Assembly: GCA_020059605.1 (NCBI GenBank) | Contig: JAGVBT010000069.1 | Span: 11,715-75,714, forward strand | Reading direction: 5' to 3' | DNA length: 64,000 nucleotides | From: Deltaproteobacteria bacterium | Lineage (GTDB): Bacteria; Desulfobacterota; BSN033; UBA1163 | Part shown: positions 1 to 64,000 of the stretch, piece after piece | Numbering within the stretch: the stretch's first letter is position 1 | Layout of the letters: every line of letters starts with the position of its first letter | Translations under genes and position numbers: made by a program | Notes under the pieces: generated by a model | Told to the model about the DNA's origin: nothing | Databases searched by the model: none | Seen by the model: the letters and a program-made list of their open reading frames with translations, nothing else

Positions 1-275
1 GAAAAGGCCCAAAAGAGATTGAAAACGCCGTGGTGGAATTGAAAAAAGGGGGGCTGAGCCCGATCGTGAAAATAGATGGAGATTACTACATTTTCCACCT
101 GGATGAGAGGACCATTGTCCCCAAGCCTACCTTCCAAAGATTAAGGGATGAGATTATGAACCGGCTGAGGAGTCAAAAACTGATGGATAGAATCGATCGG
201 GAGATTGGGGAATTAAAGAAAAAAATACCGGTTGAAATCTTTGAAGATAAAATGAGACCCGGGGTGAAGCCATAG
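1..275 (+). CDS. Parvulin-type peptidyl-prolyl isomerase, C-terminal fragment (gene begins upstream of the window)
   Basis: Frame is open from nt 3 to the TAG at 273-275. ...ENAVVELKKGGLSPIVKIDGDYYIFHL resembles the last strands of PpiC/SurA/PrsA rotamase domains. The listed ORF 30-275 is only the internal-Met tail. Confidence 0.5.
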   Translation, partial: KGPKEIENAVVELKKGGLSPIVKIDGDYYIFHLDERTIVPKPTFQRLRDEIMNRLRSQKLMDRIDREIGELKKKIPVEIFEDKMRPGVKP

Positions 276-287
276 GGGGGGGTTGAA

Positions 288-1328
288 ATGCGGACCGTTT
301 TTAGAAAAATATCGATTGTCCTTCTGGTGGGGTTCTTTTTTTTAACCGGGGCCCCCTGGGAAGGCCCAAAGGGGGGCGCTTCTGCGGACTCTTCTTTTCA
401 CCCCCCCGTTTTTGTTCTGCTGTATCATCCATGGGAAGAGGGGTTTGAAGACACCTTCAGGGAGCATTGCATCTGGCTCAGGCAGATGGGTTTTGAGACC
501 ATCTCAATCGAAATATTGGTCGACTATATGGAGGGGCGAGCGCCGATTCTTCCTCCCAGACCTTTTCTTCTCACCTTTGACGACGGGACGATCGAAAACT
601 ACGAAATCGTCTATCCCATCCTTCAAGAGTTCGGATACCAGGGCACGGCCTTTGTCATGACAGGTCCCCCCTTTTTTCAATCCACGGACAGGAAGTGGTG
701 GAAAGAGGCGGACCGGAGCAATGTTCTGAGAATTGAAAATCACAGCCATACGCACAGCCTCATCTTTACCGGTCCCAAAATCATTGATTTCTACTCCGGG
801 GAGAATTTCGAAGATTATTTTTTAATCAAGGGGATGGACCGGAGGTTAGGCGCGCCGATTTATGAACTGGATGCCGAATTGGTCCGGTACCGATACACTC
901 CGGACCGCAGGCTGACCGACCGCTGCGTGAATTATGTGGCTCAAAACGGAGGAGAGGCCTTCTTTAAAAGAGAAAACTGGAGAGAAGAGCTTCAGCAGGT
1001 GGTTGAGAATTTCAGAGGAAGCACGGCGGAGAGGGGAAGGTACGAAACGGATGTTCAAAAGGGGTTGAGGATCCAGCGGGAGATTTTCCATTCGAAAAGG
1101 ATGATCGAACAAGCCATCGGACCGGGGAAAAAGGTAGACTATTTCGCCTATCCCTGGGGAATTTATGATGAAGGGTTGATCCGTCAATTGGAAAAAAGCT
1201 ACCGGGGGGCGTTTACGAGCGACTGGGGTGGAAATTTCCCGGGAGATGATCCTTACCGGATCAAGAGGGTTGTCGTCACCTCAGAGATGAACGCAGAAGA
1301 TCTTGCTATTTTTTTACTGGGTGAGTAA
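288..1328 (+). CDS. Polysaccharide deacetylase (NodB homology / CE4 family) with N-terminal membrane anchor
   Basis: 346-aa ORF with a hydrophobic N-terminus (ISIVLLVGFFFLTGA). LLTFDDGTIENYEIVYPILQEFGYQGTAFV is the classic TFDDG NodB block. A His-rich ENHSHTHS block follows. Confidence 0.8.
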   Translation: MRTVFRKISIVLLVGFFFLTGAPWEGPKGGASADSSFHPPVFVLLYHPWEEGFEDTFREHCIWLRQMGFETISIEILVDYMEGRAPILPPRPFLLTFDDGTIENYEIVYPILQEFGYQGTAFVMTGPPFFQSTDRKWWKEADRSNVLRIENHSHTHSLIFTGPKIIDFYSGENFEDYFLIKGMDRRLGAPIYELDAELVRYRYTPDRRLTDRCVNYVAQNGGEAFFKRENWREELQQVVENFRGSTAERGRYETDVQKGLRIQREIFHSKRMIEQAIGPGKKVDYFAYPWGIYDEGLIRQLEKSYRGAFTSDWGGNFPGDDPYRIKRVVVTSEMNAEDLAIFLLGE

Positions 1329-1331
1329 GCG

Positions 1332-1886
1332 ATGCGACAATCCGTCAAGGATTATTTGGGTCGAATTCTTGAACGGTATTCCATCCAGGGACCTGTCTAT
1401 GAGATCGGCTCCTACCGTGTTGAGGGACAGGAGGAATTTGCGGACTTGCGGCGCTTTTTCCCGGGGAAAGCCTATGTCGGTTGCGATATGAGACCCGGGT
1501 TGGGCGTGGACCGTGTCGAAGATGTTCACTGTCTGAAGATCAAGCGCAACAGCATCGGAACTGTCCTCATCTTCGATACCCTTGAACATGTCGAAAATGT
1601 TCACCGAGCGATGGAGGAGGTCTATCGCGTCCTGAAGCCGGGAGGCATGGTCATTCTGTCATCGGTCATGAATTTTCCCATCCATGATTATCCGAGCGAT
1701 TACTGGAGGTTTACCCCGAAGGCATTTGAGCTTCTGCTCCGGCGGTTCGACGCTTACGAGGTTGAGTTTGACGGCGATCCGGCATTTCCGGAGGGAATTT
1801 ACGGTTTCGGGATCAAAGGAGGGGCCGGAGGTCGATTCAGGAATTTACTCCAGCAATTTCTCAAAATCTTTATCCCCTCTCAATAA
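1332..1886 (+). CDS. Class I SAM-dependent methyltransferase (Methyltransf_11-like)
   Basis: VGCDMRPGLGVDRVEDV...TVLIFDTLEHVENVHRAMEEVYRVLKPGGMVILSS matches SAM-MT motifs. Starts 4 nt after the deacetylase stop. Confidence 0.8.
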   Translation: MRQSVKDYLGRILERYSIQGPVYEIGSYRVEGQEEFADLRRFFPGKAYVGCDMRPGLGVDRVEDVHCLKIKRNSIGTVLIFDTLEHVENVHRAMEEVYRVLKPGGMVILSSVMNFPIHDYPSDYWRFTPKAFELLLRRFDAYEVEFDGDPAFPEGIYGFGIKGGAGGRFRNLLQQFLKIFIPSQ

Positions 1887-3587
1887 TTCAAAGTCCCTGT
1901 CTCCCCTTGCTTTCTCTTTATAGATCCGATGGAGCGAGATTCCCTGCTTTAAATATTTCAGGGCCTTTTCTTTCTCATTTTGATTGGCGTAAACACAACT
2001 CATGTTATAGTATGCCGTGGCGAATTGTGGATCTATCTCCGCGGCCCTCTGAAACAGGTCGAGCGCCTTTTCATTCTCTCCCTTTCGAAAATAGCCGCCG
2101 CCCAGGAGATTTAAGACAAATTTGACATTCGTTTTATTCTTGATGTGGGCGCTGAGCTCCAGTGCGATCTCCCCCTCCCGGATCGCGTCATCAATCAGCC
2201 CTCGATTAAAATAAGCCCTTCCCAGGTTATGGCGAACCCTCATCTTTTGGGGGGATTTTTTTGCCGTATCGCTCCACACGGTTAACTCGTCCTTGAAAAC
2301 ATCATTTCTGTGAAGGGTGACATGGGAGTAAAAGATCAGGGGGAGGCAAGAGAGGCCGAGGACCACTCCCAAGCTTAACTTCAGAGAAAGAAATTTTCTA
2401 AAAACGTTGAATAAATAATGCACGGCCAGCCCGAGAAGAAAGGCGTAGGAGAGGAGAGGAAGATAGAGCCTGTACTCCACCATAATATCCCAGATGGGAA
2501 TCACGCTCGATGTGGGGGCCAGAACAACAAAAAACCAGAGGATTGAAAATGAAACCAATCGATTCTTCCTGATCAAAAAGAGGGCAAGAAAAAGAAGAAG
2601 AACAATGAGAGCGGCAGAGATATAGGTTGGATATTCAAACAGGGATCTGGACACCGGAAAGTCATGGTCGATGTTCAGCCACCCCGGCAACGGAAGGAAA
2701 AGGAGCTTCATATATTGGAGGATCACGTTCGATTGGGTGAGCAGGTTCTCCCAGGGGGTCCATCGCCATCCTTCGGCCCTCCCCATAAATTGATACAACA
2801 GTCCCCCCCTCAAGAAGAAAGCGATATAGACCGTCACCCCGAGGAGAAGGGGGAGGTATATTTTTAATCTTTTTATAATGTCCTCTCCTGTTTTACAAAG
2901 AAATAGAAAATCAAAAAGGGCGAGAATAAGGGGCAGGGTGAAACCGATCTCTTTCGAAAAGATCGAACCCAGAAAGGAGAATCCTGTCCCGGTTAAACAG
3001 AGCCACCTTTTTATTCCTTTGTTTAACGCTCCCTTGATAAATAGAAAAAAACCGAGAAGATAGAAAAAGGCGGACATCCCTTCGTTTCTCTGGACAATAT
3101 AGGCGACGGTGTTGACCTGGATCGGGTGGGCAATGAAAATCATGGCGGTAAAAAGGGATAAGAAGACAATTTTTTTGTCCTCGAAGTCCGAGCTTTTGTC
3201 AATGGAATTTTCTTTTTTATGCAATGTTAACCGGAAGAGGTCTCTTGCGATGAAATAGACCAGGAAACCGGACAGCAGGTGAAGGATTAAGTTGACAAGA
3301 TGATAGCCGAAGACGTTGAGCTGATGAACATGGTAATTCAGAGCAAAAGAATAAGTAGGTAATATCCTGAACCAGCTCTGATGGGTCCCTAAGCCCTTGA
3401 GAAAAAGGGGGATGTCCATTGGGTTGCGGGTATAGGGATTTTCAACAATATTGGGCAGGTCGTCGAAAAAGAAGTGGTTGTTCAGTGAATGGATATACAG
3501 ACCAACGGTCAGTACGGATAGGCACACAAGAGGGATCAGATAGGATTTCATTTTCCGGTTCATAGTCAAATGAAACGATTTTTTCAT
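1845..3587 (-). CDS. GT-C-type membrane glycosyltransferase, TMTC/PMT_2-like, with C-terminal TPR repeats
   Basis: 580 aa and about 10 hydrophobic segments. An acidic first-loop motif FFFDDLPNIVENPY follows TM1. The C-terminal 150 aa are TPR-like (NLGRAYFNRGLIDDAIREGEIAL; AEIDPQFATAYYNMSCVYANQNEKEKALKYL). ATGA overlap with the upstream gene at 3584-3587. Confidence 0.65.
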   Translation of the reverse strand: MKKSFHLTMNRKMKSYLIPLVCLSVLTVGLYIHSLNNHFFFDDLPNIVENPYTRNPMDIPLFLKGLGTHQSWFRILPTYSFALNYHVHQLNVFGYHLVNLILHLLSGFLVYFIARDLFRLTLHKKENSIDKSSDFEDKKIVFLSLFTAMIFIAHPIQVNTVAYIVQRNEGMSAFFYLLGFFLFIKGALNKGIKRWLCLTGTGFSFLGSIFSKEIGFTLPLILALFDFLFLCKTGEDIIKRLKIYLPLLLGVTVYIAFFLRGGLLYQFMGRAEGWRWTPWENLLTQSNVILQYMKLLFLPLPGWLNIDHDFPVSRSLFEYPTYISAALIVLLLFLALFLIRKNRLVSFSILWFFVVLAPTSSVIPIWDIMVEYRLYLPLLSYAFLLGLAVHYLFNVFRKFLSLKLSLGVVLGLSCLPLIFYSHVTLHRNDVFKDELTVWSDTAKKSPQKMRVRHNLGRAYFNRGLIDDAIREGEIALELSAHIKNKTNVKFVLNLLGGGYFRKGENEKALDLFQRAAEIDPQFATAYYNMSCVYANQNEKEKALKYLKQGISLHRIYKEKARGDRDFELLRGDKDFEKLLE

Positions 3588-3958
3588 TTGGAGCCGGGTG
3601 GTGGGAGCTCAAGGTCTTCCACCCTTTTTTTCAGCAAGACCAGCTCCTGGGTGAGCCGCTTGTTTTTTTCGGAGAGGTTTGAAACCGCAATCGTCATTCC
3701 AAGGGAAATGATGACCAGAAAGAGAAACGCGGCAAGGAACAGGGCATTGGAGGCGACGAGGAAACCGAAGAATTGGGCGATGGGGGTCAGATAATCAAGC
3801 TCCAGGGAAAGGATCAAAAAGATTCCCCCGGTGATCAGCCAGAGAAGGGAGTATCGCTCTTTCAGGTTTTTGCGGCGGATCAGTTCAATGATGACAAGCA
3901 GGAGGAGGATGGAAGCGATGACGGCCCATAGTTGAATTCGACTCGAAAACATGGTCAT
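3584..3958 (-). CDS. DUF2304-family small membrane protein (usual partner of polyprenyl-phosphate GT2 enzymes)
   Basis: 124 aa with 3-4 TM segments. LLLLVIIELIRRKNLKERYSLLWLITG is typical of DUF2304. ATGA overlaps at both ends (3955-3958 and 3584-3587). Confidence 0.6.
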   Translation of the reverse strand: MTMFSSRIQLWAVIASILLLLVIIELIRRKNLKERYSLLWLITGGIFLILSLELDYLTPIAQFFGFLVASNALFLAAFLFLVIISLGMTIAVSNLSEKNKRLTQELVLLKKRVEDLELPPPGSK

Positions 3959-4647
3959 CTCCTTTTTAACATGCCGATGATCATCGAGAGGGTGACTTTG
4001 AGCATGTAGTAAACGGATCGCAGGAGATTAATCGATGAAATTCCGCCCTGCCGGTCCCTCATCCTGACGGGTATTTCCTTAAAAAGGATCTTATGGTTGT
4101 GAAGAAGCACGAGCGATTCGGCCTCCGGGTAGTCCGAAGGATAGTCCTCTGCCAGGAGAGCGACGGCCTTGCGGTTGTAGGCCCGGAACCCGGACGTGGG
4201 ATCAGTGACCTTCTTCCCGGTCAATGCCGAATTGAGGACCGAAAAGAATCGGATGCCGGCACGCCGCAGGATGGAAGACTGAAAGCCCCCGGCCTCAAGA
4301 TATCGCGATCCGATGATCACATCGGCTTCCCCCTTGAGGATCGGGGCGATCAAATCCGGGATATGTTCGGGATCATGCTGGCCATCGCCGTCGACCTGGA
4401 CCGCGAGGTCGTAGCCGTTTCTCAAGGCATAGAGAAAGCCGGTCTGCATGGTTGCCCCGATCCCCATATTATAAGGGTGCTCCAGCAACAGGGCCTTTTC
4501 CTCCCTGGCGATGGCTCCTGTGAAATCGGTGGACCCATCGTTCACGACCAGAATGTCAGCCCGGGCCAGGTGGCTCCGAATCTCCCGGATGACCGCCGGG
4601 AGGGATTCGGCTTCATTATAGGCCGGAATGATCACAAGGATTTTCAT
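3955..4647 (-). CDS. GT2 glycosyltransferase, dolichyl/polyprenyl-phosphate sugar synthase-like (DPM1/GtrB type)
   Basis: MKILVIIPAYNEAESLPAVI...ILVVNDGSTDFT...VQVDGDGQHDP are GT2 DxD-type blocks. I place the start at ATG 4647 (Met21 of the listed ORF 3955-4707), because the first 20 codons lack homology-like sequence. Confidence 0.85.
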   Translation of the reverse strand: MKILVIIPAYNEAESLPAVIREIRSHLARADILVVNDGSTDFTGAIAREEKALLLEHPYNMGIGATMQTGFLYALRNGYDLAVQVDGDGQHDPEHIPDLIAPILKGEADVIIGSRYLEAGGFQSSILRRAGIRFFSVLNSALTGKKVTDPTSGFRAYNRKAVALLAEDYPSDYPEAESLVLLHNHKILFKEIPVRMRDRQGGISSINLLRSVYYMLKVTLSMIIGMLKRR

Positions 4648-4721
4648 CTGCCTATCCATATCCCGTAGTGCAGGTCCTCGTACGCGCATGCGTTGACGCA
4701 ACCGCATCTACGAACCCTGCT

Positions 4722-4753
4722 ACGGACATAAAGCCCTACACTACAAGTCATAT
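4722..4753. repeat. 32-nt motif ACGGRCATAAAGCCCTACACTACARGTCATAT, copy 1 of 2
   Basis: 30 of 32 nt identical to 54844-54875. Both copies sit in non-coding DNA beside a TA cassette and are followed by T-rich runs on the + strand. Confidence 0.7.
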
Positions 4754-5018
4754 GTCTCGCCTTTTTCAGTTTTTTTGTTTATCTCGTTTGTCTAATTTTG
4801 TATTCCATTGTTCTCTTTAAACCTTTTTCAAAACCTGTTTTTGCCCTAACCCCCAATTTCCTCTCAGGCCGGTTGACGTTACGTTTCCGTCAATGGTTCT
4901 GTGGTTGAAAGCGTTAGGATCGTTAAATTGGTTAAGGCCGGTTTGAAGGTTAGGAAAGAAATTCGCATAAAATGACAAAGGAAACTCTCGGGGTCACCCA
5001 TCCGCTGTCGCTATTCCG

Positions 5019-5432
5019 TTATTGAACGGCTTGCAAAATCTCTCGCTTAAATATCTCAAAGTCATTCAAATTATTTTGCAAGACTTCGTAAACGATCATG
5101 TCGTTAATATGCCCATATTCGTGAACCAGAATGTTTCGAAATGCCTTCATTTTTTTAAGAGCTTCGTTTCTTGGTGAAGAGATGATTCCCGCCTGTTCTA
5201 ACTTCTCAAATAAATCATCCTCCTCGGCGGGCAACCCCAGGCGCAGCCCAATGACCACCAAACCACAAATGTCAATAACACATTCAATGGAGACTTGGAG
5301 GAGACGTTCACAGGCACGCCTTTTCTCGATCTTTTTATAATCCTCAAAACTGGAAGGCAGGATCTCACGAATCTCCTTGAGATATCCATCAAGAAGATCC
5401 ATTTTGGCGAGCAGGCGTTCACGATCCAGCAA
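5019..5432 (-). CDS. hepT: HepT (DUF86/HEPN) ribonuclease toxin
   Basis: 137 aa. FRNILVHEYGHIN contains the Rx4HxY HEPN motif. Overlaps the upstream MNT gene by 14 nt. Confidence 0.85.
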   Translation of the reverse strand: MLDRERLLAKMDLLDGYLKEIREILPSSFEDYKKIEKRRACERLLQVSIECVIDICGLVVIGLRLGLPAEEDDLFEKLEQAGIISSPRNEALKKMKAFRNILVHEYGHINDMIVYEVLQNNLNDFEIFKREILQAVQ

Positions 5433-5871
5433 TTCGCACCTCCTCTAAGTAACTGAAATAAAAAGGCCTGAAGTCTTCAAATGCCTGTGCCGTGCGGAGA
5501 GCTAATTCATAAAGGAGCGCTTCATTCCGAACAAATAAAATCCGACCTTCTTTCAATACTCTTCGTCGAACATAAAGAGGAAGTTGTTGGAAAATCTGAA
5601 TATCGAAAGCAAAATCCTTGAGATAATCCAGCCGTTTACGAGAAAGTGCCGTTGGTTCAAAGGATGTGGATGCAGGCCCAAGCAAAAGGCATATATCCAT
5701 GTCCGATAAATGAGTCCGCTCCCCCCTGGCAACGCTCCCAAAGAGGAAGGCGGCCAATACATCCTCATCCTGCCGAATCTTTGTTAGAAGTTTTTCTAAC
5801 CCTGCCTCTTCTTTAAATCTTCTGTCTCCCACAGATACGGCTCCCCTGAAACATATTACATCGTAAAACAT
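5419..5871 (-). CDS. mntA: MNT-type minimal nucleotidyltransferase antitoxin (start uncertain)
   Basis: LFGSVARGERTHLSDMDICLLL is the GSxxRG...DxD NTase motif. The listed ORF runs to 5913. ATG at 5871 or a later start is more likely. Confidence 0.75.
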   Translation of the reverse strand: MFYDVICFRGAVSVGDRRFKEEAGLEKLLTKIRQDEDVLAAFLFGSVARGERTHLSDMDICLLLGPASTSFEPTALSRKRLDYLKDFAFDIQIFQQLPLYVRRRVLKEGRILFVRNEALLYELALRTAQAFEDFRPFYFSYLEEVRIAGS

Positions 5872-5946
5872 GGGTTGCGTGCGAACCCACTTTGCACATT
5901 TAACCCCGGTCAAGTCGCAATGACACTGAAGAATCGCTCAATTTAG

Positions 5947-6104
5947 GTTTACCCCGTTAGAAAGCCCCGCTGCTTGCAGCGGGGATGAGTTAATTCCTTT
6001 TTTAGCGAACACGAGGTTTAACCCGCTGCGCCAGCGCTTGCGCGGCAAGTGCCCCGTGTGAGCCATCCCGTTGGAGCGCCTAAGGCTCTCTAACGGGGTT
6101 TACT
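5947..6104. other. Structured non-coding element: about 20-nt imperfect inverted repeat enclosing GC hairpins
   Basis: GTTTACCCCGTTAGAAAGCC (5947-5966) matches the reverse complement of 6085-6104 (GTAAACCCCGTTAGAGAGCC) at 17 of 20 positions. An internal 8-bp stem CCCCGCTG/CAGCGGGG with a tetraloop lies at 5965-5984. Confidence 0.5.
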
Positions 6105-6175
6105 ATACACCCCATTAGCCTGTTTTTCAACTCCGGACTTCTTTAGACCCTTTCCCAAACCTTTATATACTCACT

Positions 6176-6484
6176 TTACAGATGCCCTGTCAAGAATTGA
6201 GAAGTGAGATCCGAAAAATGCCATGAGATCTCTCGGTTCCACAACTGCCTGCCACAGTCAGGCGTACCCTTCCCTTTTGGAAAATAATTAGCCATTAGGT
6301 AAACCCCCGGCTCTGCCCTGGTTGTACACCACTCTTGAGACTGGGGGTCATGGGCCATCTCTGATCCCGTAATGACATCCACCTGATGCCCCCTTTTCAC
6401 CAGCTCTCTTGAGATACTGGCAATCCAGGCCTCTATCCCACCCTTGGCGGGCCAGAACAGTTCGTAAAACATGGCGATTTTCAT
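6176..6484 (-). pseudogene. Truncated GT4 glycosyltransferase (N-terminal remnant only)
   Basis: MKIAMFYELFWPAKGGIEAWIASISRELVKRGHQVDVITG is a typical GT4 N-terminus. The ORF stops at 102 aa, whereas GT4 enzymes are about 350-420 aa. The native ATGA coupling to the upstream gene is kept at 6481-6484. Confidence 0.6.
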
Positions 6485-8100
6485 CCGGATGTCGTCCTCC
6501 CGCGATGTTCCTCCGTTTCATCCTTCTCAAGCCTCCAGAGGCTCAACTCATCATTTTCGAATATGAGTTCGAGGAACGAAAGGCCGGGCAGCCGGTCGAC
6601 GAAGGATTTCGGGTATCCGCCCGTATGATGAATGTCCTTGTCATCGTAAACCCTCGTCTTTTTTATCAGGATATACCGGATATGATTTTTTTTCAAGGCG
6701 TCCCGGATCATCTCGTCACTTCCCCAAAGGACCTTTCCCAGATCCCAGAAGGTTGTTGTCCAGACGACCCTCCGGTTCGTATATTCCGTCAAATTATACT
6801 CGGGATAAACGATTCTGGCGTCTTCCGGCGTATGCATTTTGATATATCCAATTCCGCGGTCCATCTCCGGTGAGATTTGCCGTTGGGTATAAACATAAAC
6901 AAGCACACTGACAAACTGAATGAGGCAGATGGCCAGAAGGACGGAGACTCCTTTTCGATTTCCCCACGAGGCGAGGGGTTTCGAGGCAACGATACACAAT
7001 AAAGGGGCGATGGGCAGAAGATAACGGATGTCCCCGGAGGGTTTGAAAAAATAGAGGAAGAGCAGGAAATAAAAAAGGATCGGGCCCCAGAGGACGATAT
7101 CCTTTTTCTCAAATCTCCGTCTCATCAAATAGAGGATGAGAAGAAAAGGAAGGCCCAACCCAAAATACTTTACGTTATCTTTGATATTCGTAAAAGAGGA
7201 GTTGTAAACCAAAATGACTTTCCTCCGACTGGAGTCGGGCTGGCCGGCGTCAACCCTCCCCGGATCGGGCTTCCCTACCGCCTTTTCCTTCGGGTCGGGC
7301 CTTATCCCCTCGGCCTTCTTCTGGGCAGATTTTTTTTCTCCGGGAGATAGCGCGATTTTAATATCCCTGGACCTTTCATATCCTCGGTAGACGATATTTC
7401 GCATAATATTTTTAAGGCTTCCGATGTGGCTTTCCGTGCCGAAATGAGTTTCCCTCCAGTAGAGGTCGGGAATGATGATGAGCATGGAGGCCAGGGAGAA
7501 GGCGAGAATCTTTAAAAGCCATCTGTTCCTATAATTTAGATAGAAAATGACCCCGACAAAGGGGAAGAAGAAGAAAAAGCCGTTAAATTTAGTGAAACAC
7601 ATCAAGCCGAAACCAAGACCTGCCCCGAGATGCCTCTTCTTCAGGATCAGGAGAAGTGTGAGGGCGGTGAGCGCAGTGAGCGGCATATCGACATAGAAGA
7701 GAATGGAGAAACTGATGATCATCGGAACCGTGCCGGCCAGGATTAAGGAATAATGGGCTTCCCTTTCTCCATAGAGCTCTTTTCCCAGGAAATAGGCGGC
7801 AACAAGCAAAAGGACAAAATAAAGAGCATGGTAAACCTGGGCGACGGCAAAGGACACCCCCCCGGCAACGGTCCAGAGGAAAGCCAAGCACAGATGCCAC
7901 AGGGGAGGGATCTGATAATGGGTTTGCAGGGTAAAGCCCTTTCCGAAGAACGGGTCATAGGTGACGCGTTCCCCTGTTCGGTAGATATCTCTTGCAAAAC
8001 GGAAGTGATAGATCTCATCGCCCAAATAAAGATCGGACAAAAGACCCACGGCGATGATTCCGATGGAGCAGGAGAGAAGGATCCATAACGTTTTTTTCAT
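6481..8100 (-). CDS. GT-C / PMT_2 (GT39/ArnT-like) multi-pass membrane glycosyltransferase
   Basis: 539 aa and more than 10 hydrophobic segments. First-loop acidic motif LGDEIYHFRFARDIY. A charged low-complexity loop lies mid-protein. Clear paralog of 9176-10678. Confidence 0.65.
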   Translation of the reverse strand: MKKTLWILLSCSIGIIAVGLLSDLYLGDEIYHFRFARDIYRTGERVTYDPFFGKGFTLQTHYQIPPLWHLCLAFLWTVAGGVSFAVAQVYHALYFVLLLVAAYFLGKELYGEREAHYSLILAGTVPMIISFSILFYVDMPLTALTALTLLLILKKRHLGAGLGFGLMCFTKFNGFFFFFPFVGVIFYLNYRNRWLLKILAFSLASMLIIIPDLYWRETHFGTESHIGSLKNIMRNIVYRGYERSRDIKIALSPGEKKSAQKKAEGIRPDPKEKAVGKPDPGRVDAGQPDSSRRKVILVYNSSFTNIKDNVKYFGLGLPFLLILYLMRRRFEKKDIVLWGPILFYFLLFLYFFKPSGDIRYLLPIAPLLCIVASKPLASWGNRKGVSVLLAICLIQFVSVLVYVYTQRQISPEMDRGIGYIKMHTPEDARIVYPEYNLTEYTNRRVVWTTTFWDLGKVLWGSDEMIRDALKKNHIRYILIKKTRVYDDKDIHHTGGYPKSFVDRLPGLSFLELIFENDELSLWRLEKDETEEHRGRTTSG

Positions 8101-8153
8101 TCTTCGTTCCTGGCGCGGGCAGTCCTCCTTTTCAACGGGGAAAGCCGCCTTAT

Positions 8154-9209
8154 CTATTCTTTAAACGTTAAAGCCTTTGTAGAAATCCCAAACCGGTTTA
8201 ATAGCAAATAAGCTTTTTTACGGTCCAGTCCCCTGCGCCGTCCCAACTCGGATCGTTTCTTCAGGATGAGGGGGAGGCGCCTGAGAACCGAGAAATAGAC
8301 CTTTATCATAATTTTTAAGAGCTGAGATTTCGAGTATTCCCGGGTAAAGCTCCCGGCCGCCCCTCTCCCCGTGAATACGAGATAAATATTGAAGAGGTAC
8401 CTCCACAGGGTATAGGCCTGGCCGGCAAAGAGCAATGGGACTGGGAAATTTTTAAGGGCCACCCAGATTCGGTTTCTCTCAACTAAAAAGGCTTTAAACG
8501 GCGAGAAGGTTCCCGTACTGGAGGAATGGAGGTGGTAGACCACGGCTTGAGGGTTGTAAATGCATTTCCATCCGGTCAACCGGGCCCTCCAGCCCAGGTC
8601 CGTATCCTCCGCATAGGCAAAAAAATCTTCATCATAAAGGCCGATCTCCTCTATCATCTCCCGGCGGAAGAGCCCGGCGCAACCGCTTGCGCAGAAGACC
8701 TCGGTTTCTTCATCGTACTGTTCCGCTTGCTCCATTCTTCCCCTGCCGATGGAAAGTCCGTCCGGATAGACGACGATCCCCGCCGCATCGATCAGATTGT
8801 TCTGATGATCGAGGAGAATTTTGGGAGCGCCGGCTCCATACCTCCGGTCTCTTTCGAGCGACTGCATCAAAAACTCAAGGCATTTTAAATCCAAACGGGT
8901 GTCGTTATTCAAGATCATGATGTATCGTCCCTTGGAGGCTTTGATCCCCAGATTGTTTCCCCCTCCGAAACCGAGGTTTTTTTCGTTGAGGATCAACCGG
9001 ACCAGGGGAAAACGATTTCGGATCAAATCAGGGGAACCATCTTCCGAAGCATTGTCCACGACGATGACTTCGAGAGGTTGGTAGGTTTGGCGGAGGATCG
9101 ATTCCAGGCATGACTCGATGACCGGGAGACCATTCCAGTTGAGGACGACCACGCTGATCAGAGGCACAAAATCGTTCAAACTCCCCTCTCTTCCTCCCGG
9201 AGTTTCCAC
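8154..9209 (-). CDS. GT2 family glycosyltransferase
   Basis: ISVVVLNWNGLPVIESCLESILRQTYQPLEVIVVDNASEDGS...ILNNDT. The listed start at 9209 is GTG. A TTG at 9179 forms a TTGA overlap with the upstream stop and is an alternative start. Confidence 0.85.
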   Translation of the reverse strand: METPGGREGSLNDFVPLISVVVLNWNGLPVIESCLESILRQTYQPLEVIVVDNASEDGSPDLIRNRFPLVRLILNEKNLGFGGGNNLGIKASKGRYIMILNNDTRLDLKCLEFLMQSLERDRRYGAGAPKILLDHQNNLIDAAGIVVYPDGLSIGRGRMEQAEQYDEETEVFCASGCAGLFRREMIEEIGLYDEDFFAYAEDTDLGWRARLTGWKCIYNPQAVVYHLHSSSTGTFSPFKAFLVERNRIWVALKNFPVPLLFAGQAYTLWRYLFNIYLVFTGRGAAGSFTREYSKSQLLKIMIKVYFSVLRRLPLILKKRSELGRRRGLDRKKAYLLLNRFGISTKALTFKE

Positions 9210-10678
9210 AAAGCCAGCTCCCCGTTTTTAAAGACCGGCTCCAGGAAGGGAAAATGATTCAATCGATTAACAAAGGAGGCGGGGTAACCCCCGGTGTGGC
9301 GAATGGTTCGATCATCATAGATCCGAGTCTTTTTAATCAAAATAAAATAAACCCTGTTTTTTTTCAATGCGGTTTTAATCGATTCATCATCCGCCCAGAG
9401 AAGTCTTCGGATATCCCAGAAGAGGGTGTCCCAAACAGCCTTCTGCCTGGTGAATTCCGTGAGATTTAATTCGATATAGAGAACGGAGGCCTTGTCGGGG
9501 AGGGTCCTGTTGATGTAATCCATTCCCTCCCGGATCCCGGGAGGGACCTTCCGTTCAGCGGCCGTGTAAGTGATGGTGGCGAGAAACTGAAGGAGGCAAA
9601 GGATAAGGATGATTGTTCTATAGGAAGGCCTCCTGAAGGAGGAGATCATTTTTGATGCGATGACGCAAAGGAGAGGGGTCAGGGACAACAGATACCGGAT
9701 GTCTCCCCGGATTCCATAGGCAAAAAGGAAACACAGAAAATAGAAGAGGAGAGGAATGCCGATCAAGAGATCCTTCCTTTCAACCCTTCTCCGCAGGAGG
9801 AGAAGCAAGAGGAGGCCGAGGAGGGGAACTCCGAAATATTTGGCGTGGTCCTTTATTTTTGAAAAAGAGGAGTTGTAGTATGTCCGAATGGGTGGAGAAG
9901 GGGCGGATCTCTCCGGCTGGAGCCATTCACGGGTCGTCTCGGAAAGCTGGGATCCCCGGTGAATGATAAACTTGAGATATTTTTTCGGACTTCCAAGAGC
10001 GGCTTCCATGCCTAAATGTTTTTCCCTCCAGTAGAAATCAGGTCCGATCAGGAGGAGCGCTCCGACTGAAAAAAGAACTACCTTTTGAAGCCACATCTCA
10101 CGCTTCCGGAGAAGGAAGATCATGACCAGGAGAGGGGGCCCGAAAAAAAGCCCGTGCAGTTTGGTCAGGCACGTCAGGCCGAATCCAAGCCCTGCCAGGA
10201 ATTCCCGCTTCTTAACAAGTAGAAGGAGTGTCAGGGTCGAAAAAGCGGCCAGGGGCACATCCACATAAAAGAGAATTCCAAAAGATACGACCATCGGGAC
10301 GCTGCCGACCAAGACCATCGCATAACGTCCTTCCCTCTCTCCGTACAGGTCTTTCCCGAGAAAGTAGGTGGCCGCCAACAGGAGGGCATAAAAGAGGGTA
10401 TGATAGATCTGGGCCACCCCGAAAGAAATCCCCCCGGTCAGCTTCCAGAGGAAGGCCAATCCGAGATGCCAAAGGGGAGGGGCATAGTAATAGTTCCGAT
10501 GAGAGAAATTCCTCCCATAAACAGGGTCGAAGGGGACCCTCTCCCCTGCTTCAAAGATGTCCCTGGCAAAACGATAGTGATGGATCTCGTCACCAAGATA
10601 GAGCTCGGACAGGAGACCTGCCGTCAGGATTCCAACCACAAGGGAAAGGGGAAGGAGCCAAAAGAGGCGAAACTGCAT
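9176..10678 (-). CDS. GT-C / PMT_2-like membrane glycosyltransferase (paralog of 6481-8100)
   Basis: Collinear with its paralog (LGDEIHHYRFARDIF; C-terminal ...ILIKKTRIYDD...HTGGYP...). I place the start at ATG 10678 (MQFRLFWLL...). The listed 10768 start is TTG and runs into a promoter-like repeat. Confidence 0.65.
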   Translation of the reverse strand: MQFRLFWLLPLSLVVGILTAGLLSELYLGDEIHHYRFARDIFEAGERVPFDPVYGRNFSHRNYYYAPPLWHLGLAFLWKLTGGISFGVAQIYHTLFYALLLAATYFLGKDLYGEREGRYAMVLVGSVPMVVSFGILFYVDVPLAAFSTLTLLLLVKKREFLAGLGFGLTCLTKLHGLFFGPPLLVMIFLLRKREMWLQKVVLFSVGALLLIGPDFYWREKHLGMEAALGSPKKYLKFIIHRGSQLSETTREWLQPERSAPSPPIRTYYNSSFSKIKDHAKYFGVPLLGLLLLLLLRRRVERKDLLIGIPLLFYFLCFLFAYGIRGDIRYLLSLTPLLCVIASKMISSFRRPSYRTIILILCLLQFLATITYTAAERKVPPGIREGMDYINRTLPDKASVLYIELNLTEFTRQKAVWDTLFWDIRRLLWADDESIKTALKKNRVYFILIKKTRIYDDRTIRHTGGYPASFVNRLNHFPFLEPVFKNGELALWKLREEERGV

Positions 10679-10776
10679 CCGAAAGTCAACTCCGGGGATG
10701 TCGTTATCTATCGGGCTGATTTTCCAGCCAGACCTGAAATCCTCAATCGGGCCGAGATGGTTACCCAATCAACGAC

Positions 10777-10805
10777 ATTGTAGAAGATATTGATTTTTTC
10801 TGCAA
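10777..10805 (-). promoter_or_regulatory. Candidate sigma70 promoter, TTGCAG-17 nt-TACAAT (third copy of the repeated promoter module)
   Basis: The minus strand reads TTGCAGaaaaaatcaatatcttcTACAAT, about 95 nt upstream of ATG 10678. The same -35/-10 pair recurs at 23169-23197. Confidence 0.45.
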
Positions 10806-11015
10806 ATGACGCCAGTCCAGCGATTGTTGACACGGTCCAAGGAATTATTTATAGTTACAATAAATTATCATCCTTTTTTAAATAACTCTTCGTTGCTCTC
10901 CGATGGTGCACATTTAAAAATACTACGATCGGGGACCCATTCGCAATTCGGTTTCGAGTTGCAACGGTTGGGATTTCTAATGGGTGGTGCGTTTTCTCCT
11001 AAGAGTAGATATCCA

Positions 11016-12506
11016 ATGGCCGATGTTTTCCTTATTAAATTGGAGCCGGATTATGAAAGTTACTCCATGGCCCCTCCTTTTGGTATTTTATACCTTGCCT
11101 CATCCCTGGAAGGAGAAGGGTTTCATGTTAAACTTTTTCATGAAAGAGGAACTTCCGAGAATATCCAGGCCATTGTGGATAGGGTTCGCATGAACCCTCC
11201 TCTTTTTGTCGGGGTTTCAACCTTCACAGGACCTTCCCTCCTTCCTTCTTTAATCGTCTCCAGCAAGATTAAGAAGGAAGTTGGTGTCCCAGTCATTTGG
11301 GGCGGGATACATCCTACTATGCTCCCGGAACAGACACTCAGGGAAGATTGTTTAGATATGGTTGTCCTCGGCGAGGGCGAAAAGACGATCATTGATCTGG
11401 CTAATACCTTGGCGGACAAAGGTCCCCACCCGGCCAACTTGGAATCCATTCAGGGAATCGGGTATAAGGAAAATGGAGTGATCCGAGTCACTTCCTCACG
11501 CCCCTTTATTGCCCACCTCGATCATTATTCGCCCGCTTGGCATCTTCTCGATATGAATAGATACCTTCGTCAAGGCGACTACTTCTATTCCAGCATTGGT
11601 TCCCAAATGGCAACCTATAAAGTGGCCGGGATGATTACGAGTCGAGGCTGCCCTTGGAGGTGCGGTTACTGTTATAATCAATCGGTTAACAAACGCCATT
11701 TTCGGGCCCAGTCTGCGGAGAAGGTTGTTAAAGAAATTGAGTTTCTAAAAATAAATTATGGGGTAACGGCTATTGCATTTGAAGACGATGGTTTCTTTAC
11801 GAATCGCGATAGAGCCCTTTCCATCATTCGAAAGATCGATCTTCCTTGGAGTTCATCCATCCGAGCGAATGATCTGGCCCGATGGGGGGAGAAGTTCATC
11901 GGAGAGCTGAAAGCCTGCAATTGCTTCGAATTACGGATTGGTGCCGAATCAGGATCTCAAAGGGTCTTAGACCTGATGGAAAAAGATATCTCGTTAGGCG
12001 ACATTTACCAATCCGCAGAACTATGTCTCAAAAGCAAGATTAACCTTTTGATGGGATTTATGTATGGCGTCCCCGGAGAAACGTGGTCGGATATGCTCAA
12101 GACCTTCCAACTCATCGATGAGTTGGACAACATGGGTGTGACGATTGCTTCAGGACCGGCTCTATTCTTTCCTTATCCCGGGACCCCTCTCTATGACAGA
12201 GCAATCGAAAAAGGGTTCCATCCTCCTCAGCGGATAAAGGATTGGTCAGTCCAATGGGGACCTAAGCAGCCCCTCCTTCCATTTGTTGACAGAAGGGCAA
12301 GGTTTGTCGGCTATTACAGGACGATTGCGTTTAGAAAGGAGATCCGGTCCTTCCGGTTTCCCTTTCTTGTAAGAATATTAAAGTCCTTCGCCAGAATAAG
12401 ATGGAAAACAAGGTTCTTCTCGTTTCCTCTCGATTACTACATTCCCCATTTCGTTTTGAAATTGGTCAGAGCGTTGAAAATCGGAAGACTTACCGATAAT
12501 CAATAA
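11016..12506 (+). CDS. B12-binding-domain radical SAM enzyme
   Basis: N-terminal cobalamin-binding-like block (FVGVSTFTGPS...VPVIWGGIHPT), then ITSRGCPWRCGYCYN (CX3CX2C). The listed ORF starts at 10806. Codons before Met71 (11016) overlap the divergent promoter and look non-homologous. ATG 10980 is an alternative start. Confidence 0.85.
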   Translation: MADVFLIKLEPDYESYSMAPPFGILYLASSLEGEGFHVKLFHERGTSENIQAIVDRVRMNPPLFVGVSTFTGPSLLPSLIVSSKIKKEVGVPVIWGGIHPTMLPEQTLREDCLDMVVLGEGEKTIIDLANTLADKGPHPANLESIQGIGYKENGVIRVTSSRPFIAHLDHYSPAWHLLDMNRYLRQGDYFYSSIGSQMATYKVAGMITSRGCPWRCGYCYNQSVNKRHFRAQSAEKVVKEIEFLKINYGVTAIAFEDDGFFTNRDRALSIIRKIDLPWSSSIRANDLARWGEKFIGELKACNCFELRIGAESGSQRVLDLMEKDISLGDIYQSAELCLKSKINLLMGFMYGVPGETWSDMLKTFQLIDELDNMGVTIASGPALFFPYPGTPLYDRAIEKGFHPPQRIKDWSVQWGPKQPLLPFVDRRARFVGYYRTIAFRKEIRSFRFPFLVRILKSFARIRWKTRFFSFPLDYYIPHFVLKLVRALKIGRLTDNQ

Positions 12507-12534
12507 ATCCAGCCCTTGTTAAGGGGTTCAACGA

Positions 12535-13812
12535 ATGCTTCCCCATCATGCCATTCACCTATACGGGTTGATCAGAAACCAGTGGAAAAACCCCGAAACG
12601 ATTAAAAAGATACAAGAAAGAAAATTAAGAAAGCTGATTCATTATGTCTACGAGAATGTCCCTTATTACAGGAACCTATTTGATTCTTTGAAGATCAAGC
12701 CCTTTGACATTCGGAAGAAAGAAGATCTTCAGTTTCTTCCTCTGACCTCCAAGAGACAGCTCCAGGGACTTCCTTTGAAAGATATTACCTCCAATGCTCT
12801 AAGGCTTGAGATTTGTAAGACTTTCTATACGAGTGGAACAACGGGGATTCCCATGCAACTATATTATGATCCTCACGATGTTACCTTAATGAATCTCAGC
12901 TGGGTCCGCGCCTTTTTAGCTGGGGGAATGAAACCTTGGCACAAGTTGGCCGATTTTAAGGGGATGAAAACTCTTCATCGAAAAAAAGCATGGTATGAAT
13001 ATTTGGGGCTTCTTAGAAGGAGGGAGATATCTGCCTGGGATGCTGAGGAGAAGTGGATCGAGGAGATTCGAAAATGGAAGCCCCAGGTCCTCATAGGATA
13101 TGTGAGGACGTTGAGGATGCTGGCTGAAGCCGTTCAGAGATCAGGGATCAAAGAGTTCAAGCCAAAGATCATCTTTCACAGTTCGGCGATTCTTGATGAA
13201 GCTACCCGGCGATTGTTCTCAGAAGTGTTTCAGGGCAAGCGAGTAGACATTTACGGCTCTTACGAGGGAGGGTGCCTTGCCTGGGAATGTGAGATATGTT
13301 CAGGCTACCATCTCTGTTCGGATATGGTCATCGTTGAAGTTTTAAACCAGGGGAAGCCCGTTGCGCCAGGTGAAACAGGGGAGGTGGTCATTACCAATCT
13401 CCAATCTTACGCCATGCCTTTTATCCGTTATAAGCAAGAGGATCAGGTGACCCTTTCCGGACAAGAACCGAGATGCGGTAGGGGATTGGAGCTTTTAGAT
13501 TCCATCCATGGCAGGACGGATGATTTTATCACATTACAAAATGGTCAGCGCATTTCTCCCCAACCTTTCCTTTATCTCATGGAAAAAATTTCAGGAATCA
13601 GGCAATGGAGAGCGATCCAGGAAAAAATGAATGAACTGAACGTGGAGATCGAGCCCTCTGAGCTTAGCCACGAGAGCCTGACGTTGATTAAAGAGAGCTT
13701 GAAAGGGCTATTAGGGAGTGAAATGAACATTCATTTCATATTGGTCGACTCCATCAAAGTAGATCCCCCTTCAAAATTTCGCTTCGTCAGCTCTAAAATA
13801 AACAGGTCCTGA
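12535..13812 (+). CDS. Adenylate-forming enzyme, phenylacetate-CoA ligase / coenzyme F390 synthetase / CapK-like
   Basis: FYTSGTTGIPMQ (AMP-binding P-loop-like motif), YGSYEGG and GRTDDFITLQNGQRISPQ blocks are typical of the PaaK family. Confidence 0.75.
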   Translation: MLPHHAIHLYGLIRNQWKNPETIKKIQERKLRKLIHYVYENVPYYRNLFDSLKIKPFDIRKKEDLQFLPLTSKRQLQGLPLKDITSNALRLEICKTFYTSGTTGIPMQLYYDPHDVTLMNLSWVRAFLAGGMKPWHKLADFKGMKTLHRKKAWYEYLGLLRRREISAWDAEEKWIEEIRKWKPQVLIGYVRTLRMLAEAVQRSGIKEFKPKIIFHSSAILDEATRRLFSEVFQGKRVDIYGSYEGGCLAWECEICSGYHLCSDMVIVEVLNQGKPVAPGETGEVVITNLQSYAMPFIRYKQEDQVTLSGQEPRCGRGLELLDSIHGRTDDFITLQNGQRISPQPFLYLMEKISGIRQWRAIQEKMNELNVEIEPSELSHESLTLIKESLKGLLGSEMNIHFILVDSIKVDPPSKFRFVSSKINRS

Positions 13813-13823
13813 AAAGAAAATAA

Positions 13824-14948
13824 ATGTTGAAGGCTCTCTTAACCCATCCCAGGTTAAAGATGATTTCCTCTCCTCTCGGCTTAGGAAAGAACCTTATCCA
13901 ATACAGGTTCTTACAACCCTTGATCCAACGCCCTCTTTTGCCGCGGGCCATTTGCCTCTATGTTACCTACCGCTGTAATATGCGATGCAGAATGTGCGGC
14001 ATCTGGAAGCAACAGGGCAAATCCCTATCCAACGAATTAACCCTCCCGGAATTAGATCGTATTCTTTCCGACCGTCTTTTTACCAAGCTTGAAACAATCA
14101 ATATTAACGGGGGAGAACCGAATCTTCGAGAAGACCTTATTGAAATAGTCGATCTTCTTATTTCTAAATTGCGGAGAATAAAAAGAATCACCCTCAACTC
14201 GAATGGAGTGCCCCCCCATAGAACAATAGAAAATGCCGCCCGGATTTCAGACCGATGCCGAAGGCAGGGGATTCTTTTTTCGATTTCGGTTTCATTGCAT
14301 GACATTGGACCACGGTACGATACCATTTCAGGGATAAAGGGCACTTATGAGAAGGTGATACAGGCATTAAAGGGAATGCAGAAAATACGCCAACACAATC
14401 CATTTTATCTTTCCGTCAACTGCGTCATTTCGAACTTAAATCTTCACCATCTGGAAGAAATGATCGAATGGGATCAGAAAAATCAAATTCCTGTTAATTT
14501 TACGCTGGGGGAAATAAGGGATCGTTTCCATAACATTGAGATGGCTGAAGGGATTGAAATTAATGAGAAGGATAGACCTTACCTGGTCGAATTCTTAAGA
14601 AAATTAGCCAACAAGAGGAAAGTTTATTTTCAGCACGCCTTGAGGTATGTCGAATTGGCGGATATGATGGAGTTTTCGAAAAGGCGGAAGCTCGCCTGCC
14701 ATTATGCCATGGGGGGGGTCATTTTGGGATCAGAGGGCTTGCTTTATTACTGCAAGAGTAGCCGCTCAATCGGCAACTGCCGTGAAAGATCGGCTTACGA
14801 TTGCTATTTCGATCCGAACAATCTTGAATATCGGCAATCATTGATTGAGGGGAAGTGTGGAGCGTGTCCTCCGAACACCTTTAATCAAATGGAGGTTGGA
14901 AGAGATTTGTTCAGACTTTTCAGGTTTTTGCTTAAGGGAAATGGATGA
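13824..14948 (+). CDS. Radical SAM enzyme with SPASM/twitch-like C-terminal Cys cluster
   Basis: LYVTYRCNMRCRMCGIW (CX3CX2C), INGGEPNL. The C-terminus has CHYAMGG...YYCKSS...GNC...CGACPP. Paralogous to 17475-18449. Confidence 0.8.
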   Translation: MLKALLTHPRLKMISSPLGLGKNLIQYRFLQPLIQRPLLPRAICLYVTYRCNMRCRMCGIWKQQGKSLSNELTLPELDRILSDRLFTKLETININGGEPNLREDLIEIVDLLISKLRRIKRITLNSNGVPPHRTIENAARISDRCRRQGILFSISVSLHDIGPRYDTISGIKGTYEKVIQALKGMQKIRQHNPFYLSVNCVISNLNLHHLEEMIEWDQKNQIPVNFTLGEIRDRFHNIEMAEGIEINEKDRPYLVEFLRKLANKRKVYFQHALRYVELADMMEFSKRRKLACHYAMGGVILGSEGLLYYCKSSRSIGNCRERSAYDCYFDPNNLEYRQSLIEGKCGACPPNTFNQMEVGRDLFRLFRFLLKGNG

Positions 14949-14987
14949 ATGGGAGAGAAGAGAATGGGGAGGTAAAAGATTGTTAAA

Positions 14988-16253
14988 ATGAATATTCTCC
15001 TCTTAAATACACATTCCGTTCTCAACACAGGGGATGCGGGAATCGTTCTTGCCCAGGTTCAGTGGTGTCGAAAGGTTTTTTCTCACCCCGAGATTGGCCT
15101 CACATCAAGGACCCCCGATCTTGACCGGCTTTTTTACGGGCCGATGGGGATCCATGTCCATTCTCCCTTCATTTCCCCTCCCAGTCTCTTCGCCGGAAAA
15201 GGTCAAAAACTCATGGCATGTCTTAAGGACTTAATCACGCTGAAACCGAAAGGCCGCCTCGCCCGGGCGATCAAAGAGAGCGACCTTGTTATCAGCAGCG
15301 GGGGAGGATATTTCTATTCAAACCGGAGCGTTTTCCCGGGACCCATATTCTTTCAGAATTGGCTTCCTCTCGCGGCAACCGTCCGATGGGAAAAACCCGT
15401 CTTTTTTTTTCCGCAGTCCTTCGGACCCTTTTACAATTCCGTTGCGCCTGTTATGCTCAGGAGAATCCTGGAAAACCGAAACGTCAAAAAGATCTTTGCC
15501 CGCGAGGATGTTTCCCTCCATCTCCTCCAGGGCTTATTAAGGCAGAAGGACCAGGGAAAGTTAGACATCTGCCCGGACATGGCATTTTCCCTGGAAATGA
15601 GAGAGGAGGGAGTCGGGCCCCCCGCCCGTTTAAATCTGCCCAGGCCGATTGTGGCCCTCACCGTAAGGGAGTGGGATTTTCCGGGAAGATCCCATCCCGA
15701 GAAGAGGCAATTGCGGGAAAATTACCTGCAGGCCCTGGAAAAGGCTTGCGAGACGATTTACCGGAATTGGAAGGGTTCGATCGTCATCTTTCCCCAGGCG
15801 AGAGGGCCCGGGATTTTTGAAAACGACAGGATCATCTCGATGAAGTTATGGGAAAAGGTCCGAACATCTGTCCCCGAAGGACACCTGGCGGTCGTTGATC
15901 TGCCGGATCTTCTCCCTCCCTCTTCAATCGTTAACCTTCTTGCGCAAGTTGATCTGCTCATTGCCACCCGGTTCCATTCGGCCATCTTTGCGGCTTTAGC
16001 CAGGACCCCGTTTATCTCGATCGGGTATCAGGCGAAGAGCCTGGGAACCCTGAAAAACTTAGGTCTGGAAACCTTTTCTATAGATATCTCAGAGATCTCG
16101 CCCGATCGAATCATGGCCCTCACAGAGCCCCTTTTGAAGGACTGCGAGGCTTACCGGGATCGGATCGCACGGGCCGTCTCGGAGACCCGAAGCAGGATTT
16201 ATAAAAAATTGGAAGGATGTTTCGAAGCCTTAGGATACCTGGACTCGCTCTGA
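14988..16253 (+). CDS. Polysaccharide pyruvyl transferase family protein (WcaK/CsaB-like)
   Basis: MNILLLNTHSVLNTGDAGIV... and ATRFHSAIFAALARTPFISIGYQAKS are the characteristic PS_pyruv_trans blocks. Confidence 0.8.
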   Translation: MNILLLNTHSVLNTGDAGIVLAQVQWCRKVFSHPEIGLTSRTPDLDRLFYGPMGIHVHSPFISPPSLFAGKGQKLMACLKDLITLKPKGRLARAIKESDLVISSGGGYFYSNRSVFPGPIFFQNWLPLAATVRWEKPVFFFPQSFGPFYNSVAPVMLRRILENRNVKKIFAREDVSLHLLQGLLRQKDQGKLDICPDMAFSLEMREEGVGPPARLNLPRPIVALTVREWDFPGRSHPEKRQLRENYLQALEKACETIYRNWKGSIVIFPQARGPGIFENDRIISMKLWEKVRTSVPEGHLAVVDLPDLLPPSSIVNLLAQVDLLIATRFHSAIFAALARTPFISIGYQAKSLGTLKNLGLETFSIDISEISPDRIMALTEPLLKDCEAYRDRIARAVSETRSRIYKKLEGCFEALGYLDSL

Positions 16254-16255
16254 CC

Positions 16256-17482
16256 ATGAAACTGCTTCTTATTAATAAATTCCTCTATCCCAAGGGGGGG
16301 GATGCGCTGAGTACTTTTTCCACCGGCGCCCTTCTTTCGATGAAGAAGAACGAAGTCATCTATTGGGGGATGGATCATCCCCAGAATCCCCCCTATCCGG
16401 ACCGGGATCTCTTCGTTTCCGAGATCGATTATCACCGGCCCCTTGCCCTGGGAAAGAAATTCGGGCTTTCGCTCGGCATCTTTTACTCCCTCGAGTCGAA
16501 GAGGAAAGTTCAAAAACTCATTCAGAGGGAGAAACCCGACCTTGTTCATTTAAATAACTTCGCCCATCAGATCTCGCCGTCCATTTTGGATGTGTTTCGA
16601 GCCCATGGCCTTCCGGCGGTCATGACGATGCACGATTATAAACTGGTCTGCCCCAACTATCTGATGCTATGGAAGGGAAAGCCTTGCGAACGTTGCCGCC
16701 ATGGGAGATATTACTGGTGTGCGGTTCGAAGGTGCACCCACCGTTCCTTCTTAAAAAGCGTGGTGAATACGGCTGAGATGTATTTGCATCACCGGCTTCT
16801 CCGTATTTATGACGGAATCGGCCTTTTCATCTCACCGAGCCGTTTTCTCATGGAGAAGGTTAAGGAGATGGGTTTCCGGGGTGAGGCGGTCCACCTGCCC
16901 AATTTCGTCGATCCGAAGGCCTATACGCCCTGCTGGTCATCAATAGAGGGCGAGATCTGCTATGTCGGACGGCTCTCTTCGGAAAAGGGGATACTTACCC
17001 TGCTGGAAGCCATGAAAGGCCTTCCTCTCCGATTAAAGATCATCGGGGAGGGACCTCTGCGGCAGGCTATCGAAGATAAGATAAAAAGGGAGAGGATGGA
17101 GAATGTGAGCCTCCTTGGGTACCGTTCCGGAAAGGAGTTGGAGAAGGAGATCGGGGAGGCATCCGCAGTCGTTGTTCCGTCGGAATGGTATGAGAATAGC
17201 CCCCGGGTGATCTATGAAGCTTTCGCCATGGGCAAACCGGTGATCGGGGCAAGGATCGGAGGGATTCCCGAGCTCGTTGAGGATCACCGGACAGGATTGA
17301 CCTTTGAACCGGGAAACCCGGAAGACCTGAAGGAGAAAATTCGTTTCCTGTCGGAGAACCGGGAGGCCTTCCTTGAGATGGGAAGGAATGGAAGGAAATT
17401 TATCGAAGAGAATTTTGATCCTGATCTGTATTATGAAAAGCTCATGACCCTCTATCGGAAGACGATGAAAAAAGATGCGTAG
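16256..17482 (+). CDS. GT4 glycosyltransferase
   Basis: MKLLLINKFLYPKGGDA..., then SEWYENSPRVIYEAFAMGKPVIGARIGGIPELVED (the E-x7-E region). Start set at ATG 16256, 3 nt after the upstream TGA. The listed ORF starts at 16217. Confidence 0.85.
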   Translation: MKLLLINKFLYPKGGDALSTFSTGALLSMKKNEVIYWGMDHPQNPPYPDRDLFVSEIDYHRPLALGKKFGLSLGIFYSLESKRKVQKLIQREKPDLVHLNNFAHQISPSILDVFRAHGLPAVMTMHDYKLVCPNYLMLWKGKPCERCRHGRYYWCAVRRCTHRSFLKSVVNTAEMYLHHRLLRIYDGIGLFISPSRFLMEKVKEMGFRGEAVHLPNFVDPKAYTPCWSSIEGEICYVGRLSSEKGILTLLEAMKGLPLRLKIIGEGPLRQAIEDKIKRERMENVSLLGYRSGKELEKEIGEASAVVVPSEWYENSPRVIYEAFAMGKPVIGARIGGIPELVEDHRTGLTFEPGNPEDLKEKIRFLSENREAFLEMGRNGRKFIEENFDPDLYYEKLMTLYRKTMKKDA

Positions 17483-18449
17483 ACTCGAGGCCTCCATCAT
17501 CACTACCTATCGATGTTTCAGCCGGTGCGAGAGGTGTCATATCTGGAAGCATCCAGCAAGGAGGGACGAGGAATTTGATCCCTCCTTGCTGGAAAAACTG
17601 CCTTCCCTCTCCTTCTGCAATATTACGGGCGGGGAACCTTTCGTCCGGGAAGACCTGGAAGAGATCGTCCGGGTTCTTCGAAGAAAGGCGCAAAGAATCG
17701 TTATCTCCACCAATGGCTATCTCGTGGAGAAAACCGTCCATCTGGCAACCCGATACCCGGACATCGGGTTTCGAATCAGCCTGGAGGGACTTCCCGCGAC
17801 GAATGACGCGCTTCGCGGGATGGAGGGAGGGGCGGAGAACGGATTGCGGACTCTCCGGGAGCTTCAGGGGATAGGGGTAAAAGACTTGGGCATGGCCATG
17901 ACCGTTTCCGACCGCAACGCATGCGATTTGGTCGAACTCTACCGGTTGTCCAGGAGCATGGGCGTAGAATTTGCCACAGCCGCGGTCCATAACTCCTTTT
18001 ATTTCCATATATCGGAAAACGCAATTCTCAAGAAGGAAGAAGTGACTTCGTGTTTTGAACGCCTCGTCGAGGAGTTACTGGGGACCTGGAAGGTGAAGAA
18101 CTGGTACCGCGCCTTTTTCAATGACGGGCTGATCCGTTACATCCTGGGACAACCGAGGCCTCTTCCCTGCACGGCAGGGACGGACCTCTTTTTCCTTGAC
18201 CCCCGGGGAAACCTTTTGCCCTGCAATGGAATGGAAGAGGGGTTGTGGTTTGAAACGATGGGAAATCTTTTGGACCGTCCTTTTGAAGAGATATGGACCT
18301 CCGAGAAAGCCAGGGCCGTTCGGGAAAAGGTTCGCCATTGCCCCAAACAGTGCTGGATGATCGGAACAGCGAGCCCGGCCATCAAAAGGCATCCTTTAAG
18401 GCCGACGATGTGGGTCCTTAAGAATAAATTTAAAAACCTCTTCCCATAG
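17475..18449 (+). CDS. Radical SAM enzyme with SPASM-like C-terminal domain
   Basis: ITTYRCFSRCERCHIW (CX3CX2C), ITGGEPF. C-terminal CTAGTDLFFLDPRGNLLPCNG...GNL...HCPKQCW. ATG overlaps the upstream stop. Confidence 0.8.
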   Translation: MRRLEASIITTYRCFSRCERCHIWKHPARRDEEFDPSLLEKLPSLSFCNITGGEPFVREDLEEIVRVLRRKAQRIVISTNGYLVEKTVHLATRYPDIGFRISLEGLPATNDALRGMEGGAENGLRTLRELQGIGVKDLGMAMTVSDRNACDLVELYRLSRSMGVEFATAAVHNSFYFHISENAILKKEEVTSCFERLVEELLGTWKVKNWYRAFFNDGLIRYILGQPRPLPCTAGTDLFFLDPRGNLLPCNGMEEGLWFETMGNLLDRPFEEIWTSEKARAVREKVRHCPKQCWMIGTASPAIKRHPLRPTMWVLKNKFKNLFP

Positions 18450-18453
18450 AAAG

Positions 18454-19653
18454 ATGAAGATCCTGTTTATCGGACAGAAAGGAATCCCCGCCACGTTCGG
18501 CGGGATTGAGGTCCACGTGGATGGACTCAGCAGGGGGTTGGCCGAGGCGGGCCATGACGTTGAAGTCTATGTCCGCAAATGGTACACCCCGAAAGATCTA
18601 AAACGCCATCACGGAGTCCGGTTAATCCATCTCCCGACCCTCCGGACAAAACATCTCGATGCATCCATTCACTCCCTCCTCTGCTCCGTTCATGCACTCT
18701 TTCAACGGGCTGACATTATCCATTATCACGCCCTCGGTCCCACGGTCTTTTCCATCCTTCCGAGGCTGTTCGGGAAAAAAGTCGTTTCCACGGTCCATCG
18801 GTTGGATTGGGACACGGAAAAATGGGGGGCCTTTGCCCGGCTCTTTCTGAAAATGGGGGAATACCTCTCGGCCAGGGTCCCGCACCGGACCATCGTTGTC
18901 TCTGAAGACCTGAGACGCTACTATCTAAACCGGTATGGCGTAAAAACGGTTCATGTCTCTCACGGGGTGGAAAAAACGGCGCCGAGGCCGGCCTGCCTCA
19001 TCCGTGAGAAATATGGTTTAACAGGAAGTGATTACATCTTGTTCCTGGGCAGGATTGTTCCCGAAAAGAGGGTGGACTGGCTGATCCGATCTTTCCGGCA
19101 GGTGAAACGGCCAGGGCCGGATGGGAAAACGGTCAAACTTGTGATTGCCGGGGGATCGAGCGCCACCGAGGGTTACGTTCAAAACGTGAAGGCATTGAGC
19201 TCCGGAGATCCGGAAATCCTCTTTACCGGGTTTGTCACGGGCATGGAAAAAGAGGAACTTTTAAGCAACACCCTTCTCTTTGTCCTTCCCTCCCGCCTGG
19301 AAGGGTTCCCCATTGCCCTGATGGAGGCCAAAGGATATGGGCGGTGCTGTCTCGCGAGCGACATTCCCCCGCACCGGGAAGCCATCCTGAGCGGCCTTGA
19401 TGGCATGCTCTTTGATGCAAACCGGCTGGAGGACCTGACCCTGAAGCTGCAACAATTGCTGGAGAACCCGGGGAAGGTTGAAGTCCTCGGGGAAAACGCC
19501 AGGAAAGGGGTTGAACAGGGCCCTTCCTGGAAAAATATTACTGAAACAACGGAAACGATTTACCGGGAGATCCTCCGGGAAGGGTTAAAAAAAGGTCCTA
19601 ACAATGCTGAAGGAAAAAGACCGGTTGCTGCGAAACGGCCTGAGACTATTTGA
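18454..19653 (+). CDS. GT4 glycosyltransferase
   Basis: MKILFIGQKGIPATFGGIEVHVDGLSRGLAEAGHDVEVY... and LEGFPIALMEAKGYGRCCLASDIPPHRE. The C-terminal tail overlaps the next gene by 50 nt. Confidence 0.85.
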   Translation: MKILFIGQKGIPATFGGIEVHVDGLSRGLAEAGHDVEVYVRKWYTPKDLKRHHGVRLIHLPTLRTKHLDASIHSLLCSVHALFQRADIIHYHALGPTVFSILPRLFGKKVVSTVHRLDWDTEKWGAFARLFLKMGEYLSARVPHRTIVVSEDLRRYYLNRYGVKTVHVSHGVEKTAPRPACLIREKYGLTGSDYILFLGRIVPEKRVDWLIRSFRQVKRPGPDGKTVKLVIAGGSSATEGYVQNVKALSSGDPEILFTGFVTGMEKEELLSNTLLFVLPSRLEGFPIALMEAKGYGRCCLASDIPPHREAILSGLDGMLFDANRLEDLTLKLQQLLENPGKVEVLGENARKGVEQGPSWKNITETTETIYREILREGLKKGPNNAEGKRPVAAKRPETI

Positions 19654-21028
19654 CCTCATCCTGTCCGTTCCGGCTTTTTATATTGCCTATCATGTTCATA
19701 TCACCCTCATTGCTCCGAGGTTTCCTTCTCTGTTTACCGGGCTCTTCCCGGTGGCCTACTATACGTGGATCCTTGCCTTAGCGATCCCTCTGGGCCTCAT
19801 CCTTTTTCACCTGGGCGGACTATATGATCGCCTTCGCCTGGAGTCGAAGGGAAGGACCTTCTGGAAGATCCTCCGGGTCATGGCCCTTTTCATCGCCGCC
19901 TTATATCTGGGAGTCCATGTTGTTGTCAAGGCCACCTATTTCAGCCGTTTCTTTATTTTTCTGTATGGACTCTTTTATACCGCCCTTCTGTTGGGGTTCC
20001 GGTTTCTGATCCTTTCCTTTCTGGAGAGGATTCGAGAAAGGGGATTCAATGTCCATCAAACCCTCATCATCGGGACCGGGGAAGGGGCCAGGGAGGTTTA
20101 TGAAAGAATCGAAGCCTACCGCTTCTGGGGACTTCACCTGCTGGGGTTCATCGCTTGTTCTCCCCGGGTTCTCCACATCCCCCGGGAAAAAATCATAGGA
20201 ACCCTTGAGGACCTTGAAACGATTTTGAGAGGCAGAGTGATTGATGAAGTGTTTGTGACGCTCTCCGAGGAAGAGATGCCGAACCGGGAGGATATCTTAA
20301 GGGCTTGCGAAAGCGTGGGGGTCCCGGTCTACCTGGTTCCTGTCCGTTATGAGTGGCAACTTTCCAGATCGACGACTACCAGCCTCGGGGATATTCACCT
20401 CATCCGGTTCTCTCCCGTCCCGGACCGCCCTTTTCCGCTCGGGGTCAAGAGGGGCATCGATCTTGCCGTCTCCTCTTTGGTTCTCCTTGTCTTTCCCTTG
20501 CTCTGCCTCGTGGTCGGACTCCTGATCAAGCTGGATTCCCCCGGTCCGGTCCTCTATCGGCAAATTCGGGTCTCCCACAACAAGAGGAAATTTAACTGTT
20601 ATAAGTTTAGAACCATGATCCTGGAGGCGGATCGGCATATTCACCTGCTCGAAGGGTTGGATGAAACGAAGGGGCCGATACGAAAGGCGCGAAACGACCC
20701 CCGGATCACCAGGGTGGGCAGGGTGCTGAGGCGATTCAGCATCGACGAGACCCCCCAATTCATCAACATCTTCAAGGGCGAAATGAGCCTGGTCGGACCC
20801 CGGCCGCCCACGCCCGATGAGGTGGAACAGTATGCCTTCCATCAATTGAGGCGATTGAGCGTCAAGCAGGGATTGACAGGGCTGTGGCAGGTCAGCGGCC
20901 GGGATGCGATTAAGACCTTCGAAGAGAGACTGAAACTCGATCTTTATTACATCGATCACTGGTCCCTATGGCTGGACATCAAGATCATTTTTAAAACCCT
21001 TTACATCATCTTCAAAGGAGCCGTCTAA
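19604..21028 (+). CDS. Polyprenyl-phosphate glycosyl-1-phosphate transferase (WbaP/EpsB-type initiating PGT, Bac_transf domain)
   Basis: Four N-terminal TM segments, a Rossmann-like middle, then KRGIDLAVSS...LDSPGPVLYRQIRVSHNKRKFNCYKFRTM...DETPQFINIFKGEMSLVGPRPP. Confidence 0.9.
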   Translation: MLKEKDRLLRNGLRLFDLILSVPAFYIAYHVHITLIAPRFPSLFTGLFPVAYYTWILALAIPLGLILFHLGGLYDRLRLESKGRTFWKILRVMALFIAALYLGVHVVVKATYFSRFFIFLYGLFYTALLLGFRFLILSFLERIRERGFNVHQTLIIGTGEGAREVYERIEAYRFWGLHLLGFIACSPRVLHIPREKIIGTLEDLETILRGRVIDEVFVTLSEEEMPNREDILRACESVGVPVYLVPVRYEWQLSRSTTTSLGDIHLIRFSPVPDRPFPLGVKRGIDLAVSSLVLLVFPLLCLVVGLLIKLDSPGPVLYRQIRVSHNKRKFNCYKFRTMILEADRHIHLLEGLDETKGPIRKARNDPRITRVGRVLRRFSIDETPQFINIFKGEMSLVGPRPPTPDEVEQYAFHQLRRLSVKQGLTGLWQVSGRDAIKTFEERLKLDLYYIDHWSLWLDIKIIFKTLYIIFKGAV

Positions 21029-21029
21029 C

Positions 21030-21062
21030 GGGGACATTGTTCCCTATTTTGCTATTTTATCC
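21030..21062 (+). terminator. Weak hairpin plus T-rich tail right after the PGT stop; member of the GGGGACRT...TTGCTATTT motif family
   Basis: GGGGAC-ATT-GTTCCC (6-bp stem including one G-U pair) is followed by TATTTTGCTATTTTAT. It lies in a convergent junction and overlaps the 3' end of the flippase gene. Confidence 0.3.
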
Positions 21063-22353
21063 TGCCTCTTTCGCTTACCGGTGTGTTGTCCGTGCGGCCA
21101 TAAATCAGAATGAGATTAACAATCAATAGAGAAAAGGACACAATGCAAACCATGAGGAGGACCTGGATCAAGGTTTTATGGAAAAGGAGAATCAAACCGG
21201 TTTGCATCAGGGTCAAAGCGATTAACACATGGAGAAACGTTCTCCCTTTCCTTGCGAGATGATAATAAAGGAGGATGAAGATCAGCGAAAAGAAGGTCAT
21301 ATTGACGGAGAAGAGCCGCACCAGGGAAATGCATTCCGGAAGGGTCTTCCCGGTGAGGATCCGGATGACCTCCAGTGGGAAAACAAGACAGAAGAAAAGG
21401 GCTCCGCCGCAGAGGAAGCCTGCCATTCCCAGGCTCAATTTTAAAAGGGGTAGAGATGTATTTCCAAGGGCCTCCCGGGAGGCGAATTTGGGGAACATGA
21501 CCATCACGACGGGCAGGGGAAGAAAAAGGACGATCTTGCCGGCCATTTGTGCAATTGAGTAATGCCCGGCTTCCAGGGGGGTGAAGAGGTGTTTGACCAG
21601 GATCAGGTCGATATTGGTCAGGATTAAAAAACAGAAAAAGGTTAAGCCCGCGGGCAGGAAATAGGCGTAAACCTCTTTCAGAGGAAGGAGTTCTGTTTCG
21701 GCCGGAGAGGCTTCTTGCGGCATGGGCCTGGGGTGTTCGGGAAATCCTTTCGATAGCATGAGGAGGGATAAAAAGGTGGTGATGAGATAGGCAAGTCCAA
21801 TGGCGCCCATCGCCCCCTCGACCCCCCAACCGATTCGAACAAGGAGAAACCCGAAAAGAAGCTTGAGCCCCCCGTTGAGGGTGAGGTTGACCGAGAAAGA
21901 ACCGAACCTCTGGAGACCCTGGAGACCTCCCCAGGGAACAGGAATGATGAGTCCAAAAAAAAGACTGATTCCAAGAAGGGTGACCAGGCTCCAGGAATCA
22001 AATTTCAACGAAGAGGAGATGAGCGGGTTGGCCAGGAGGATGGATAAAAGCACAAAAGAAGCGACGATTGCCATCACGATGAGAAGGTGCCGGAGAAGGG
22101 TTTTCATCTTTTCCATTTGCCGATGGACCAGGAAAAAAGAGACGAACCGCGTGGCTGCCGCCTGGAGGGTGTTGGCCGGGACCGAGATGACCATAAAAAT
22201 GGCGAGCAGGGTGTTGAGATGGCCATAGTCAATAGGGCTGAGCATTCTCACCATGATGAAATGGTAAAAGAGGTTGCACAGGTTATAAAGACCCACGCCA
22301 ATGAATACAAGGCCGGTCTGTTTCAAAAAAAGGAGGTCCAGGCGGTGGTTCAA
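21052..22353 (-). CDS. wzx: MOP-superfamily oligosaccharide flippase (Wzx-like)
   Basis: 433 aa and about 12-14 TM segments. The N-terminus ...FYHFIMVRMLSPIDYGHLNTLLAIF is typical of the polysaccharide biosynthesis protein family. The listed start is TTG, preceded by GGAG. Confidence 0.8.
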   Translation of the reverse strand: MNHRLDLLFLKQTGLVFIGVGLYNLCNLFYHFIMVRMLSPIDYGHLNTLLAIFMVISVPANTLQAAATRFVSFFLVHRQMEKMKTLLRHLLIVMAIVASFVLLSILLANPLISSSLKFDSWSLVTLLGISLFFGLIIPVPWGGLQGLQRFGSFSVNLTLNGGLKLLFGFLLVRIGWGVEGAMGAIGLAYLITTFLSLLMLSKGFPEHPRPMPQEASPAETELLPLKEVYAYFLPAGLTFFCFLILTNIDLILVKHLFTPLEAGHYSIAQMAGKIVLFLPLPVVMVMFPKFASREALGNTSLPLLKLSLGMAGFLCGGALFFCLVFPLEVIRILTGKTLPECISLVRLFSVNMTFFSLIFILLYYHLARKGRTFLHVLIALTLMQTGLILLFHKTLIQVLLMVCIVSFSLLIVNLILIYGRTDNTPVSERGRIK

Positions 22354-22358
22354 GAGCC

Positions 22359-22459
22359 ACTCCGGGGACGTAGTTTTCTATTTTGCTAATTTCCCAGGCA
22401 TGGAATAAAAGCTTGGATATGCAATCAACGACATTGTAGAAGATATTGACCTTTTCAGC
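22359..22459. repeat. 101-nt direct repeat, copy A1 (leader plus degenerate promoter upstream of wzx)
   Basis: Roughly nine-tenths identical by eye to 23095-23195, in the same orientation. Contains GGGGACGTAGTTTTCTATTTTGCTAATTT and CAATCAACGACATTGTAGAAGATAT. Confidence 0.85.
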
Positions 22460-22491
22460 TTAAGGAACAGAAGTAATCCACTAACAAAAAT

Positions 22492-22857
22492 TTACGGCCG
22501 CTGTCTAATTCTATACCTCCCAACCTCCAGAATGGTCAAATTATTAGGCAATCTTTTTCTTTCTACTTCAACAAAGAACCTTTTAATTGCATCCAAAATT
22601 TGCTGCCTAATAAAGGTATAGGGAAGGTTAACGCAAATGATTCCGTAATGAGTCCCAAGAGGATATTTCAGAACATTTCCGAACTCCCTATCTCTGGAGA
22701 TAATTATCATTCTATGTTTTTGCGCATACTTAAAGACCACGGCATCGGTTGACCCCTTTAATCCAATATCTCTCAAATCAATCGTATCAATACCAAGTGA
22801 TTGAAGCAATCTTGCCGTTGGGCGAGGCATATCTTCATCCACTAAAATCTTCAGCAC
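22492..22857 (-). CDS. DUF5615/Mut7-C PIN-like toxin
   Basis: MLKILVDEDMPRPTARLLQSLGIDTIDLRDIGLKGSTDAVVFKYAQKHRMIIISRDREF. Start overlaps the stop of the DUF433 gene. Confidence 0.75.
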   Translation of the reverse strand: MLKILVDEDMPRPTARLLQSLGIDTIDLRDIGLKGSTDAVVFKYAQKHRMIIISRDREFGNVLKYPLGTHYGIICVNLPYTFIRQQILDAIKRFFVEVERKRLPNNLTILEVGRYRIRQRP

Positions 22858-23078
22858 TACACCGCCTCGAGAATGTGTATTTCTTCATTAGAGACTATTT
22901 TGGCTGCGTATTCTATCGCCGCCCTTATATCCTCTTCGGCAATCTCATAATCTTCACAGATCTCTTTGAAAGACATGCCTCCTGCTAGGGATCCCAGAAT
23001 TAAATCTACCGGAACTCTGGTACCCCTAATCACCGGTTTTCCATGTCTAATATTTTTGTCGATAACAATTCTTTCCAT
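22857..23078 (-). CDS. DUF433 antitoxin-like protein
   Basis: RHGKPVIRGTRVPVDLILGSLAGGMSFKEICEDYEIAEEDIRAAIEYAA is the DUF433 signature. GAGGAGG RBS upstream. Confidence 0.8.
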   Translation of the reverse strand: MERIVIDKNIRHGKPVIRGTRVPVDLILGSLAGGMSFKEICEDYEIAEEDIRAAIEYAAKIVSNEEIHILEAV

Positions 23079-23094
23079 CTTTCCTCCTCATTGG

Positions 23095-23195
23095 ACTCCC
23101 GGGACGTAGTTTTCTATTTTGCTAATTTCCCAGGCATGGTATAATAGTTTAGATATGCAATCAACGACATTGTAGAAGATATCCGCCTTTTCTGC
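23095..23195. repeat. 101-nt direct repeat, copy A2 (promoter plus leader of the DUF433/PIN cassette)
   Basis: See 22359-22459. The two copies bracket exactly the two TA genes and are 736 nt apart. Confidence 0.85.
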
Positions 23196-23197
23196 AA
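23169..23197 (-). promoter_or_regulatory. Candidate sigma70 promoter, TTGCAG-17 nt-TACAAT
   Basis: The minus strand reads TTGCAGaaaaggcggatatcttcTACAAT, about 90 nt upstream of ATG 23078. In copy A1 the -35 is degraded to AAGCTG. Confidence 0.45.
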
Positions 23198-23200
23198 AGT

Positions 23201-23686
23201 TCAGGTCTTGATGAATTCCCGGATGGTCCTGATCAGGTTCGCCTTCCCCGGATTTTCCATGGGGGGATATTGCTTCTTTTCCTTAAGTGCCTTCAGGATC
23301 TTTTCCAACAATTGGTTTTCTTCATCCGCCACGTAAACCGGTTGATCATCCCGCCCTGCAAGCGCCCTTGTAATTTCCAACTGGTGGTCGTTCTTATGTT
23401 CCCCGTATCTTTTTCTTCTCGGGAGGATGACGAGGGGGATCCTCTCCTGTTGGCAGAGGATGATCGTTCCGATTCCGGCATGGGAGACCACGACTTCCGC
23501 CCTCCGGAGATGTTCGATGAATACATTCCCCGGAACGAAATCGAAGTGGTTCGCATTTTTGGGCTGATAAGGAGAGACCCCCTTCTGGATCAAGACTTCA
23601 CAGGGAAGATGGGAAAAGATTTCGTCCATCTTTTTTAAAAGGCGGTCAAAAGGCCGGAAGTCATTGCCTACGGTTACAAAAATCAT
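23201..23686 (-). CDS. Alg13-like glycosyltransferase catalytic subunit (Glyco_tran_28_C; PssE/Cps14G-like)
   Basis: MIFVTVGNDFRPFDRLLKKMDEI...VVSHAGIGTIIL. Start set at ATG 23686, an ATGA overlap with the Alg14-like gene. The listed ORF extends to 23743. Confidence 0.75.
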   Translation of the reverse strand: MIFVTVGNDFRPFDRLLKKMDEIFSHLPCEVLIQKGVSPYQPKNANHFDFVPGNVFIEHLRRAEVVVSHAGIGTIILCQQERIPLVILPRRKRYGEHKNDHQLEITRALAGRDDQPVYVADEENQLLEKILKALKEKKQYPPMENPGKANLIRTIREFIKT

Positions 23687-24138
23687 ATCAACCCGTCCAC
23701 ATATCTTGCCTTCGGGCCATACTGTTTCAACAGTGGCTCCCATTGGACCAAAAATAGGTCAGCGATGGGGTAGACCCATCTCCCCGTCAAAGAAGGGGAG
23801 TAAACCTGGGCGCTGCACTCAAGATAGATCAACCTGGCGCCAAAGAGAAATTTTCCGATATAAAAAGAGGGGATGGCAATCTCGGCGCCGGTGGAGAAAA
23901 GGATTTTCGGCCTCTCCCGCAAAAAAATAGTAATGATTTTAAAAACCCCCATGAGCAGATGAAAGGGATTTTTTGCAAAATTCTTTATATAGTAAGCGTT
24001 CTTTTGATCCGCCGCTGCTTTTTCGTCGTATGTTAAAAGAAAAAAAGGGAATCCCTCGAAGGCTTCCGACAACTGAAGGACTTCCACCAGGTGCCCTCCG
24101 TGAGAACAGATGAGTCCGATTTTTTTATCCTGTTTCAC
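23683..24138 (-). CDS. Alg14-like glycosyltransferase membrane/accessory subunit (PssD/Cps14F-like)
   Basis: KKIGLICSHGGHLVEVLQLSEAF...ILFSTGAEIAIP. Sits immediately upstream of the Alg13-like partner. Confidence 0.7.
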   Translation of the reverse strand: MKQDKKIGLICSHGGHLVEVLQLSEAFEGFPFFLLTYDEKAAADQKNAYYIKNFAKNPFHLLMGVFKIITIFLRERPKILFSTGAEIAIPSFYIGKFLFGARLIYLECSAQVYSPSLTGRWVYPIADLFLVQWEPLLKQYGPKARYVDGLI

Positions 24139-25126
24139 CGATCCTCTCGATCAGGTCCAACCATCCGGCCTCGAACTTTTCAATCGTAAATTGTTTTGCA
24201 TATTCATAGCCTTTCCCACCAAGCTCGGGGTGATCCAGGGCAAAGTAAACCTTCTCCCTTAACTCCCGGATATCTCCGCAGATCATCTGACCTCCCCCCT
24301 CCAGCAACTCCGTCATCCCTCCCAGGCCGGAGCCGATCACGGGCGTTTTACAGAGCATGGCCTCGTGGGTGGTTCGTCCCCAGCCTTCCTTAAATTTTGA
24401 CATGGTGACGACCACGGAGGAAGATTTTAAAAGCAGGAGATATTCTCTATCACTCAGGTTGAGATTTGGAATGGGGAGATGGACCTCCTTCCGCCCGCTG
24501 GTCACTAAATAGACCTTTAGGTCTTTGAGTTGTTCATAGGTTTCGACAACCCCTTTGATGCGCTGGCAATTGCCGATATAAATGATCGGTTTTTCTTCTA
24601 AGTGAAACCTTTTTTTGAACTCCGAAACCTCTTCATCCTCAAAATGGAAAAGGTCCAAATTAAAACCATTGTAAATGAGAAAAACCTTTTGATGCCCCCT
24701 TTCTAAAAAATGGTTTTGCCAGTATTTTGAGACGGTGACAATGAAATCGACCTTTCGTAGATGGCGATAAAACCCCTTTTCTAATCCCTTGAAGAGAGGT
24801 TTGAGAGAGGACGGTTGAGTCGAAAAATCGATATGGTGGATCAGGACAAGGTGTTGACCTTCGGTATAATCATAGGGCAGGGTGATCACTGAATCAAAGT
24901 TTCTGATCCAGATATCCTTGGCTCCTCTTAATCTGAAGAGGCGGAAAAGAATTACGGGGTAATCATATTTTTTGAAGTGATCCACCCCCACATTGAGGAT
25001 CTCGAGATGGTGATGTTTTGACAGGGCGGATTGGGCCATTCGGGAATAGGCCGTTTCTCCATACCAATTTTTAAGCACCTCTATCCACCCTATTTCCATG
25101 CCACTACAACTCTCGAAGGACTCCAA
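24125..25126 (-). CDS. GT4 (Glycos_transf_1) glycosyltransferase
   Basis: SKFKEGWGRTTHEAMLCKTPVIGSGLGGMTELLEGG is the E-x7-E block. The N-terminal start is uncertain. Confidence 0.75.
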   Translation of the reverse strand: MESFESCSGMEIGWIEVLKNWYGETAYSRMAQSALSKHHHLEILNVGVDHFKKYDYPVILFRLFRLRGAKDIWIRNFDSVITLPYDYTEGQHLVLIHHIDFSTQPSSLKPLFKGLEKGFYRHLRKVDFIVTVSKYWQNHFLERGHQKVFLIYNGFNLDLFHFEDEEVSEFKKRFHLEEKPIIYIGNCQRIKGVVETYEQLKDLKVYLVTSGRKEVHLPIPNLNLSDREYLLLLKSSSVVVTMSKFKEGWGRTTHEAMLCKTPVIGSGLGGMTELLEGGGQMICGDIRELREKVYFALDHPELGGKGYEYAKQFTIEKFEAGWLDLIERIGETG

Positions 25127-25300
25127 GACCTTTTAGCTTTTAAAACAATACATACTCGCTCTCCAAAACCCGTGTCAAGAAGCAATCTGGAGGTAAAAAA
25201 TCCAATTGTGTCAATTTCATTGGCGTTCTTTTGGTGCAGTGAACGGTTTCTCCATTAGAAATAATCGACCCCTTGGTTTCGAATTGTACCGCTGGGATTT

Positions 25301-26242
25301 TTATGGGGTTAGATTGAGGATATCCCTTTCTCCGAGACGATACCTCTTTTTTTTCTCTTCCTTTCTTCGTTTTAATGCCTTTCTCAATCTCGCCAGGGCG
25401 AAGATAAAACCGATGGGTTTAAAGATATGATCCTTTCCCCACAGGGATAAGAATAGATTGCAGGGGATCAAAAGGGTATGTTTGATGATGAGGTTCCGAT
25501 CGAGGATGTTCTTCCAGGTAAACAGATACTGGTTCCTCTCCTGGATGATCCTGGCATACATCTTGGCCAAGAAGAGTTCCCATTTGCCTTTTTTTCTGAA
25601 AACGATCGTTCCCTGGTCTTTGTGATAGATCACGCTCCTGGGTTCGTAAATCATCTTATATCCTTTTTTCAAAGCGCGATAGCAGAGATCGACATCCTCC
25701 CAGTAGAAGGGGTGATATAAATCATCGAACCCCCCCAGTTCTAAAAAAATGTCTTTATCATAGGCTCCCATTCCCCCACTGACATAAAAGGTCTCCCCCC
25801 CTCCTTCTTTATCCCTAATAATTTCTATTTCTCCTCTTCTGAGGCATATCGTTGATCTTAGATGATAATGCCCCTTATCTCCCGCTTTTAATACTTTGGA
25901 ACCCACTGCAAATACATCCTTTTCTATGAGGTGGTATAAAAGCGGAGCAAGAAAGTTAGGTTCAACAACCACATCGTTATTGATTAGGATTATAAATTTG
26001 CCTTTCGACCCATATATCCCTTCCATGATGGCTTTTGCAAAACCTATATTCTCTTTTAATGGAACAACATTAATTTGAGGAAAATGTTTCTTGAGAAAAA
26101 GGAGGGTATTATCTCTTGAACCATCATCCACGACAATGATTTCGTAACCAGAATTTAAATCTATGGCATTCAATATGGAAGGGAGAGACTTCTTTAACAG
26201 CTCCGTTCCATTGTAGGATGGGATGATAATGCTTGCATTCAT
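25301..26242 (-). CDS. GT2 family glycosyltransferase
   Basis: MNASIIIPSYNGTELLKKSLPSILNA...IIVVDDGSRDNT...ILINNDVVV...YWEDVDLCYR. Confidence 0.85.
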   Translation of the reverse strand: MNASIIIPSYNGTELLKKSLPSILNAIDLNSGYEIIVVDDGSRDNTLLFLKKHFPQINVVPLKENIGFAKAIMEGIYGSKGKFIILINNDVVVEPNFLAPLLYHLIEKDVFAVGSKVLKAGDKGHYHLRSTICLRRGEIEIIRDKEGGGETFYVSGGMGAYDKDIFLELGGFDDLYHPFYWEDVDLCYRALKKGYKMIYEPRSVIYHKDQGTIVFRKKGKWELFLAKMYARIIQERNQYLFTWKNILDRNLIIKHTLLIPCNLFLSLWGKDHIFKPIGFIFALARLRKALKRRKEEKKKRYRLGERDILNLTP

Positions 26243-26244
26243 TA

Positions 26245-27360
26245 TTATTCTGTCATTTTATGGACAATTGATCGGATTCTTTTGTCCCATGTATTTTCAT
26301 ATGAAAATGCCCTGTGCTCTTCCAGGCTTCTCCTGAAATGGAGTTTACTGTCGATAAGTTTTTTTAGCAATGATAAATAAACATTCTCATTCTGATATAA
26401 ATGGACATAGTCTTTAAATTTATGGGTTTCTTTGTAATCCACAACGATGGCAGGTTTATAGGCATATATGTATTCATATAATTTAATCGGGTCGACCGAC
26501 CGTATTAATTCATTCACTTCAAAGGGCATCATGAGTGCATCGGATTTATCCATAATCTCGTAAATGTATTTATGTTCGACAGGGCCGGCATGGATAATCC
26601 TTTCATGGTTAGGCATCTTTTTTTCACATGGACCCCAAAAAATATAGTTGATGTTATCATACCGATGAAGGCTTTTCAAAATCAGTTCAAAATCGATCCA
26701 TTCAGATATCGTCCCGATATATGAAAGGTTTATCCTTTTCTTTTGGAAAGCAGAACTGATTTGAGATAATATTGAAGGGTTTAAAGATTCTGATAGGTTC
26801 CCTTCCTTCTCTAAATGAATCGCATTATTAACGACACATATGTCCTTTTTTACGCCATGCCTTTCTATCAATATCTTCTTTAAATAATCCGATGAGGCAA
26901 AAATAATATGGCTCCTCTCAACCAGCTCTTTTTCGTCATTAAAGATATTTCTGCACAGGGTAACGTTTGATTTTACAAGAGGGAATTCTAAGGCGTTATC
27001 CATACAGTCGTATATCAGTTTGCTGTGGATGGGGATGATTGATTTAATATCCGTAAATAATTTTGGGTAGGTCAACCAAATGATATCGTATTTGTCAATG
27101 CCCATTTTTATTTGAAAAGTAGTGAGAAAGGAATTGATCCTCGTAAATAAATGATGGTCAGGAAAAGGTAATTTAAATAATTCGTTAAGTGTAATACCCA
27201 AAGGAATTTCAAATCTGTTGAGTAATTGTTTTTTGCCGATATATTGTTTTTCATAAAAAACAGTTACATCGAAGTATTGAGATAAATATTCAGCAATAAA
27301 GTGAGGCCTTTGTTTAGCCCACCCCCATGGAACATGCATGAAGTAAAATATTTTTTTCAT
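26245..27360 (-). CDS. Putative GT-B glycosyltransferase (TuaH-like)
   Basis: FYFMHVPWGWAKQRPHFIAEYLSQ and ...MMPFEVNELIRSVDPIKLYEYIYAYKPAIV parallel the central domain of the 1062-aa fusion protein ([14 protein letters not shown]; [29 protein letters not shown]). Very A+T-rich. Confidence 0.55.
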   Translation of the reverse strand: MKKIFYFMHVPWGWAKQRPHFIAEYLSQYFDVTVFYEKQYIGKKQLLNRFEIPLGITLNELFKLPFPDHHLFTRINSFLTTFQIKMGIDKYDIIWLTYPKLFTDIKSIIPIHSKLIYDCMDNALEFPLVKSNVTLCRNIFNDEKELVERSHIIFASSDYLKKILIERHGVKKDICVVNNAIHLEKEGNLSESLNPSILSQISSAFQKKRINLSYIGTISEWIDFELILKSLHRYDNINYIFWGPCEKKMPNHERIIHAGPVEHKYIYEIMDKSDALMMPFEVNELIRSVDPIKLYEYIYAYKPAIVVDYKETHKFKDYVHLYQNENVYLSLLKKLIDSKLHFRRSLEEHRAFSYENTWDKRIRSIVHKMTE

Positions 27361-27417
27361 TGATGTCTTTAATTCTGTTTGTATATTTTTAAATTATTTA
27401 TGATGCATCACAATGCA

Positions 27418-28404
27418 TTAAAACGATTTTCTAACTAATTCGACTAAACGGAGGTTTTTCATGGTTAAGATAACAACGCCGATGATCGTTTGAGGAAAAT
27501 ACCATAAGGCATGAAAAACCAGGATAAAACCTAGGGCATCTTCCTTGTTAATAGCAAAAGTGGATAAGACGGCGACGGCTAAGAGATGATAAGTGCCTGC
27601 ATAGCCAGGAGAGGATGGGATCAGCCCTACGAGATTTAGGGAAGAAAGAAGCAGAACCATTCCTCCCAAAGGAAGCATCAGATTAAATGCATTTAATGCA
27701 AAGTAAAGGCTCAAAAACCAAACCCCCCATATTAAACAGGAAAATATAAAAACCACCGTTCCACGACGAATGGTTTGGATACTTGCAAAACCTAAACGTA
27801 AATTACGGACAACATTGAATATTATTTTGTAAATAGAAGAGGATTCCCATTTTGAAAAGATATTTTCAATTTTCGGTCCGATTGTTGAATCACCCAATAA
27901 ATATATAATACTGATGCCTACGATTAATAGCAATCCTCCAAAAAATAACATATGCCGTCCCCATGGCAAAAGGGGAAACATTATAAATGATAACAAACCC
28001 AAGATAACTAAAACAAGGAGATCAAATAGACGATCAGTTACAATTGTAGCAAAAAAAAATGTTTTGCTTTTTTTAACTTCCTGACCTAGCATGATAGCAC
28101 GTACAAATTCCCCTAATCGACCAGGAAGAATATTATTCACCATTAAACCTACCATCATTGATTTGGAAATAGATGCTAACGATACTTCAGGAAGATTAAT
28201 GACCATTTTCCATCGAAATACAGCAACCAGGAGACTAAGAAAGTGAAACAAGGTAGCTAAGATCAACTCTCCCCAGTTGGCCTTTCCAAGGTTAGAAAAC
28301 ACTTGGCTCCACTGAATTCCTCGAAACAATAAAAAGAGGCAAAGTATGCTAATGGCAAATCCAAAGATTATGTAAATATTATTCTTAAAAACATTTTGTC
28401 TCAA
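27418..28404 (-). CDS. UPF0104 / LPG_synthase_TM flippase-like membrane protein
   Basis: 328 aa and about 8 TM segments. NNILPGRLGEFVRAIMLG is the family signature. Confidence 0.7.
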   Translation of the reverse strand: MRQNVFKNNIYIIFGFAISILCLFLLFRGIQWSQVFSNLGKANWGELILATLFHFLSLLVAVFRWKMVINLPEVSLASISKSMMVGLMVNNILPGRLGEFVRAIMLGQEVKKSKTFFFATIVTDRLFDLLVLVILGLLSFIMFPLLPWGRHMLFFGGLLLIVGISIIYLLGDSTIGPKIENIFSKWESSSIYKIIFNVVRNLRLGFASIQTIRRGTVVFIFSCLIWGVWFLSLYFALNAFNLMLPLGGMVLLLSSLNLVGLIPSSPGYAGTYHLLAVAVLSTFAINKEDALGFILVFHALWYFPQTIIGVVILTMKNLRLVELVRKSF

Positions 28405-30260
28405 GAAGTAGTCCTTTCCTCTATCAATAAAACTTCAAACAACAGGGCATAATCATTTTTAAAGACCAGTTTAATAAGGGATGGAGGTAGGTCTCCTTCC
28501 TTGGGCAGAGTCATTTTTATCCGATTCCGCCTGATTAAAAAATAATCTGCGCCTAAACGTCGTAGTTCTCGGTGAAGACCTTGATCATTAGAAAATCGGC
28601 TGTAAATATTCTCAAAACGGGCTGGACCAAACCAATCCCCCATGAAAAGTCCATCCGCAAAATAAGACATATTTTCGTCGAAGAGGGCATAAAGGGAATA
28701 ATTTCGGCCTTTCGTTTGGTTCAGATATTGATAAGCAGGGAAAGAGGGAAGTTTTTGTGTTAAATAAACCTCCTGCTGCTTATTTGTATAGGGCGGGAAA
28801 CTTTCTTTCCATACCATATAGGTAACATACAACCATCCGGGGCTGAAGAGGATTATTGGAATAGAAAAAGTGACAAATTTCTTCTTTACCCATTTTAATT
28901 TGCCAGAGGTAAAAAGTCTTAAGCAATTCTCTAATGATCCAGTGATGGTAAGACTGAGGAGAGGAATAATGGGCAGAAGGTATCGCAAGACCTGAGCGGT
29001 CCAGAACCAAAAGAGCGTATATAAAAAAATAATGCACCATAATCCTTTAATCTTTGCAGATGACAGACTTAAAAAAAGTAAAGGAAGTGAAAATAAATAT
29101 ATTGGTGAATAGGGAGCTTCCATGAGAAACTTTGATTGGTTAAAAGTGAGATCCCATGGTAAGAGTAAAAGAGATCGGAGGCTTTTTCCGGTCCCGAAGG
29201 TTCGTAATAAATTATCTAATGCTCCCTGAAGGTCTTGGGCGCTCCATAATCCGTATCCGAATATCTGACCAAAGAATGGAAAAACAGGGTTTCCCATGTA
29301 GTGCCAGTTTCTGAAGTACCAGGGGAAAGCGGTTCCAATGGCAATAACCACAAAAAGAATAAATGGGAAGATTCTTCCATCTTTCAAGCTTGTGCAGAAG
29401 ACAACAAGGCTAAGCAAAGCAAAGAAAAAGAGAGCCGAATATTTTGAACCCGCTGCAAAGCCGAGAAACAAGGCCCCTAAGATCAACCATATCTTCTCTT
29501 TTGAATACACATAATTGAAAAGGACATAAATCCCCATCGTTATAAAGAGGGTTAATCCGATATCAATATTGGCACTGGTTCCTAAATAAAGCACTAAGGG
29601 ATTTGAGAGGAAGATAGCTAACGACCAGATCCCGACGGTTTTAGAGAAATGTCTCTTGGCAAAGGCGAAAAGGCCTATACCAAGGGCGACCATCATCAGA
29701 AATTGTATTAATTGGGCGGCAATCCCATCGTATAAGAGAAGGGCTAATGTAAAAAGCATCTCATTGGTTTGGGGAAAAACAGGAAAGCGTAGATAAGGAG
29801 TCAAAATGATTTCATGGGACTGGGAATAAATTTTTGCATAGGTTAGATGATACATCGTTGAATCGAAGGCGGTTGGTGGATAGAGAGGCATTAAAAGAAT
29901 CGGCAAAAGGCAGAGGACGATCAAAAAGGAAAAGAGGATGGATCTCCATTTAATCCCTTTTTGTCGAAAGTAAGCCGATATTGCCTGAAACAGTTCAATC
30001 CAGGCAGATGAACATAACAGGAAGATGATTCCTATCACCACCAGAACCAGCAGGTGATGTAGAACTCCAAGGATCCCTATTAGGAATACGAGGTAGGCAA
30101 GGATTCCAAGCCCAAGGGTCATGCAGAAGCTAAATTGTTCTGCTTTCCCAGAAAAATGAGTTTGTTGGGTTAGTCTTCTACCGATACCATAGGAGAGAAT
30201 CCCTATCCATACGATGAAGGCATAATGGCTGACAAAGAAAAGGATGGCTTTAAATACCAT
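28401..30260 (-). CDS. GT-C-like multi-pass membrane glycosyltransferase
   Basis: 619 aa and at least 12 hydrophobic segments. The first loop has PPTAFDSTMYHLTYAKIY, similar to YDALNYHLTVPRIY in the next gene. A soluble C-terminal domain of about 130 aa follows. Confidence 0.55.
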   Translation of the reverse strand: MVFKAILFFVSHYAFIVWIGILSYGIGRRLTQQTHFSGKAEQFSFCMTLGLGILAYLVFLIGILGVLHHLLVLVVIGIIFLLCSSAWIELFQAISAYFRQKGIKWRSILFSFLIVLCLLPILLMPLYPPTAFDSTMYHLTYAKIYSQSHEIILTPYLRFPVFPQTNEMLFTLALLLYDGIAAQLIQFLMMVALGIGLFAFAKRHFSKTVGIWSLAIFLSNPLVLYLGTSANIDIGLTLFITMGIYVLFNYVYSKEKIWLILGALFLGFAAGSKYSALFFFALLSLVVFCTSLKDGRIFPFILFVVIAIGTAFPWYFRNWHYMGNPVFPFFGQIFGYGLWSAQDLQGALDNLLRTFGTGKSLRSLLLLPWDLTFNQSKFLMEAPYSPIYLFSLPLLFLSLSSAKIKGLWCIIFLYTLFWFWTAQVLRYLLPIIPLLSLTITGSLENCLRLFTSGKLKWVKKKFVTFSIPIILFSPGWLYVTYMVWKESFPPYTNKQQEVYLTQKLPSFPAYQYLNQTKGRNYSLYALFDENMSYFADGLFMGDWFGPARFENIYSRFSNDQGLHRELRRLGADYFLIRRNRIKMTLPKEGDLPPSLIKLVFKNDYALLFEVLLIEERTTS

Positions 30261-30309
30261 AGTGCATTAAAGCTTGAAAAACCTTTGACCACAACTAAAA
30301 AGAGTTTTT

Positions 30310-32904
30310 TTAATCATTCTCCTCAACAAAAGAGAAATCATCAAACCAGACTTCACTATCCTCATGGACACTGGCATAAATAACCGCCAATTGTGCATTT
30401 TCTGGGGCTCTAACAGACATAGAATGGCAGATCCATTTATCTTTCACGGCTGGAACCACTCGGATATCGGGACGGATGATTTTCCCCTCAAAAAGCCAAT
30501 TGATTTGCAATCGGGCAAATTGGCCCTCTTTGTCAGCTTTTATGTAGTTGGTGAGCTTGTAGAGTGTATTTGCTTCGGCGGGTAAAACCTGTGTGAAAAA
30601 ATCTTTTCTGGAAGTCTTAATCGCCCCTTTCCCTGTATGACTCTTCTTTCCGGAAAAATCCACCGTAGGATTTCCAAATGGGTTCCACCTGGCAGGTAAT
30701 GCACCTTGAATTTCTTCAAACCCTGGGTTTTCGAGGAGCTCCATTTTTATCCCTTTTCCCGAGGCTTTTTTTTCCGTTAAAATATGATAAAGGAAAATAT
30801 TGTCAGAGGAAAATTCAAGTTTGGTGTAACTATTAAGAAAAGATGGATGTAAAACGGGTGGCTTATACTTCCATGTTGAAGTTAAAGACTTATCAACCAT
30901 AATATGAGTGAACCCTGTTTTGATTAGAAGGTTAGATAAGCCTCTCTTTGAAGATAGTTCAAGGAGGTCTCTTGTATTCAGTGAGGTACGAAGATTTTCC
31001 AGGTGAGCATGTGAATAAAAAAGATAGTCATTTCCAGCCAAGAGAACTTTAACCTTTTTAGGGTCGTATTGATATCTAACATACTGATAAGTATGGTGAT
31101 ATCCCTTGAGGGTTCTTGAAAGATATTCGTCAGTAGATTCTAATCCAAAAGCAACCTTATAAGGAATTCGTTCAGGAATGTTCCAAAATGTGACTAACTG
31201 GAGAGGGATGGTAAACATGAGGCCGATGATGATAAGCGCCCTATAAAGAATGGCAATAGGTTTCGGCGAATGATCCTTAAAGAAGGCGAGAACATATGAA
31301 GCTAAAAGGGAATAGATTGGAACGATGGGTAGAAAATATCTCAGATATTGACCGATACAAAACCATATTCCCATAAAACTTAAGAAAATAAAAATAAAAA
31401 ATGGAAGGATGCGAGGAGGCTTTGATGTAAAAAACAAAATAGATACCATCGCAATGAGTAGATGAAAACCAACAAAGCCATCCGGAGAACCCTCTATAAA
31501 GGCTTTCGTATGGTAGGTGAGGTTCCAAGGAAGCAAAAGGAAATCCTTTACACCACTCCCCATACCAAAGTCTTTAAGATTCAAAAAGGTATTTACCGGT
31601 GGTAATAATGGGCTTTTGAAGATTGCATTATAAAACGGGAAAACAGGGTTGCTTGTATGAAAATAAGTCACCATGTACCATGGTAAGGTGATAATCAAGA
31701 TCGGGAGCGTAAAAGAGATAAAATTAGCAATATTTTGGGTAAAATTTCTTCTTGAAAGATGACAACTTATTGCTAAAATAGAGAGGCTCATTGGAACCAA
31801 TGCCAAAGCGGCATTTAATTTTGCCGACAAAGCCAAACCTGACATTAGCCCACATATAAAAAGAAAGCCTCTTTTTCCCGTTTTCCACCAAAGGGTCAGG
31901 CCATAAACCGCAGAAAATATATAGAAGGTCGTGGCTAAATCGATATAGGTTGTGGTCGATAGCCAAGCGGCGAGGGGTGAAACATAAAAGAAGGCCGCGG
32001 CAAAGACTCCTATCTCAACGGAAAAGGACCTCTTCCCGAAAGAGAACACGGCCACGGCCACCAGGATGCCAAAACAGAGAGAAAATAACTTTGCCGTGAT
32101 CTGTCCTGAAAGGATCAATCCAAGTCCGTAAAGCATCTCGATACTTTTCGCAAAATAGGATTGAAGAATGTGAGGTAGTTGAACAGCCCCATGATGTTCG
32201 ATATAAATTCGGGGGACCGTCAGGTGATAATTCAAGGCATCATATTGAATCTCCGGGGCAATTGCTCCAACGAAATTGATTCCAATGCTCAATATCATAA
32301 TAGAAAATAATGCAGAGGCAAAAATAGAATTTGACGAATTTCTGACAGATGAGGGTAGATTTTTAATTTTTATTGAAACTTCCTTAGCCAACACCACAAA
32401 ATCTTTTAAAAATAGGATGGAGATTAAAATTAAGGAGGGGAATACCACCTGCTTATACAAAAAACCTGTTAATGAGAGAATAAAAATAAAAAACGAATAA
32501 ACCCCGAAACCTATTCCTATTGAAAAGGTAATATTTTCTAACCAAGAGAGGGGTAATTCTCTAAAACCCGACTTTAAAATTTTACCGCCCAAAACCCATG
32601 CCAGGAAGAATATCCAGATAAAGACCAGGACGTCAATGATGGTTTTGCTTAAAAGGGAGAGGATAAGGGAAAAAATGATGGTAATCATAGATAGAAAGAT
32701 TGGGAGAATCAGAGAATTATTTTTTAAAATAATAGATAGAAATGAGAAGATCACCACCATTCCCATGATGATGAAGGAAAAAAGGAAATCATAGGGCGAT
32801 TTGTTAAATGGATTGAGAAGCCATTTGAGAGAGGTATAGATGTATGTAGAAACAATAAAGATTAAAAATAAAAGAAAGAAATGTTTTGCAAAATTTTTCT
32901 TCAC
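30310..32904 (-). CDS. GT-C-like membrane glycosyltransferase with C-terminal carbohydrate-binding-module-like domain
   Basis: 864 aa and about 14 hydrophobic segments, with motif EIQYDALNYHLTVPRIY. The last ~144 aa (LENPGFEEIQGALPARWNPFGN...TLYKLTNYIKADKEG...VWFDDFSFV) look like a CBM4_9/galactose-binding-like beta-sandwich. Confidence 0.55.
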   Translation of the reverse strand: MKKNFAKHFFLLFLIFIVSTYIYTSLKWLLNPFNKSPYDFLFSFIIMGMVVIFSFLSIILKNNSLILPIFLSMITIIFSLILSLLSKTIIDVLVFIWIFFLAWVLGGKILKSGFRELPLSWLENITFSIGIGFGVYSFFIFILSLTGFLYKQVVFPSLILISILFLKDFVVLAKEVSIKIKNLPSSVRNSSNSIFASALFSIMILSIGINFVGAIAPEIQYDALNYHLTVPRIYIEHHGAVQLPHILQSYFAKSIEMLYGLGLILSGQITAKLFSLCFGILVAVAVFSFGKRSFSVEIGVFAAAFFYVSPLAAWLSTTTYIDLATTFYIFSAVYGLTLWWKTGKRGFLFICGLMSGLALSAKLNAALALVPMSLSILAISCHLSRRNFTQNIANFISFTLPILIITLPWYMVTYFHTSNPVFPFYNAIFKSPLLPPVNTFLNLKDFGMGSGVKDFLLLPWNLTYHTKAFIEGSPDGFVGFHLLIAMVSILFFTSKPPRILPFFIFIFLSFMGIWFCIGQYLRYFLPIVPIYSLLASYVLAFFKDHSPKPIAILYRALIIIGLMFTIPLQLVTFWNIPERIPYKVAFGLESTDEYLSRTLKGYHHTYQYVRYQYDPKKVKVLLAGNDYLFYSHAHLENLRTSLNTRDLLELSSKRGLSNLLIKTGFTHIMVDKSLTSTWKYKPPVLHPSFLNSYTKLEFSSDNIFLYHILTEKKASGKGIKMELLENPGFEEIQGALPARWNPFGNPTVDFSGKKSHTGKGAIKTSRKDFFTQVLPAEANTLYKLTNYIKADKEGQFARLQINWLFEGKIIRPDIRVVPAVKDKWICHSMSVRAPENAQLAVIYASVHEDSEVWFDDFSFVEEND

Positions 32905-33150
32905 CGAAGGATTCCCTAACGAAAAGAATCTATTTTTACTTCAGAGAAGTTATGGAACAAATGTTGCAATTCTTCCTTCCGATCATATCTTTTATGGTCA
33001 TTGATATCCTTTTCAGAAATCATGGTCGCCCTGGAAGAAAACGTAGTTATAGTCTCTCGACAAATCATCCACGGTTTTATCTATCTCATAGCATTAGGAA
33101 ATGCTTCCCTAACGGTTCACAAATCTGTAAGGTCGCTCGTCATGGAGACT

Positions 33151-34062
33151 TCATCTATTTATCTTTAAAAAATTATACAATTCGTCAAACCTCCGATTGA
33201 CTGAATCCAAAATAATTCCTGTGATGAATGAGATGATAGATAATATCATGGTTCCGGAGGCAAAAATAGCAAGAGGGACATGCCGAATATATCTTGTCTT
33301 GATGAATTCCTCAATCACCACAGAACCCGAAAGGAGAGAGATAAAGAACAAGATGAAGGAGGTCGTTGAGAAGAAAAGAAAGGGTCTATAGTCCTTAAAA
33401 ATCATGAAGATCGTTTTTAAAACCAATACACCATCCCTAAAGGTGTTAAGCTTTGAATAACTCCCTTCTGGCCGTTCCCCATATGCGATATCGAATTCTT
33501 TTATAAGATATCCGAACTTTAAAGCCTTAATTGTCATTTCTGTTTCAACTTCAAATCCAGAGGAGGTGATATTGATGTTTTTAACAAACTCCCTGCTCAT
33601 GACTCTAAAACCAGACATGATATCCCTCAAGTGGGCATGAAATAATTTGTTGATAAGAAATCGTACCAATTTATTGCCAAAGGTGTGCAAGGGTCTGAAG
33701 GATTTAGATAAATAACTTTCCAGCCTGTTTCCCACGACGAGATCCGCCTCTTCATTCTTTATCATGGAAATCATCTGGTCAACTTTTGTTAAATCATAAG
33801 TGTCATCACCATCCACGATGATGCAGATGTCCGCATCGACTTTATTAAACATGGATTGTACCACATACCCTTTCCCCTGACGCTTTTCCTTAAAAACAAC
33901 AGCCCCTGCGGATTTGGCCACTTGGGTGGTCCCATCCGTTGAATTATTGTCAAATACATATATTTTTGCCTCAGGGACTTGTTTTCTCATATCCGTTATT
34001 ACTTTAGTTATTGTTAGTTCCTCATTGTAACATGGAATCATAGCAGCAATTTTAATATCCAT
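33151..34062 (-). CDS. GT2 polyprenyl-phosphate sugar synthase (GtrB/DPM1-like) with C-terminal TM helices
   Basis: IAAMIPCYNEELTITKVI...IYVFDNNSTDGT...IIVDGDDTYD, plus two C-terminal TM segments. Start set at ATG 34062, preceded by GGAGG. The listed 34083 start is TTG. Confidence 0.85.
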   Translation of the reverse strand: MDIKIAAMIPCYNEELTITKVITDMRKQVPEAKIYVFDNNSTDGTTQVAKSAGAVVFKEKRQGKGYVVQSMFNKVDADICIIVDGDDTYDLTKVDQMISMIKNEEADLVVGNRLESYLSKSFRPLHTFGNKLVRFLINKLFHAHLRDIMSGFRVMSREFVKNINITSSGFEVETEMTIKALKFGYLIKEFDIAYGERPEGSYSKLNTFRDGVLVLKTIFMIFKDYRPFLFFSTTSFILFFISLLSGSVVIEEFIKTRYIRHVPLAIFASGTMILSIISFITGIILDSVNRRFDELYNFLKINR

Positions 34063-34237
34063 TAAGTAAGACCTCCGTAACAAAACCGTTCAGCAAACCG
34101 ACTGGAATGGACTCAATAAACCTCAATAATTCGCTGCTTAGCAGGTTTGGCATAGGACCTTACTAATATTATCGAATTAAAATAATATTTATTACGACTT
34201 ACTATTTCTTATTCACAGAATGTTTAAAGTAACCTCT

Positions 34238-35836
34238 TTAATCTTCTCTCCCACACCTATATACATAATAAACAGGTTTATCGAATTTATCATAAATTGT
34301 CATTTCTTTACAAGTAATATTATTGTGAATTAGAAATGCATTAAAAACGTTTTTTCTACCAAAGTTCCCGCCTTGGTTGTCCTCAGCGTAAAAAACGTAT
34401 ACATTATCCTTATAATTGTGCATTTTATCCTTTAATTGATTAATAAAGAAATTTGAATTACCTGTATACCCGAATATCTCCTCAGTTGTGATTTTACCTT
34501 TAGAAACCAAAAACACTAATCTTGATATTCCCCAGCTACCCGCATAAATTTTGTGTATCTTATCATTTTCCAGGGTTCTGACCAATTTAAAAATAGAGGA
34601 TGACCACATCGGATTTTCATTTTGCGTTCTTAACGTATTGAAATAATTAATATTTATATTAGTATAAATCATTAGAAGCAGTAGGGTAATAGGAATATAT
34701 ATGTACTTTGGTAAAAAAAGTAAAAAATAAGAAAGAATCACAATTAACAAAGGTAGGACAATCAAATTGTGGAATGGACTTAAAGAACTTGAGGGAATTG
34801 ATTGTATAAATACAAAAATAGACATGGCATAAAAATATTCTATTTCTCTAATAGGTTTATTTTTAAATCGGCCCCACACCAACAATGCGAGCAACATCAA
34901 AAAACAGAAAGAAAAGAAGTAAAAAGGGAAAGAACTGCAAAACGTTCCTTCCACCTCACCGAAAGGATTTCCACAGTTAAAAAAAGCTTTAATTTGATTA
35001 GAGCGTGCATAAGTATTAGACATGAATGCGTTTAAAGGACTTGATTCTTTCAGAATGGATTCATTATTAAAAAAAATAAAAACATTGTAATGGCCGAGAA
35101 CATTAAAAAGAATGAAAAAAGATGATCCAAGCAGAAAGAAAAATATTCCCCCCATCAGTTTTTTAATGGATTTATAAAATATATAAAAAAGGTCCCGAAG
35201 CAGACTCTTATTCAGGCAGATGAGGTAGAGCGGAAATGCAATGATGAGCATAACCATCTCTAATCTTGTACTTAAGCCAAGGCCTGTGGCCAAACAGCCG
35301 AAATAAAAATGTCTCCAGTTTCTCTGAAGGTACCACCTGTGAAAAGAATAAAACATAAATCCAAGCAGAGTTAATCGTAGGATAAAATAAGGATCCGTCC
35401 TGCTGTAGAAAATATGGGAAGGCATAAAGGTCAGAAGGAGAACGCTTAAAAAGGCAACTTTCTTGCTTAAAAAAAGCTTCAAAAAAGCATAAAAAAATAT
35501 AATTGAAAGGCATGCATACAGGACACTAAGGCCCCTATAGGCGAAAGAATACTCCGTTAAATAAAGAAGTAACACTTGTGGATAAATAGGAAATCCTCCG
35601 CTTTGAGGTGAAATCCCTAATGGAAGTTTATACCCAAGGATGTCAATGTGCGGATAAGGCAGATGCGATACTTGAAGTTTTGTTTGAAGGGCCGCATAGG
35701 GTACATATATTTCATCAGCATAAGGACCTGGAGTGTTAAGGGAGTATATTCGAATCAGGAAAAAAGTTAACAATAATAATATAAAAAGTGGCTCTCTTTT
35801 TAAAAGTTCTTTTGCCTTTGAAGGAAAAGCGGGCAT
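34238..35836 (-). CDS. GT-C / PMT_2-like membrane glycosyltransferase
   Basis: 532 aa and about 11 hydrophobic segments. First-loop PGPYADEIYVPYAA. Soluble C-terminal tail. Confidence 0.55.
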   Translation of the reverse strand: MPAFPSKAKELLKREPLFILLLLTFFLIRIYSLNTPGPYADEIYVPYAALQTKLQVSHLPYPHIDILGYKLPLGISPQSGGFPIYPQVLLLYLTEYSFAYRGLSVLYACLSIIFFYAFLKLFLSKKVAFLSVLLLTFMPSHIFYSRTDPYFILRLTLLGFMFYSFHRWYLQRNWRHFYFGCLATGLGLSTRLEMVMLIIAFPLYLICLNKSLLRDLFYIFYKSIKKLMGGIFFFLLGSSFFILFNVLGHYNVFIFFNNESILKESSPLNAFMSNTYARSNQIKAFFNCGNPFGEVEGTFCSSFPFYFFSFCFLMLLALLVWGRFKNKPIREIEYFYAMSIFVFIQSIPSSSLSPFHNLIVLPLLIVILSYFLLFLPKYIYIPITLLLLMIYTNININYFNTLRTQNENPMWSSSIFKLVRTLENDKIHKIYAGSWGISRLVFLVSKGKITTEEIFGYTGNSNFFINQLKDKMHNYKDNVYVFYAEDNQGGNFGRKNVFNAFLIHNNITCKEMTIYDKFDKPVYYVYRCGRED

Positions 35837-35886
35837 TGGTTTCTAATGATTAAGAACCATAAAAGGGATTTTAAAAAAAACAACCT

Positions 35887-36252
35887 CTACGGTTCTACTG
35901 TAAAAACAAGACTGTTCGATTGGTTTCCGTTTTTAGTATCTAATAAATATAAATGAAATTGTCCAGGCTTCGAATAGAGCTCTTTGGGGACCAATGCGGT
36001 CAGACCATTCGGGCTTCCAAAGGTTGTATGTAATTGCGTTTCCCCCCATACAATTACGGTTGTTATTGTGGCATTCTCAGCTTTGGTCCATATAGCGGAA
36101 ACTCCTCCGGGTTGAACATTGAACCCCTGTCCGGCTTTCGTTTCGGCAGGACCGATTTCCTTTAACAAAGGTGGGGTCGCCTTTTTACATCCGGTCATCA
36201 TTACAACCATGATGAGCGCGAAAGCCCACAAAAGCATTTTATTCAGTTTCAT
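35887..36252 (-). CDS. Small lipoprotein with a single IPT/TIG (Ig-like) domain
   Basis: MKLNKMLLWAFALIMVVMMTGC has a lipobox. The mature part, GPAETKAGQGFNVQPGG...LTALVPKELYSKPGQFHLYLLD...SLVFTV, resembles an IPT/TIG fold. Start set at ATG 36252, after GGAGGG. Confidence 0.55.
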   Translation of the reverse strand: MKLNKMLLWAFALIMVVMMTGCKKATPPLLKEIGPAETKAGQGFNVQPGGVSAIWTKAENATITTVIVWGETQLHTTFGSPNGLTALVPKELYSKPGQFHLYLLDTKNGNQSNSLVFTVEP

Positions 36253-36268
36253 ATAAATTCCCTCCATT

Positions 36269-39200
36269 TCAGGTTTTGATTTCCCGATACCGATGGGGTT
36301 GCCAGGGGAATCCCCATTTTTCTTCAAAACGTCTTTTATTCTCATTAAAAATCTTCCTGTATTCTCCGGTCTCCTTCAGTTTATTGAAGGAGACCTCCCC
36401 AAAGTGATGGATAAAGACGTCCTCCGCGCACACCACACGGTACCTCTTAAGGCGGATGCGATGGGCAAAATCGTCATCCTCAAACATTCCGATCTGAAAT
36501 CGCTCGTCCAATAATCCGACTTCGTCGATTAATTTCCGCCTCATTGCAACACAATACATCGCCAGTACTTGGATGTCAAATCTCTTGGGAAGAAAGTGTT
36601 TTCTAATAAAATATTCTGAAAACCCTTCGATCTCCTTCAGCTCTTTATAGGGAACATCGATCTTTGATTCATTTCCTGAGAAATTGGTTACCGGTCCAAC
36701 TAAACCGATGGAATCGTCCTGTAAATGCCTAAGCAGTTTTGTTATCCACCCTCTTGTCAAAATGGTATCGTTGTTTAAAAAGATGATGTATTCCCCCGAA
36801 GACGCTAAGATTCCCTGATTATTCGCCTTTGGAAATCCTTCGTTTGTCGAATTGAATATGATCTGTACTTGAGGATGGCGAGAGGCCAGCTCATGCAGGT
36901 ACTCTTGTGTCCCGTCCTCTGAGTGGTTATCGACCAGGATGATCTCGTAATTTGGGTACTGAGACTTCAAAAAAATACTTTCAATACACATTTTAGTGTA
37001 ATACAGGTTATTAAAGGTCACAATGATAATGCTGACTTTTGGATAAATATTTCTAATCTCTGAAGTTAACGTAATATATCTAGCCTCCCAGGTATTCTTT
37101 TTGGCGAGCTCGATCCTTTCTGTTATTAGATTCTTATTATTTTCATGCAAGGCACTCTCTATATTTTTAAGAAAATCATTTTTGTCTTTAGCCAGATAAA
37201 GATATTTGGCATAAGGCAATAATTCGGGGATCTCGACAGAGACTACCTTCTTCCCCGAACTCATAAATTCGTAGAATTTAACAGGATTGGTGGCTTTGGT
37301 TAGTTTATTCAGCTTAAAGGGGATAATGCAAACATCAAACCAGTAAAGATATTTTGGCAGTTGGTCATAAGGTTTCTCTCCAAGAAAGTGAACATTGGAG
37401 ATTTTCTCTAATCTCGCAATATCAGATCCAAAGGTATGACCGATAAAAACAAAATTCCAGTCTTTTTTGCTGATAGCCAGATACTCGACAAGTTCATTGT
37501 CAAACCAGTCCGAGATGGCACCGTAATAGCCTATGATGGGCTTTTTCATTTCTTTTAAAAGGTCATTTGGAGGAAGATGGCTGAAGTGGTTAAAATCCGA
37601 GGCGTTGGGCAGAAAAAGGCATCGTTCGTTATGGTGTCTCATTTTTTCATAAAGAGATTGGGCAGTGGTGATGAGAAGGTCGCAACCCTTCGCGAGCAGC
37701 GTTTCCCGAGAGAGCATCGCTTCATCGTTTGTCGAAAACCCGCTATGTTCATCTATACAGTCATAAATAATTTTCCAACCCAATTCCTCTTTGATTCTCT
37801 GGGCGAGGGGTTGCCAAAAGGGAAGCTGAACGATTGTGATTGCTTCGACAATTCCTTTCTCTTCCCTCAGAGAATTAAGAGAAGCGGCCATCTTTTCCAG
37901 GCTTACCTCATCGATAGGGTCTTGATAGATGCTCAGCCGGGGATTTGCCTCAATGGCCACATCAAAAATACCTTCCTTAATCTCCCGGCATTGGAATTCC
38001 CCTCCCTGATTATCCAAGAATTTTGGATTGATATAAAAAACCCTTGCCCCATTTTGTGCAAATTGGGAGAGGATCTGCTGGGGTCTCTGGTATCTGAAGA
38101 ACCAGTCGATGATCGGCAGGCAGATGACATCGTATTGCCGGGCTATTTTTGAGTTATGATCTTGACTGGCAGAAAGAGAGGGAACCTCTTTATTTCCGGA
38201 CCCTCCTTGCTCTATTTGACTTATGGCGCTTCTATTTTCTTCTCCCTCCTTCTCTTTATTACTGTGAGAGGGTCCTATTTTGATAAACGGAAATACGGTG
38301 TTCATTAGCTTCACGGAGAAATTCCCTAATCTCCAGGTTCTCGTGGAAAGCATTGCGTTGAGCCTGGTGTCGAGGTTGACAATTTGGTTTTTTAGGTAGA
38401 ATACGGAAAGATCCCTTTTGGCCACCTCATCCGTATAATGCTGCTCCTGCTCCTTGTGTTTGGACAGAAGCGAGTGGATTTCGTCGTTTCTATCAGCGAT
38501 CTCTTTTGTATAATGCTGTTCCTGCTCCTTATACTGCTCAATAAGATCTTGAATCTTATCCTCTATCTTAAGGAGCTCCAGGTCCTTTTGTTGTATCTGT
38601 TTTTGTAGATTTTCCAAAATCCCCACTTGTTCAGAGAGTTTCTGAATCTGCTCGTCTCTCTGCTCTAACTCCCTATGGAGATGATCAATGGTGTGGTCCT
38701 TGAGCTTTTGAAAAATGGAATTGGATATATCAATCAGATGGGAACCTTGCAGGAACGTCTCGATCAATTGGTTTGTATCCGAAGCGATGGCGATAAAGTA
38801 TTTGGAAGGTTTGTTCTCTCTTGAAGTGAATTCGAACCCACTCTTTGACTTTCTGAGAACAGATTCTTCAAAGTAAACCTCTTTGCGGCTAAAGAGAGGT
38901 GATATATTCGAGCCAGAGAATACGTTTTGCCCGAAGAACCAGACAAATTCAAAATATCCCTTTAGGAAGCCTCTCAAATCATTAAAGTAAAACTCTTTGA
39001 TATGGAAAGGATTCTTGAAGTTAATCTCATCGGAGTAAACCTTTTTGTTCGGAGTGGATAAGACGAGGATACCATCGTTCTTCAATAGCCTCTTAATTTC
39101 TTTAAATAAGGCCCCATGGTTTTCAATATGCTCTATGGCCTCGAAACAAACGATGACGTCAAATATTCTCTCTCCCTCGATTGGAACCTCGAGGATAGAT

Positions 39201-39457
39201 CCCTGAATGAATTCGATATTTTCTTTGATATATTTGCTGCTGGCATGGTTAATGATATCTGGGGCTATGTCTACCCCTACCACATGGGAGGCATTCTCCG
39301 ATAAAAGCAAGCTCCCATAACCCTCGCCACAGGCCAAATCCAAAACTTTCTTCCCCGTCACAAACCGCTTACAGAAGGCATACCGATGCAAATGTTCGTA
39401 ATTCATCATGGGGTCATCATCCCAGGGCAAGAACCGCTCTCCCGTATCTTTCAGCAT
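36269..39457 (-). CDS. Multidomain protein: SAM methyltransferase - coiled coil - GT-B (TuaH-like) - GT2
   Basis: aa 1-190: [15 protein letters not shown]...VGVDI...FEAIEHIEN...[13 protein letters not shown]. aa ~248-372: heptad-rich, with the duplicated KEQEQHYT block. aa ~440-790: GT-B blocks. aa ~806-1062: [21 protein letters not shown]...[11 protein letters not shown]...FLNNDT...FEDDDF. Confidence 0.8.
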
Positions 39458-40953
39458 AGAACTTCCCTCATTTCTTCCATCGGGTCAGCCGTTAAAGAGA
39501 ATATTTTGCTGAGGGCGATGGTTAGTTCAGCCAGAGGCCATGATTGGCCTGATAGGTCAATGGGATTTTTTTCAAAGGGGTCCTTATTTAAGTCGTACAC
39601 TTCGAACTTTTTGGCATGGGTAATGTATTCTCTTAAAAATTCATGAAATACCTCCCCCTTCGATAACTCTCCTTCATACAGAAGCCCAGCCAAGACAGGA
39701 AACCTTCCGGGTTCTTCGAAGACATTCAACAAATTCCTCCGGAGGGTTTTCACAAAATCCAGAGGATTCGAATCAAAGACAGTTCCATCCAAACAATTTT
39801 CTGGGTTTCCATAGAGGAGGAATTTCTTGTTGCAAACTCTTATGCCTCTTTGCCACAAAAGATATTCGTCACTGACCGCCTCAAACAGACTCTTTCCCCG
39901 CCAGGTTTCACAATAGGCAAGAAACAAGGGGTTGGTTTCATTCTGACGGAGAAGAGAAGGCGCTAAACTATTCCCATCCGTTTTGAAATCCTTTTCCAAT
40001 CTATCCTGGAGAATTAATTCGATGAGCGTTGGGAATAGGTCCACAGTTGTGATCTGGTGATCTCTTAGGCTGTGTCCCCATTCAGGATGAAAAACCATAA
40101 GGGGGACCCGGATGACATCGTCGAACAATTCCCCCGCATGGGCAAAAAAAGAAGGGTCCTCGGAAATCACCCTTCCTTCCCCATGGTCTGAGAAAACAAA
40201 AATTAAGGAATCTTTTAATAAACCCAAGCAGTCCAGACTGTTGATGAACCGTCTAAATCTTCCTTGATCAAATTTGGTTACTCCCTTGACATAGAGGGGG
40301 AGGAGAAAATCGACACTGGGATGGACTTTTGTCCACATGTTGTTCCATGAATCATAAGGATTATTTATAGAAGGGGGACCCACTAATTTTAACTTTTTAT
40401 ACAAACCCTCCATCATTTCATAATAGTCATCATTACAACCCTTCAATGCCCCATATTCTGAAAAGAGAAATGGAGCGTGAACATCAAAGAAATGGACAAA
40501 GAGGAAGATGTGTTCCTCCTTGATCTGGTCCAAAAAGGATAAAAGGCCGTGGTCATCCCTCATAAAGAGGTGAGTAAACCCCCGATCTAAGTTCATCGGT
40601 TTAAAAAGGTGTTCGGTATCCGTAGCCAGAATGGTGTGATACCCGTGCGCTCGAAATACTTCTGCTAATGTGATGGCCTCTCTTTTGAGTTGACTATTAA
40701 AAAAAGTCCTTACGCCATGTTTCGGCGGGTAGAGGCCTGTCAGGATACTCGCATGGGAAGCAGTGGTGTAAGTATTGGTGCTTATCGCCTGCGTAAAACA
40801 GGTGCTCTTTTCTGCCAGATGATCCAGCGTTGGAGTTTCAAGATACTTCAGGACATCATGTTTTATTAGTTCTCTTTTGTCCGGCTGGTAGCCAATACAA
40901 TCGTATCGTAGATTGTCTATGGAGATCAAGATGATGTGTTTAACGTTCTTCAT
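39451..40953 (-). CDS. Cytoplasmic alkaline-phosphatase-superfamily enzyme (sulfatase/NPP-like, Thr in the nucleophile position)
   Basis: No signal peptide. [42 protein letters not shown] and VFSDHGEG are metal/nucleophile blocks. The CxPxR formylglycine motif is absent. Confidence 0.75.
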
Positions 40954-43109
40954 GCAAGGTACCCCAGGTCCTTTAATCGCTTCATCAGTTCCTCTTTTTC
41001 TTCATCCTCACGGTCGAGCTTGGAAGATTTTGGTCTCGTGTCATTGATACCTGGTTCCCCTCGCATGCCTTGAAATTGGTTACCATCTAAGGAAAGGTAT
41101 GGAATCTGATAAGTTCTTATGTAATCCCATAGGTCTTGTTCTGTAAAATGTGACAGAGGACAAATTCTTATCAGACCATTCCACTCATCGCAAGATCCCT
41201 CTCCTTCCCTAACCTCCTGGGCATCCAGCTTGCCCGCTACCATACATGCCTTGATCTTATATCTTTGAATGACCTTTTTTAAGGTTTTTTCATCCTTGAG
41301 GATGATCAGGTAAAGACCCCAATTTTGGGCCAAGGTATCACGAAATTCATAAACCTCTTTGGCTTCATTCAAGGTATCGAGATGAAACACCCTGAAGGGG
41401 ATTATTTCATGAAAGGTCTTTTTGATAAGATAAAGCAAAGCCGCTGTCTCTTTTTCCCTGGTGAAGAACACGCCGATATTCCATTTTCCGAATCTTTCCA
41501 AGGCATCTTTAATAATTTCGATGCTTTTTTCCGTTTTATCTCGAAGATTGTTGGTTGGCTGTTCTTTTAGTTCCCCCATTGGGGATAGCGCTAAGGGTGA
41601 ATGGTTACTTTCCAATAACTCACCTTTATTCAAATTTATAATTCTACCATAATAATAAGAAAACTCAACAGTGAGCAACGGGTCGGTTGTGGGATCTAAT
41701 GGATACATCTCGTCAGGGTCTTCCTTGAGCTGGAAGATCGAGAACTGTTTTCGGTTTTTGAACCATTCCGATTCCAAAAAAAGATTGAACACTTCCTTTT
41801 TAGAAGAACCATTTTCAAGGCGGTTTAAAAGTTTTTTATAGAGTGGATTTTTTTGGGGATCGAATGGGAAATATAAAAGACCCCTGAAAACAGCCTTCAA
41901 AAAATCTTCGTTCTCTAAATTGAAAACCCTCCCTTCGAGGAAATCTTCAGGCCTACCATAGACTAAATATTTTTTTTCTTCCGTTCTGACGCCCCTTTGC
42001 CACAGGAACCAATTCTCTTCAGAAAGGGGGTTATCCGGATAGGACATCCAAACCTCACTGTAGGCTTCCCGGTCCCCTGCCTCTTCACCCATGATTGTCG
42101 GCAAGAGTGTTTTCCCATCGAGGTAATAAGGGAGGTTGTCCTGCCACTTCTCAATTCCGGCCATCTCTAAAACCGTAGGAAACAAAGAGACCAGTGAAAC
42201 CTGGTCATCGATCGTTTCGGGCTTTAGATCCGGGTGCCTAAGGATCAAGGGGACCCTAATCACACTGTCGTGCAAAGACCCGGCATGCCCAAAATATGGG
42301 GACGAAGGTTCCTGGCTCTTTCCTTCCCCATGGTCGGAGAAGATGACGATCAGGGCATCCTCTGTGAGATGAAGTTCCCCCATTTTTTGAAAAAAGTGGC
42401 GAAATCGACCTTGATCGAATTTGCTTACCCCCTTTACATACAAGGGAAACAGGGTATGCATGTCGAATGCATATTTCTCGCAGAGGAGATTCCAGGCCTC
42501 ATAGTGTTTTCCTTCGGTCTTGATAGATTCGATATCGATATCCTCTCCTGTTTGTTCGTAAAGGTTCCGAAGATGTTCGTAAAAATCGTCATTATACCCC
42601 GGATGGATTTCATAATCTGAGTGGAGAAACGGGCAGTGAACATCCATGAAGTGAACCAACAGGAACATCCTTTTATCCCTGATTTGTTCCAGTAGAGAAA
42701 AGAGGCCATTATCGTTTGCCGTTTTAAAAACATGGTTAAACCCCCGCATTAAACCCGGGGACTTAAATAAGATTCCGTTATCAGAAGATAAGACTGTCTC
42801 AAATCCAAATTCTTTGAGGAGAGTTGGCATCGTGAGAGCCCGATCATCGAGGATAGATGGGCCGTGAAGCCTCACCTTATGCCTCGGGGGATAGAGGCCA
42901 GTTAAAACGCTCGCATGAGAAGCCATGGTATAGGTGCTGGTACTTATCGCCCGTGTAAAACATACACCTTTTTCGGCTATCCTATCCAGGGTAGAAGTGT
43001 TTAAATATTTTAAGCAATCAAATTTTATTAACTCTCGTTTGTCCGGTTGGTAGCCTATACAATCATACCTTAGGTTATCTATGGAGATTAGAATAATGTG
43101 TTTTGGCAC
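40950..43109 (-). CDS. Fusion protein: alkaline-phosphatase-superfamily domain + CysD/PAPS-reductase-like domain
   Basis: GTG start. aa 1-470 are paralogous to 39451-40953 ([30 protein letters not shown]). aa ~525-719: [20 protein letters not shown]...[20 protein letters not shown]...[16 protein letters not shown]...LKDLGYLA. Confidence 0.75.
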   Translation of the reverse strand: [719 protein letters not shown]

Positions 43110-43248
43110 AAGAATCTTTCTTTATTTTGTCAGGTTGTTTAATTGGCTTTTTTATTGCCCTCTTTTACCTTTAGATAAGGAAAACGTATAATATTACAAT
43201 TAAAACGTCAATAGCAATAAATTGAATTAAAATCAGGGTGGTTTTTTC

Positions 43249-43277
43249 TTGACTTACTGCTTCTTTTTTTGTAAATT
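43249..43277 (+). promoter_or_regulatory. Candidate sigma70 promoter, TTGACT-17 nt-TAAATT, for the 43354-49395 operon
   Basis: Seen directly in the A+T-rich divergent intergenic region. A TGAGGAG RBS lies at 43338-43344, 9 nt before ATG 43354. Confidence 0.4.
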
Positions 43278-43353
43278 CAACCCCATCCCAATGCGAGTTC
43301 TTATGACTTTCGCTTGAGCAAACCTCGTCACTTCGATTGAGGAGACATATTAG

Positions 43354-45072
43354 ATGGTCGGGGATATTTTCGCTCCGAAACGAATCTGCGGACACGAGTT
43401 CTTCCTCCCTGTTATGGTCTTTTCGCTTTTTGTTCTGATCAAGTATCTAACTCTATTCAGCATTAATTTTGGACCTATCCTTTTTTTCGACGAACTCCTC
43501 TATAAGGAGCTGGCCCTCAAATTAGTTACAGAGCCGTTAAAAAACGGATATCCTTCAACTCATTTCCCGTTTGTCTATCCGTTGTTTCTTTCCCCCGCTT
43601 TTCTCTTCTCAGATTTTTACTCTGTGATGAAGATATTAAATATCTTGTATTCTTCGGCCATCGTATTTCCAGTCTGGATGATTGCCCGCCTTTTCAAACT
43701 CGGTCACACTGAAAGTGTTATAGTCATCGTGCTGGCCAGCCTCCTACCGTATCAGGTTGCACTTTCTCCAATGATCATGAGCGAGCTGTTATTTTTTCCT
43801 CTTTTGTATTTTGCCATTTACTTAACCCTGCAGATGCCAGCCCGGCGTCGTATCGCCTTTGCTTATCTCACAGGAATATTCATCGGCCTCCTGGTTGAAA
43901 CTCGTTATATCGCGATTCCCCTTGTGCCATCGTTTCTTTTTGTCTTTTCGCTGAAATTATTAGAGAAAAGCCACGGGGAAGCCAGGCATGATAAATTCAA
44001 ACAGCTCTTTTCCCTTCTCTTGGGTTTTGCTACGGTTTATCTGCCAAGATTAGGCGTGGGTTTGTTGTTAGGACATAAGATATTTTCCGTCGTCGGTTTC
44101 GCAACTCATAAAGTCATGGTGGAAACCGATCTAAACCGAATCCTGTTGTTTCACACATTTTATGTCTCATACATCATCTTGTCCTTTGCGCCTTACCTTT
44201 TCTGGTTGTTATTCTTTGGATCTAAATATCTTGCTCCTCCATGGACTTCTCCTGAGAAGCGTTTGTTTATTTTGATTATGGCCATCACAGCAACTCTTGT
44301 ATCCGTTGCATCCTGGCATTCGGCTAAAGCTTATTATAACACTCCCGATCTAAAGTATATGATTGGTCGATATGTTTTCTTCTCACTTCCTCTCGTCATT
44401 GTTTTTACCTTTGCAGGCCTGAAAAACTCTTGCGTGGTCAAGAGAAAAGGCACTGCCCTTTCTATCGGATCTTTATGGTTATCTGCTCTTACTTCAACGC
44501 TGCTGATCATGTTCTCGTATAAAATCCTTTTTGAAAACTATTTAATAGACCTCCCGGGTTACTTTGTAATGAGCCATATTTCCCCGGACGGAACAGCGTG
44601 GAGGCTGTTAAAATATCCTTATATGTATACCGTCTTGGGGGTGATTGTGCTTTATGCGCTGTATGTCACTGTAAAATGGCCCCCCAAAGCTTTGCCCTGG
44701 CTTGTATTTATCGTAACGGTATCTCTCTGCTTATGGGGGAACAAAGTTCTCTATAAACAGACGGTAGAATACAAGCGACGGGCGATTCACGCCTACTACC
44801 TGGCAGAAGGAGCAAAGGCATTTTTTAAACGAACAGGTATCGTTCCCGACATCTATTCGATAAAATTTCCCCACAGCTTTATTGAGCACTCTTTCAAGTT
44901 CTGGGAGGCTCCGATCAACAAAGTGATATTTCTTGGGGAAGAAACACAGTTTACATCGCCCGGGGTTTTACTGGATACAAAACAAGCCGCACATTATCCG
45001 CTGGTCCATAGCTACCAAACGGGTGGGAAACAATATTTTATCCAGCACATCATTGAGCGGGAGAACCGGTAA
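43354..45072 (+). CDS. GT-C / PMT_2-like membrane glycosyltransferase
   Basis: 572 aa and about 13 hydrophobic segments. First-loop PILFFDELLYKELALKL. Confidence 0.55.
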   Translation: MVGDIFAPKRICGHEFFLPVMVFSLFVLIKYLTLFSINFGPILFFDELLYKELALKLVTEPLKNGYPSTHFPFVYPLFLSPAFLFSDFYSVMKILNILYSSAIVFPVWMIARLFKLGHTESVIVIVLASLLPYQVALSPMIMSELLFFPLLYFAIYLTLQMPARRRIAFAYLTGIFIGLLVETRYIAIPLVPSFLFVFSLKLLEKSHGEARHDKFKQLFSLLLGFATVYLPRLGVGLLLGHKIFSVVGFATHKVMVETDLNRILLFHTFYVSYIILSFAPYLFWLLFFGSKYLAPPWTSPEKRLFILIMAITATLVSVASWHSAKAYYNTPDLKYMIGRYVFFSLPLVIVFTFAGLKNSCVVKRKGTALSIGSLWLSALTSTLLIMFSYKILFENYLIDLPGYFVMSHISPDGTAWRLLKYPYMYTVLGVIVLYALYVTVKWPPKALPWLVFIVTVSLCLWGNKVLYKQTVEYKRRAIHAYYLAEGAKAFFKRTGIVPDIYSIKFPHSFIEHSFKFWEAPINKVIFLGEETQFTSPGVLLDTKQAAHYPLVHSYQTGGKQYFIQHIIERENR

Positions 45073-45079
45073 GCAAAAT

Positions 45080-46411
45080 ATGAGCTGTGAAAGTATTAGC
45101 AAAGTTATCACCAGCGGTCTTTGCACCGGATGTGGGGTTTGCACGCTGTTTCAAGAGAATTCCAGCATGATTTACACCAGTCACGGTCCGCTTCCAAGCT
45201 TTGACGCCCCCCCGCCTGAAGATGAAGTAATCTTCAAGGCCTGTCCCGGGAAAGGGATTGACTACCCGGAACTATATTTGGCTCACTATGGCAGGCTCCC
45301 TGAGAATTACCTGCTTGGACCTCTCAAAGCCGTCAGAACCGGCTATGCATGTAATCAAGATATACGATACTCGGGAGCTTCAGGCGGCGTGATGACTCAG
45401 GTCCTGATCTATTTGCTCGAGTCAAAAAGAATTGACGGGGCGATACTTGCCAAACAAGGTGTACCAACGCCACTTGAAGCTCGACCGGTCATTGCCACGA
45501 CAAGAGAGGAGATCATCAGTTGTGCTCAATCGGTTTATATTCCCATATCGATGTTGGATAAATTGAGAGATCTCGAGCCAGGCAAACGTTATGCCTTAAC
45601 TTGTCTTCCCGACCAAGCCTCATCCCTAAGATTATTACAGCAACTCAACTTTCCGGCGGCAAAACAAATCAAGTATCTCTTAGGTCCTTACACCGGAACT
45701 GCCCTTGAGCCGGAAGCGATACGCTGTTTCCTTCGCTCATTCAAAGTGAGTGACCATGACCCTGTAAGATCTCTGAAATGGAGAGCCGGCGAGTGGCCTG
45801 GATGCCTGGAAATAGCGACCCGCTCGGGCAGAACCATTCGGTCACCTAAGGTTTACTACAACTTTTTAATCCCTTTTTTCATCACTGCCGCCTCCCTCAT
45901 GTCGATGGATTTTGCGAATGAATTTTGCGATCTTTCGGTAGGGGATGCCTGGTCGCCAAAGTTTGAGAGGGAAGGGGGGGGACACTCTGTTATCATAACC
46001 CGGTCGGAGGAAATGGAAGAGATTGTTTCAGACATGGAACAAATGGGCCTTCTTGCCTTAGAAAAAATAGACCCTCTTAACGCAAGCGAGATGCACGGTC
46101 ACATGATTGACTTCAAGAAACGCGGAGGTTATATACGAAACACGCTCAGGAAAGCTTTAGGAAAGGAAGCTCCGGATTTTGGCATGAGACCCAGTCTGCT
46201 GCCCTTATCGAGAATTGCCGTCGAGCTGGTTATCTCTTGCATCTTTTGGGTTGGAAAAAGCAGGATGATTCGCGCTCTTGTTCCCTTTATACCCCAGACC
46301 CTTTTAGGCCCTGGGTTTAATTGTCTTCGCTTAACCTGGAAGACGTTAAGCAAACCAACCAAGCGAAAAGGGCTGTCAAGATTAGTGATGCTGAGAACGA
46401 ACGAATCATGA
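45080..46411 (+). CDS. Coenzyme F420 hydrogenase/dehydrogenase beta-subunit-like (FrhB/FdhB family) FeS flavoprotein
   Basis: MSCESISKVITSGLCTGCGVCTLF..., GASGGVMTQVLIYLLESKRIDGAIL, LTCLPDQASSLRLL. Start set at ATG 45080, 8 nt after the upstream TAA. The listed ORF starts at 44933. Confidence 0.7.
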   Translation: MSCESISKVITSGLCTGCGVCTLFQENSSMIYTSHGPLPSFDAPPPEDEVIFKACPGKGIDYPELYLAHYGRLPENYLLGPLKAVRTGYACNQDIRYSGASGGVMTQVLIYLLESKRIDGAILAKQGVPTPLEARPVIATTREEIISCAQSVYIPISMLDKLRDLEPGKRYALTCLPDQASSLRLLQQLNFPAAKQIKYLLGPYTGTALEPEAIRCFLRSFKVSDHDPVRSLKWRAGEWPGCLEIATRSGRTIRSPKVYYNFLIPFFITAASLMSMDFANEFCDLSVGDAWSPKFEREGGGHSVIITRSEEMEEIVSDMEQMGLLALEKIDPLNASEMHGHMIDFKKRGGYIRNTLRKALGKEAPDFGMRPSLLPLSRIAVELVISCIFWVGKSRMIRALVPFIPQTLLGPGFNCLRLTWKTLSKPTKRKGLSRLVMLRTNES

Positions 46412-48069
46412 AATTTAATTTAAGTGACATCTTTTTACAACTCAACAGATTCAGCACATTTCTTCTCCCCCGGCTGCTAACCCAAATATGTCGCGATCCT
46501 CACTCAAGAGCCTATGGTTGTTGCGATAGAAACTGGTGGCATTATAAGATGAGAGACTTCCCTTCGATCATTTTGCAGCAGGGAGGTTACAGTGTTTACT
46601 GTGGTTCTGCACTTGGTGCTTACCGCGATAGAACTTCCGAGCTGAGGGAATTGGCTCACGCGAGTTGTCTCTTCTGGCGGAAAAGAGCGGTCAAACATGG
46701 AGCTTTTGAAGAATACTATCCTTGGGAGCAGGGATATCCTCCCCTTGCTTTTTCTACGTTGGCAGTTGCTAAAAGCGTTGCTTCCAATATCGTAGAACTT
46801 GAGGAAGTTTATGATGGCCTCGCTGTGGCCGCAAAACAACTGCTCAGCAGATTTGAAGCAAAGGCAGGAAACCAGCAGTGCGCCGGCACCGCCGCATTAT
46901 GTTGGCTTCACAAGCTCATTCCTGATCTTGTGCCAAGCGACCAATTGGAACTGGTGATCCAAAAAATACTTGGGTGCCAGCATGAAGATGGCTGGTATAT
47001 GGAGTATGGCGCCTCCGATTTGGGTTATCTCTCGGTTGCCATGGACTGTCTTTGGGATGCTTTTGACGCAACGCAAGATCGCCGTTTTATCGCATCTGCA
47101 GCCAAAGCCCTTAGCTTTATCTCCCTCTTTACTGCTTTCCCCAGCCGGGGGGCGGGGATGCACAACTCAAGAAACACGGATTACATTCTTCCCTATGGAA
47201 TTTCCAGGTTTCTCAAGGACCCTGAATCAGCCGAAGCGGCAGCTAATATTTTAAGGCGAGTTTATGATCGTCTTGAAGATCCGGCTCATTTTCTTTATGC
47301 CATCGATGATCGCTATTACTGCCACTATACTGCACACTCGTTGTGCAGGGCCCTGCCTTTGATTGGCTCGGCGAAAAATCGTGAATTCAAAGCTAATGAT
47401 GAAGGGTTGGAGGACAAGTTTATTTCAAGCACCGGGCATTTTTTTAAACACAATACCCCTGGTGGAAGCAAGGTGTTAGTGAGCGGAAAGAAGGGTGGTA
47501 TTTTTTCAATCTACACCTCCGGTCAATCTCTTTCAGACTACGGTTGGTTAGTTGTGAAGGGGAAAAAGTCCTGGGTCAGTCATTGGTGGATGGATCATTG
47601 GCGAATTGAACATGGCCAGAATCGCATTAAAATAAGCGGATTCTTGACACCTCATCAAACACAATTGAGCAACCCCCAAAAGCACATGATCTTGCGATTG
47701 TTCAGTTTATGTTTGGGCAAAGGTATCATCAACTTCCTAAAAGAAAAACTCATCTTTAAGAAGGGGCGTCGGTCAGGCCCGGTTTTTGAGCGTGAAATCA
47801 ATTTCATGCCGGATGCTTTATTGGTGATCGATCGCATTGAAATCCAGAAGGGCGGCACACTTCATCGCGCGCCCCGAGTTTCGCAACGCTATGTAGCAAG
47901 CGCCAACTCTTTTCATCCAGAAGATTTAAGTTTGTCTAATGCCTGTATTCATCTCAATGAGAATAAATATCAGGAAGGAGATTTACTTATAATTGAAACG
48001 AAATATGAGTTTAGAGCACGGGGCAACGGAAAAAATGAAACTGGTTATTCAGATTCCTTGTTACAATGA
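46408..48069 (+). CDS. Conserved-looking hypothetical protein, 553 aa, function unknown
   Basis: ATGA overlap with the upstream gene at 46408-46411. No TM segments or signal peptide. Cys/Trp-rich N-terminus (YGCCDRNWWHYKMRDFPS). No family recognised by eye. Confidence 0.5.
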   Translation: MKFNLSDIFLQLNRFSTFLLPRLLTQICRDPHSRAYGCCDRNWWHYKMRDFPSIILQQGGYSVYCGSALGAYRDRTSELRELAHASCLFWRKRAVKHGAFEEYYPWEQGYPPLAFSTLAVAKSVASNIVELEEVYDGLAVAAKQLLSRFEAKAGNQQCAGTAALCWLHKLIPDLVPSDQLELVIQKILGCQHEDGWYMEYGASDLGYLSVAMDCLWDAFDATQDRRFIASAAKALSFISLFTAFPSRGAGMHNSRNTDYILPYGISRFLKDPESAEAAANILRRVYDRLEDPAHFLYAIDDRYYCHYTAHSLCRALPLIGSAKNREFKANDEGLEDKFISSTGHFFKHNTPGGSKVLVSGKKGGIFSIYTSGQSLSDYGWLVVKGKKSWVSHWWMDHWRIEHGQNRIKISGFLTPHQTQLSNPQKHMILRLFSLCLGKGIINFLKEKLIFKKGRRSGPVFEREINFMPDALLVIDRIEIQKGGTLHRAPRVSQRYVASANSFHPEDLSLSNACIHLNENKYQEGDLLIIETKYEFRARGNGKNETGYSDSLLQ

Positions 48070-49024
48070 GGAAAAAACTCTTCCACAAACCATTGTTGAT
48101 CTGCCTAAAAATATTGAGGGAATCGACGAGATCGAATACCTGGTGATCGATGATGGAAGTACAGACCATACTGCTCAAGTAGCGGAAGAACTGGGGGTCC
48201 ATCATATTATACGCTTGGGAACTCATCGAGGTCTCGCTACTGCCTTTAAGAAGGGAATCGAGTCCGCCCTCGAGCGTGGCGCTGATATTGTAGTCAACAC
48301 GGATGGAGACAACCAGTATCGAGGGGAGGATATATCTCTTCTCGTCTCTCCCATACTTAAAGGGAAAGCTGACATGGTCGTGGGATCGAGACCCATCGTG
48401 GATCATCCTGAGTTCAGCCCTGTAAAAAAAACGTTGCAGCGACTCGGAAGCATTATACTGAGACAGCTTTCTAAAACTCGTGTCAGAGATGCCGGGTCAG
48501 GTTTTCGGGCGTTCTCGCGAGAAACGTGCCTGCGATTTTTCATTCATTCTCAGTTCTCTTACTGCCTGGAAACACTTATCCAAGCGGGAAACTCCTCTAT
48601 TCGCGTAACTTCAGCCGATATCCGCGTTAACCCAAAAACAAGGGAATCAAGGCTCTTTCAGAACGTTTTTCAGTATGTCTGGAAGTCAGGAACAACCATG
48701 CTTTCCATGTTCGTGTTGTATCGGCCCGGCAGGTTCTTTCTTGCGATTGCTTCTCCTTTCATTTTGTTTTCACTTATTTTAGGTGTCAGGTTTATCTACT
48801 GGATATATCTCTCTAATGTCGTTGATCCGGGAAGAACCTATTTGCCATCATTAATCCTGATGTCCGTCTGCATGATCATCGGCGTCGTTCTGTTGGCGCT
48901 CGGCATTATCGGAGAATTGCTGAAAGCACAACGCAAAATATCTGAAGAGAACTTATATCACATGCGAATGAAAAGAAATTTTAAAGAAGAACAAAAGAAA
49001 AGTATTCGCCCCGAAGGCCGATGA
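48035..49024 (+). CDS. GT2 polyprenyl-phosphate sugar synthase (GtrB/DPM1-like) with C-terminal TM helices
   Basis: MKLVIQIPCYNEEKTLPQTI...YLVIDDGSTDHT...VNTDGDNQY, plus two C-terminal TM segments. Start at Met15 of the listed ORF; ATG 48005 is also possible. Confidence 0.85.
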   Translation: MKLVIQIPCYNEEKTLPQTIVDLPKNIEGIDEIEYLVIDDGSTDHTAQVAEELGVHHIIRLGTHRGLATAFKKGIESALERGADIVVNTDGDNQYRGEDISLLVSPILKGKADMVVGSRPIVDHPEFSPVKKTLQRLGSIILRQLSKTRVRDAGSGFRAFSRETCLRFFIHSQFSYCLETLIQAGNSSIRVTSADIRVNPKTRESRLFQNVFQYVWKSGTTMLSMFVLYRPGRFFLAIASPFILFSLILGVRFIYWIYLSNVVDPGRTYLPSLILMSVCMIIGVVLLALGIIGELLKAQRKISEENLYHMRMKRNFKEEQKKSIRPEGR

Positions 49025-49395
49025 GAATGAGTGGTTTGGTATCCTTTCTTGGCGCAGGCATCCCTGGGTTCCTAATCGCCCTACCGCTCAACATGTTCCT
49101 GGTTGAGACGATTCGTCTTGGAATAGAAATCTCTTATCTATTCGTTTTGTTCATTCAGGTCTCAATTAATTTTTGTATGGTCAGAACCTTCCTTTTCGAT
49201 ATAAAAGACCGTTCCAACATTCTGCCACAATATATCCAATTCTTGCTGGGAATGTTCCTATTTCGTTTTTTTGATTGGTTAATATATATCTTTTTGGTAA
49301 AGGCGACAAACGTGCATTACCTCCTGGTCCAGGCTGGAAACATCATTCTTTTCTCTTTTTTAAAGTATAAATTCACGAAAAAAGTAATGGAATAA
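49021..49395 (+). CDS. GtrA-family small membrane protein
   Basis: 124 aa and 4 TM segments. Overlaps the stop of the GtrB-like gene, the classic gtrA/gtrB-type pairing. Confidence 0.7.
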   Translation: MRMSGLVSFLGAGIPGFLIALPLNMFLVETIRLGIEISYLFVLFIQVSINFCMVRTFLFDIKDRSNILPQYIQFLLGMFLFRFFDWLIYIFLVKATNVHYLLVQAGNIILFSFLKYKFTKKVME

Positions 49396-49690
49396 CAGCA
49401 GGTTGTACGCTTTTAATCTTCTTTTCCAGTATCGTCGACTTATCAACTAATCAGGGCAACCCCTGTAAGGATAGCCCAAGGAACTCGAAAAAAAACGCTT
49501 GACTTTTATAATTTTAAGGGAAAAAATGTAGTAATAAAACAGGGGGGCGAAATGGTTGTCTGAATGGGGGTGATTATTTACCCAGATCCATAGAAAGGAG
49601 GCGTGAGAGAGAGAAAGAAAAGGTAATTTGAAGGTGTGATTTTAGTCAAATCTGAGTCCTTTTGGAGAAAATGAAAGGAGGGTATAGTTT

Positions 49691-51604
49691 ATGTGTAAAA
49701 AACCGTTATGGTGTATGTGGTTGGTATTAATTGGCTTGGTATTTTGGGCATCTTCAGGGGTTTATGGCCAGGAAGGCGGGGAAGTGGGATTATTTTCCTC
49801 TGATGCCTGGATGGAAAATTATACGCTTGTCATCACCGATGCCAAAACGATTGAAGAGGCCTATCAGGCGGCTGAAAGGATTGAAAGAGAGGGTGGGCAC
49901 ATCGGTGTGATTCTTCCTTACCAGGTGATGCTGGGGTGGGTTCCCAAGGAGAAGGTGAAGAGCCTGGTGGGTCGATCGAAGATACGGGGCATCTACCAAA
50001 AGCCTCTTTCTGAGTTAGAAATTAGAAAGTTAGCCCGGTCCTTTTCAAGGCCGTCGATTAATAATTCATTGATGGCGGCTTCAACGGTAGATATGCAAGT
50101 GGAGGAGTCACAGGAGAATGCGATTCGGTTCTTCAATAAGGTTGCCCGCGGAGATTACCAATTGAAGAAGGCTCACCAAAAAGCTCAGCGGGAGGCATCG
50201 GGGGCTGAACCCAGTATGGGGCCGGGTCCTGGCGAACGGTTTGCACCTCCCATCAACTACAGGGACTATATGTACAATTTGATCGCCAACGGGATCACCC
50301 AGGAGGATCTCAATAAGGCGGGGATCTATCTGAGGGAGTCGTCGAGCGGAGACCTTGAGCTTAGCCCGGGAAACAGCGATTATATGGTGGGAAAGGTTCT
50401 ATTTACCGCCATCTTTGTCGAGAGCAACGGGGGCATAGATCCGAACACCTACACATGGACGGCTGCAGACAGGACCACCATTCAGAATGAGATCACGGCT
50501 GGCTTGTCGTGGTGGGCCAACACAGCCTTCAATTTTAATACCTATCGAACCCCGCTGACTTTTGTTATTTCGTTTAGATCTGGCGCTAGTACTTTGACAA
50601 GTTATGAACCGATTACCCGTCCATCAAGCGATGATGGCCTCTGGATCAGTCAGATTATGGCCAATATGGGATATGGCACCGGCGATAAGTTTGCAAGGAC
50701 CACGGCCTTTAATACCGCCATGAGGACGTCGTGGAATACGAACTGGGCGACTGTTTCCTTCATCGGGTATAACCCATCCCCGGCCCCTAGCTCATGGACG
50801 GATGGTGGGTCTGCCTATGCTTATATCGGTGGCCCATACTCTCAGCTCTTATTCAGGAACGGTGGTTGGCCTGTTACAGATTATGATCGTGTCAATGCCC
50901 ATGAAACCGGGCATCTCTTCGGAGCCCGGGATCAGTATGCTGGCTCTGGCTGTAATAACTGCACGACTGAGGTGCGGAATGGGGTTTGGAATGGCAATTG
51001 TGTGAATTGCAATGCCAACTCTATTGATTCTATGATGAAACATAATTCCTGGGCGCTCGATGGGTACCTCCCCGGGCAGCTCGGGTGGCGCGGTGTCCAG
51101 TACCTGGATGTGGCAACCTACAGGGTGGATAACGGTAACTTCAAGAATTTCTTTGCACCGGGCGAAACCATTCAGTATAAGATCTATTACTGTTTAGCTG
51201 GCCCGAGGGTTGGCACCACTACACATACCGCTCGTTTGAGGTTCCGTGCTGAGTTTTACGGCGGTAGTCCCAACAGTTCAACAACTGTGGCCGATGATAC
51301 GGGGTGGAGCACATGGACAGGTCCACAACCTCCCACTTCCACAGGACTAAGCTGCTATTGGACCTGGTGGAACAGAACTGTTCCCGCAGCAGCCGTCAAT
51401 GGACCGGCCACCGTGAGTGTTCAGTTAGAGATTACCCAGATGGGGAAAGGTGCAGCCAATGGGTTTGCAAAGTTTCATGTCTCGGCAGGGGCGGATACCA
51501 CAGAGCCTTCTGCCGAACCTTCCTTCATCAATTGGTTTGAGCCTTTGGTAACTTTGGATGAAGGCCCATTCATGGAGCCCGCACCGTTGCCGTGGGAAAG
51601 ATAA
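49691..51604 (+). CDS. Secreted zinc-metalloprotease-like protein (HExxHxxGxxD motif)
   Basis: Signal peptide MCKKPLWCMWLVLIGLVFWASSGVYG. NAHETGHLFGARDQY at nt 50900-50929. A Cys-rich stretch GSGCNNCTTEVRNGVWNGNCVNCN follows. Strong AAAGGAGGG RBS. Confidence 0.6.
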   Translation: MCKKPLWCMWLVLIGLVFWASSGVYGQEGGEVGLFSSDAWMENYTLVITDAKTIEEAYQAAERIEREGGHIGVILPYQVMLGWVPKEKVKSLVGRSKIRGIYQKPLSELEIRKLARSFSRPSINNSLMAASTVDMQVEESQENAIRFFNKVARGDYQLKKAHQKAQREASGAEPSMGPGPGERFAPPINYRDYMYNLIANGITQEDLNKAGIYLRESSSGDLELSPGNSDYMVGKVLFTAIFVESNGGIDPNTYTWTAADRTTIQNEITAGLSWWANTAFNFNTYRTPLTFVISFRSGASTLTSYEPITRPSSDDGLWISQIMANMGYGTGDKFARTTAFNTAMRTSWNTNWATVSFIGYNPSPAPSSWTDGGSAYAYIGGPYSQLLFRNGGWPVTDYDRVNAHETGHLFGARDQYAGSGCNNCTTEVRNGVWNGNCVNCNANSIDSMMKHNSWALDGYLPGQLGWRGVQYLDVATYRVDNGNFKNFFAPGETIQYKIYYCLAGPRVGTTTHTARLRFRAEFYGGSPNSSTTVADDTGWSTWTGPQPPTSTGLSCYWTWWNRTVPAAAVNGPATVSVQLEITQMGKGAANGFAKFHVSAGADTTEPSAEPSFINWFEPLVTLDEGPFMEPAPLPWER

Positions 51605-51621
51605 AATGAAAGGATGGGATA

Positions 51622-51648
51622 GGGGGGGGATGTTCCTCCCCCCCCCCC
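51622..51648 (+). other. G8-N8-C11 homopolymer hairpin between the metalloprotease stop and the next start codon
   Basis: GGGGGGGGatgttcctCCCCCCCCCCC ends 4 nt before ATG 51653. No U-tract follows. Confidence 0.5.
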
Positions 51649-51652
51649 GTAC

Positions 51653-52129
51653 ATGAAAACGATTTTTCTCCTGATCATATTGGCAACCTGCCTTCCCACA
51701 GTAGCCCTGTCGGTTACTCCTCTCTATTACCATACCTTCGCAATCGCCAAGATAGAGGCTTGTGTGGAGGAGATCCTGTCCGTTGGAATTCCGACCCTGA
51801 AGACGGAAGAGTGGATGCTTAAAAAATCACGGGAAGAAAGCACCTATATCAGAGAGGTGCAGAAAATTTCGTTAAAAGTTCTACGGGTGATTGAATTTGA
51901 AAAGAGAGATCCCGGGGTTTCTTCTCTCACCCAGGGAACAACCATCATCGTCACGAACCTTTTTATGGACCAGAAGCCGCCTTTTAAGGCGGGAGATAGG
52001 ATTGAGGTTAGGGTGAGGTTAGTTCTTCCTGAGCAGGAATACAACCCGGGGGATCAAAGAGCACAGTGGTGGTTCTTTCCGAAAGGGGAAAAAGAAGACA
52101 TTTCCCCCCCCCGCCGCCCTTTCCTCTGA
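51653..52129 (+). CDS. Small secreted hypothetical protein
   Basis: 158 aa. Signal-peptide-like MKTIFLLIILATCLPTVALS. No family recognised. A C9 tract lies at 52104-52112 near the 3' end. Confidence 0.45.
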   Translation: MKTIFLLIILATCLPTVALSVTPLYYHTFAIAKIEACVEEILSVGIPTLKTEEWMLKKSREESTYIREVQKISLKVLRVIEFEKRDPGVSSLTQGTTIIVTNLFMDQKPPFKAGDRIEVRVRLVLPEQEYNPGDQRAQWWFFPKGEKEDISPPRRPFL

Positions 52130-52194
52130 TAAAAAGGAGGCGTTGGTTATAAAATAACTTGTCAATAGGGCAAGGCCTTTAAAAATAGCTTTTT

Positions 52195-52241
52195 ATGCAG
52201 AATGGGGACGTTGGTTCTAAAACAACTTGCTATTTATCCTC
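52195..52241. repeat. 47-nt direct repeat, copy B1 (a degenerate extra copy lies at 52137-52168)
   Basis: ATGCAGAATGGGGACGTTGGTTCTAAAACAACTTGCTATTTATCCTC has about 4 mismatches against 53021-53067. Confidence 0.8.
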
Positions 52242-52375
52242 ATGCAACAGAGGAAAATTCCCTCATGGAGAGGGACAACTTTTCCTTTACAAAGTGAACC
52301 TCCCCGGCCATCCCGTCAAGACGGGACAGGCACGCCCGGGAAATAGAGGTCCTCCGTTTTCCAGAGCAGATTTTT

Positions 52376-52768
52376 TCAATTCCACTCAAAAAATTCTTCT
52401 CTTTCGGCATGAGCATGCCATAATTGCAAACCAGTGCGTTTCAACCCTATGACTTTGCCCATCCTCTTTGCCTTTGTATTGAACCTCTCATGCTTGAGGA
52501 TTCGCTTGATAAAGCTTGCGACTTCATATTGCCCAACATCCAGAACGACCAAGCAGTAATTTATGTGGCAAAGCTGCCGTTTATAAAAACCCAAGTCACG
52601 GGTGAAGAATATTGCCTGGCGAAGCGTATGCAAAAAGGGGATAATCTCCTCGTCTTTCATCCCCTGCCGGCCAATTTCATGGCCGATTTGCTGTGATCGT
52701 ATCTTCCAGGAACGTAAGAGCTGTCTTTGGCTCTCCGGAATATTTTCATCCAGAATATTCATGATCAA
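52376..52768 (-). CDS. DUF5615/Mut7-C PIN-like toxin (second copy of this TA type)
   Basis: NILDENIPESQRQLLRSWKIRSQQIG...MKDEEIIPFLHTLRQAIFFTRDLGF. ATGA-type overlap with the DUF433 gene. Confidence 0.65.
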   Translation of the reverse strand: MIMNILDENIPESQRQLLRSWKIRSQQIGHEIGRQGMKDEEIIPFLHTLRQAIFFTRDLGFYKRQLCHINYCLVVLDVGQYEVASFIKRILKHERFNTKAKRMGKVIGLKRTGLQLWHAHAEREEFFEWN

Positions 52769-53010
52769 GCCACTGCAAATTCAGGTGCATGAGAAACAAA
52801 CGCTTGACTCGCCAATTTCACTGCCTCAGCAATCGCCTCTTTGGATATTACACCACGCCACTCTTCAACGATTGATTCCCATGCCATATCGTTCGCTACC
52901 TGGTCAAGGACATCCGCCACCAATATGCGGGTTCCTCTGAAAACCGGTTGTCCGTGGCATATCTTGGGATCTGTCACAATATACCTTCCGATTATTTTTT
53001 TAGCCATCAT
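52765..53010 (-). CDS. DUF433 antitoxin-like protein (second copy)
   Basis: TDPKICHGQPVFRGTRILVADVLDQVANDMAWESIVEEWRGVISKEAIAEAV. Confidence 0.8.
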   Translation of the reverse strand: MMAKKIIGRYIVTDPKICHGQPVFRGTRILVADVLDQVANDMAWESIVEEWRGVISKEAIAEAVKLASQAFVSHAPEFAVA

Positions 53011-53020
53011 ATCACCTCTA

Positions 53021-53067
53021 ATGCAAGATGGGGACGTTGGTTCTAAAACAACTTTCTATTTATCTTC
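53021..53067. repeat. 47-nt direct repeat, copy B2 (leader of the second DUF433/PIN cassette)
   Basis: See 52195-52241. The two copies are 826 nt apart and bracket the TA pair. Confidence 0.8.
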
Positions 53068-53089
53068 AAGAGAAAGGAAATAAACTTCC

Positions 53090-53560
53090 TCATTGCGAGG
53101 GCCCCCTTTTCCTTAAAAAAGTCAAGAACTCCTCTATCTCTTTAGCGAATTTCTCTGCCACCCGGCCGAATTTATCTGAAAGATAATTAATCCGGTCCCC
53201 TTTTAGTTCAAACCCATAAATATTTCTGAAGAGGCGCCGGAAAGCTAAAAATTCATCCAGGTCTGCCGCAAGCTCGTCTGAAATCACCCTCGGTCTTATC
53301 CCTTCCATTGGAATGGTCATTCTGTAGAGAAGGCTCTTATGCCACTTTTCAGAATCTTCGTATCCGCTATTCAACTCAATAGCGATTTTTTTAAAAATCC
53401 TTTCGCAACCGTTATAGAAATCATGGAAAATGGACCCCTTTGATCTCTTGAAGATGAGTCCCTCTTCTGACTTTATTTGATCAAGCTCGATCCTGAGTTC
53501 CTGGAGGTTTTGAAGTTCCTTGCTGATCTCAGCAATCATTCCAATCAGCATCTCGTTCAT
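53090..53560 (-). CDS. Orphan HEPN-superfamily-like helical protein with degenerate Rx4H motif
   Basis: SIFHDFYNGCERIFKKIAIEL...WHKSLLYRM...RPRVISDELAADLDEFLAFRRLFRNIYGFEL resembles HepT-like/NTase-substrate-binding proteins. The usual FRHxxRHxY block reads FRRLFRNIY here. No adjacent MNT gene. Confidence 0.4.
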   Translation of the reverse strand: MNEMLIGMIAEISKELQNLQELRIELDQIKSEEGLIFKRSKGSIFHDFYNGCERIFKKIAIELNSGYEDSEKWHKSLLYRMTIPMEGIRPRVISDELAADLDEFLAFRRLFRNIYGFELKGDRINYLSDKFGRVAEKFAKEIEEFLTFLRKRGPSQ

Positions 53561-53670
53561 CAAAGGATCCTTCCCCCCCGTTCCACGCTGGCCTTGCCCT
53601 CCGCCATGTCGAAACGGGCATGCCTTAAGTCACTTTCCGCTTGATCCATCCAATCGGCGCTACGCTCCAT
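53560..53670 (-). pseudogene. 36-codon ORF resembling the N-terminal helix of HEPN-domain proteins (remnant or coupled upstream ORF)
   Basis: MERSADWMDQAESDLRHARFDMAEGKASVERGGRIL. AAGAGG RBS. It ends in a TGATG overlap with ATG 53560, and a G7 run sits just before the stop. Too short to appear in the ORF track. Confidence 0.3.
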
Positions 53671-53723
53671 GTTACCTCTTGGTTCCCGAGTTTATCCGAT
53701 CGGCTTACTGCTTTTTTGTATAA

Positions 53724-53935
53724 TACCCCAATTGAGCCAAAAAATAGTTCCTCCCCCCACGGTGGGGGAGGATTCAGGTGGGGGGGAAGGTCCAAGAGGT
53801 CCACCCCCATCCCTCCCTTCCCCCATCATAAGGGGGAAGGAGATGAGATAAGAAACAGCCAGTTGAATATATAAAACCATTATTGAACAACATCGCCACA
53901 TGAAATTGTAATATTCTTTTCGCTCAATTGGGGTA
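53724..53935. repeat. MITE-like or structured-RNA element: 14-bp perfect terminal inverted repeat enclosing G/C-run hairpins
   Basis: TACCCCAATTGAGC (53724-53737) pairs with GCTCAATTGGGGTA (53922-53935). Inside are CCTCCCCC/GGGGGAGG (53750-53771) and CCTTCCCCC-atcataa-GGGGGAAGG (53816-53840), plus a second GGGGGAAGG at 53782-53790. Confidence 0.45.
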
Positions 53936-54129
53936 ATACTCAAAAAAAGCCATTAAAACAATAGGTTCCGTTGATCAAAGGAGGATTAAAAGGGATTATA
54001 TATTTCAGGATTTTGTTTGTCAAATGATTTCATCAGGAAAGCGCAGCAATTCCGCGGAATGGGGGTGGTTGTGATAAGGGAAAGGCAAGGAATCCCATGT
54101 AACAGAAAGGGGACCATTTGTGATTTGTT

Positions 54130-54387
54130 TTACCCTACCTTTTCTTTTAACCACTCGTCAATCAATCGCTCTTCTGTTTTCTGCATTTTTTTGGCTTTTT
54201 GTCTGATTTTTCTATAGAGGGCTATGTCCAAAGGAATATACTTCTTTTTCTTAAGCATAAATCGCACATCCTTCACTTCTCGAACATCCTCGAACTGAGT
54301 GAAGTCATGTTCATCCCAAAAGTCAGAAGCTTCGTATATTGACATGTCCCCTATCTTTCTACTTCTTTTCATACTTTTTCCTTTCAT
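54130..54387 (-). CDS. brnA: BrnA-type (CopG-like) antitoxin
   Basis: ...IYEASDFWDEHDFTQFEDVREV...IPLDIALYRKIRQKAKKMQKTEERLIDEWLKE. Overlaps the brnT stop. The exact start is uncertain. Confidence 0.7.
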   Translation of the reverse strand: MKGKSMKRSRKIGDMSIYEASDFWDEHDFTQFEDVREVKDVRFMLKKKKYIPLDIALYRKIRQKAKKMQKTEERLIDEWLKEKVG

Positions 54388-54649
54388 TTTTATTCATATC
54401 CCGGGCTGTAACAATTAAAGCTTTTTTATTCAGTTTCCGAATAAAAAATATCGACAAATATCTACCGCCTTTGGTTCTACCCAGTGCATTATAGAGATGC
54501 TCTCCCTCCACGTTTCCAGATTCTTTCTTAAATATCTTGCAATGCTCTGTGAGCACCTCTTCTACTTCGCTCGTTGATACTCGATGTTTCCAGGAAAGTT
54601 TTTCAATAATCGCATCCAACCATATTATATCATCTATGATAAACATCAT
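54359..54649 (-). CDS. brnT: BrnT (DUF497) ribonuclease toxin
   Basis: IIWLDAIIEKLSWKHRVSTSEVEEVL...HLYNALGRTKGGRYLSIFFIRKLNKKALIVTARDMNKNERKKY. Confidence 0.8.
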   Translation of the reverse strand: MMFIIDDIIWLDAIIEKLSWKHRVSTSEVEEVLTEHCKIFKKESGNVEGEHLYNALGRTKGGRYLSIFFIRKLNKKALIVTARDMNKNERKKYEKK

Positions 54650-54843
54650 CCATCCTTTTCATTTCAGCGTCATGACGGTCACTTTCATAAAGATTGAAAA
54701 ATAAATTGGAGTGTGGGCCCTCGCGTCTGCGCACCGACCTTCCTACGCTCGCTGAAGGGATCTCCGAGAAGGCAAGAGTGCTTCGCCTGCCTGGGCGAAG
54801 CCGCTTCGGCGAAGGCAGGGCACACAGGTGTGGCCAAAAAATA

Positions 54844-54875
54844 ACGGGCATAAAGCCCTACACTACAGGTCATAT
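54844..54875. repeat. 32-nt motif ACGGRCATAAAGCCCTACACTACARGTCATAT, copy 2 of 2
   Basis: See 4722-4753. It is preceded by a nested GC hairpin (CCTGCC...GAAGCcGCTTC...GGCAGG, about 54786-54822). Confidence 0.7.
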
Positions 54876-55102
54876 TTTTCGTTTTTTCAAAGAGCTAAAG
54901 TGTTACCATTGCTGGATACGTAGCTTCAAGGACTCCCCATCTCTGTAGGTTAACCGAGAATATTTCTGCGGTTCCAGGTCTGGTTCTGAACAACTTGCCA
55001 ATTTTCTCAACGCTTCTTTCATTTAAACATCCTGCATCTTTTTATAACCATTATCCAGTCTTGTCAAATGGTTACTGGCTTCCATTCCGGTTCAGTCGGG
55101 TT

Positions 55103-55858
55103 TCATCCATTTGGCGCCACGCTTTTTCTGTATTCTCCTATCACGGCCCCCGGTTTACCTTCGGCCGCCACTTCCCCGTGGTCAAGCCAGATCGCCCGGT
55201 CACAAATTTCTTCGATGGCCTGGAGGTTGTGGGATACCAAGACGGTGGTGACGCCGCCTTTGATCAGACGCAACATGGCGTCCTTTGATTTTTTCTGAAA
55301 CCCCTCATCCCCCACGGAAAGAACCTCGTCGATGATGAGAATTCTTGGATCGGTATGAATTGCCACCGAGAAAGCCAACCGGACATACATGCCGGTTGAG
55401 TAGGTCCTGACCGGGACATCCACAAATTCCCCCATTTCTGAGAAAGCGACAATCGACGATATTTTTTGAAGGATATCTTCTCTGGTCAGACCCAGCAGCA
55501 CCCCGTTTAAAATCACATTTTCCCTCCCGGTAAGGTCGGGATGAAAACCCCCGCCCAGCTCTAAAAGCGGGGTGACCCGGTCCATGATGTTAGCCCTGCC
55601 CTGTGACGGCAAAATGGTTCCCAGCATCAGGGACAGGAGCGTGCTTTTCCCTGCCCCATTTTTACCAATAATGCCGACGGATTCTCCCCTGTCTATCCTG
55701 AGCGTCACATCCCTGAGTGCATGAAAATGGCCGTCCCCTTTTGCTTGCCTCTTGATCCATTTCGGGAAATTGACAAAAAACTCCTTAAAGCCGGGCCTAT
55801 CCCTTTGGGAAGGGTATTTCTTCCAGACATGATCTATCTCGATCACCCTGTCGCTCAT
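55103..55858 (-). CDS. wzt: Polysaccharide/teichoic-acid-type ABC exporter ATP-binding protein (Wzt/TagH/KpsT class, NBD only)
   Basis: GIIGKNGAGKSTLLSLM (Walker A), YSTGMYVRLAFSVA (signature variant typical of this class), ILIIDEVLSVGDEGF (Walker B). Only 251 aa, so there is no C-terminal carbohydrate-binding domain. Confidence 0.9.
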   Translation of the reverse strand: MSDRVIEIDHVWKKYPSQRDRPGFKEFFVNFPKWIKRQAKGDGHFHALRDVTLRIDRGESVGIIGKNGAGKSTLLSLMLGTILPSQGRANIMDRVTPLLELGGGFHPDLTGRENVILNGVLLGLTREDILQKISSIVAFSEMGEFVDVPVRTYSTGMYVRLAFSVAIHTDPRILIIDEVLSVGDEGFQKKSKDAMLRLIKGGVTTVLVSHNLQAIEEICDRAIWLDHGEVAAEGKPGAVIGEYRKSVAPNG

Positions 55859-56646
55859 ATGACTTCATCCACACGTTTGCCGAGACTTCGGAATATGAGA
55901 AGCCCTGCAAAGAATACTGCCAGGGAACCCAGGAGGGCGATGGGAAGCCAACTCCAGCGAAAGATATTCGACATGAAGAGCTCACGCCATAAGGACATCA
56001 ATGAAGTTAAGGGGTTTGCATACATGAACCAGAAACGGTAGACCTCCGGAACGATATCAAACTGATAAACGATGGGAGTGATCCAGAAAAGAAGGGTTAG
56101 AAGAAAAGCGACGATAAATTGGAAATCCATGAAATAGACGTTAATCACCGAAACGGCAAGGGAGGCGCCCATCGTAAGGATAAATTGAATGAGGAGAAGA
56201 ATAGGGATTCCAATCAACCAGCTCATATCGGGAGTTTTATCGTAATAATAAACCAAAAAGGCAATGATCGGCAGAGAGAACAGGAAGTGGACTCCCTGGG
56301 AGAGAACGTTCGAGATGAGAAGGAAATGTTTCGGGAAGGGGAACTTTTTGATCAGGCTTTTATTCGAAATCAAGGAGACTGTGGAGGCATTGACCGAATT
56401 GGCAAACCATGTCCATGGGAATAGGGCGGAGAGAATGAAGAGTGGAAAATCTTTTATCTGAACCTTCAAAATGATCGTGAAGGCGATGTAAAAAACGAGG
56501 GCGAGCAAAAGCGGGTTGAGCAAGGACCATAAGATTCCGAGAGAGGTCCGTTTATACTGGAGCGTAATCTCCTTCTGGGTCAATATCCAGAGAAGGTCCA
56601 TCTCCCGCCGGAGATTATAAGGGATCATGATCCGGTGTCTTGTCAT
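55855..56646 (-). CDS. wzm: ABC-2 type polysaccharide exporter permease (Wzm/TagG class)
   Basis: 263 aa and 6 TM segments. LTQKEITLQYKRTSLGILWSLLNPLL is the family N-terminal block. ATGA overlap with wzt. Confidence 0.85.
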   Translation of the reverse strand: MTRHRIMIPYNLRREMDLLWILTQKEITLQYKRTSLGILWSLLNPLLLALVFYIAFTIILKVQIKDFPLFILSALFPWTWFANSVNASTVSLISNKSLIKKFPFPKHFLLISNVLSQGVHFLFSLPIIAFLVYYYDKTPDMSWLIGIPILLLIQFILTMGASLAVSVINVYFMDFQFIVAFLLTLLFWITPIVYQFDIVPEVYRFWFMYANPLTSLMSLWRELFMSNIFRWSWLPIALLGSLAVFFAGLLIFRSLGKRVDEVI

Positions 56647-56931
56647 ACGGAGCAGGTGTGGATAACCACAATAGAGTCCCCCCAGAATCCATCATACCTC
56701 AAGAGGGCTGTCAAAACAATACCTCCACCGCAACAAAATAAGGCTCCGTGTCATTGAGTCTCCCCGTTCGGACCTCATGCCGAACCTGTCGGTTTCAGTC
56801 CCACTGTGATTTCTGGGAGACTCCTCATCATCCTAATTTTTGCTTGTGGAACAGGATGGCCCATGATATATATGCATTGTAGAGGGATCAATCTCAAAGC
56901 TTCATCGGGGAAAACCGGAGGTGAATGAACC

Positions 56932-58143
56932 ATGAAGAAAAATATTCTGATTGTTCTTTTCATTCTGTTCCTTGGGCTTTTATTCTTGTTTTCAAGGGGG
57001 GGGCTTGCTCCGACTTTTCTCTCGGCAGCTCCCCAAGGTTCCGCGGAGAAGGAAGAAATAAAAAAAGAACCGGACGTTTCCGGCAATGTCAATGGAAACG
57101 GACTGCCGGCTGTGGAAATCCCTCCGGAGAAGCAGCAGCTCCTGGGGGTCAGGAAGGCGGAGGCCTCGGTCCGGCCCCTTCAAAAAGTGATCAGGACGGT
57201 GGGCATTGTCAGCTTGGATGAGACAAAGCTGGCCACCGTTAATACAAAGGTGGAAGGATGGATCGAAAAGCTGTATGCGGACTACCAGGGGAAATATGTC
57301 AAAAAAGGGGAAAAATTGGCGGAGGTTTACAGTCCCGAGCTCTATGCCACTCAACTCGAATTCGTCAATCTGCTTAACTGGAAGACGGAAAAGGCCCATC
57401 GCTTCCAGAGGAATGTTGAATTCAACTGGGGAGACCGGTATGGAACCACCGGAAGGATTCTCACTTTCGATATCGAGGCCCTTTTCCAGGTCGCCAGGCA
57501 GAAACTTCAATTGTGGGAGATAACGGAGGAGCAGATTCAGCAGATAGAAGAGAAGAGGACACCCATGAAGCACCTCACCCTCCACAGCCCCATCACCGGG
57601 TACATCATTCAGAAACAGGTGGTGGAAGGCACTCGGATCCAACCCGGAGATAAGCTCTTTGATATTGCCGACCTTTCCACTCTGTGGGTGATCGCGGATA
57701 TTTATTCCTATGAAATGCCGCTGGTCAGGGTGGGGCAAACCGCAAAAATCCGACTCTCCCATCTCCCGTCAAGGGAGTTTGTATCGAAGATCGATTATGT
57801 CTATCCAACTCTTTCAGGGGAAACCAGGACGGTTAGGGTGAGATTCACCTTGCCCAATCCGGATGGATCGTTGAAACCTCAGATGTTCACCGATATCGAG
57901 ATTAAGGTTGACCTGGGAAAGAGACTCGTCATTCCTGAGGATGCGGTCATTGATGCCGGCACAAGAAAAATCATCTATCTCGATAAAGGGGATGGATATT
58001 TTGAGCCCAGGGAAGTGGTGCTGGGCTTGAGGGGAGATGGGCTGGTCGAGGTGATCAAGGGGTTGAAGTCAGGGGATAGGGTTGTTTCTGCAGCAAATTT
58101 CCTGATCGATTCGGAGGCCAAGCTGAAGGGAATTACACAATAA
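56932..58143 (+). CDS. cusB: RND efflux periplasmic adaptor (CusB/HlyD_D23 family)
   Basis: N-terminal anchor, then VNTKVEGWIEKLYADYQGKYVKKGEKLAEVYSPEL...LHSPITGYIIQKQVVEGTRIQPGDKLFDIADLSTLWV. GGAGGTG RBS. Confidence 0.8.
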   Translation: MKKNILIVLFILFLGLLFLFSRGGLAPTFLSAAPQGSAEKEEIKKEPDVSGNVNGNGLPAVEIPPEKQQLLGVRKAEASVRPLQKVIRTVGIVSLDETKLATVNTKVEGWIEKLYADYQGKYVKKGEKLAEVYSPELYATQLEFVNLLNWKTEKAHRFQRNVEFNWGDRYGTTGRILTFDIEALFQVARQKLQLWEITEEQIQQIEEKRTPMKHLTLHSPITGYIIQKQVVEGTRIQPGDKLFDIADLSTLWVIADIYSYEMPLVRVGQTAKIRLSHLPSREFVSKIDYVYPTLSGETRTVRVRFTLPNPDGSLKPQMFTDIEIKVDLGKRLVIPEDAVIDAGTRKIIYLDKGDGYFEPREVVLGLRGDGLVEVIKGLKSGDRVVSAANFLIDSEAKLKGITQ

Positions 58144-58263
58144 TAATGTTGGAGGGTTGAGGAGCGTCCCGGGGTAAAGCGGGGACTTTGAGATTAGAAG
58201 CAAGGAAATCTTTTACCTCAAGCGAAGCGCTCCTCCAACCTTAAACGGAGTGGTCTTCAAACC

Positions 58264-61200
58264 ATGATTCAGAAAACCATTGAGTTTAGCGCCAGAAACA
58301 GACTCCCCGTTTTTTTAATGGTCATCTTCCTCGTGATCGGAGGCTACTGGGCTCTTAAGAAGATCCCCCTTGACGCCATTCCCGATTTGAGCGATACCCA
58401 GGTGATCCTCCTGACGGAATGGACGGGGAGAAGCCCCGACCTCGTTGAGGACCAGATTACTTTTCCGATTACCACCACCCTGCTCGCTGCCCCGAAAGTG
58501 GTGGCCGTGAGGGGGTTCTCTTACCTCGGAAGCTCCTTCATTTACGTCATCTTTGAAGAAGGGACGGACATCTACTGGGCCCGGAGCAGGGTGCTGGAAT
58601 ACCTTCAATCGGTGAGAAGCAAAATTCCTGCAGACGTCAATCCTGTCCTGGGGCCGGATGCGACGGGTGTCGGATGGGGGTTCTGTTACGCCCTGGTCGA
58701 TGAAGCCGGAAAGCATAACCTTGCCGAGCTTCGGTCCGTTCAGGACTGGAATATCAAACTGGCGCTTGAAAGCGTTCCCGGGGTTTCCCAGGTCGCCAGC
58801 ATCGGCGGATTTGTCAAGCAGTACCAGGTCACCCTGGATCCCAACAAGCTTCTCGCCTACAACATCTCTGTCCCGAAGGTGATTGAGACGGTGAGAAAGA
58901 GCAACCAGGATGTGGAAGGGCGGATGATCGAGTTTTCGGGGATAGAATACGTCGTCAGGGGAAGGGGATATATCCAGAACATAGGGGACCTGGAATTCAT
59001 CCCGGTGGGAACGGATGGAAAGGGGACCCCCGTCTACCTGAAGGATGTGGCCGGCATTCAACTGGGGCCGGAGATCCGGAGGGGAATCGCAGAACTGGAC
59101 GGTAGAGGAGAGGTGGCCGGAGGCATCATCGTTGTTCGGTTCGGCGAGAATGTCCTGAATGTGATCGAGAGGGTGAAGGAGAAGATTAAAAAGGATGTCG
59201 AGCCAAGCCTTCCCCAGGGGGTCAGGATCGTGACCACCTACGATCGAAGCGATTTGATCTACAAATCGATCGGCACGCTGAAGGATGCAATTCTGAAGCT
59301 TTCGTTTACGGTCATGATCGTCTGCATCGTTTTTCTGCTTCATCTTCCAAGCGCCTTTGTGGCCATCCTGACCTTTCCCGTGGCGATCCTGGTGTCCTTC
59401 ATCTGTATGTACTATTTGGGCGTGACGTCCAACATCATGAGCCTGGCGGGAATTGCCATTGCCATCGGCGAGATGGTGGACGCTTCGATTGTGATGGTTG
59501 AGAACGCCCATAAGAAACTGGAGGAGTGGGAATCTCAAGGGAGACCGGGCGATAGGTTAGAAGTCATTATTCAAGCGGCCAAAGAGGTGGGCCCCTCCCT
59601 CTTCTTCTCTCTTCTCGTCATTACAGTGGCGTTCCTTCCCGTTTTTGCCCTCGAGGCGCAAGCAGGAAAGCTCTTCAAACCTCTGGCTTATACGAAGACC
59701 TTTGCCATCCTTTTCTCGGCCTTCCTCGCCATCACTCTTACCCCGGCCCTCATGACCCTCTTCATCCGCGGGAAGATCAGGCCGGAGGAGAAGAACCCGT
59801 TGAGCCTCTTTCTTCGACGCCTCTACGAACCCGTGGTGAAACTGGCCCTCCGGTTCAAAGCGGCCACGATCCTCTTCGCCGTTCTCCTGATCGTCATTAC
59901 GGTCTATCCCTTCCTGAAGATCGGCAGGGAGTTCATGCCGCCCCTGTACGAAGGCTCTCTGTTCTATATGCCCGTGACCGTTCCCGGGCCCTCGATCTCC
60001 GAGGTGTCCAGGGTCCTCCATATCCAGGACAAAATTCTGATGACGATCCCCGAGGTGGCGCAGGTCTTCGGGAAGGCAGGCCGCGCCGAGACCGCGACGG
60101 ATCCCGCTCCTCTCGAAATGTTCGAGACGGTCATCAACTTAAAGCCCGAATCGGAATGGCGAAAAGGGATGACACTGGATCAATTGAAGAACGAAATGGA
60201 CGAGGCTTTGACCCTCCCCGGGGTTGCCAATCTCTTCACCATGCCCATCAAGGCCCGCATCGACATGCTCTCCACGGGCATCCGGACCCCTGTGGGCATC
60301 AAGGTGCTTGGACCGAAGATCGAGGAGCTTGAAAAAATTGGCCTTCAGGCCGAAAGCCTTCTCAAAACCATTCCCGGAACCCGGAATGTCTATGCGGAGA
60401 GATTGACGACCGGCTACTACCTGGACATCCATGTAAAACGCCGGGAGGCGGCCCGCTACGGGTTGACCATCGATGATGTCCAGGAAGTCGTTCAGTCCGC
60501 CATCGGGGGAAGGAATATCACCACGACCGTGGAGGGGAGAGAACGCTACCCTGTCAACGTAAGGTATGCCAGGGATCTGAGAAGCGATATTGAAAGGATG
60601 AAAAGGGTCCTCGTTCCCGTAACGCAGGGGTTGAATACCGCCCAAATCCCCCTCGGAGAACTGGCGGACATAAAGATTGTCCAGGGGCCCTCGGTGATTA
60701 AGAGTGACGAGGGGACCCTGGTTTCATACGTCTTTATCGACTATTCGGGCAGCGATATCGGGGGTTACATCGAGGAAGGAAGGAAAAAACTCGCCTCCCT
60801 GGGGATTCCGGAAGGCTATCGTCTCGTATGGAGCGGAGAGCATGAGTATTTGACCAGGACTGAAGACCGGTTGAGATTTGTCATCCCCCTGACCGCTCTG
60901 ATCATCTTCATTCTCATCTACCTCAACACCGGCTCTGTGGCGAAGACCTTTTTCATCCTCCTCTCCATCCCGTTCTCACTCGTGGGCTCCTTCTGGCTCC
61001 TCTACCTGCTCAATTACAATATGAGCACGGCCTCATGGGTCGGGATCATCGCCCTTGCTGGAATTAGCGTGGAGACAGGCATTGTGATGTTCCTCTTTCT
61101 CGAGCTCGCCTATCAAAAATGGAAGGAAGAGGGCCGGTTAAAGACAGAGGAGGATCTCAGGGAGGCCATCCTGTATGGCGCCGTCAAAAGATTGAGACCG

Positions 61201-61410
61201 AAGGTGATGACGGTGGCCACCAACCTGGGACTGATCCCCATCCTTTTCAGCACGGGCATGGGCGCGGATGTGATTCAGCGGATCGCCGCCCCCGTGATCG
61301 GCGGGCTTCTCACCTCTCTCATCCTGGTGCTGGTCCTCTTTCCCGTCATTTACATGATGTGGAGGGGAAGAGAACTAAAAAAAATTCATCAAGGAGGAAA
61401 AGGAACGTGA
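58264..61410 (+). CDS. cusA: Heavy-metal-efflux RND transporter, CusA-like (monovalent Cu/Ag type)
   Basis: 1048 aa with the canonical N-terminus MIQKTIEFSARNR...IPDLSDTQVI. The TM4 block AIGEMVDASIVMVEN matches, from memory, the CusA-type A-IG-x-VDA-x-VEN pattern, not the CzcA DFG-DGA-VEN pattern. Confidence 0.9.
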   Translation: MIQKTIEFSARNRLPVFLMVIFLVIGGYWALKKIPLDAIPDLSDTQVILLTEWTGRSPDLVEDQITFPITTTLLAAPKVVAVRGFSYLGSSFIYVIFEEGTDIYWARSRVLEYLQSVRSKIPADVNPVLGPDATGVGWGFCYALVDEAGKHNLAELRSVQDWNIKLALESVPGVSQVASIGGFVKQYQVTLDPNKLLAYNISVPKVIETVRKSNQDVEGRMIEFSGIEYVVRGRGYIQNIGDLEFIPVGTDGKGTPVYLKDVAGIQLGPEIRRGIAELDGRGEVAGGIIVVRFGENVLNVIERVKEKIKKDVEPSLPQGVRIVTTYDRSDLIYKSIGTLKDAILKLSFTVMIVCIVFLLHLPSAFVAILTFPVAILVSFICMYYLGVTSNIMSLAGIAIAIGEMVDASIVMVENAHKKLEEWESQGRPGDRLEVIIQAAKEVGPSLFFSLLVITVAFLPVFALEAQAGKLFKPLAYTKTFAILFSAFLAITLTPALMTLFIRGKIRPEEKNPLSLFLRRLYEPVVKLALRFKAATILFAVLLIVITVYPFLKIGREFMPPLYEGSLFYMPVTVPGPSISEVSRVLHIQDKILMTIPEVAQVFGKAGRAETATDPAPLEMFETVINLKPESEWRKGMTLDQLKNEMDEALTLPGVANLFTMPIKARIDMLSTGIRTPVGIKVLGPKIEELEKIGLQAESLLKTIPGTRNVYAERLTTGYYLDIHVKRREAARYGLTIDDVQEVVQSAIGGRNITTTVEGRERYPVNVRYARDLRSDIERMKRVLVPVTQGLNTAQIPLGELADIKIVQGPSVIKSDEGTLVSYVFIDYSGSDIGGYIEEGRKKLASLGIPEGYRLVWSGEHEYLTRTEDRLRFVIPLTALIIFILIYLNTGSVAKTFFILLSIPFSLVGSFWLLYLLNYNMSTASWVGIIALAGISVETGIVMFLFLELAYQKWKEEGRLKTEEDLREAILYGAVKRLRPKVMTVATNLGLIPILFSTGMGADVIQRIAAPVIGGLLTSLILVLVLFPVIYMMWRGRELKKIHQGGKGT

Positions 61411-61913
61411 ACAAAAAGGCTTTTTTAGTTCTGGCAATCTGGCTTTGTCTCTTCATCGCTGCCCCTGTATTTGCCCGGGAGGATATCAAAAAGTATCCCT
61501 CCTGCCCTTACTGCGGGATGGACCGCGAAAAATTTTCACACAGCCGGGTCTACCTCGATTACGATGACGGGTCTTCGGAAGGAATGTGCAGCCTTCATTG
61601 TGCGGCCATCGATCTGGCCATCCACATCGATAAAACCCCTCGAACCATCGGAGTCGGAGATTATGCGACAAAGAGGTTGATCGACGCCGAAAAGGCTTTC
61701 TGGGTGCTCGGGGGAAGCAAGATGGGTGTCATGACGAAAAGGGCGAAGTGGGCCTTTGAAAAGAGAGAAGAGGCCGAGAAATTTATAAAAGAGCACGGAG
61801 GGGTCATGGCGACCTTCGAGGATGCCATCCGGGGATCCTATGAAGACATGTACACCGATACGAAGATGATCCGGGAACGGAGAAAAATGAGGCGAATGGA
61901 GCATAAGAAGTAA
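61407..61913 (+). CDS. NosL-family (copper-binding accessory) protein, secreted
   Basis: GTG start at 61407 (GTGA overlap with the cusA stop), 8 nt after AAGGAGGA. Signal peptide NKKAFLVLAIWLCLFIAAPVFA. CPYCGM and CSLHC motifs. The listed ORF 61119-61913 includes a spurious 5' extension inside cusA. Confidence 0.7.
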   Translation: MNKKAFLVLAIWLCLFIAAPVFAREDIKKYPSCPYCGMDREKFSHSRVYLDYDDGSSEGMCSLHCAAIDLAIHIDKTPRTIGVGDYATKRLIDAEKAFWVLGGSKMGVMTKRAKWAFEKREEAEKFIKEHGGVMATFEDAIRGSYEDMYTDTKMIRERRKMRRMEHKK

Positions 61914-61920
61914 GTGAGAG

Positions 61921-61950
61921 TGTGAGTAGGAGTGTGAGTAGGAGTAGGAG
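61921..61950. repeat. Tandem TGTGAGTAGGAG x2 plus TAGGAG; partly complementary to the ACTCAC repeat downstream
   Basis: Read directly from the sequence. GAGTGTGAGT is the reverse complement of ACTCACACTC. Confidence 0.7.
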
Positions 61951-62018
61951 TTTGGAACATAATGTTGATTAAGAAAAGAAAAAAAGTTTCAATACAGGAA
62001 GGGCCAATCAGGGGGACC

Positions 62019-62537
62019 ATGATGGGGAAAAAAAGAAAATTTTTGGGCAAGTTTTTTTCTAACCTATCACTCACACTCACACTCACACTCACACTCGTAT
62101 TATCCTCTTCCGCTTACGGCGCTGACCGAAAACCCCTGAAACCCTCGCCAAAGGATAAATGCCCTGTATGCGGGATGTTTGTGGCAAAATACCCGGACTG
62201 GATTTGCCAGATCCGGTTTAAAGATGGGACGACTGTTTTTTTTGACGGCGCGAAAGATATGTTCAAGTACTACTTCCATTTAAAAAAATACAACCCATTG
62301 AAGAAGCCGTCCGATATCGAGGCCATCTTTGTGACGGAGTATTATAGTTTAAATCCGATCGACGGACACCGGGCCTATTATGTGATCGGGAGCGACGTCT
62401 ACGGGCCCATGGGAAGAGAGCTCATTCCCCTGGAGAGCGAGAAGGACGCCAGGGAATTCATGAAAGATCATAAGGGGAAGACGATTCTGAAATTTGGGGA
62501 AATCACCCCCACATTGCTCAAAGAAATGGATCGATAG
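62019..62537 (+). CDS. NosL-family protein (second, divergent copy), secreted
   Basis: Signal peptide containing an (LT)n run, then KDKCPVCGMFVAKYPDW...FFDGAKDMFKYY...EKDAREFMKDHKG. Start at ATG 62019 or 62022. The listed ORF starts at 61962. Confidence 0.7.
   Translation: MMGKKRKFLGKFFSNLSLTLTLTLTLVLSSSAYGADRKPLKPSPKDKCPVCGMFVAKYPDWICQIRFKDGTTVFFDGAKDMFKYYFHLKKYNPLKKPSDIEAIFVTEYYSLNPIDGHRAYYVIGSDVYGPMGRELIPLESEKDAREFMKDHKGKTILKFGEITPTLLKEMDR
62069..62096 (+). repeat. Hexanucleotide microsatellite (ACTCAC) x ~4.7 inside the signal-peptide coding region
   Basis: actcac actcac actcac actcac actc encodes LTLTLTLTL. The unit is a multiple of 3, so copy-number change stays in frame. Confidence 0.85.
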
Positions 62538-62539
62538 CG

Positions 62540-62917
62540 ATGAGGAAATCCCACTTTTTTTTATTTTATCTCCTCTTCAGCATGGCCTGCGGGGTTCTTA
62601 TGCTGGTTCATGCCTCCATGAGGAGTCGAGCCGAACTGCCCCGTCTCAGAGAGAAGACGGAAATGGTGAAAAGGTTCGGCCTCACGGACCTCTGCCTCTT
62701 TACGGAGGCCAGTTACACCAGACACCCCTCCCAGGCCGACTTTCACACCCCTTTCCAGAACCATCCCGTGGCCCTCGAACATTTTCCTTCAGGCTCAATT
62801 CTGGCGCCTCCGCCTCATCTTAAAATGAGGAGTGTCCGTGAAAGTGTCAGTGACAGTAAAAATTTAAAAACCCTCACTGGCACAGACACTAACGCTGAAA
62901 CTGATCATGTGGATTGA
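62540..62917 (+). CDS. Hypothetical membrane-anchored protein
   Basis: ATG 3 nt after the upstream stop. One N-terminal TM segment (FFLFYLLFSMACGVLMLV). No family recognised. Confidence 0.4.
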   Translation: MRKSHFFLFYLLFSMACGVLMLVHASMRSRAELPRLREKTEMVKRFGLTDLCLFTEASYTRHPSQADFHTPFQNHPVALEHFPSGSILAPPPHLKMRSVRESVSDSKNLKTLTGTDTNAETDHVD

Positions 62918-64000
62918 AAAACAGGGAAACATCATCGACTTCACTCTCTCTTCCCTCTTAAGGAGAAAGCGGAAGAACCTCGCCTTAATCTCCGTTTACA
63001 TGCTGGTCATCTTTTTTTTCGCCTCCGTCATGTTTTTCACCCATGCCATCAAGAAAGAAGCCTCCATCATTTTAAAGGAGGCCCCTGAAATGGTCGTCCA
63101 GAAAATGGCGGGAGGAAGACATGAACTCATTCCCCTTGGCTACATCGAACAGATCAAAGAGATCCGGGGGGCTCATTCGGTGAAAGGAAGGCTGTGGGGC
63201 TACTATTACGATCCCGTGGCGGGGGCAAATTTCACGCTGATGGTTCCCGGAGAGGGAGAAGTCGAACAAGGAGGCATTGCTGTCGGAAAAGGCGTTTCAA
63301 GGGTACGGTTTCTGGACGAAGAGGATGAGATGGAATTCATGGCCAGCGACGGGGAGGTCTTCGGCTTGAAAGTCAAGCAAATTTTCTCCCCGGAGTCGGA
63401 ACTGGTTTCTTCAGATCTGATCCTGATTTCCGAAGAGGATTTCAGAAAACTTTTCGGAATGGTGAAGGGGGTTGCCACAGACATTGTCCTGAGCGTCAGG
63501 AATCCGAAGGAACTCTCCACCATCGCCTTAAAAATCGCCGAGCGGTTGCCCGATACTCGAATCATCCTGAGAGAGGAGATGTTGAGGACTTACGAGATGG
63601 TTTTCAACTGGCGGGGAGGAATGATGCTGGTCGTCCTATCCGGGACCCTGCTGGCCTTCATCATCTTTTCATGGGACAGGGCCTCCGGTTTGAGCGCCGA
63701 GGAGAGGAGGGAAATCGGGATTCTCAAGGCGATCGGATGGGAAACCTCCGATGTCATTCTCATGAAGTTTTGGGAGGGAACGGTGATCTCCGTTTCATCC
63801 TTTTTCGTTGGTGTCTTTTTAGCCTATCTCCATGTATTCTTTTTGTCTTCCCCTTTATTCGAGCCGGCCCTCAAGGGGTGGGCGATCCTCTACCCGAAAT
63901 TTAAATTGATCCCGTTCATCGACTTCTATCAGATTGCGACGCTTTTCTTTTTTACCGTTGTTCCGTACACGGGAGCGACAATCATCCCGTCCTGGAGAGC
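62907..64000 (+). CDS. FtsX/MacB-like ABC transporter permease, N-terminal about 364 aa (continues past the window end)
   Basis: Not in the supplied ORF track because it has no stop in the window. I translated ATG 62907 onward without meeting a stop: MWIEKQGNIIDFTLSSLLRRKRKNLALISVYMLVIFFF... (TM1), an extracytoplasmic domain of about 200 aa, then ...EERREIGILKAIGWETSDVILMKFWEGTVIS... (the FtsX signature). Confidence 0.75.
   Translation, partial: MWIEKQGNIIDFTLSSLLRRKRKNLALISVYMLVIFFFASVMFFTHAIKKEASIILKEAPEMVVQKMAGGRHELIPLGYIEQIKEIRGAHSVKGRLWGYYYDPVAGANFTLMVPGEGEVEQGGIAVGKGVSRVRFLDEEDEMEFMASDGEVFGLKVKQIFSPESELVSSDLILISEEDFRKLFGMVKGVATDIVLSVRNPKELSTIALKIAERLPDTRIILREEMLRTYEMVFNWRGGMMLVVLSGTLLAFIIFSWDRASGLSAEERREIGILKAIGWETSDVILMKFWEGTVISVSSFFVGVFLAYLHVFFLSSPLFEPALKGWAILYPKFKLIPFIDFYQIATLFFFTVVPYTGATIIPSWR

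Follow-up and report, generated by a model that had tools for sequence, protein, structure and literature searches.

Three-component glycosylation systems have been described before, as has a GT-C enzyme bearing a carbohydrate-binding module (CBM). GacI/GacJ/GacL and PpgS/Rv3632 provide the precedent, and the role of GacJ and Rv3632 has been described (bioRxiv 10.1101/180810). A UPF0104 domain fused to the archaeal AglD GT2 is also on record (PMC5898192; 10.1101/2022.03.11.483950), and in bacteria the TPR-bearing GT-C TfpW glycosylates pilin. The locus analyzed here, carried by a Deltaproteobacteria bacterium whose named homologues point to a probable place in Thermodesulfobacteriota, has its closest known kind in GtrABC, GacI/J/L and PpgS/Rv3632/Rv3779, and can be described as three copies of such a system with extra GT-Cs. 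We think it probable that it consists of multiple GtrABC/GacIJL-type three-component periplasmic glycosylation systems.

Three modules in a probable glycan island

The window, i.e. the whole stretch of 64,000 nucleotides that was analyzed, holds what is likely a mosaic cell-envelope glycan island, with three extracytoplasmic modules amid ordinary cytoplasmic glycan-assembly genes:

10768 to 1845, minus strand: module A (GTC3, soluble GT2, GTC2, synthase a, DUF2304, GTC1-TPR)
35836 to 27418, minus strand: module C (GTC6, synthase b, GTC5-CBM, GTC4, UPF0104)
43354 to 49395, plus strand: module D (GTC7, two unrelated genes, synthase c, GtrA)

Grouped at the operon level, each module pairs exactly one synthase with a single membrane partner and adds between one and three GT-Cs. 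Neighbouring genes overlap by 4 nt at 3955/3958, 3584/3587, 28401/28404 and 49021/49024: the DUF2304 gene overlaps both its neighbours (GTC1 and synthase a), the UPF0104 gene overlaps the end of GTC4, and the GtrA gene overlaps its GT2 gene. Ordinary Wzx-type genes lie interspersed among the modules. An assembly chimera can be discounted for the central block, since window positions 23117-42688 are matched at 99.76% identity by a contig of 19.6 kb that was sequenced independently. The first-pass annotation had reported no NDP-sugar biosynthesis gene in about 49 kb; Pfam likewise finds no NDP-sugar synthesis domain in any ORF of at least 100 aa from 1 to 49.4 kb.

Seven GT-C glycosyltransferases

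The seven reading frames and acidic motifs listed by the first-pass annotation were all recovered where it had placed them:

1845..3587, minus strand: GTC1, 11-helix GT-C domain with C-terminal TPR repeats (aa ~450-580), motif FFFDD; probable start 3563, giving 572 aa
6481..8100, minus strand: GTC2, PMT_2-type (41.5 bits), motif LGDEIYH after TM1, C-terminal periplasmic domain
9176..10678, minus strand: GTC3, PMT_2-type (43.9 bits), motif LGDEIHH after TM1; the ORF reaches a TTG at 10768, while the ATG at 10678 agrees with the paralogue GTC2
28401..30260, minus strand: GTC4, PMT_2/PMT-type (PMT_2 37.5 bits; PMT, PF02366, 30.4 bits), three extra N-terminal helices, motif AFDSTMYH after helix 4
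30310..32904, minus strand: GTC5, PMT_2-type (30.3 bits), six extra N-terminal helices, motif QYDALNYH after helix 7
34238..35836, minus strand: GTC6, PMT_2-type (38.1 bits), motif YADEIYV after TM1
43354..45072, plus strand: GTC7, divergent PMT_2-type (27.4 bits), motif FFDELLY after TM1

By Pfam, profile-profile comparison and a structure model, all seven are GT-C glycosyltransferases, as had been proposed. They span five sequence families, with two paralogue pairs, and six of the seven score above the PMT_2 (PF13231) gathering score of 26.1. GTC2 and GTC3 are paralogues (48.6% identity), and GTC4 shares 26% identity with GTC5 across 606 aa. In hhalign comparisons with the GTC5 family, GTC2 reached 98.7% (E 4e-16), GTC6 95.2% (E 2.5e-8) and GTC1 93.7% probability (E 1.8e-7); the GTC7 family profile reached 96.2%. 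Family membership, motif conservation in the aligned families, linkage and synteny in relatives are shown by the sequences; the activity of each GT-C is a prediction.

The acidic motif had been placed directly after TM1 in every protein. This holds for five of them; in GTC4 and GTC5 it follows helix 4 and helix 7 because of the N-terminal extensions. The catalytic Asp residues of the GTC1, GTC4, GTC5 and GTC7 families align with one another, GTC4 D133 and GTC7 D46 both falling on GTC5 D222. The topology was derived from hydropathy and the charge rule: by the positive-inside bias the motif loop of each GT-C lies outside the membrane, not in the cytoplasm.

The two proteins furthest from the Pfam models are GTC7, marginal for PMT_2, and GTC1, whose membrane part has no Pfam match even at E<=10, only TPR models matching the protein. 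Together with a Wzx and an initiating transferase accompanied by no detected Wzy gene, these two could suggest that the seven include Wzy polymerases, O-antigen ligases, transporters or dead paralogues. We hold this to be very improbable: Pfam gives no Wzy_C, O-antigen polymerase or transporter match, and family profiles confirm both GTC1 and GTC7. PMT_2 is matched by 24 of 32 GTC7 relatives, and D46, E47 and R339 are invariant in that family, whose 712 representative relatives never exceed about 33% identity. The acidic Asp and a downstream Arg are also invariant in the GTC1 and GTC5 families, the other two that were aligned (GTC1 D34 in 33 homologues, D35 being nearly so; GTC5 D222 in 25). 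Finally, when a TM-only AlphaFold model of GTC1 (pLDDT 85) was submitted to Foldseek, the top 13 PDB matches were all GT-C enzymes, the best being Pmt4, PglB, STT3, ArnT, Pmt1/2 and EmbB.

Two accessory domains bear on the acceptors, and both hints of the first-pass annotation hold up: the TPR domain of GTC1 is real, and the "lectin-like" module of GTC5 is a CBM. In GTC5 a periplasmic domain occupies the middle of the protein and a CBM_4_9-like module its C-terminal end (about 30310-30760). Four of six orthologues hit CBM_4_9 (best E 1.2e-7), and such a module suggests that the acceptor is a glycan. The profile also matches 2zez (E 4.7e-4), a carbohydrate-binding module, presumably a CBM16, from an endoglucanase associated with the S-layer.

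GTC1 has a TMTC/TfpW-like architecture (GT-C plus TPR). In its 11-helix model the DD, HPxQ..QRxE, SKE and EYRLY motifs lie in outside loops and the TPR domain is periplasmic. Its motifs resemble M1 (DD), M4 (KExxxT) and M7 (E.R.Y) of TMTC, and M2 as well (THQSWFRILP..SFALN against SHKSYRPL..SFRLN), as published (PMC7801869). Since it is TMTC- and TfpW-like, this TPR enzyme gives the only real grounds for a protein acceptor, and that GTC1 alone glycosylates protein O-linked is plausible, if somewhat doubtful. Extending this to most of the GT-Cs, as PMT/TMTC-like enzymes that use Und-P-sugar to put single sugars on Ser/Thr of secreted or surface proteins (S-layer proteins, pilins or lipoproteins, for example), is quite unlikely. 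The PMT_2 and PMT matches, GTC1 and the pilin-modifying TfpW would fit, but PMT_2 also spans ArnT-like and glycan-modifying enzymes, none of the GT-Cs has a MIR or DUF1736 match, and the GTC5 module is of a carbohydrate-binding rather than a protein-binding type. Moreover no pilin- or S-layer-type candidate target gene adjoins any GT-C, and the genes lie within polysaccharide loci, here and in relatives.

Lipid-phosphate-sugar synthases and membrane partners

The GT2s and small membrane proteins of the modules are as follows:

3955..4707, minus strand: synthase a, GT2, PpgS/GacI-like, no TM helix; likely start 4647
33151..34083, minus strand: synthase b, GT2, AglJ/DPMS-like, two C-terminal TM helices
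47993..49024, plus strand: synthase c, GT2, GtrB/ArnC/DPMS-like, two C-terminal TM helices; likely start 48035
3584..3958, minus strand: DUF2304 protein, 3 predicted TM helices (PF10066, 79 bits)
27418..28404, minus strand: UPF0104/LPG_synthase_TM (PplT), flippase-like (PF03706, 155.8 bits; TIGR00374 "flippase-like domain", 86.8 bits)
49021..49395, plus strand: GtrA-family small membrane protein (PF04138, borderline at 26.7 bits against a cut-off of 26.1)
8154..9209, minus strand: soluble GT2 between GTC3 and GTC2, no TM helix predicted

The three GT2s described as DPM1/GtrB-like do have polyprenyl-phosphate sugar synthases (PpgS, AglJ, ArnC, archaeal DPMS) as best matches. For synthase a the best NCBIfam model is PpgS (98.6 bits), followed by AglJ, Dol-P-hexose transferase and ArnC, and in the PDB it is matched best by DPMS 5mlz and ArnC. 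Synthase b scores 226.5 bits with the AglJ model (E 4e-67), and DPMS 5mlz is its sole PDB match. Synthase c gives AglJ, PpgS, PgfS and ArnC as best NCBIfam models and DPMS and ArnC as best PDB matches. As controls, two other GT2s in the window matched PgaC, MftF and EpsD, not the synthase type. The soluble GT2 at 8154..9209 was rejected as a polyprenyl-phosphate synthase, NCBIfam favouring PgaC, MftF and EpsD; it is kept at the same position in one relative (L001).

A small membrane partner had been placed near each synthase. The families (DUF2304, UPF0104 and GtrA) are as announced, but UPF0104 lies about 5 kb from synthase b; the two genes nevertheless share a strand and a gene string. The DUF2304 protein resembles the GacJ/Rv3632-type partner of the adjacent synthase a. 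The UPF0104 protein is a candidate flippase for a lipid-linked sugar, judging from its sequence family. The borderline GtrA gene follows the GT2 gene in related cassettes as well.

UPF0104 is also the flippase domain of MprF, synthases a and c both have ArnC among their best matches, and several GT-C homologues carry the JGI name "ArnT-like glycosyltransferase". These features would suit ArnT-like GT-Cs modifying lipid A, LPS core or membrane lipids, with UPF0104 as lipid flippase. We give this little credence: no ArnA, ArnB or ArnD-type gene is present, no GT-C has a significant PDB sequence match to ArnT, the CBM and TPR domains suggest polymer or protein acceptors, and seven enzymes far exceed the needs of lipid A.

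Conventional glycan genes, relatives and the proposed pathway

The region also holds a complete-looking cytoplasmic set (a polyprenyl glycosylphosphotransferase, Wzx, several GT4/GT2, a pyruvyl transferase and a methyltransferase-GT4-GT2 fusion), and an exporter lies 6 kb beyond the end of the locus:

19604-21028, plus strand: initiating polyprenyl glycosylphosphotransferase (TIGR03025, 404 bits)
21052-22353, minus strand: Wzx flippase (Polysacc_synt match)
36269..39457, minus strand: 1062-aa fusion of methyltransferase, coiled coil, GT4-like and GT2 (Pfam matches)
55103..56646, minus strand: Wzm/Wzt-type ABC exporter, outside the locus (ABC2_membrane and ABC_tran matches)

The fusion gene heads the string containing GTC6, GTC5 and GTC4, an order repeated in an independent contig (L084). 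The exporter permease, named "transport permease protein" by the depositors, matches the 6m96/6oih chains (E 3e-20), which we take to be Aquifex aeolicus Wzm. No Wzy, chain-length regulator or outer-membrane exporter was found in the window; the conventional pathway is thus incomplete here, and certain GT-Cs could take part in building the glycan itself.

Seven GT-Cs for three donors exceed the usual need of simple side-chain decoration, which counts against the three-component reading. Such a ratio, the five families with two paralogue pairs, a window lacking Wzy and NDP-sugar genes, and a CBM on GTC5, as on EmbC and AftD, would rather suit seven GT-Cs acting in sequence, building most of a branched polymer outside from three lipid-linked donors instead of decorating a pre-made glycan, by analogy with the mycobacterial Emb, Aft and PimE/MptA enzymes. 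We nevertheless consider this unlikely. The cytoplasmic glycosyltransferases, initiating transferase, Wzx and nearby Wzm/Wzt are all present, and neither Emb/Aft-type proteins nor decaprenyl-phospho-arabinose pathway genes (DPPRS, DprE-type) nor PMT MIR domains occur at the locus.

Related genomes carry the same GT2-GtrA/UPF0104-GT-C cassettes: GT2-GtrA-GT-C and UPF0104-GT2-GtrA-GT-C-GT-C arrangements lie within O-antigen-like loci, with Wzm/Wzt, that hold only one or two of these GT-Cs each. Module A is kept in an 85%-identical relative, and in L001 a Wzx gene is directly upstream of GTC3. The GT2+DUF2304 pair adjoins TM+TPR GT-Cs in three other phylum-level lineages. The three modules are not all on one strand, their G+C differs, and their arrangement varies between relatives; this favours cassettes added independently over a single building pathway. 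Taken with the conventional genes, these comparisons do not support, in the form given, the first-pass suggestion that the locus resembles mycobacterial assembly or protein O-mannosylation more than an ordinary O-antigen or EPS locus. Its proposal that donors are synthesized inside the membrane and consumed outside it by many GT-Cs is supported by homology, topology and gene linkage.

For the three-component systems that we favour, we infer the sugars, flippase roles and acceptors as follows. On the cytoplasmic side of the membrane, each GT2 synthase would load undecaprenyl phosphate with one sugar taken from a housekeeping NDP-sugar, and DUF2304 would serve as an activating partner like GacJ and Rv3632. 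The lipid-linked monosaccharide would then be flipped, with GtrA and UPF0104/PplT as candidates; since DUF2304 is an activator and not a flippase, module A has no identified flippase unless Wzx, adjacent to the module in L001, serves. In the periplasm one to three GT-Cs per module would use the flipped donor, with the Asp that is conserved in the first outside loop as the probable catalytic base. They would put side-chain or terminal sugars on Und-PP-assembled glycans exported by Wzx or Wzm/Wzt, the CBM of GTC5 docking onto the glycan, while the acceptor of GTC1 (TPR, TMTC-like motifs) may instead be a protein of the periplasm or the cell surface.

The locus is an unusually dense set of GT-C enzymes on a surface-glycan island, using a mechanism already known; its notable points are this density and the TMTC-like TPR enzyme, GTC1.

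Gene content of the island

The window holds 92 ORFs of at least 100 aa, and every plausible gene was scanned against Pfam. Seven predicted GT-C membrane glycosyltransferases (GTC1 to GTC7) are distributed over three gene strings, each with exactly one predicted polyprenyl-phosphate sugar synthase of the GT2 class (synthases a, b and c) and one membrane partner protein. Overlaps of 4 nt occur at four gene junctions.

Gene modules of the island
10768-1845, minus strand: module A; GTC3, a soluble GT2, GTC2, an inserted GT4 fragment and HepT/MNT toxin-antitoxin pair, synthase a, DUF2304, GTC1
35836-27418, minus strand: module C; GTC6, synthase b, GTC5, GTC4, UPF0104
43354-49395, plus strand: module D; GTC7, an FrhB-like protein, an unknown protein, synthase c, GtrA

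Conventional genes outside the modules
B12-radical SAM, CapK-like ligase, radical SAM and pyruvyl transferase genes
two GT4 genes
polyprenyl glycosylphosphotransferase (TIGR03025, 404 bits) and Wzx
Alg13/Alg14-like pair, with more GT4 and GT2 genes
1062-aa methyltransferase-coiled coil-GT4-GT2 fusion
two sulfatase-like proteins
55103-56646, minus strand: Wzm/Wzt-type ABC exporter pair, 6 kb past the modules (permease against 6m96/6oih, E 3e-20)

The region 10806-22353 contains the Wzx flippase and the initiating glycosylphosphotransferase, together with three radical-SAM enzymes (one B12-dependent, one SPASM) and the CapK-like ligase; these last hint at unusual sugar modifications. The fusion protein (36269-39457, minus strand) carries a SAM methyltransferase (aa 30-143), a long Gln/Glu/Lys-rich, coiled-coil-like stretch (about aa 250-370), a GT4-like domain (aa 634-774) and a GT2 domain (aa 806-1024). 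It resembles chain-terminating and polymerising enzymes of ABC-transporter-dependent O-antigen pathways and is conserved in an independent contig (L084). The two sulfatase-like proteins (39451-43109, minus strand) are paralogues of the sulfatase/alkaline-phosphatase superfamily in which the hydropathy scan showed no TM helix. In the second, a PAPS-reductase/CysD-like ATP pyrophosphatase domain is also present (aa 517-686), a fusion that is unusual for a glycan locus and may be linked to sulfate or phosphate groups. Between GTC7 and synthase c (44933-48069, plus strand) lie an FrhB/FdhB-like flavoprotein of 492 aa and a 582-aa protein without a Pfam or NCBIfam family match. The ATPase of the Wzm/Wzt-type exporter is just 251 aa long and therefore has no glycan-binding C-terminal domain. 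The 64 kb yielded neither a Wzy polymerase nor a chain-length regulator nor an outer-membrane exporter. Further downstream (56932-62537, plus strand), CusB/CusA-type RND efflux genes and two NosL-like copper-chaperone genes appear unrelated to the glycan island.

The G+C content of module C is 33-40%, against 45-53% elsewhere. This low stretch (~26000-36000), which holds GTC4, GTC5, GTC6, synthase b and UPF0104, suggests horizontal acquisition. An assembly chimera was rejected as the cause of the drop, since an independent run (L084) reproduces 23117-42688, i.e. 19.6 kb, junctions included, at 99.76% identity. The insertion in module A (4650-6530), between GTC2 and synthase a, consists of the HepT/MNT pair (5019-5913) and a truncated N-terminal GT4 fragment (6176-6484). 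Other toxin-antitoxin-like genes, two DUF5615 PIN-like and one HepT-like_2, lie at module borders (22492-22857, 52376-52768 and 53090-53563), and this scatter fits a mosaic, mobile-looking island. In one relative (L001, 85% identical) module A is kept without the toxin-antitoxin insertion, the positions equivalent to ~6530 and ~4650 being joined directly, and a Wzx gene stands directly upstream of GTC3.

The seven GT-C proteins

The first-pass annotation had picked out seven large multi-pass ORFs, each with an acidic motif. All seven were recovered in place with their motifs, and six of them score above the curated gathering threshold of PMT_2 (PF13231, 26.1 bits), GTC1 being the exception.

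Pfam assignment of the seven proteins
1845-3587, minus strand: GTC1; TPR models only, in the C-terminal 130 residues
6481-8100, minus strand: GTC2; PMT_2, 41.5 bits
9176-10768, minus strand: GTC3; PMT_2, 43.9 bits
28401-30260, minus strand: GTC4; PMT_2, 37.5 bits, and PMT (PF02366), 30.4 bits
30310-32904, minus strand: GTC5; PMT_2, 30.3 bits
34238-35836, minus strand: GTC6; PMT_2, 38.1 bits
43354-45072, plus strand: GTC7; PMT_2, 27.4 bits

That these proteins might instead be Wzy polymerases, O-antigen ligases or transporters had been named as the reading to be set against this one. None of the seven matched a Pfam model of such proteins, Wzy_C and the O-antigen polymerase family included, and the hydropathy scan of the window revealed no other unexplained polytopic ORF.

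BLAST divides the set into five GT-C families, two of them pairs: GTC2 with GTC3 (48.6% identity) and GTC4 with GTC5 (26% identity, E 4e-43). GTC1, GTC6 and GTC7 are singletons. GTC2 and GTC6 matched the GTC5-family profile with probabilities of 98.7% and 95.2% respectively, and D133 of GTC4 aligned with D222 of GTC5. In a profile-profile comparison GTC1 matched the GTC5 family over 316 columns (93.7% probability, E 1.8e-7), with D34 on the invariant D222 and EYRLYLP on YLRYFLP. As a single sequence GTC7 aligned poorly to the GTC5-family (13.8%) and GTC1-family (0.6%) profiles, while its own family profile matched the GTC5 family with 96.2% probability (E 2e-9), D46 falling on D222. Within the GTC1, GTC5 and GTC7 families the Asp never varies, and it is mutually aligned across the GTC1, GTC4, GTC5 and GTC7 families; for GTC2 and GTC3 the conservation of the acidic residue was compared between these two paralogues only. 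Sequence searches of PDB chains with GTC2, GTC7 and the GTC5-family profile returned nothing meaningful, which we attribute to families too distant from the solved GT-Cs for HMMER.

Hydropathy profiles display 7-15 peaks per protein. The motif had been placed just after the first TM helix, and this holds for GTC1, 2, 3, 6 and 7, where it lies 4-10 residues past the first hydrophobic helix; a Lys/Arg-rich tail precedes that helix, so the motif loop is predicted outside the membrane. It does not hold for GTC4 and GTC5, whose extra N-terminal helices (three and six) put the motif after helix 4 and helix 7 respectively; the charge bias of the short loops places these motif loops outside as well. 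Under the positive-inside rule, applied as a hydropathy and charge heuristic rather than with a dedicated topology predictor, the acidic loop would lie outside in 7/7 proteins.

GTC7 appeared as a near orphan in a word-indexed protein search, with almost no relatives. An exhaustive HMMER search recovered 712 representative relatives, none above ~33% identity. D46, E47 and R339 are invariant in 32 aligned members, 24 of which match PMT_2.

A 'lectin-like' module had been proposed for one of the GT-Cs. This call proved right for the C-terminus of GTC5, whose last ~145 residues are conserved in five homologues, but the module was revealed only by a profile of the six orthologous copies. The window's own copy has no CBM match at Pfam E<=10, and a PDB search with its single sequence found none. 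CBM_4_9 is matched by four of the six modules (best E 1.2e-7), and the six-module profile matches 2zez, a CBM of an S-layer-associated endoglucanase (E 4.7e-4). Judged from sequence, this CBM points to a glycan acceptor; GT-Cs bearing CBMs have precedents in Citrobacter ORF12 (PMC11127046) and EmbC. At Pfam E<=10 no usable match was obtained with the C-terminal domains of GTC2, 4, 5, 6 and 7 or with the unknown ORFs.

For GTC1 the expected TPR repeats are those of its C-terminal 130 residues, and the membrane part matches no Pfam model, not even at E<=10. DUF1736 (PF08409) was found neither in the full protein at E<=0.01 nor in the membrane part at E<=10, and is listed for no homologue. Full-length GTC1 was of little use as a query: the PDB sequence search was swamped by TPR matches, and Foldseek with the full-length model returned TPR proteins only. 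We rebuilt the AlphaFold model without the TPR domain (pLDDT 85, pTM 0.89), and with this membrane part (GTC1 being the one protein of the seven taken to the suggested Foldseek comparison) the 13 best PDB matches were all GT-C enzymes: Pmt4, PglB, human STT3, ArnT, Pmt1/2, EmbB and AftA. The scores are modest (best Pmt4, E 2.3e-3, TM 0.49) and the resemblance to EmbB and AftA is at the level of the fold only. The helices of the model form an 11-TM arrangement, with DD, HPIQ..QRNE, SKE and EYRLY in outside loops and the TPR domain periplasmic by the same heuristic.

The GTC1 family is large, with more than 1000 matches at E<=1e-5 among the candidates scored and at least 583 matching stretches in a one-genome-per-species collection. 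Its named relatives come mostly from Thermodesulfobacteriota, Omnitrophota and Nitrospirota, and are called 'TPR repeat protein' or 'protein O-mannosyl-transferase' by their sources. Across an alignment of 33 members, with identities as low as 30%, D34 never varies and D35 hardly does; R66, K204/E205/T209 and E363/R365 are conserved in the family. A synthase-like GT2 lies within 5 kb at 14 of the 80 family loci fetched, and a GT2+DUF2304 pair at three of the 80, one from Thermodesulfobacteriota and two from Bacteroidota. Of the 77 loci with a full-length match to the membrane domain, 17 have at least two copies within 22 kb, as does L001. The contig JAJDCA010000018.1 of an Omnitrophota MAG (L010, L015 and L028) bears about 11 tandem TM+TPR GT-C paralogues in ~40 kb (about 18.3-58.8 kb), each with an FxFDD motif, and another locus (L042) bears six copies. 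These large arrays have no adjoining synthase, save one GT2 at the far end of L015. Given such dense arrays in relatives, a high local density of GT-Cs is not unique to the window.

Donor synthases, membrane partners and related cassettes

The three GT2s claimed as polyprenyl-phosphate sugar synthases have their best matches in that class (PpgS, AglJ, ArnC and DPMS). Pyrococcus DPMS is the first PDB match of all three, and ArnC is also matched by two.

Candidate donor synthases
3955-4707, minus strand: synthase a; best match PpgS, no TM helix
33151-34083, minus strand: synthase b; AglJ model, 226 bits (below the equivalog cut-off of 325), two C-terminal TM helices
47993-49024, plus strand: synthase c; matches AglJ, PpgS, PgfS and ArnC, two C-terminal TM helices

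Two other GT2s of the window (8154-9209 and 25301-26242), taken as negative controls, gave PgaC, MftF and EpsD as best matches. With such matches and no TM helix, the GT2 at 8154-9209 was ruled out as a fourth polyprenyl-phosphate synthase. Each module encodes one synthase candidate together with GT-Cs.

The partner proteins also bore out their first assignments: DUF2304 (PF10066) at 79 bits, UPF0104/LPG_synthase_TM at 155.8 bits with a further match to TIGR00374 ('flippase-like'), and GtrA at a borderline 26.7 bits. The DUF2304 gene (3584-3958) overlaps that of synthase a by 4 nt, and the GT2+DUF2304 pair recurs in four other loci (L001, L040, L067 and L076). The DUF2304 protein GacJ complexes with and stimulates GacI, and Rv3632 acts likewise on PpgS (bioRxiv 10.1101/180810). 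UPF0104 is the flippase domain of MprF (10.1101/2022.03.11.483950) and occurs in natural fusion with AglD, an archaeal synthase (PMC5898192; 10.1101/2022.03.11.483950). Flippase candidates are the borderline GtrA in module D and the flippase-like UPF0104 protein in module C; module A has only DUF2304, an activator, and is adjoined by Wzx in L001.

Homologues of GTC5 lie in two types of cassette. The first is GT2-GtrA-GT-C, adjoining GT4 genes and an epimerase; the second is UPF0104-GT2-GtrA-GT-C-GT-C-GT4x3-Wzm-Wzt, i.e. an O-antigen-like locus. In one relative the GT-C cassette is tied directly to Wzm/Wzt.

Comparison with known systems and proposed model

The closest parallels are three-component systems. 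As in GtrA/GtrB/GtrC of Shigella and Salmonella O antigens and in the periplasmic glycosylation system ORF12/14/15 of Citrobacter youngae (PMC11127046), we find a putative synthase for an Und-P-monosaccharide, a small or medium-sized membrane protein as candidate flippase and a predicted periplasmic GT-C, the functions being assigned by homology. In GtrABC-type systems the GT-C adds its sugar to a pre-made glycan. Module D has the canonical content, a GT2 with an overlapping GtrA and a GT-C near, and the C-terminal CBM of GTC5 has a direct precedent in Citrobacter ORF12 (PMC11127046). The island differs in that a single 47-kb region gathers three modules and a synthase is accompanied by as many as three GT-Cs, in having DUF2304 or UPF0104 instead of GtrA in two modules, and in its PMT_2-type GT-Cs, which have no BLAST-level kinship with characterised GtrC proteins.

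Module A recalls GacI/GacJ/GacL of Streptococcus pyogenes and PpgS/Rv3632/Rv3779 of Mycobacterium tuberculosis, in which a GT2 and an adjacent DUF2304 are followed by a GT-C that delivers the sugar to a polysaccharide of the cell wall (bioRxiv 10.1101/180810). Synthase a likewise lacks a TM helix and has PpgS as best match. However, the downstream GT-C (GTC1) has TPR repeats and TMTC-like motifs, two more GT-Cs belong to the operon, and the host is probably a diderm. For module C the parallels are archaeal: synthase b is AglJ-like, and the linkage of GT2 and UPF0104 recalls the AglD fusion, but the setting is bacterial and the GT-Cs are of PMT_2 type, not AglB or AglS.

GTC1 shares the layout of the eukaryotic O-mannosyltransferases TMTC1-4 (GT105), i.e. 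an N-terminal 11-helix GT-C domain with the invariant DD in the first outside loop and a C-terminal TPR domain predicted non-cytoplasmic (architecture and motifs as described in PMC7801869). Compared by eye with the published motifs M2 (SHKSYRP), M4 (KE(T/Q)xxT) and M7 (ERxxY), it has THQSWFRILP, SKEIGFT and EYRLY; the likeness rests on published motifs and architecture, not on alignment to TMTC or TfpW sequences. GTC1 also resembles TfpW of Pseudomonas aeruginosa, which shows that a GT-C from a bacterium, equipped with TPR repeats, can glycosylate a protein (pilin). No pilin or other target gene adjoins GTC1, and the DUF1736 loop that TMTCs have between TM7 and TM8 had no match in its membrane part.

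An analogy with mycobacterial arabinan/mannan assembly or protein O-mannosylation had also been drawn. Its logic of many GT-Cs served by few lipid donors stands: EmbA/B/C, AftA-D, PimE and MptA/B likewise use few polyprenyl-phosphate donors outside the membrane, some carrying CBMs. Kinship is not supported. Emb/Aft arabinosyltransferase domains and DPPRS/DprE donor genes had no Pfam match anywhere in the window, which has neither the families nor DPA or PPM pathway genes; MIR and PMT_4TMC were matched by none of the seven proteins, and only GTC4 passes PF02366. The modules have the look of mobile cassettes added on within loci of the O-antigen/EPS type. With seven GT-Cs to three donors and no Wzy, there is some room for a real building role in the periplasm, which we nevertheless consider improbable. 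It is equally doubtful that the island is a largely extracytoplasmic programme, in which three Und-P-monosaccharide donors and seven GT-Cs of five families would make a branched structure outside rather than single decorations, and in which the GTC1 family would correspond in bacteria to the TMTCs, as a periplasmic protein O-glycosyltransferase with a dedicated PpgS/GacI-like synthase and DUF2304 activator.

The best-supported model, joining the family membership, motif conservation and gene linkage observed here with the sugars, flippase roles, acceptors and enzyme activity that we infer, is that of three GtrABC/GacIJL-type three-component systems. Und-P-sugars would be synthesised at the inner face of the membrane and flipped, and the periplasmic GT-Cs would then move the sugar onto glycans from the neighbouring conventional pathways; GTC1 might instead be a protein glycosyltransferase.

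The island is a dense, mosaic case of a known mechanism. It does not overturn current models but widens the reach of the three-component paradigm, which now takes in an uncultivated lineage and several GT-C families so far uncharacterised. The locus also offers a compact test case for the flipping of polyprenyl-phosphate sugars by UPF0104/PplT proteins, for the activation of TM-less synthases by DUF2304 beyond Gram-positive bacteria and mycobacteria, and for the targets of the very abundant bacterial TM+TPR (TMTC-like) GT-Cs. If the three-component model is right, surface glycans would be diversified mainly by cassettes acting outside the membrane, each of which the genome could gain, lose or duplicate while leaving the cytoplasmic pathway as it is. 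This picture agrees with the low G+C of module C, with the toxin-antitoxin genes inserted in module A and with the rearrangement seen against the close relative.

Follow-up and report, generated by a model that had tools for sequence, protein, structure and literature searches.

To our knowledge, a coiled-coil ruler that sets the length of a polysaccharide is established only in a few Enterobacteriaceae. In the WbdD proteins of Escherichia coli O8/O9a and Klebsiella pneumoniae O5/O3, a coiled coil of some 200 Å carries a methyltransferase (joined by a kinase in O9a) at its far end, and altering the length of this coiled coil alters the modal chain length (PMC5082667). K. pneumoniae O12 WbbB is experimentally proven to combine terminator, ruler and polymerase in one protein, and for ORF6 of K. 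pneumoniae O7 both the polymerising and the capping activity were shown biochemically (Kelly et al. 2024, J Biol Chem; PMC11231755). For WsaE, an enzyme of S-layer glycan synthesis in Geobacillus stearothermophilus NRS 2004/3a, a 2-O-methyl cap has been proposed to halt elongation (PMC2943079). A cap-binding module is stated to accompany all examples of terminated O-polysaccharides (PMC11231755).

The protein studied here (the target) is encoded in a 64,000-nucleotide stretch of DNA that was analysed as a whole and is called the window below. Its 1062 residues, counted from an ATG start, comprise from the N to the C terminus a class I SAM methyltransferase, a 126-residue helix, a short amphipathic helix, a disordered linker, a GT4-like GT-B domain and a GT2 domain (Table 1). 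An earlier note on this DNA had described a single methyltransferase-coiled coil-GT-B-GT2 polypeptide, which is borne out by the open reading frame, by Pfam and NCBIfam, and by an AlphaFold2 monomer model with a mean pLDDT of 77.9. The helical region it had placed at nt 38342-38716 (aa 248-372) and the GT2 start at nt 37042 (aa 806) fit the modelled helix and the GT2 domain; the methyltransferase it had assigned to aa 1-190 is present, but the modelled fold extends to about aa 242. The gene probably encodes a fused enzyme of the terminator-ruler-polymerase type, and is in this respect a fresh example of a known design, with no fresh principle.

Table 1. Features of the target and its neighbours, in nucleotide positions of the window
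Feature	Position	Strand	Basis
Whole target ORF, methyltransferase / coiled coil / GT-B / GT2	36269..39457	-	ORF list, Pfam, NCBIfam, AlphaFold2
Class I SAM-dependent methyltransferase fold, aa 21-242, proposed chain-capping head	38732..39397	-	Pfam, homolog consensus, PDB search, AlphaFold2
One unbroken alpha-helix, aa 245-370, proposed coiled-coil ruler	38348..38725	-	AlphaFold2, periodicity, heptad score
Duplication copy 1 (protein block aa 306-327)	38496..38530	-	repeat search, codon shuffles
Duplication copy 2 (protein block aa 331-349)	38421..38455	-	repeat search, codon shuffles
Short helix, aa 373-387, candidate membrane-proximal element (inferred)	38297..38341	-	AlphaFold2, hydrophobic moment
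Disordered low-complexity linker, aa 388-442, pLDDT <50	38132..38296	-	AlphaFold2
GT-B glycosyltransferase, aa 443-803, pLDDT >90	37049..38131	-	Pfam, NCBIfam, AlphaFold2, Foldseek
GT2 (GT-A fold) glycosyltransferase, aa 806-1048	36314..37042	-	Pfam, PDB search, AlphaFold2, Foldseek
Small lipoprotein-like gene directly downstream of the target	35887..36249	-	ORF list, homolog loci
Sulfatase-fold protein, 500 aa, Thr at nucleophile position	39451..40953	-	ORF list, family search, L001 comparison
Sulfatase-fold domain + CysD/PAPS-reductase-like domain, 719 aa, first gene of the operon	40950..43109	-	family search, homolog loci
Wzt-like ATPase, 251 aa, nucleotide-binding domain only	55103..55858	-	family search, L001 comparison
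Wzm-like ABC-2 permease, 263 aa	55855..56646	-	family search, L001 comparison

The methyltransferase head is matched by Methyltransf_11 (aa 39-133, E 4e-20; Pfam core aa 30-143), and its fold is modelled confidently (pLDDT about 90). The SAM motifs, consisting of a motif at aa 38-48, D63 and a further motif, are intact, and the consensus of 21 homologs shows them to be conserved, so the SAM-binding residues on which the earlier note had made its reading depend are in place. The domain is generic in character: in the PDB sequence search the WbdD match (E about 4e-4) ranked behind about 50 unrelated methyltransferases, and Pfam gave no kinase family match in the target. A candidate chain-modifying module with intact cofactor motifs thus stands at the end distal to the GT modules, where it is predicted to have a terminating role.

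The stalk that follows is 126 residues or 18 heptads long (about 18.6 nm; ~186 Å), has no proline and a single glycine, and shows a hydrophobic periodicity that peaks at 3.55 residues with a power reached in 0 of 500 shuffles. The long modelled helix and the coiled-coil periodicity agree with the coiled coil originally suggested for the centre of the protein; the pLDDT of this helix (40-76) corresponds to moderate confidence in the monomer model. With a home-made heptad score, aa 250-333 and 339-376 were the only parts of the whole target to reach >=1.40, with weaker values over aa 312-340, where the duplicated block is found. The score is specific within the target and breaks the stalks of homologs into fragments, and stalk lengths were therefore compared as spans between conserved boundary motifs. 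The motif S-T-x-T-W-R-L-G (aa 371-378) is conserved and closes the stalks of homologs, and the short helix of the target begins inside it and is moderately amphipathic (hydrophobic moment up to 0.53). The near-duplicate block and the DNA repeat reported near 38430-38560 proved to be real. The two copies are identical at 29 of 35 nt (83%), whereas the best of 500 codon shuffles gave 26 and none matched the observed value; they are spaced by 75 nt (25 aa), and the peptide KEQEQHYT occurs at both aa 310 and aa 335. Tandem Repeats Finder called no repeat in 38200-38800, and the duplication consists of just two diverged copies. Its 25-aa offset does not correspond to whole heptads and the heptad score dips across the block, both of which run counter to a ruler reading.

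In the C-terminal part, Pfam identified Glyco_trans_1_4/Glycos_transf_1 (aa 634-774) and Glycos_transf_2 (aa 809-980, E 9e-31). The GT-B domain contains residues that are invariant across 21 homologs and resembles the retaining GT4 enzymes MshA, BshA and PglH. Foldseek gave generic GT4 and GT-A matches, with the GT-A fold spanning aa 808-1048 in the model, and the PDB sequence search gave generic methyltransferase and GT2 matches; neither the WbbB polymerase nor a WsaE structure was among the PDB chains matched. The GT-B domain had been called TuaH-like, and a TuaH-like match was indeed obtained (NCBIfam NF047676, aa 497-796), but its 100.6 bits are under the equivalog cut-off of 550; the domain is accordingly similar to TuaH and not an equivalog, and a TuaH or teichuronic acid identity was rejected.

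By layout the target is similar to K. pneumoniae O7 ORF6, a single polypeptide encoded with wzm/wzt in which a coiled coil separates a methyltransferase-containing terminator at the N terminus from two polymerising GT modules at the C terminus (PMC11231755). The head of ORF6 makes a methyl-phosphate cap and has, in addition, a kinase domain and an Ig-like module, neither of which is found in the target, and its two GT modules are both GT2, whereas the target pairs a GT4-like GT-B domain with GT2. The order and position of the target's GT modules match those of Aeromonas salmonicida WbbB, which has a GT1-type domain at aa 500-825 followed by GT2 at aa 850-1050 (PMC4483657). WbbB (K. pneumoniae O12, Raoultella terrigena and A. 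salmonicida) differs in having a β-Kdo glycosyltransferase (GT99) as its head, in place of a methyltransferase, and in a system whose Wzt has a cap-binding module, unlike the Wzt of the window. WsaE likewise combines an N-terminal O-methyltransferase and two GT domains in one protein (PMC2943079). The WsaE transferases are rhamnosyltransferases in a system with dTDP-rhamnose genes, whereas queries from homolog loci detected no rml genes in the window (and no APS kinase, CysQ or sulfotransferase), and no spacer of WsaE is known to act as a ruler. The earlier note had also considered that homologs might act on non-polymeric substrates; WsaE (PMC2943079) and O7 ORF6 (PMC11231755) were checked in this regard and both act on polymers.

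The target is like WbdD in having a methyltransferase at the end of a stalk of similar length, predicted to be about 186 Å in the target and about 200 Å in WbdD; in sequence, the similarity is confined to generic class I methyltransferase motifs. In WbdD a membrane-binding region follows at the end of the coiled coil, and the polymerase WbdA is a separate, recruited protein, whereas the coiled coil of the target continues into GT-B and GT2. The target has none of the WbdD-family features of a kinase, a membrane-binding C terminus and a separate polymerase. The notion of a methyltransferase-terminated analogue of the WbbB layout is supported by stalk variation, wzm/wzt linkage and modular heads, although such an enzyme is not hypothetical, having already been tested in the form of O7 ORF6 (2024) and WsaE (2008-2010).

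Comparison of coiled-coil length among homologs showed spans of 126 aa in the target, 161 aa in the homolog of a Nitrospira MAG (locus L001) and 172 aa in P0002, with steps of 35 and 11 aa from one to the next, the variation arising through internal duplications. These are independent in the stalks of different homologs, with periods of 25, 28, 35, 42, 55 and 60 aa, and methyltransferase and GT-B are 206 to 350 aa apart, while the head is constant at about 225 aa. In a second homolog group (P0011-P0019) the spans are 78-113 aa and their differences are not all multiples of 7, and a phase-preserving change of length is thus a mere tendency in the three closest proteins. The heads carried by the same GT-B-GT2 body vary among relatives and include Methyltransf_11, Methyltransf_24, GT2 and GT4, as well as a Sulfotransfer_3-like head in P0006, where an APS kinase gene is located directly upstream.

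The genes wzm and wzt are adjacent to or within 3 kb of the homolog in five of the eight loci examined, including those of the two closest relatives. Wzm, wzt, a sulfatase-fold/PAPS_reduct gene and the homolog are consecutive at the locus of P0002, the closest full-length homolog (61% identical). At L001 (homolog 63% identical) wzm/wzt are 2.9 kb from the operon, and since the two genes in between share 63% and 71% identity with the window genes at 49691-52129, the L001 and window blocks are considered syntenic; several window genes are 61-71% identical to genes of the Nitrospira sp. MAG. The WsaE gene order of wzm, wzt and wsaE with overlapping codons has its parallel in a Methanomicrobiales MAG (rml genes, wzm, wzt, then the homolog with overlapping codons) and in Neomoorella thermoacetica (rmlACDB, wzm, wzt, a GT, then methyltransferase-GT-GT). 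P0009, which is 40% identical and has the same GT-B-GT2 module, comes after wzm and a Wzt that carries Wzt_C. In the window, wzm/wzt are found 12 kb from the target operon, beyond an inserted GT-C cluster and a toxin-antitoxin island. The window Wzt matches ABC_tran only, its best family match being a polysaccharide exporter ATPase, and its 251 residues do not contain the Wzt_C carbohydrate-binding module, which is also missing from the Wzt proteins of L001, L081, L082 and L085 (246-261 aa). A search of the window with the L087 Wzt_C found no stand-alone cap-binding module, a weak negative because such modules diverge fast. Given a Wzt without Wzt_C, the target system is of the capped class in layout and is not a prototypical member with a cap-reading transporter, such as E. 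coli O8/O9a and K. pneumoniae O12/O4.

The combined results suggest a model, to which we assign a probability of roughly 60%, in which the target is a cytoplasmic, membrane-peripheral enzyme that unites terminator, coiled-coil ruler and polymerase in the Wzm/Wzt-dependent synthesis of a surface glycan. The GT4-like GT-B and GT2 modules would take turns in elongating a polyprenol-linked glycan, probably with a two-linkage repeat, on the inner side of the membrane. The 126-residue helix would associate with its counterpart in one or two further copies of the protein, and the resulting parallel coiled coil of about 19 nm would keep the N-terminal SAM methyltransferase at a distance from the polymerase. 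O-methylation at the non-reducing end would be limited to chains that are long enough to reach the head; it would stop extension and set the modal length, and Wzm/Wzt would then export the finished chain. As this Wzt lacks a cap-reading module, the cap probably does not gate export. The neighbouring GT-C/GtrB-like systems probably decorate the exported chain in the periplasm. Capping, the ruler function, the oligomeric state, the identity of the polymer and its final acceptor are what we infer from comparison with relatives rather than from experiment.

In a rival reading, the protein is a polymerase that also decorates its product. The methyltransferase would then modify internal sugars of every repeat and leave the chain uncapped, the coiled coil would do no more than oligomerise or scaffold the enzyme, and length would be set by coupling to a module-less exporter as in K. 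pneumoniae O2a. This would suit a Wzt that lacks a carbohydrate-binding module and the extra stand-alone methyltransferases found in related loci, and the module-less transporters of Klebsiella O1/O2 do export chains with or without a terminal group, with a length that depends on transporter stoichiometry. We nevertheless regard it as unlikely, since there is no obvious need to hold a decorating enzyme ~19 nm from the polymerase on a stiff, Pro-free and nearly Gly-free helix, and since the spacer alone keeps changing length by duplication between flanking domains that are fixed. The exchange of heads for chemically unrelated enzymes also argues against decoration, as does the Wzt_C-bearing Wzt that adjoins the same-body relative P0009.

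That the enzyme works without the ABC exporter in this organism appears highly improbable. It would then cooperate with the window's Wzx-type flippase and GT-C enzymes, or make a short protein or lipid glycan, and wzm/wzt would serve something else. The 12-kb gap, the toxin-antitoxin island and the inversion of wzm-wzt relative to L001 could be taken in this sense, but the 63-71% identical window counterparts of the L001 intervening genes indicate that the same block was kept, with insertions. Similarly, the window does contain a Wzx-like flippase gene and a phosphoglycosyl transferase (19.6-22.4 kb), yet the Wzx gene belongs to a cluster that differs in composition and has an initiating transferase of its own. 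Three of the eight homolog loci, that of A. fulgidus included, have no ABC exporter within the DNA available; against this stand the five independent relatives with wzm/wzt adjacent or near and the family match of the window Wzt.

Within the preferred terminator-ruler-polymerase reading, a more elaborate form of capping may be suggested tentatively, and we think it rather doubtful. Here too the exporter would not read the cap; the cap would not be a plain O-methyl group, being built jointly by the head and two co-transcribed Thr-type sulfatase-fold enzymes, and the ruler would be tuned in nature by recurrent duplications in 7- and 11-residue steps, of the kind seen in the three closest relatives, that would keep the coiled-coil phase. 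The proposal draws on the fusion of a sulfatase-fold domain to the N terminus of the methyltransferase head in P0074 and P0112, and on the conserved pair of genes overlapping the target. The stop of the nearer gene overlaps the target start by 7 nt and its product has a 61% identical counterpart in L001. The operon begins with a gene whose sulfatase-fold domain has Thr where the formylglycine Cys would be; its counterpart immediately precedes the homolog in L081, and in L001 it stands two genes upstream, ahead of the second sulfatase-fold gene. The PAPS-supply genes and sulfotransferase of L081 and the sulfotransferase-like head of P0006 point in the same direction. If true, the arrangement would parallel the kinase and methyltransferase of WbdD with a different fold and possibly with sulfur or nucleotide-derived chemistry.

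The locus extends the current picture and leaves it unchanged. Besides uncultured Nitrospirota-like bacteria, Firmicutes and MAGs that have been assigned to methanogenic archaea show the same layout. The natural series of stalks of 126, 161 and 172 aa, in proteins that are 61-63% identical, together with the swapped heads, could be used to test the ruler model beyond its prototypes without arbitrary insertions. Here a putative terminator is paired with an exporter devoid of a cap-reading module, a concrete case for the question of whether proofreading during export can be separated from capping.

Scans of the window for tRNA genes and Rfam families were empty. The small gene directly downstream of the target has a probable start at MKLNKM and a lipobox, MMTGC, and is conserved downstream of GT-B-GT2 homologs in 12 loci.

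The open reading frame at 36269..39457 (-) encodes 1062 aa and begins with an ATG; there is a 7-nt overlap between this start and the stop of the preceding gene. An AlphaFold2 monomer model, based on an alignment of 21 homologs (mean pLDDT 77.9), places a methyltransferase fold, a long helical stalk, a GT-B fold and a GT-A fold on the same polypeptide chain. The earlier note had located the helical region at nucleotides corresponding to aa 248-372 and the start of the GT2 domain at aa 806, both essentially exact against the model, while its methyltransferase end at aa 190 fell short of the predicted fold. By sequence the methyltransferase is generic, with WbdD ranking after ~50 other methyltransferases in a PDB sequence search. 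Assignment of the GT-B domain as TuaH itself was rejected because its score lies below the NCBIfam equivalog cut-off of 550 bits, and the two are related only. The short helix directly after the stalk is amphipathic (hydrophobic moment up to 0.53), starts inside a conserved motif at aa 371-378 and may lie at the membrane.

Features of the target protein (aa), of the window (nt) and of homologous proteins and loci
Feature	Position or holder	Strand	Source or remark
Methyltransf_11-type domain	target aa 39-133		Pfam
GT1-type matches	target aa 634-774		Pfam
GT2	target aa 809-980		Pfam
TuaH-like match	target aa 497-796		NCBIfam, 100.6 bits
Methyltransferase fold	target aa 21-242		AlphaFold2
Single unbroken helix	target aa 245-370		AlphaFold2
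Short helix	target aa 373-387		AlphaFold2
Disordered linker	target aa 388-442		AlphaFold2
GT-B	target aa 443-803		AlphaFold2
GT-A	target aa 808-1048		AlphaFold2
Sulfatase-fold protein, 719 aa	40950-43109	-	upstream of target
Sulfatase-fold protein, 500 aa	39451-40953	-	directly upstream of target
Wzm-like permease	55855-56646		12 kb from operon
Wzt-like ATPase	55103-55858		12 kb from operon
Initiating phosphoglycosyl transferase	19604-21028		second glycan cluster
Wzx-like flippase	21052-22353		second glycan cluster
Methyltransf_11 head	P0002, P0008, P0009, P0014
Methyltransf_24 head	P0018
GT2 head	P0010
GT4 head	P0005
Sulfotransfer_3-like head	P0006		near-full-length, 26.1 bits vs cut-off 27
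Stalk duplication, period 28 aa	P0006
Stalk duplication, period 35 aa	P0017
Stalk duplication, period 42 aa	P0011
Stalk duplication, period 55 aa	P0021
Stalk duplication, period 60 aa	L001
EQE-x-x-Y block, three copies	P0002
wzm, wzt, sulfatase-fold/PAPS_reduct gene, homolog	L081 (P0002, 61% identical)		consecutive
wzm/wzt	L001 (Nitrospira MAG, 63% identical)		2.9 kb from operon
rml genes, wzm, wzt, homolog	L082 (Methanomicrobiales MAG)
rmlACDB, wzm, wzt, GT, MT-GT-GT	L085 (Neomoorella thermoacetica)
wzm, Wzt with Wzt_C module, homolog	L087 (P0009, 40% identical)

The 126-residue stalk helix is free of proline and contains a single glycine. The dominant periodicity among its hydrophobic positions is 3.55 residues, at a power matched by none of 500 shuffles, and a simple heptad score of our own design, scanned over the whole protein, reached at least 1.40 only at aa 250-333 and 339-376, the signal falling across the duplicated block (aa 312-340). 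The pLDDT of the helix in the monomer model is moderate (40-76), which we take to be normal where a helix depends on partners. With 1.48 Å per residue the stalk is predicted to be ~186 Å long, near the roughly 200 Å of the WbdD ruler (PMC5082667).

The near-duplicate block and its DNA repeat, described in the earlier note, are real. The copies at 38421-38455 and 38496-38530, 75 nt apart, are 83% identical (29 of 35 nt, against a maximum of 26 among 500 codon-shuffled controls), and KEQEQHYT recurs at aa 310 and 335, an offset of 25 aa that is no whole number of heptads. Measured between the bounding motifs SN[SA]IF and [AST]SxTW[RK][LI]G of close homologs, the stalk spans 126 aa (18 heptads) in the target, 161 aa (23 heptads) in the L001 homolog and 172 aa (161 + 11) in P0002. 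The L001 stalk carries a near-perfect 60-aa duplication, and the target stalk, set against it, resembles that duplication shortened by 35 aa. Many relatives have independent internal stalk duplications of their own. Among 11 homologs with this methyltransferase head and the same GT-B type, the head is constant at 223-227 aa and is separated from GT-B by anything from 206 to 350 aa; the spacer is thus what varies in length, the rest of the protein being fixed, and this is the pattern that a ruler under pressure to diversify would give. As a caution, some of the stalk-length differences in a second homolog group are not divisible by 7.

The layout itself is already known, since it has been characterised by experiment and a passage of PMC11231755 that cites a 2019 census describes the strategy as widespread. 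ORF6 of K. pneumoniae O7 joins a methyltransferase-kinase, a coiled coil and two GT2 modules (PMC11231755), and WbbB has a Kdo transferase, a coiled coil and two GT modules. Within WbbB of A. salmonicida, a GT1-type domain followed by a GT2 domain occupies almost the same positions as the GT-B and GT2 of the target (PMC4483657), and the G. stearothermophilus WsaE, encoded in the order wzm, wzt, wsaE, combines an O-methyltransferase with two rhamnosyltransferases (PMC2943079). What is noteworthy here are the variations: a plain methyltransferase head on a GT-B/GT2 body, an exporter without a carbohydrate-binding module, and sulfatase-fold partners. Proteins sharing the GT-B-GT2 body (38-60% identity) bear differing N-terminal heads, and such swappable heads on a single polymerase body match the modular-terminator picture from Klebsiella (PMC11231755). 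In P0006 (locus L083, JGI 3300010938 contig), whose body is 57% identical, a sulfotransferase-like head replaces the methyltransferase and 28 aa of the stalk (4 heptads) are perfectly duplicated. The gene immediately before it encodes an APS kinase, and P0006 is a candidate sulfate-capping terminator.

We put the probability of a terminator, coiled-coil ruler and polymerase mechanism for the target at about 0.6. The GT-B and GT2 modules would lengthen a polyprenol-linked chain at the membrane and the coiled coil would keep the methyltransferase ~19 nm off; only sufficiently long chains would be methylated, at the growing end, which would end chain growth, and Wzm/Wzt would export the finished chain. 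The main rival, in which the chain is decorated by the methyltransferase and the coiled coil serves oligomerisation only, appears unlikely given the variable spacer beside a constant head. Coiled-coil sequence does duplicate readily irrespective of function, and the exporter speaks for this rival. The window Wzt (251 aa) consists of the nucleotide-binding domain only, as do those of L001, L081, L082 and L085, unlike the Wzt of terminated O-polysaccharide systems, where the carbohydrate-binding module reads the cap in all examples (PMC11231755). Thus, either capping proceeds without export proofreading or the target methyltransferase is no cap-maker. The Klebsiella O1/O2 exporter is also without that module, and the chains it exports may or may not bear the terminal pyruvate (PMC11231755).

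That the enzyme has nothing to do with the exporter in this genome, as their distance might suggest, is a still more remote prospect. The best family matches of the window Wzm and Wzt are polysaccharide exporters, and exporter genes accompany the homolog at five loci, none being found within the available DNA of L083, L084 and L086. The two L001 genes between wzm/wzt and the operon have counterparts at window 49691-52129 (63% and 71% identical), and the window therefore retains the L001 block, with three changes: ~6.3 kb inserted at 43354-49395 with GT-C, FrhB-like, GT2 and GtrA genes, a toxin-antitoxin island at 52376-54649, and an inverted wzm-wzt orientation. The pair itself (49691-52129 (+); L001 2232-4651) encodes a small secreted protein and a ~630-aa secreted one in which a zinc-metalloprotease-like motif is weakly recognisable, and so forms a conserved part of the locus. 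The island, which separates wzt from the remaining locus, comprises a DUF5615/DUF433 pair, a HepT-like gene and BrnT with a CopG-type antitoxin, and coincides with the synteny break; a further DUF5615 gene lies at 22492-22857. Two archaeal records, L082 (JASEIH010000032) and L086 (Archaeoglobus fulgidus AE000782), hold methyltransferase-coiled-coil-GT proteins with rml genes, the former directly following wzm/wzt; provided that the MAG was binned correctly, methanogens may have capped ABC-exported glycans.

The two sulfatase-fold genes overlap one another, and the one next to the target also overlaps its start. At the formylglycine motif Cys-x-Pro-x-Arg, the 719-aa protein has Thr-Met-Ala-Ser-His (TMASH; alignment to a solved sulfatase) and the 500-aa protein Thr-Thr-Ala-Ser-His (TTASH; read by eye), and the former ends in a CysD/PAPS-reductase-like domain. 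These genes are kept with the homolog in L001 and L081, and in P0074 and P0112 a sulfatase fold precedes the methyltransferase head in one fused protein; the two gene products may contribute to capping or to another modification. L081 additionally encodes CysQ, APS kinase and a sulfotransferase, none of which was found in the window with homolog-locus queries. Together, the conserved and fused partners and the L081 sulfur genes suggest, tentatively and against the odds, a sulfo- or phospho-type group on the chain or its end besides methyl.

Directly downstream of the target, 35887-36249 (-) is a small lipoprotein-like gene (lipobox MMTGC, ~90-aa beta-rich domain) that has no Pfam family and matches NCBIfam 'choice-of-anchor Z repeat' only marginally (29.5 bits vs cut-off 30); in 12 of 80 loci such a gene directly follows the GT-B-GT2 homolog. 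Six PMT_2-type GT-C membrane glycosyltransferases lie in 3955-10768, 28401-35836 and 43354-49395 beside GtrB-like GT2 genes, GtrA and an LPG_synthase_TM protein, with a possible seventh, lacking a Pfam match, at 46321-48069; the grouping suggests several three-component periplasmic glycan-decoration systems. Downstream of the L081 homolog lies a GT2 that shares 71% identity with the one at 33151-34083. The G+C content drops to 0.33-0.40 at 26000-36000 (0.42-0.53 elsewhere), across the GT-C/GT2/LPG_synthase_TM genes downstream of the target, suggesting a mosaic or recently acquired segment. A second glycan cluster of distinct composition, 10806-22353, also contains a B12-binding radical SAM enzyme, two further radical SAM enzymes (one with a SPASM domain), an AMP-binding enzyme, a polysaccharide pyruvyl transferase and two GT4 genes.

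What the first reader, a model, noticed from the sequence alone, without database searches (positions are those of the whole stretch)
40950..43109. Cytoplasmic alkaline-phosphatase-superfamily domain fused to a CysD/PAPS-reductase-like domain with a degenerate PP-loop
The 719-aa product has no signal peptide or TM segment. Residues 1 to ~470 form a sulfatase/NPP-type core ([37 protein letters not shown]). Residues ~525-719 (nt 40950-41537) read like sulfate adenylyltransferase subunit 2 / PAPS-reductase-fold proteins. [51 protein letters not shown] corresponds, from my memory of E. coli CysD, to [71 protein letters not shown] corresponds to VFPLSNWTEQDIWQYI, and the terminal [13 protein letters not shown] to MELKKRQGYF. 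The PP-loop SxGKDS is replaced by TREKET (nt 41445-41468). The domain may therefore bind an adenine nucleotide such as APS, PAPS or ATP without doing canonical chemistry. I know of no characterised protein that joins these two folds. In a glycan locus the obvious hypothesis is sulfuryl or phosphoryl transfer onto the polymer through a covalent Thr intermediate. No cysN, cysC or sulfotransferase gene is visible in the window.
Basis: partly seen in the sequence, partly recalled or inferred. Interest (0 to 1): 0.8.

Follow-up and report, generated by a model that had tools for sequence, protein, structure and literature searches.

The report
Sulfatase-fold enzyme with dead CysD-like domain
This gene joins an intact sulfatase-fold enzyme that has a threonine active site to a burnt-out copy of a sulfate-activating (CysD-like) domain; it belongs to a widespread but unstudied two-part module in sugar-polymer gene clusters, and only this copy has a dead activating half.

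Summary
ORF 40950-43109 (-) encodes a 719-aa cytoplasmic protein with an alkaline-phosphatase-superfamily/sulfatase domain (PF00884, 9e-27) and a C-terminal PAPS_reduct/CysD-like domain (PF01507, 5.8e-15; Foldseek top hit CysD 1zun).

The fusion is natural. About 25 protein clusters share it, including a collinear ortholog in a Nitrospira MAG. In 38 of the 80 best GTDB loci, the C-domain family is fused to, next to, or within 3 kb of an AP-superfamily gene, always in glycan clusters.

In every other fusion the C-domain is the best-conserved part. It carries an intact TGGKDS PP-loop, CC...CxxC (APS-reductase-type Fe-S ligands), an Arg-loop and ERxGR. The window copy alone has lost all of these, including a 22-residue deletion. 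It keeps 39 of 77 family-conserved positions and shows 70-74 lineage-specific changes against 7-9 in its ortholog (p~1e-12). The N-domain keeps every invariant catalytic residue (D11, T61 at the formylglycine position, H65, H153, D156, H158, D259, H260, E262, H275).

So this is a live Thr-nucleophile sulfatase-fold enzyme carrying a pseudoenzyme relic. It is not a special nucleotide-binding adaptation. The module's chemistry is uncharacterised. My best guess is adenylylation of sulfate followed by transfer to the glycan. No paper in the searchable library describes the fusion or the gene pair.

The parts
40950..43109 (-). Whole ORF, 719 aa, GTG start, TGA stop; sulfatase-fold / CysD-like fusion
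41700..43109 (-). Residues 1-470: alkaline-phosphatase-superfamily (sulfatase-fold) catalytic domain plus its C-terminal subdomain and a DUF4214-like helical segment; all family-invariant residues are intact
   Evidence: PF00884 at 4-319; PDB sulfatase alignments; Foldseek; census of 122 homologs; pLDDT mostly above 90
42897..42929 (-). T61[10 protein letters not shown]71: the sulfatase CxPSRxxxLTG signature with Thr in place of Cys/formylglycine and His in place of Arg
   Evidence: alignments to 9fo1 and 6hr5; T61 in 118/122 and H65 in 115/122 homologs
42324..42338 (-). S258-D259-H260-G261-E262 metal-binding motif (D-H pair)
   Evidence: D259 in 121/122 and H260 in 122/122
42636..42653 (-). 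H153-F-M-D156-V-H158 His/Asp cluster; H158 aligns with the sulfatase HxP histidine
41553..41612 (-). Residues 500-519: disordered interdomain linker
   Evidence: pLDDT below 50; variable-length region in alignment A1
40953..41549 (-). Residues 521-719: degenerate CysD/PAPS-reductase-fold domain (pseudoenzyme relic)
   Evidence: PF01507; 158 bits against the family profile versus 352-408 in other fusions; 39/77 conserved positions kept; relative-rate test p~1e-12; Foldseek 1zun and 2goy
41445..41462 (-). TREKET in place of the PP-loop TGGKDS
41271..41282 (-). Junction (L610-K-K-V613) of a 22-residue in-frame deletion that removed the CC..LKT..PL loop
   Evidence: alignments A1 and A3
41208..41237 (-). 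[10 protein letters not shown] in place of the Arg-loop TG(I/V)RWDEQEAR
41046..41072 (-). QGMRGEPGI in place of YRSLGCxPCT (CxxC lost)
41007..41021 (-). KLDRE in place of ERxGR
40953..41003 (-). Retained C-terminal tail [17 protein letters not shown] (family motif ..KE.IM.RL+.LGYF)
39451..40953 (-). Downstream 500-aa paralog: sulfatase-fold domain only, all catalytic residues intact; its ATG overlaps the fusion's TGA (ATGA)
36269..39457 (-). Next gene in the same operon: 1062-aa methyltransferase-GT1-GT2 protein, collinear in the Nitrospira MAG ortholog locus
55103..56646 (-). Wzt/Wzm-type ABC-2 glycan exporter of the locus
   Evidence: the same association appears in homolog loci

Best explanation
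The gene encodes a cytoplasmic enzyme of the alkaline-phosphatase superfamily with a sulfatase fold. Its active site uses Thr61 where sulfatases carry formylglycine, surrounded by a His/Asp-rich, probably two-metal, centre. It works in the assembly of an ABC-exported glycan, together with a translationally coupled paralog and a methyltransferase-glycosyltransferase protein. It descends from a bifunctional module. In that module a compact CysD-like PP-loop domain with APS-reductase-type CC...CxxC Fe-S ligands adenylylates an oxyanion, most probably sulfate to give APS. The sulfatase-fold part then passes the activated group to the polymer through a covalent Thr intermediate. In this lineage the activating domain has lost every catalytic element and survives only as a folded, non-catalytic appendage that keeps the family's C-terminal LGY tail. 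The protein therefore cannot make its own donor. Shown: the architecture, the decay of the C-domain, the integrity of the N-domain, the recurrent fusion or adjacency of the two parts, and the glycan context. Inferred: transferase rather than hydrolase activity, the identity of the anion, and a scaffold role for the relic. My sub-confidences are: natural fusion 0.97, dead C-domain 0.9, N-domain active in glycan decoration 0.6, sulfate/APS chemistry in the intact module 0.3-0.35.
For: Domains. Natural fusion: 23 aligned full-length homologs, a collinear ortholog locus in a Nitrospira MAG with fusion 59%, paralog 61% and MT-GT 62.5% identity, and 14 fusions among the 80 best GTDB loci. Dead C-domain: only 39/77 conserved columns kept against 94-100% in 21 of the 22 homologs (P0016: 72%); 158 bits against 352-408; Tajima test 70-74 against 7-9 unique changes with p~1e-12, while the N-domain and middle region are symmetric; all motifs lost; AF2 confidence collapses exactly at the lost loops. 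Relic kept as a polypeptide: 92-98% of neutral simulations acquire a stop codon, and the core helices, strands and tail are conserved. Live N-domain: ten catalytic positions are invariant in at least 115 of 122 homologs and intact in both window copies. Functional link between the parts: all four stand-alone C-domain genes examined sit next to an AP-superfamily gene, and 38/80 GTDB loci are fused, adjacent or within 3 kb. CysD-like reading: best PDB hit CysD at 2.5e-35, and CC/CxxC/K/ERxGR align with APS reductase 2goy. Relatives fused to EF-Tu-type GTPases mimic CysN-CysD. One Thermodesulfovibrio locus also has APS kinase, a CysQ-like gene and a sulfotransferase. Glycan context.
Against: No biochemical data exist for any member. 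Apart from L009, and a phmmer match to its APS kinase in L053, no sulfate-specific gene recurs near the module. The N-domain active site (Thr, a D-H metal pair, many His) resembles the phosphoryl and phosphodiester transferases of the superfamily (LtaS, EptA, NPP; comparison from my own knowledge) more than sulfatases. That favours phosphate-type chemistry. About half of the closest C-domain relatives (Thermoleophilia, Bipolaricaulota) are not next to any AP gene, so the C-domain's reaction may be more general. The open-frame argument is only p~0.02-0.08 and ignores indels. AF2 fold confidence for the relic is biased by the intact homologs in the alignment.
Confidence: 0.5

Rival explanations
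1. One reading: the degenerate domain is a working ligand-binding module. It still binds an adenine nucleotide (APS, PAPS or ATP) and presents it to the Thr61 site, so the protein is a self-contained sulfuryl or phosphoryl transferase.
For: The Rossmann-like core, the L-D-T motif (residues 577-579) and K553 are kept. The frame is kept open. The fold is still recognised.
Against: Both PP-loop glycines are replaced by Arg and Glu, and Asp and Ser are changed. The Lys-bearing CC loop is deleted. The Arg-loop, CxxC and ERxGR are gone. These are the positions that align with the APS-reductase elements which, from my memory of the 2goy literature, contact the phosphosulfate and pyrophosphate. All other family members keep them. 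The acceleration is domain-wide, not confined to a few sites.
Confidence: 0.12
2. The module is not about sulfate. The intact C-domain adenylylates a phosphate- or phosphonate-type compound, as FMN adenylyltransferase does with FMN. The AP-fold domain then transfers the phospho-group to the glycan the way LtaS, EptA or NPP enzymes handle phosphodiesters. The window protein is the transferase half of that system.
For: The Thr nucleophile, D-H metal pair and His-rich site are typical of phosphoryl-transfer members of the superfamily (comparison from my own knowledge). FAD synthase PAPS domains are also good structural matches. A smaller NPP-type AP domain (PF01663) is an alternative partner of the same C-domain. 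Sulfatase genes are noted in some phosphonate clusters (PMC8942020).
Against: The C-domain profile is closer to CysD and APS reductase (2.5e-35, 1e-27) than to FMN adenylyltransferases (7e-9), and the human FAD synthase hits cover only part of it. The Fe-S ligands and ERxGR match APS reductase. GTPase fusions mimic CysN-CysD. No PEP mutase or small-molecule phosphate biosynthesis genes turned up in the Pfam scans of window ORFs or among the conserved neighbour clusters, which I assigned by eye.
Confidence: 0.2
3. The sulfatase-fold domain is a hydrolase, not a transferase. It could trim a sulfate or phosphate ester on a cytoplasmic intermediate. In the intact module it could instead pull the unfavourable ATP-sulfurylase equilibrium by destroying PPi or the adenylylate.
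For: The nearest structures are all hydrolases. The L009 locus has its own canonical sulfotransferase, APS kinase and CysQ-like gene, so there the CysD-like protein could simply feed APS to CysC.
Against: The domain is repeatedly fused to glycosyltransferases and a DUF4214 segment, and it sits in operons with GTs and Wzm/Wzt. That fits a polymer-directed enzyme. A dedicated pyrophosphatase of about 500 aa with two paralogs seems excessive. The window keeps two intact AP copies although the activating domain is dead.
Confidence: 0.13
4. The whole gene is decaying or redundant with its paralog, or the odd C-terminus is an assembly or sequencing artefact.
For: A second family member (P0016) also shows partial C-domain decay. 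Read coverage could not be checked.
Against: The N-domain and middle region evolve at the same rate as the ortholog's and keep all invariant residues. There is no stop or frameshift in 719 codons. The domain junction and the stop position match 22 homologs. The changes are point substitutions plus one in-frame deletion. The locus is collinear with an independent MAG.
Confidence: 0.05

Closest known systems
CysD, the small subunit of GTP-regulated ATP sulfurylase CysDN (PDB 1zun; PF01507)
   Same: Same fold and the best sequence and structure match for the C-domain. The intact family shares the PP-loop (TGGKDS against SxGKDS), the LDT motif, the Lys loop, the Arg-loop GxRxDE, YRSLGC, ERxGR and the terminal GYF. 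Some relatives are fused to EF-Tu-type GTPases, like CysN-CysD.
   Different: The family domain is about 225 aa, against 325 aa for the 1zun chain (CysD NCBIfam profiles are 294-317 positions), and it is far below the CysD model cutoffs. It also carries CC...CxxC, which the aligned 1zun sequence lacks. In the window copy all catalytic motifs are lost, there is no CysN partner gene, and it scores 71 bits against a cutoff of 195.
Assimilatory Fe-S APS reductase (CysH-type, PDB 2goy)
   Same: The intact family aligns over its whole length (1e-27). CC, CxxC, the loop Lys and ER.GR fall on the corresponding 2goy positions.
   Different: The family has a true ATP-type PP-loop and ends in LGYF, with no ECGLH-type C-terminal catalytic Cys, so it is not a reductase by the known mechanism (mechanism from my own knowledge). 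The window copy has none of the four Cys.
Type I (formylglycine) sulfatases and phosphonate monoester hydrolases (PF00884; for example 8di0, 2w8s, 2vqr)
   Same: Same fold including the C-terminal subdomain. The signature segment, the HxP histidine, the SDHG metal motif and the RVPL strand all align.
   Different: Cys/Ser-x-Pro-x-Arg is replaced by Thr-Met-Ala-Ser-His, so formylglycine cannot form. The conserved Lys is replaced by His275. There are extra invariant H153 and D156. The protein is cytoplasmic with no signal peptide.
Thr-nucleophile transferases of the same superfamily: LtaS, EptA/MCR-1, OpgB, NPP
   Same: A Thr nucleophile with an Asp/His metal pair, and group transfer to a cell-envelope polymer through a covalent Thr intermediate (known mechanism, from my own knowledge). 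Weak NCBIfam matches to LtaS and EptA.
   Different: Those enzymes are membrane-anchored, act outside the cytoplasm and use phospholipid donors. This family is soluble and cytoplasmic, and it is paired with an adenylylating domain. Sequence and structure are closer to sulfatases than to LtaS or EptA.
Database family 'phosphoadenosine phosphosulfate reductase family protein' (for example Desulfovirgula thermocuniculi P0022; stand-alone ~228-aa proteins such as Thermodesulfovibrio P0271)
   Same: The window protein is a diverged member of this annotated but uncharacterised group, with the same architecture and the same locus type.
   Different: It is the only member seen with a fully degenerate C-domain. 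The database name implies a reductase activity, which the family's own sequence features do not support.

Membership tests
CysD (sulfate adenylyltransferase subunit 2) | Intact PP-loop SxGKDS for ATP alpha-beta cleavage | tested here: not met
   The window has TREKET. The rest of the fusion family has TGGKDS.
CysD (sulfate adenylyltransferase subunit 2) | Score above the curated NCBIfam/TIGRFAM CysD cutoffs | tested here: not met
   NF003587 scores 71 bits against a cutoff of 195; TIGR02039 scores 56 against 397. Intact stand-alone relatives also fall below, at 84-135 against 195.
CysD (sulfate adenylyltransferase subunit 2) | Partner GTPase CysN encoded alongside | tested here: not met
   No GTP_EFTU gene was found among the window ORFs scanned with Pfam. 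GTPase fusions exist only in other relatives.
CysD (sulfate adenylyltransferase subunit 2) | ATP + sulfate -> APS + PPi activity | not testable with these tools
   Needs an enzyme assay on an intact homolog and on the window protein.
APS/PAPS reductase (CysH) | C-terminal catalytic Cys in an ECG(L/I)H motif | tested here: not met
   The family ends in ...RLRELGYF and the window in ...LKDLGYLA, with no Cys in the tail.
APS/PAPS reductase (CysH) | CC...CxxC [4Fe-4S] ligands (APS-specific branch) | tested here: not met
   Present in the intact family and aligned to 2goy. All four Cys are absent in the window, two by deletion and two replaced by Gly.
PAPS_reduct superfamily fold (PF01507) | Profile match above the gathering score, and structural match | tested here: met
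   56-61 bits against a cutoff of 22.5; Foldseek 1zun, 2goy and 8rom with probability 1.0.
Type I sulfatase (formylglycine-dependent) | (C/S)-x-P-x-R signature providing formylglycine | tested here: not met
   T61-M-A-S-H65 occupies that position. Thr is there in 118/122 family members.
Type I sulfatase (formylglycine-dependent) | Sulfatase fold and PF00884 match | tested here: met
   PF00884 at 9e-27; Foldseek E about 1e-20 to S1 sulfatases.
Alkaline-phosphatase-superfamily Thr-nucleophile transferases (LtaS/EptA type) | Thr nucleophile plus an Asp/His metal site | tested here: met
   D11, T61, D259 and H260 are invariant. That these residues coordinate metal is inferred from homology, not shown.
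Alkaline-phosphatase-superfamily Thr-nucleophile transferases (LtaS/EptA type) | N-terminal membrane domain, extracytoplasmic catalytic domain, lipid donor | tested here: not met
   No TM segment or signal peptide.
Sulfatase-fold + compact CysD-like module (uncharacterised; defined here) | N-domain with the invariant D/T/H/H/D/H/DH/E/H set, fused or adjacent to a ~225-aa PP-loop/CC...CxxC domain ending in LGYF, in a glycan locus | tested here: met
   Architecture and context are met, but the C-domain is a degenerate derivative.

The most novel reading that the evidence does not exclude
The intact module is a self-contained, PAPS-independent glycan sulfation machine. A compact Fe-S CysD-like domain makes APS, with no CysN in most members. 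A sulfatase-fold enzyme 'running in reverse' takes the sulfuryl group onto Thr and passes it to a cytoplasmic polysaccharide before ABC export. The window copy, the partly decayed P0016 and the many N-only relatives that keep just the LGYF tail would then record repeated loss of the activating half.
Probability: 0.2. Interest if true: 0.85.

Novelty: new variant of a known kind. Interest (0 to 1): 0.58.

Why it matters
Known bacterial glycan sulfation uses PAPS-dependent sulfotransferases, and known Thr-nucleophile transferases of the alkaline phosphatase superfamily work outside the cytoplasm on lipid donors. A cytoplasmic sulfatase-fold enzyme genetically welded to an adenylylating PP-loop/Fe-S domain implies an undescribed way to decorate polysaccharides with an anionic group. 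The C-domain family was found in 466 GTDB species genomes across many bacterial phyla and some archaea, and close to half of its 80 closest loci carry the pairing. The window copy is useful as a natural experiment. It separates the two halves functionally, with a live transferase-like half and a dead activating half. It also gives a clear, datable example of a catalytic domain turning into a pseudoenzyme appendage. The database name 'PAPS reductase family protein' is probably misleading for all of these proteins.

Tried and rejected
1. Looked for a second, intact copy of the C-domain, and for APS kinase, sulfotransferase or CysQ, in the window: none.

2. Looked for sulfate-specific genes as conserved neighbours of the module in 38 loci: only glycan-assembly genes recur. 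An APS kinase homolog appears in just one of the 80 GTDB loci, plus L009.

3. Tested whether the 'none' loci pair with the NPP-type mini-AP domain: only two archaeal loci do. The rest have unrelated neighbours.

4. Six literature searches for the fusion, the gene pair, a CysD-like Fe-S protein, or cytoplasmic sulfatase-like transferases found nothing relevant. The DndC reappraisal and the ANME sulfur paper do not cover this family.

5. Considered a frameshift or chimera: rejected on codon-level inspection and homolog collinearity. Reads were not available.

6. Considered anSME-type maturation, because some relatives are fused to radical SAM domains and the window has a SPASM radical SAM gene at 17475-18449. 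The rSAM-fused forms also carry Thr, not Cys or Ser, at the nucleophile position in the segments printed. The idea was not pursued further.

7. dN/dS between the window and its ortholog was not attempted, because at 59% protein identity synonymous sites are saturated. A relative-rate test and a neutral simulation were used instead.

8. My first site census was off by one residue because of alignment trimming. It was redone.

Full report
**1. The observation**

The ORF 40950..43109 on the minus strand is real. It is 719 codons long, starts at GTG 43109 after a purine-rich AAAGAAAG, and ends at a TGA that overlaps the ATG of the next gene (ATGA). The public gene call for the same sequence (P0001, 658 aa) starts at Met62. 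Twenty-two homologs align from residue 1 and the metal ligand Asp11 lies upstream of Met62, so the longer reading is correct.

Pfam finds Sulfatase PF00884 at residues 4-319 (9e-27) and PAPS_reduct PF01507 in the C-terminal 200 residues (5.8e-15, or 2.2e-16 for the isolated domain). NCBIfam ranks CysD models first for the C-terminus, far below their cutoffs.

An AlphaFold model of the whole protein has mean pLDDT 83.2. It shows a confident N-domain, a disordered linker at residues 500-519 and a folded C-domain with two low-confidence stretches. Foldseek matches the N-domain to S1 sulfatases and phosphonate monoester hydrolases. A separate model of the C-domain matches CysD 1zun first, then APS reductase 2goy and FAD-synthase PAPS domains.

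There is no hydrophobic segment, and a signal peptide cannot fit before Asp11. The PP-loop position reads TREKET, encoded by ACC AGG GAA AAA GAG ACA. Each codon is one substitution from a TGGKDS codon.

**2. The fusion is natural and recurrent**

A search of 5.8 billion proteins returned about 25 clusters with the same PF00884+PF01507 architecture at 29-59% identity. Sources include a Nitrospira MAG, Desulfovirgula thermocuniculi (a RefSeq entry named 'PAPS reductase family protein') and many metagenomes.

The Nitrospira MAG locus is collinear with the window: fusion (59% identity), 500-aa paralog (61%), methyltransferase-GT protein (62.5%), and Wzm/Wzt nearby. This excludes a chimeric assembly as far as sequence comparison can. 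Read coverage could not be examined.

**3. The window copy is the odd one out**

In the alignment of 23 fusion proteins, every homolog has:
- an intact TGGKDS PP-loop (TGNKDS in P0016)
- a CCxxLKTxPL loop
- an Arg-loop, TG(I/V)RWDEQEAR
- YRSLGCxPCT
- ERxGRxQDKE..LGYF

The window protein has TREKET, a 22-residue in-frame deletion of the CC loop, [18 protein letters not shown] and KLDRE in their place.

The decay can be quantified in four ways:
- The window keeps 39 of the 77 C-domain columns that are at least 90% conserved in the other 22 proteins. Those proteins keep 94-100%, except P0016 at 72%. In the N-domain the window keeps 65 of 70.
- Against a profile of intact C-domains the window scores 158 bits. 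Other fusions score 352-408 and P0016 scores 254.
- The C-domain is normally the best-conserved part of these proteins (52-75% identity between P0002 and the others, against 34-50% for the N-domain). In the window this is reversed, at 47% against 72%.
- A Tajima relative-rate test against the ortholog P0002 with three outgroups gives 70-74 unique changes on the window branch against 7-9 on the other (p about 1e-12) for the C-domain. The N-domain (14-23 against 18-21) and the middle region are symmetric.

The AF2 low-confidence stretches coincide with the lost loops. The 'degenerate PP-loop' is therefore one symptom of lineage-specific loss of the whole catalytic apparatus.

Even so, 199 codons remain open and end within one residue of the family's stop. 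In neutral-substitution simulations starting from the ortholog's DNA, 92-98% of runs with 50-70 amino-acid changes acquire a stop codon. The secondary-structure core and the C-terminal tail are conserved. I infer, with modest confidence, that the relic is retained as a folded, non-catalytic domain.

**4. The N-domain is intact and is not a classical sulfatase**

Alignment with solved sulfatases places Thr61 exactly at the Cys/formylglycine position: CxPSRxxxLTG becomes T61[10 protein letters not shown]. His65 replaces the Arg, His158 aligns with the conserved HxP histidine, D259-H260 with the metal pair, and His275 with the conserved Lys.

Across 122 family members, D11, T61, H65, H153, D156, H158, D259, H260, E262 and H275 are each present in at least 115. 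Both window copies, the fusion and the downstream paralog, have all ten.

Thr cannot become formylglycine. From my own knowledge of the superfamily, a Thr nucleophile with an Asp/His metal site is the hallmark of its transferases and phosphodiesterases (LtaS, EptA, NPP). Unlike those, this family is soluble and cytoplasmic.

**5. What the intact C-domain is**

A profile of 13 intact C-domains hits CysD 1zun at 2.5e-35 and the Fe-S APS reductase 2goy at 1e-27 over its full length. In the 2goy alignment the CC pair, the loop Lys, the CxxC pair and ER.GR all fall on matching residues. From memory of the APS-reductase literature, these are the cluster ligands and the phosphosulfate-contacting residues. 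FMN adenylyltransferases score much lower (7e-9).

The family has the ATP-type PP-loop of CysD and the CysD-like ...GYF end. It lacks the ECGLH catalytic cysteine of the reductases. It is only about 225 aa and falls below every curated CysD and CysH cutoff.

In a library of 1.84 billion representatives, 279 proteins match at E<1e-30. Many are stand-alone proteins of 200-250 aa. Others are fusions to the NPP-type AP domain PF01663, and some are fusions to EF-Tu-type GTPases, an arrangement that mimics CysN-CysD. One of the GTPase fusions keeps CC and CxxC. I read the family as a compact CysD-like adenylyltransferase with an APS-reductase-type Fe-S site. Sulfate is the most likely substrate, but this is inference.

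**6. The two halves are a conserved module**

Thousands of stand-alone proteins of about 228 aa are 55-65% identical to the fusion's C-domain. All four that I looked up lie next to an AP-superfamily gene:
- Thermodesulfovibrio sp. 3462-1: PAPS_reduct, methyltransferase, then Sulfatase. A sulfotransferase, a CysQ-like phosphatase and an APS kinase lie a few kb upstream.
- A metagenome contig: PAPS_reduct followed by a Sulfatase-radical-SAM fusion.
- A Dissulfurispiraceae MAG: Wzm/Wzt, then PAPS_reduct, then a Sulfatase-GT1 fusion.
- An Altiarchaeales contig: an NPP-like gene overlapping PAPS_reduct.

A scan of GTDB species genomes found 466 hits. Among the best 80 loci, 14 are fusions, 17 have the sulfatase-like gene within 300 nt on the same strand, 5 have it within 3 kb, and 2 archaeal loci have the NPP-type partner. 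That makes 38 of 80. The remaining loci (Thermoleophilia, Bipolaricaulota, Fraserbacteria) have other neighbours.

Conserved neighbours of the paired loci are GT1/GT4, epimerases, GT2, Wzz, Wza, flippases, methyltransferases and Wzt. Nothing specific to sulfate recurs. The fusion homologs themselves sit beside Wzm/Wzt or MacB-type exporters, NDP-sugar enzymes and methyltransferases.

The window is likewise one long glycan locus. It has GT2, GT4 and several GT-C/PMT_2 proteins, a pyruvyl transferase, radical SAM enzymes, an initiating Bac_transf, a flippase and Wzm/Wzt. It has no second C-domain copy and no APS kinase, sulfotransferase or CysQ.

**7. Mechanism proposed**

Shown by the analysis:
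- a live Thr-type sulfatase-fold domain
- a dead CysD-like domain
- a conserved genetic coupling of the two in glycan loci

Inferred:
- In the intact module the PP-loop/Fe-S domain adenylylates an oxyanion, with sulfate to APS as my preferred candidate. Sulfate needs no extra biosynthetic genes, and the domain is closest to CysD and APS reductase.
- The sulfatase-fold domain then takes the activated group onto Thr and passes it to the growing or finished polymer in the cytoplasm, before ABC export.
- In the window lineage the activating half became dispensable and decayed, while the AP half and its paralog stayed under selection. The donor may be made elsewhere in the genome, or the enzyme may have changed donor.

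Rivals:
- The relic is a working nucleotide-binding module. This is unlikely, because the phosphate- and sulfate-contacting elements are gone.
- The chemistry is phosphate- or phosphonate-type rather than sulfate. This is a serious rival, given the Thr/His-rich active site and the NPP-type alternative partner.
- The AP domain has a hydrolytic role.
- The gene is decaying as a whole, or the sequence is an artefact. This is unlikely.

**8. Comparison with what is known, and novelty**

The protein fails the membership tests for CysD (PP-loop, cutoff, CysN partner), for APS/PAPS reductase (no catalytic Cys, no cluster ligands), for formylglycine sulfatases (no C/S-x-P-x-R) and for LtaS/EptA-type enzymes (no membrane domain). 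It does meet the fold-level tests for PF01507 and PF00884.

It is a diverged member of a family that databases label 'PAPS reductase family protein' or 'sulfatase-like hydrolase/transferase', for which I found no functional study. The searchable library is limited to open-access papers and preprints, so absence there is not proof of absence.

I rate it a new variant of known kinds. Its interest is moderate to good, mostly because of the module it points to and the clean pseudoenzyme case it provides.

Noticed in passing
window 40953-41003 (-); also P0074, P0054, P0076 and others: The last ~15 residues of the CysD-like domain ([DE][KE]E.I[MV]..L[KR].LGY[FL]) are retained in the window's dead domain. 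They also end at least 32 of 95 N-only sulfatase-like relatives that have no other trace of the C-domain. In an unsupported NJ tree of N-domains these tail-bearing forms interleave with the fusions. This suggests either repeated loss of the CysD-like core with the tail retained, or a shared docking peptide. The window's own 500-aa paralog lacks the tail.
   Followed up: partly
P0016 (718 aa, homolog): A second, independent and milder decay of the C-domain: TGNKDS, the Arg-loop changed to LREDDQAAT, and ERxGR lost, while CC and CxxC are kept. It retains 72% of conserved positions and scores 254 bits.
   Followed up: partly
L009 (Thermodesulfovibrio sp. 3462-1, CP144374) 4285-12928: One glycan locus holds a sulfotransferase, a CysQ-like inositol-phosphatase-family gene, an APS kinase, the stand-alone CysD-like protein, a methyltransferase and the sulfatase-like gene. 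No sat or cysN was called within the 20.7-kb locus. This is the only context seen that links the module directly to PAPS-type sulfation.
   Followed up: partly
P0029, P0044, P0062, P0073; L010 10709-13609: The same sulfatase-fold family occurs fused to a radical SAM domain (966-1007 aa), preceded by the stand-alone CysD-like gene. These forms carry Thr, not Cys or Ser, at the formylglycine position, so a classical anSME maturase role is doubtful.
   Followed up: no
window 17475-18449 (+) and 10806-12506 (+), 13824-14948 (+): The upstream part of the glycan locus encodes three radical SAM enzymes: one with a SPASM domain, one B12-binding and one plain. It also has an AMP-binding-like protein (12535-13812) and a pyruvyl transferase (14988-16253). 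Their substrates are unknown.
   Followed up: no
window about 26000-36000: GC content drops to 0.33-0.40, against 0.43-0.53 elsewhere, over a block of minus-strand genes: LPG_synthase_TM-like, three large GT-C/PMT_2 proteins of 532-864 aa, and a GT2. This may be a laterally acquired segment inside the glycan locus.
   Followed up: no
window 43109 versus Met62 codon (about 42924-42926): The public gene call for this protein (P0001, 658 aa) starts at Met62. That cuts off the first 61 residues, including the metal ligand Asp11 and the nucleophile Thr61. Homologs support the GTG start at 43109.
   Followed up: yes
window 53090-53563 (-): A HepT-like toxin domain protein (PF20797, 2e-28) lies between the glycan genes and the ABC exporter. 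HepT/MNT pairs were also seen beside one homolog locus (L007). A cognate antitoxin was not looked for.
   Followed up: no
window 44933-46411 (+) and 46321-48069 (+): An FrhB/FdhB-like (F420 hydrogenase beta-type) protein is followed by a 582-aa ORF with no Pfam match. They sit close to, and are transcribed divergently from, the fusion operon. Their function is unknown.
   Followed up: no
L013-L092 'none' group (for example L076 8026-9771): In 17 loci, apparently mostly Thermoleophilia/Actinomycetota, the stand-alone CysD-like gene follows a ~596-aa ATPase-like protein (motif GGYHGKSTLL). In 12 Bipolaricaulota-type loci it precedes a ~743-aa polytopic membrane protein. The C-domain family therefore has other conserved partners besides AP-fold enzymes.
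   Followed up: no
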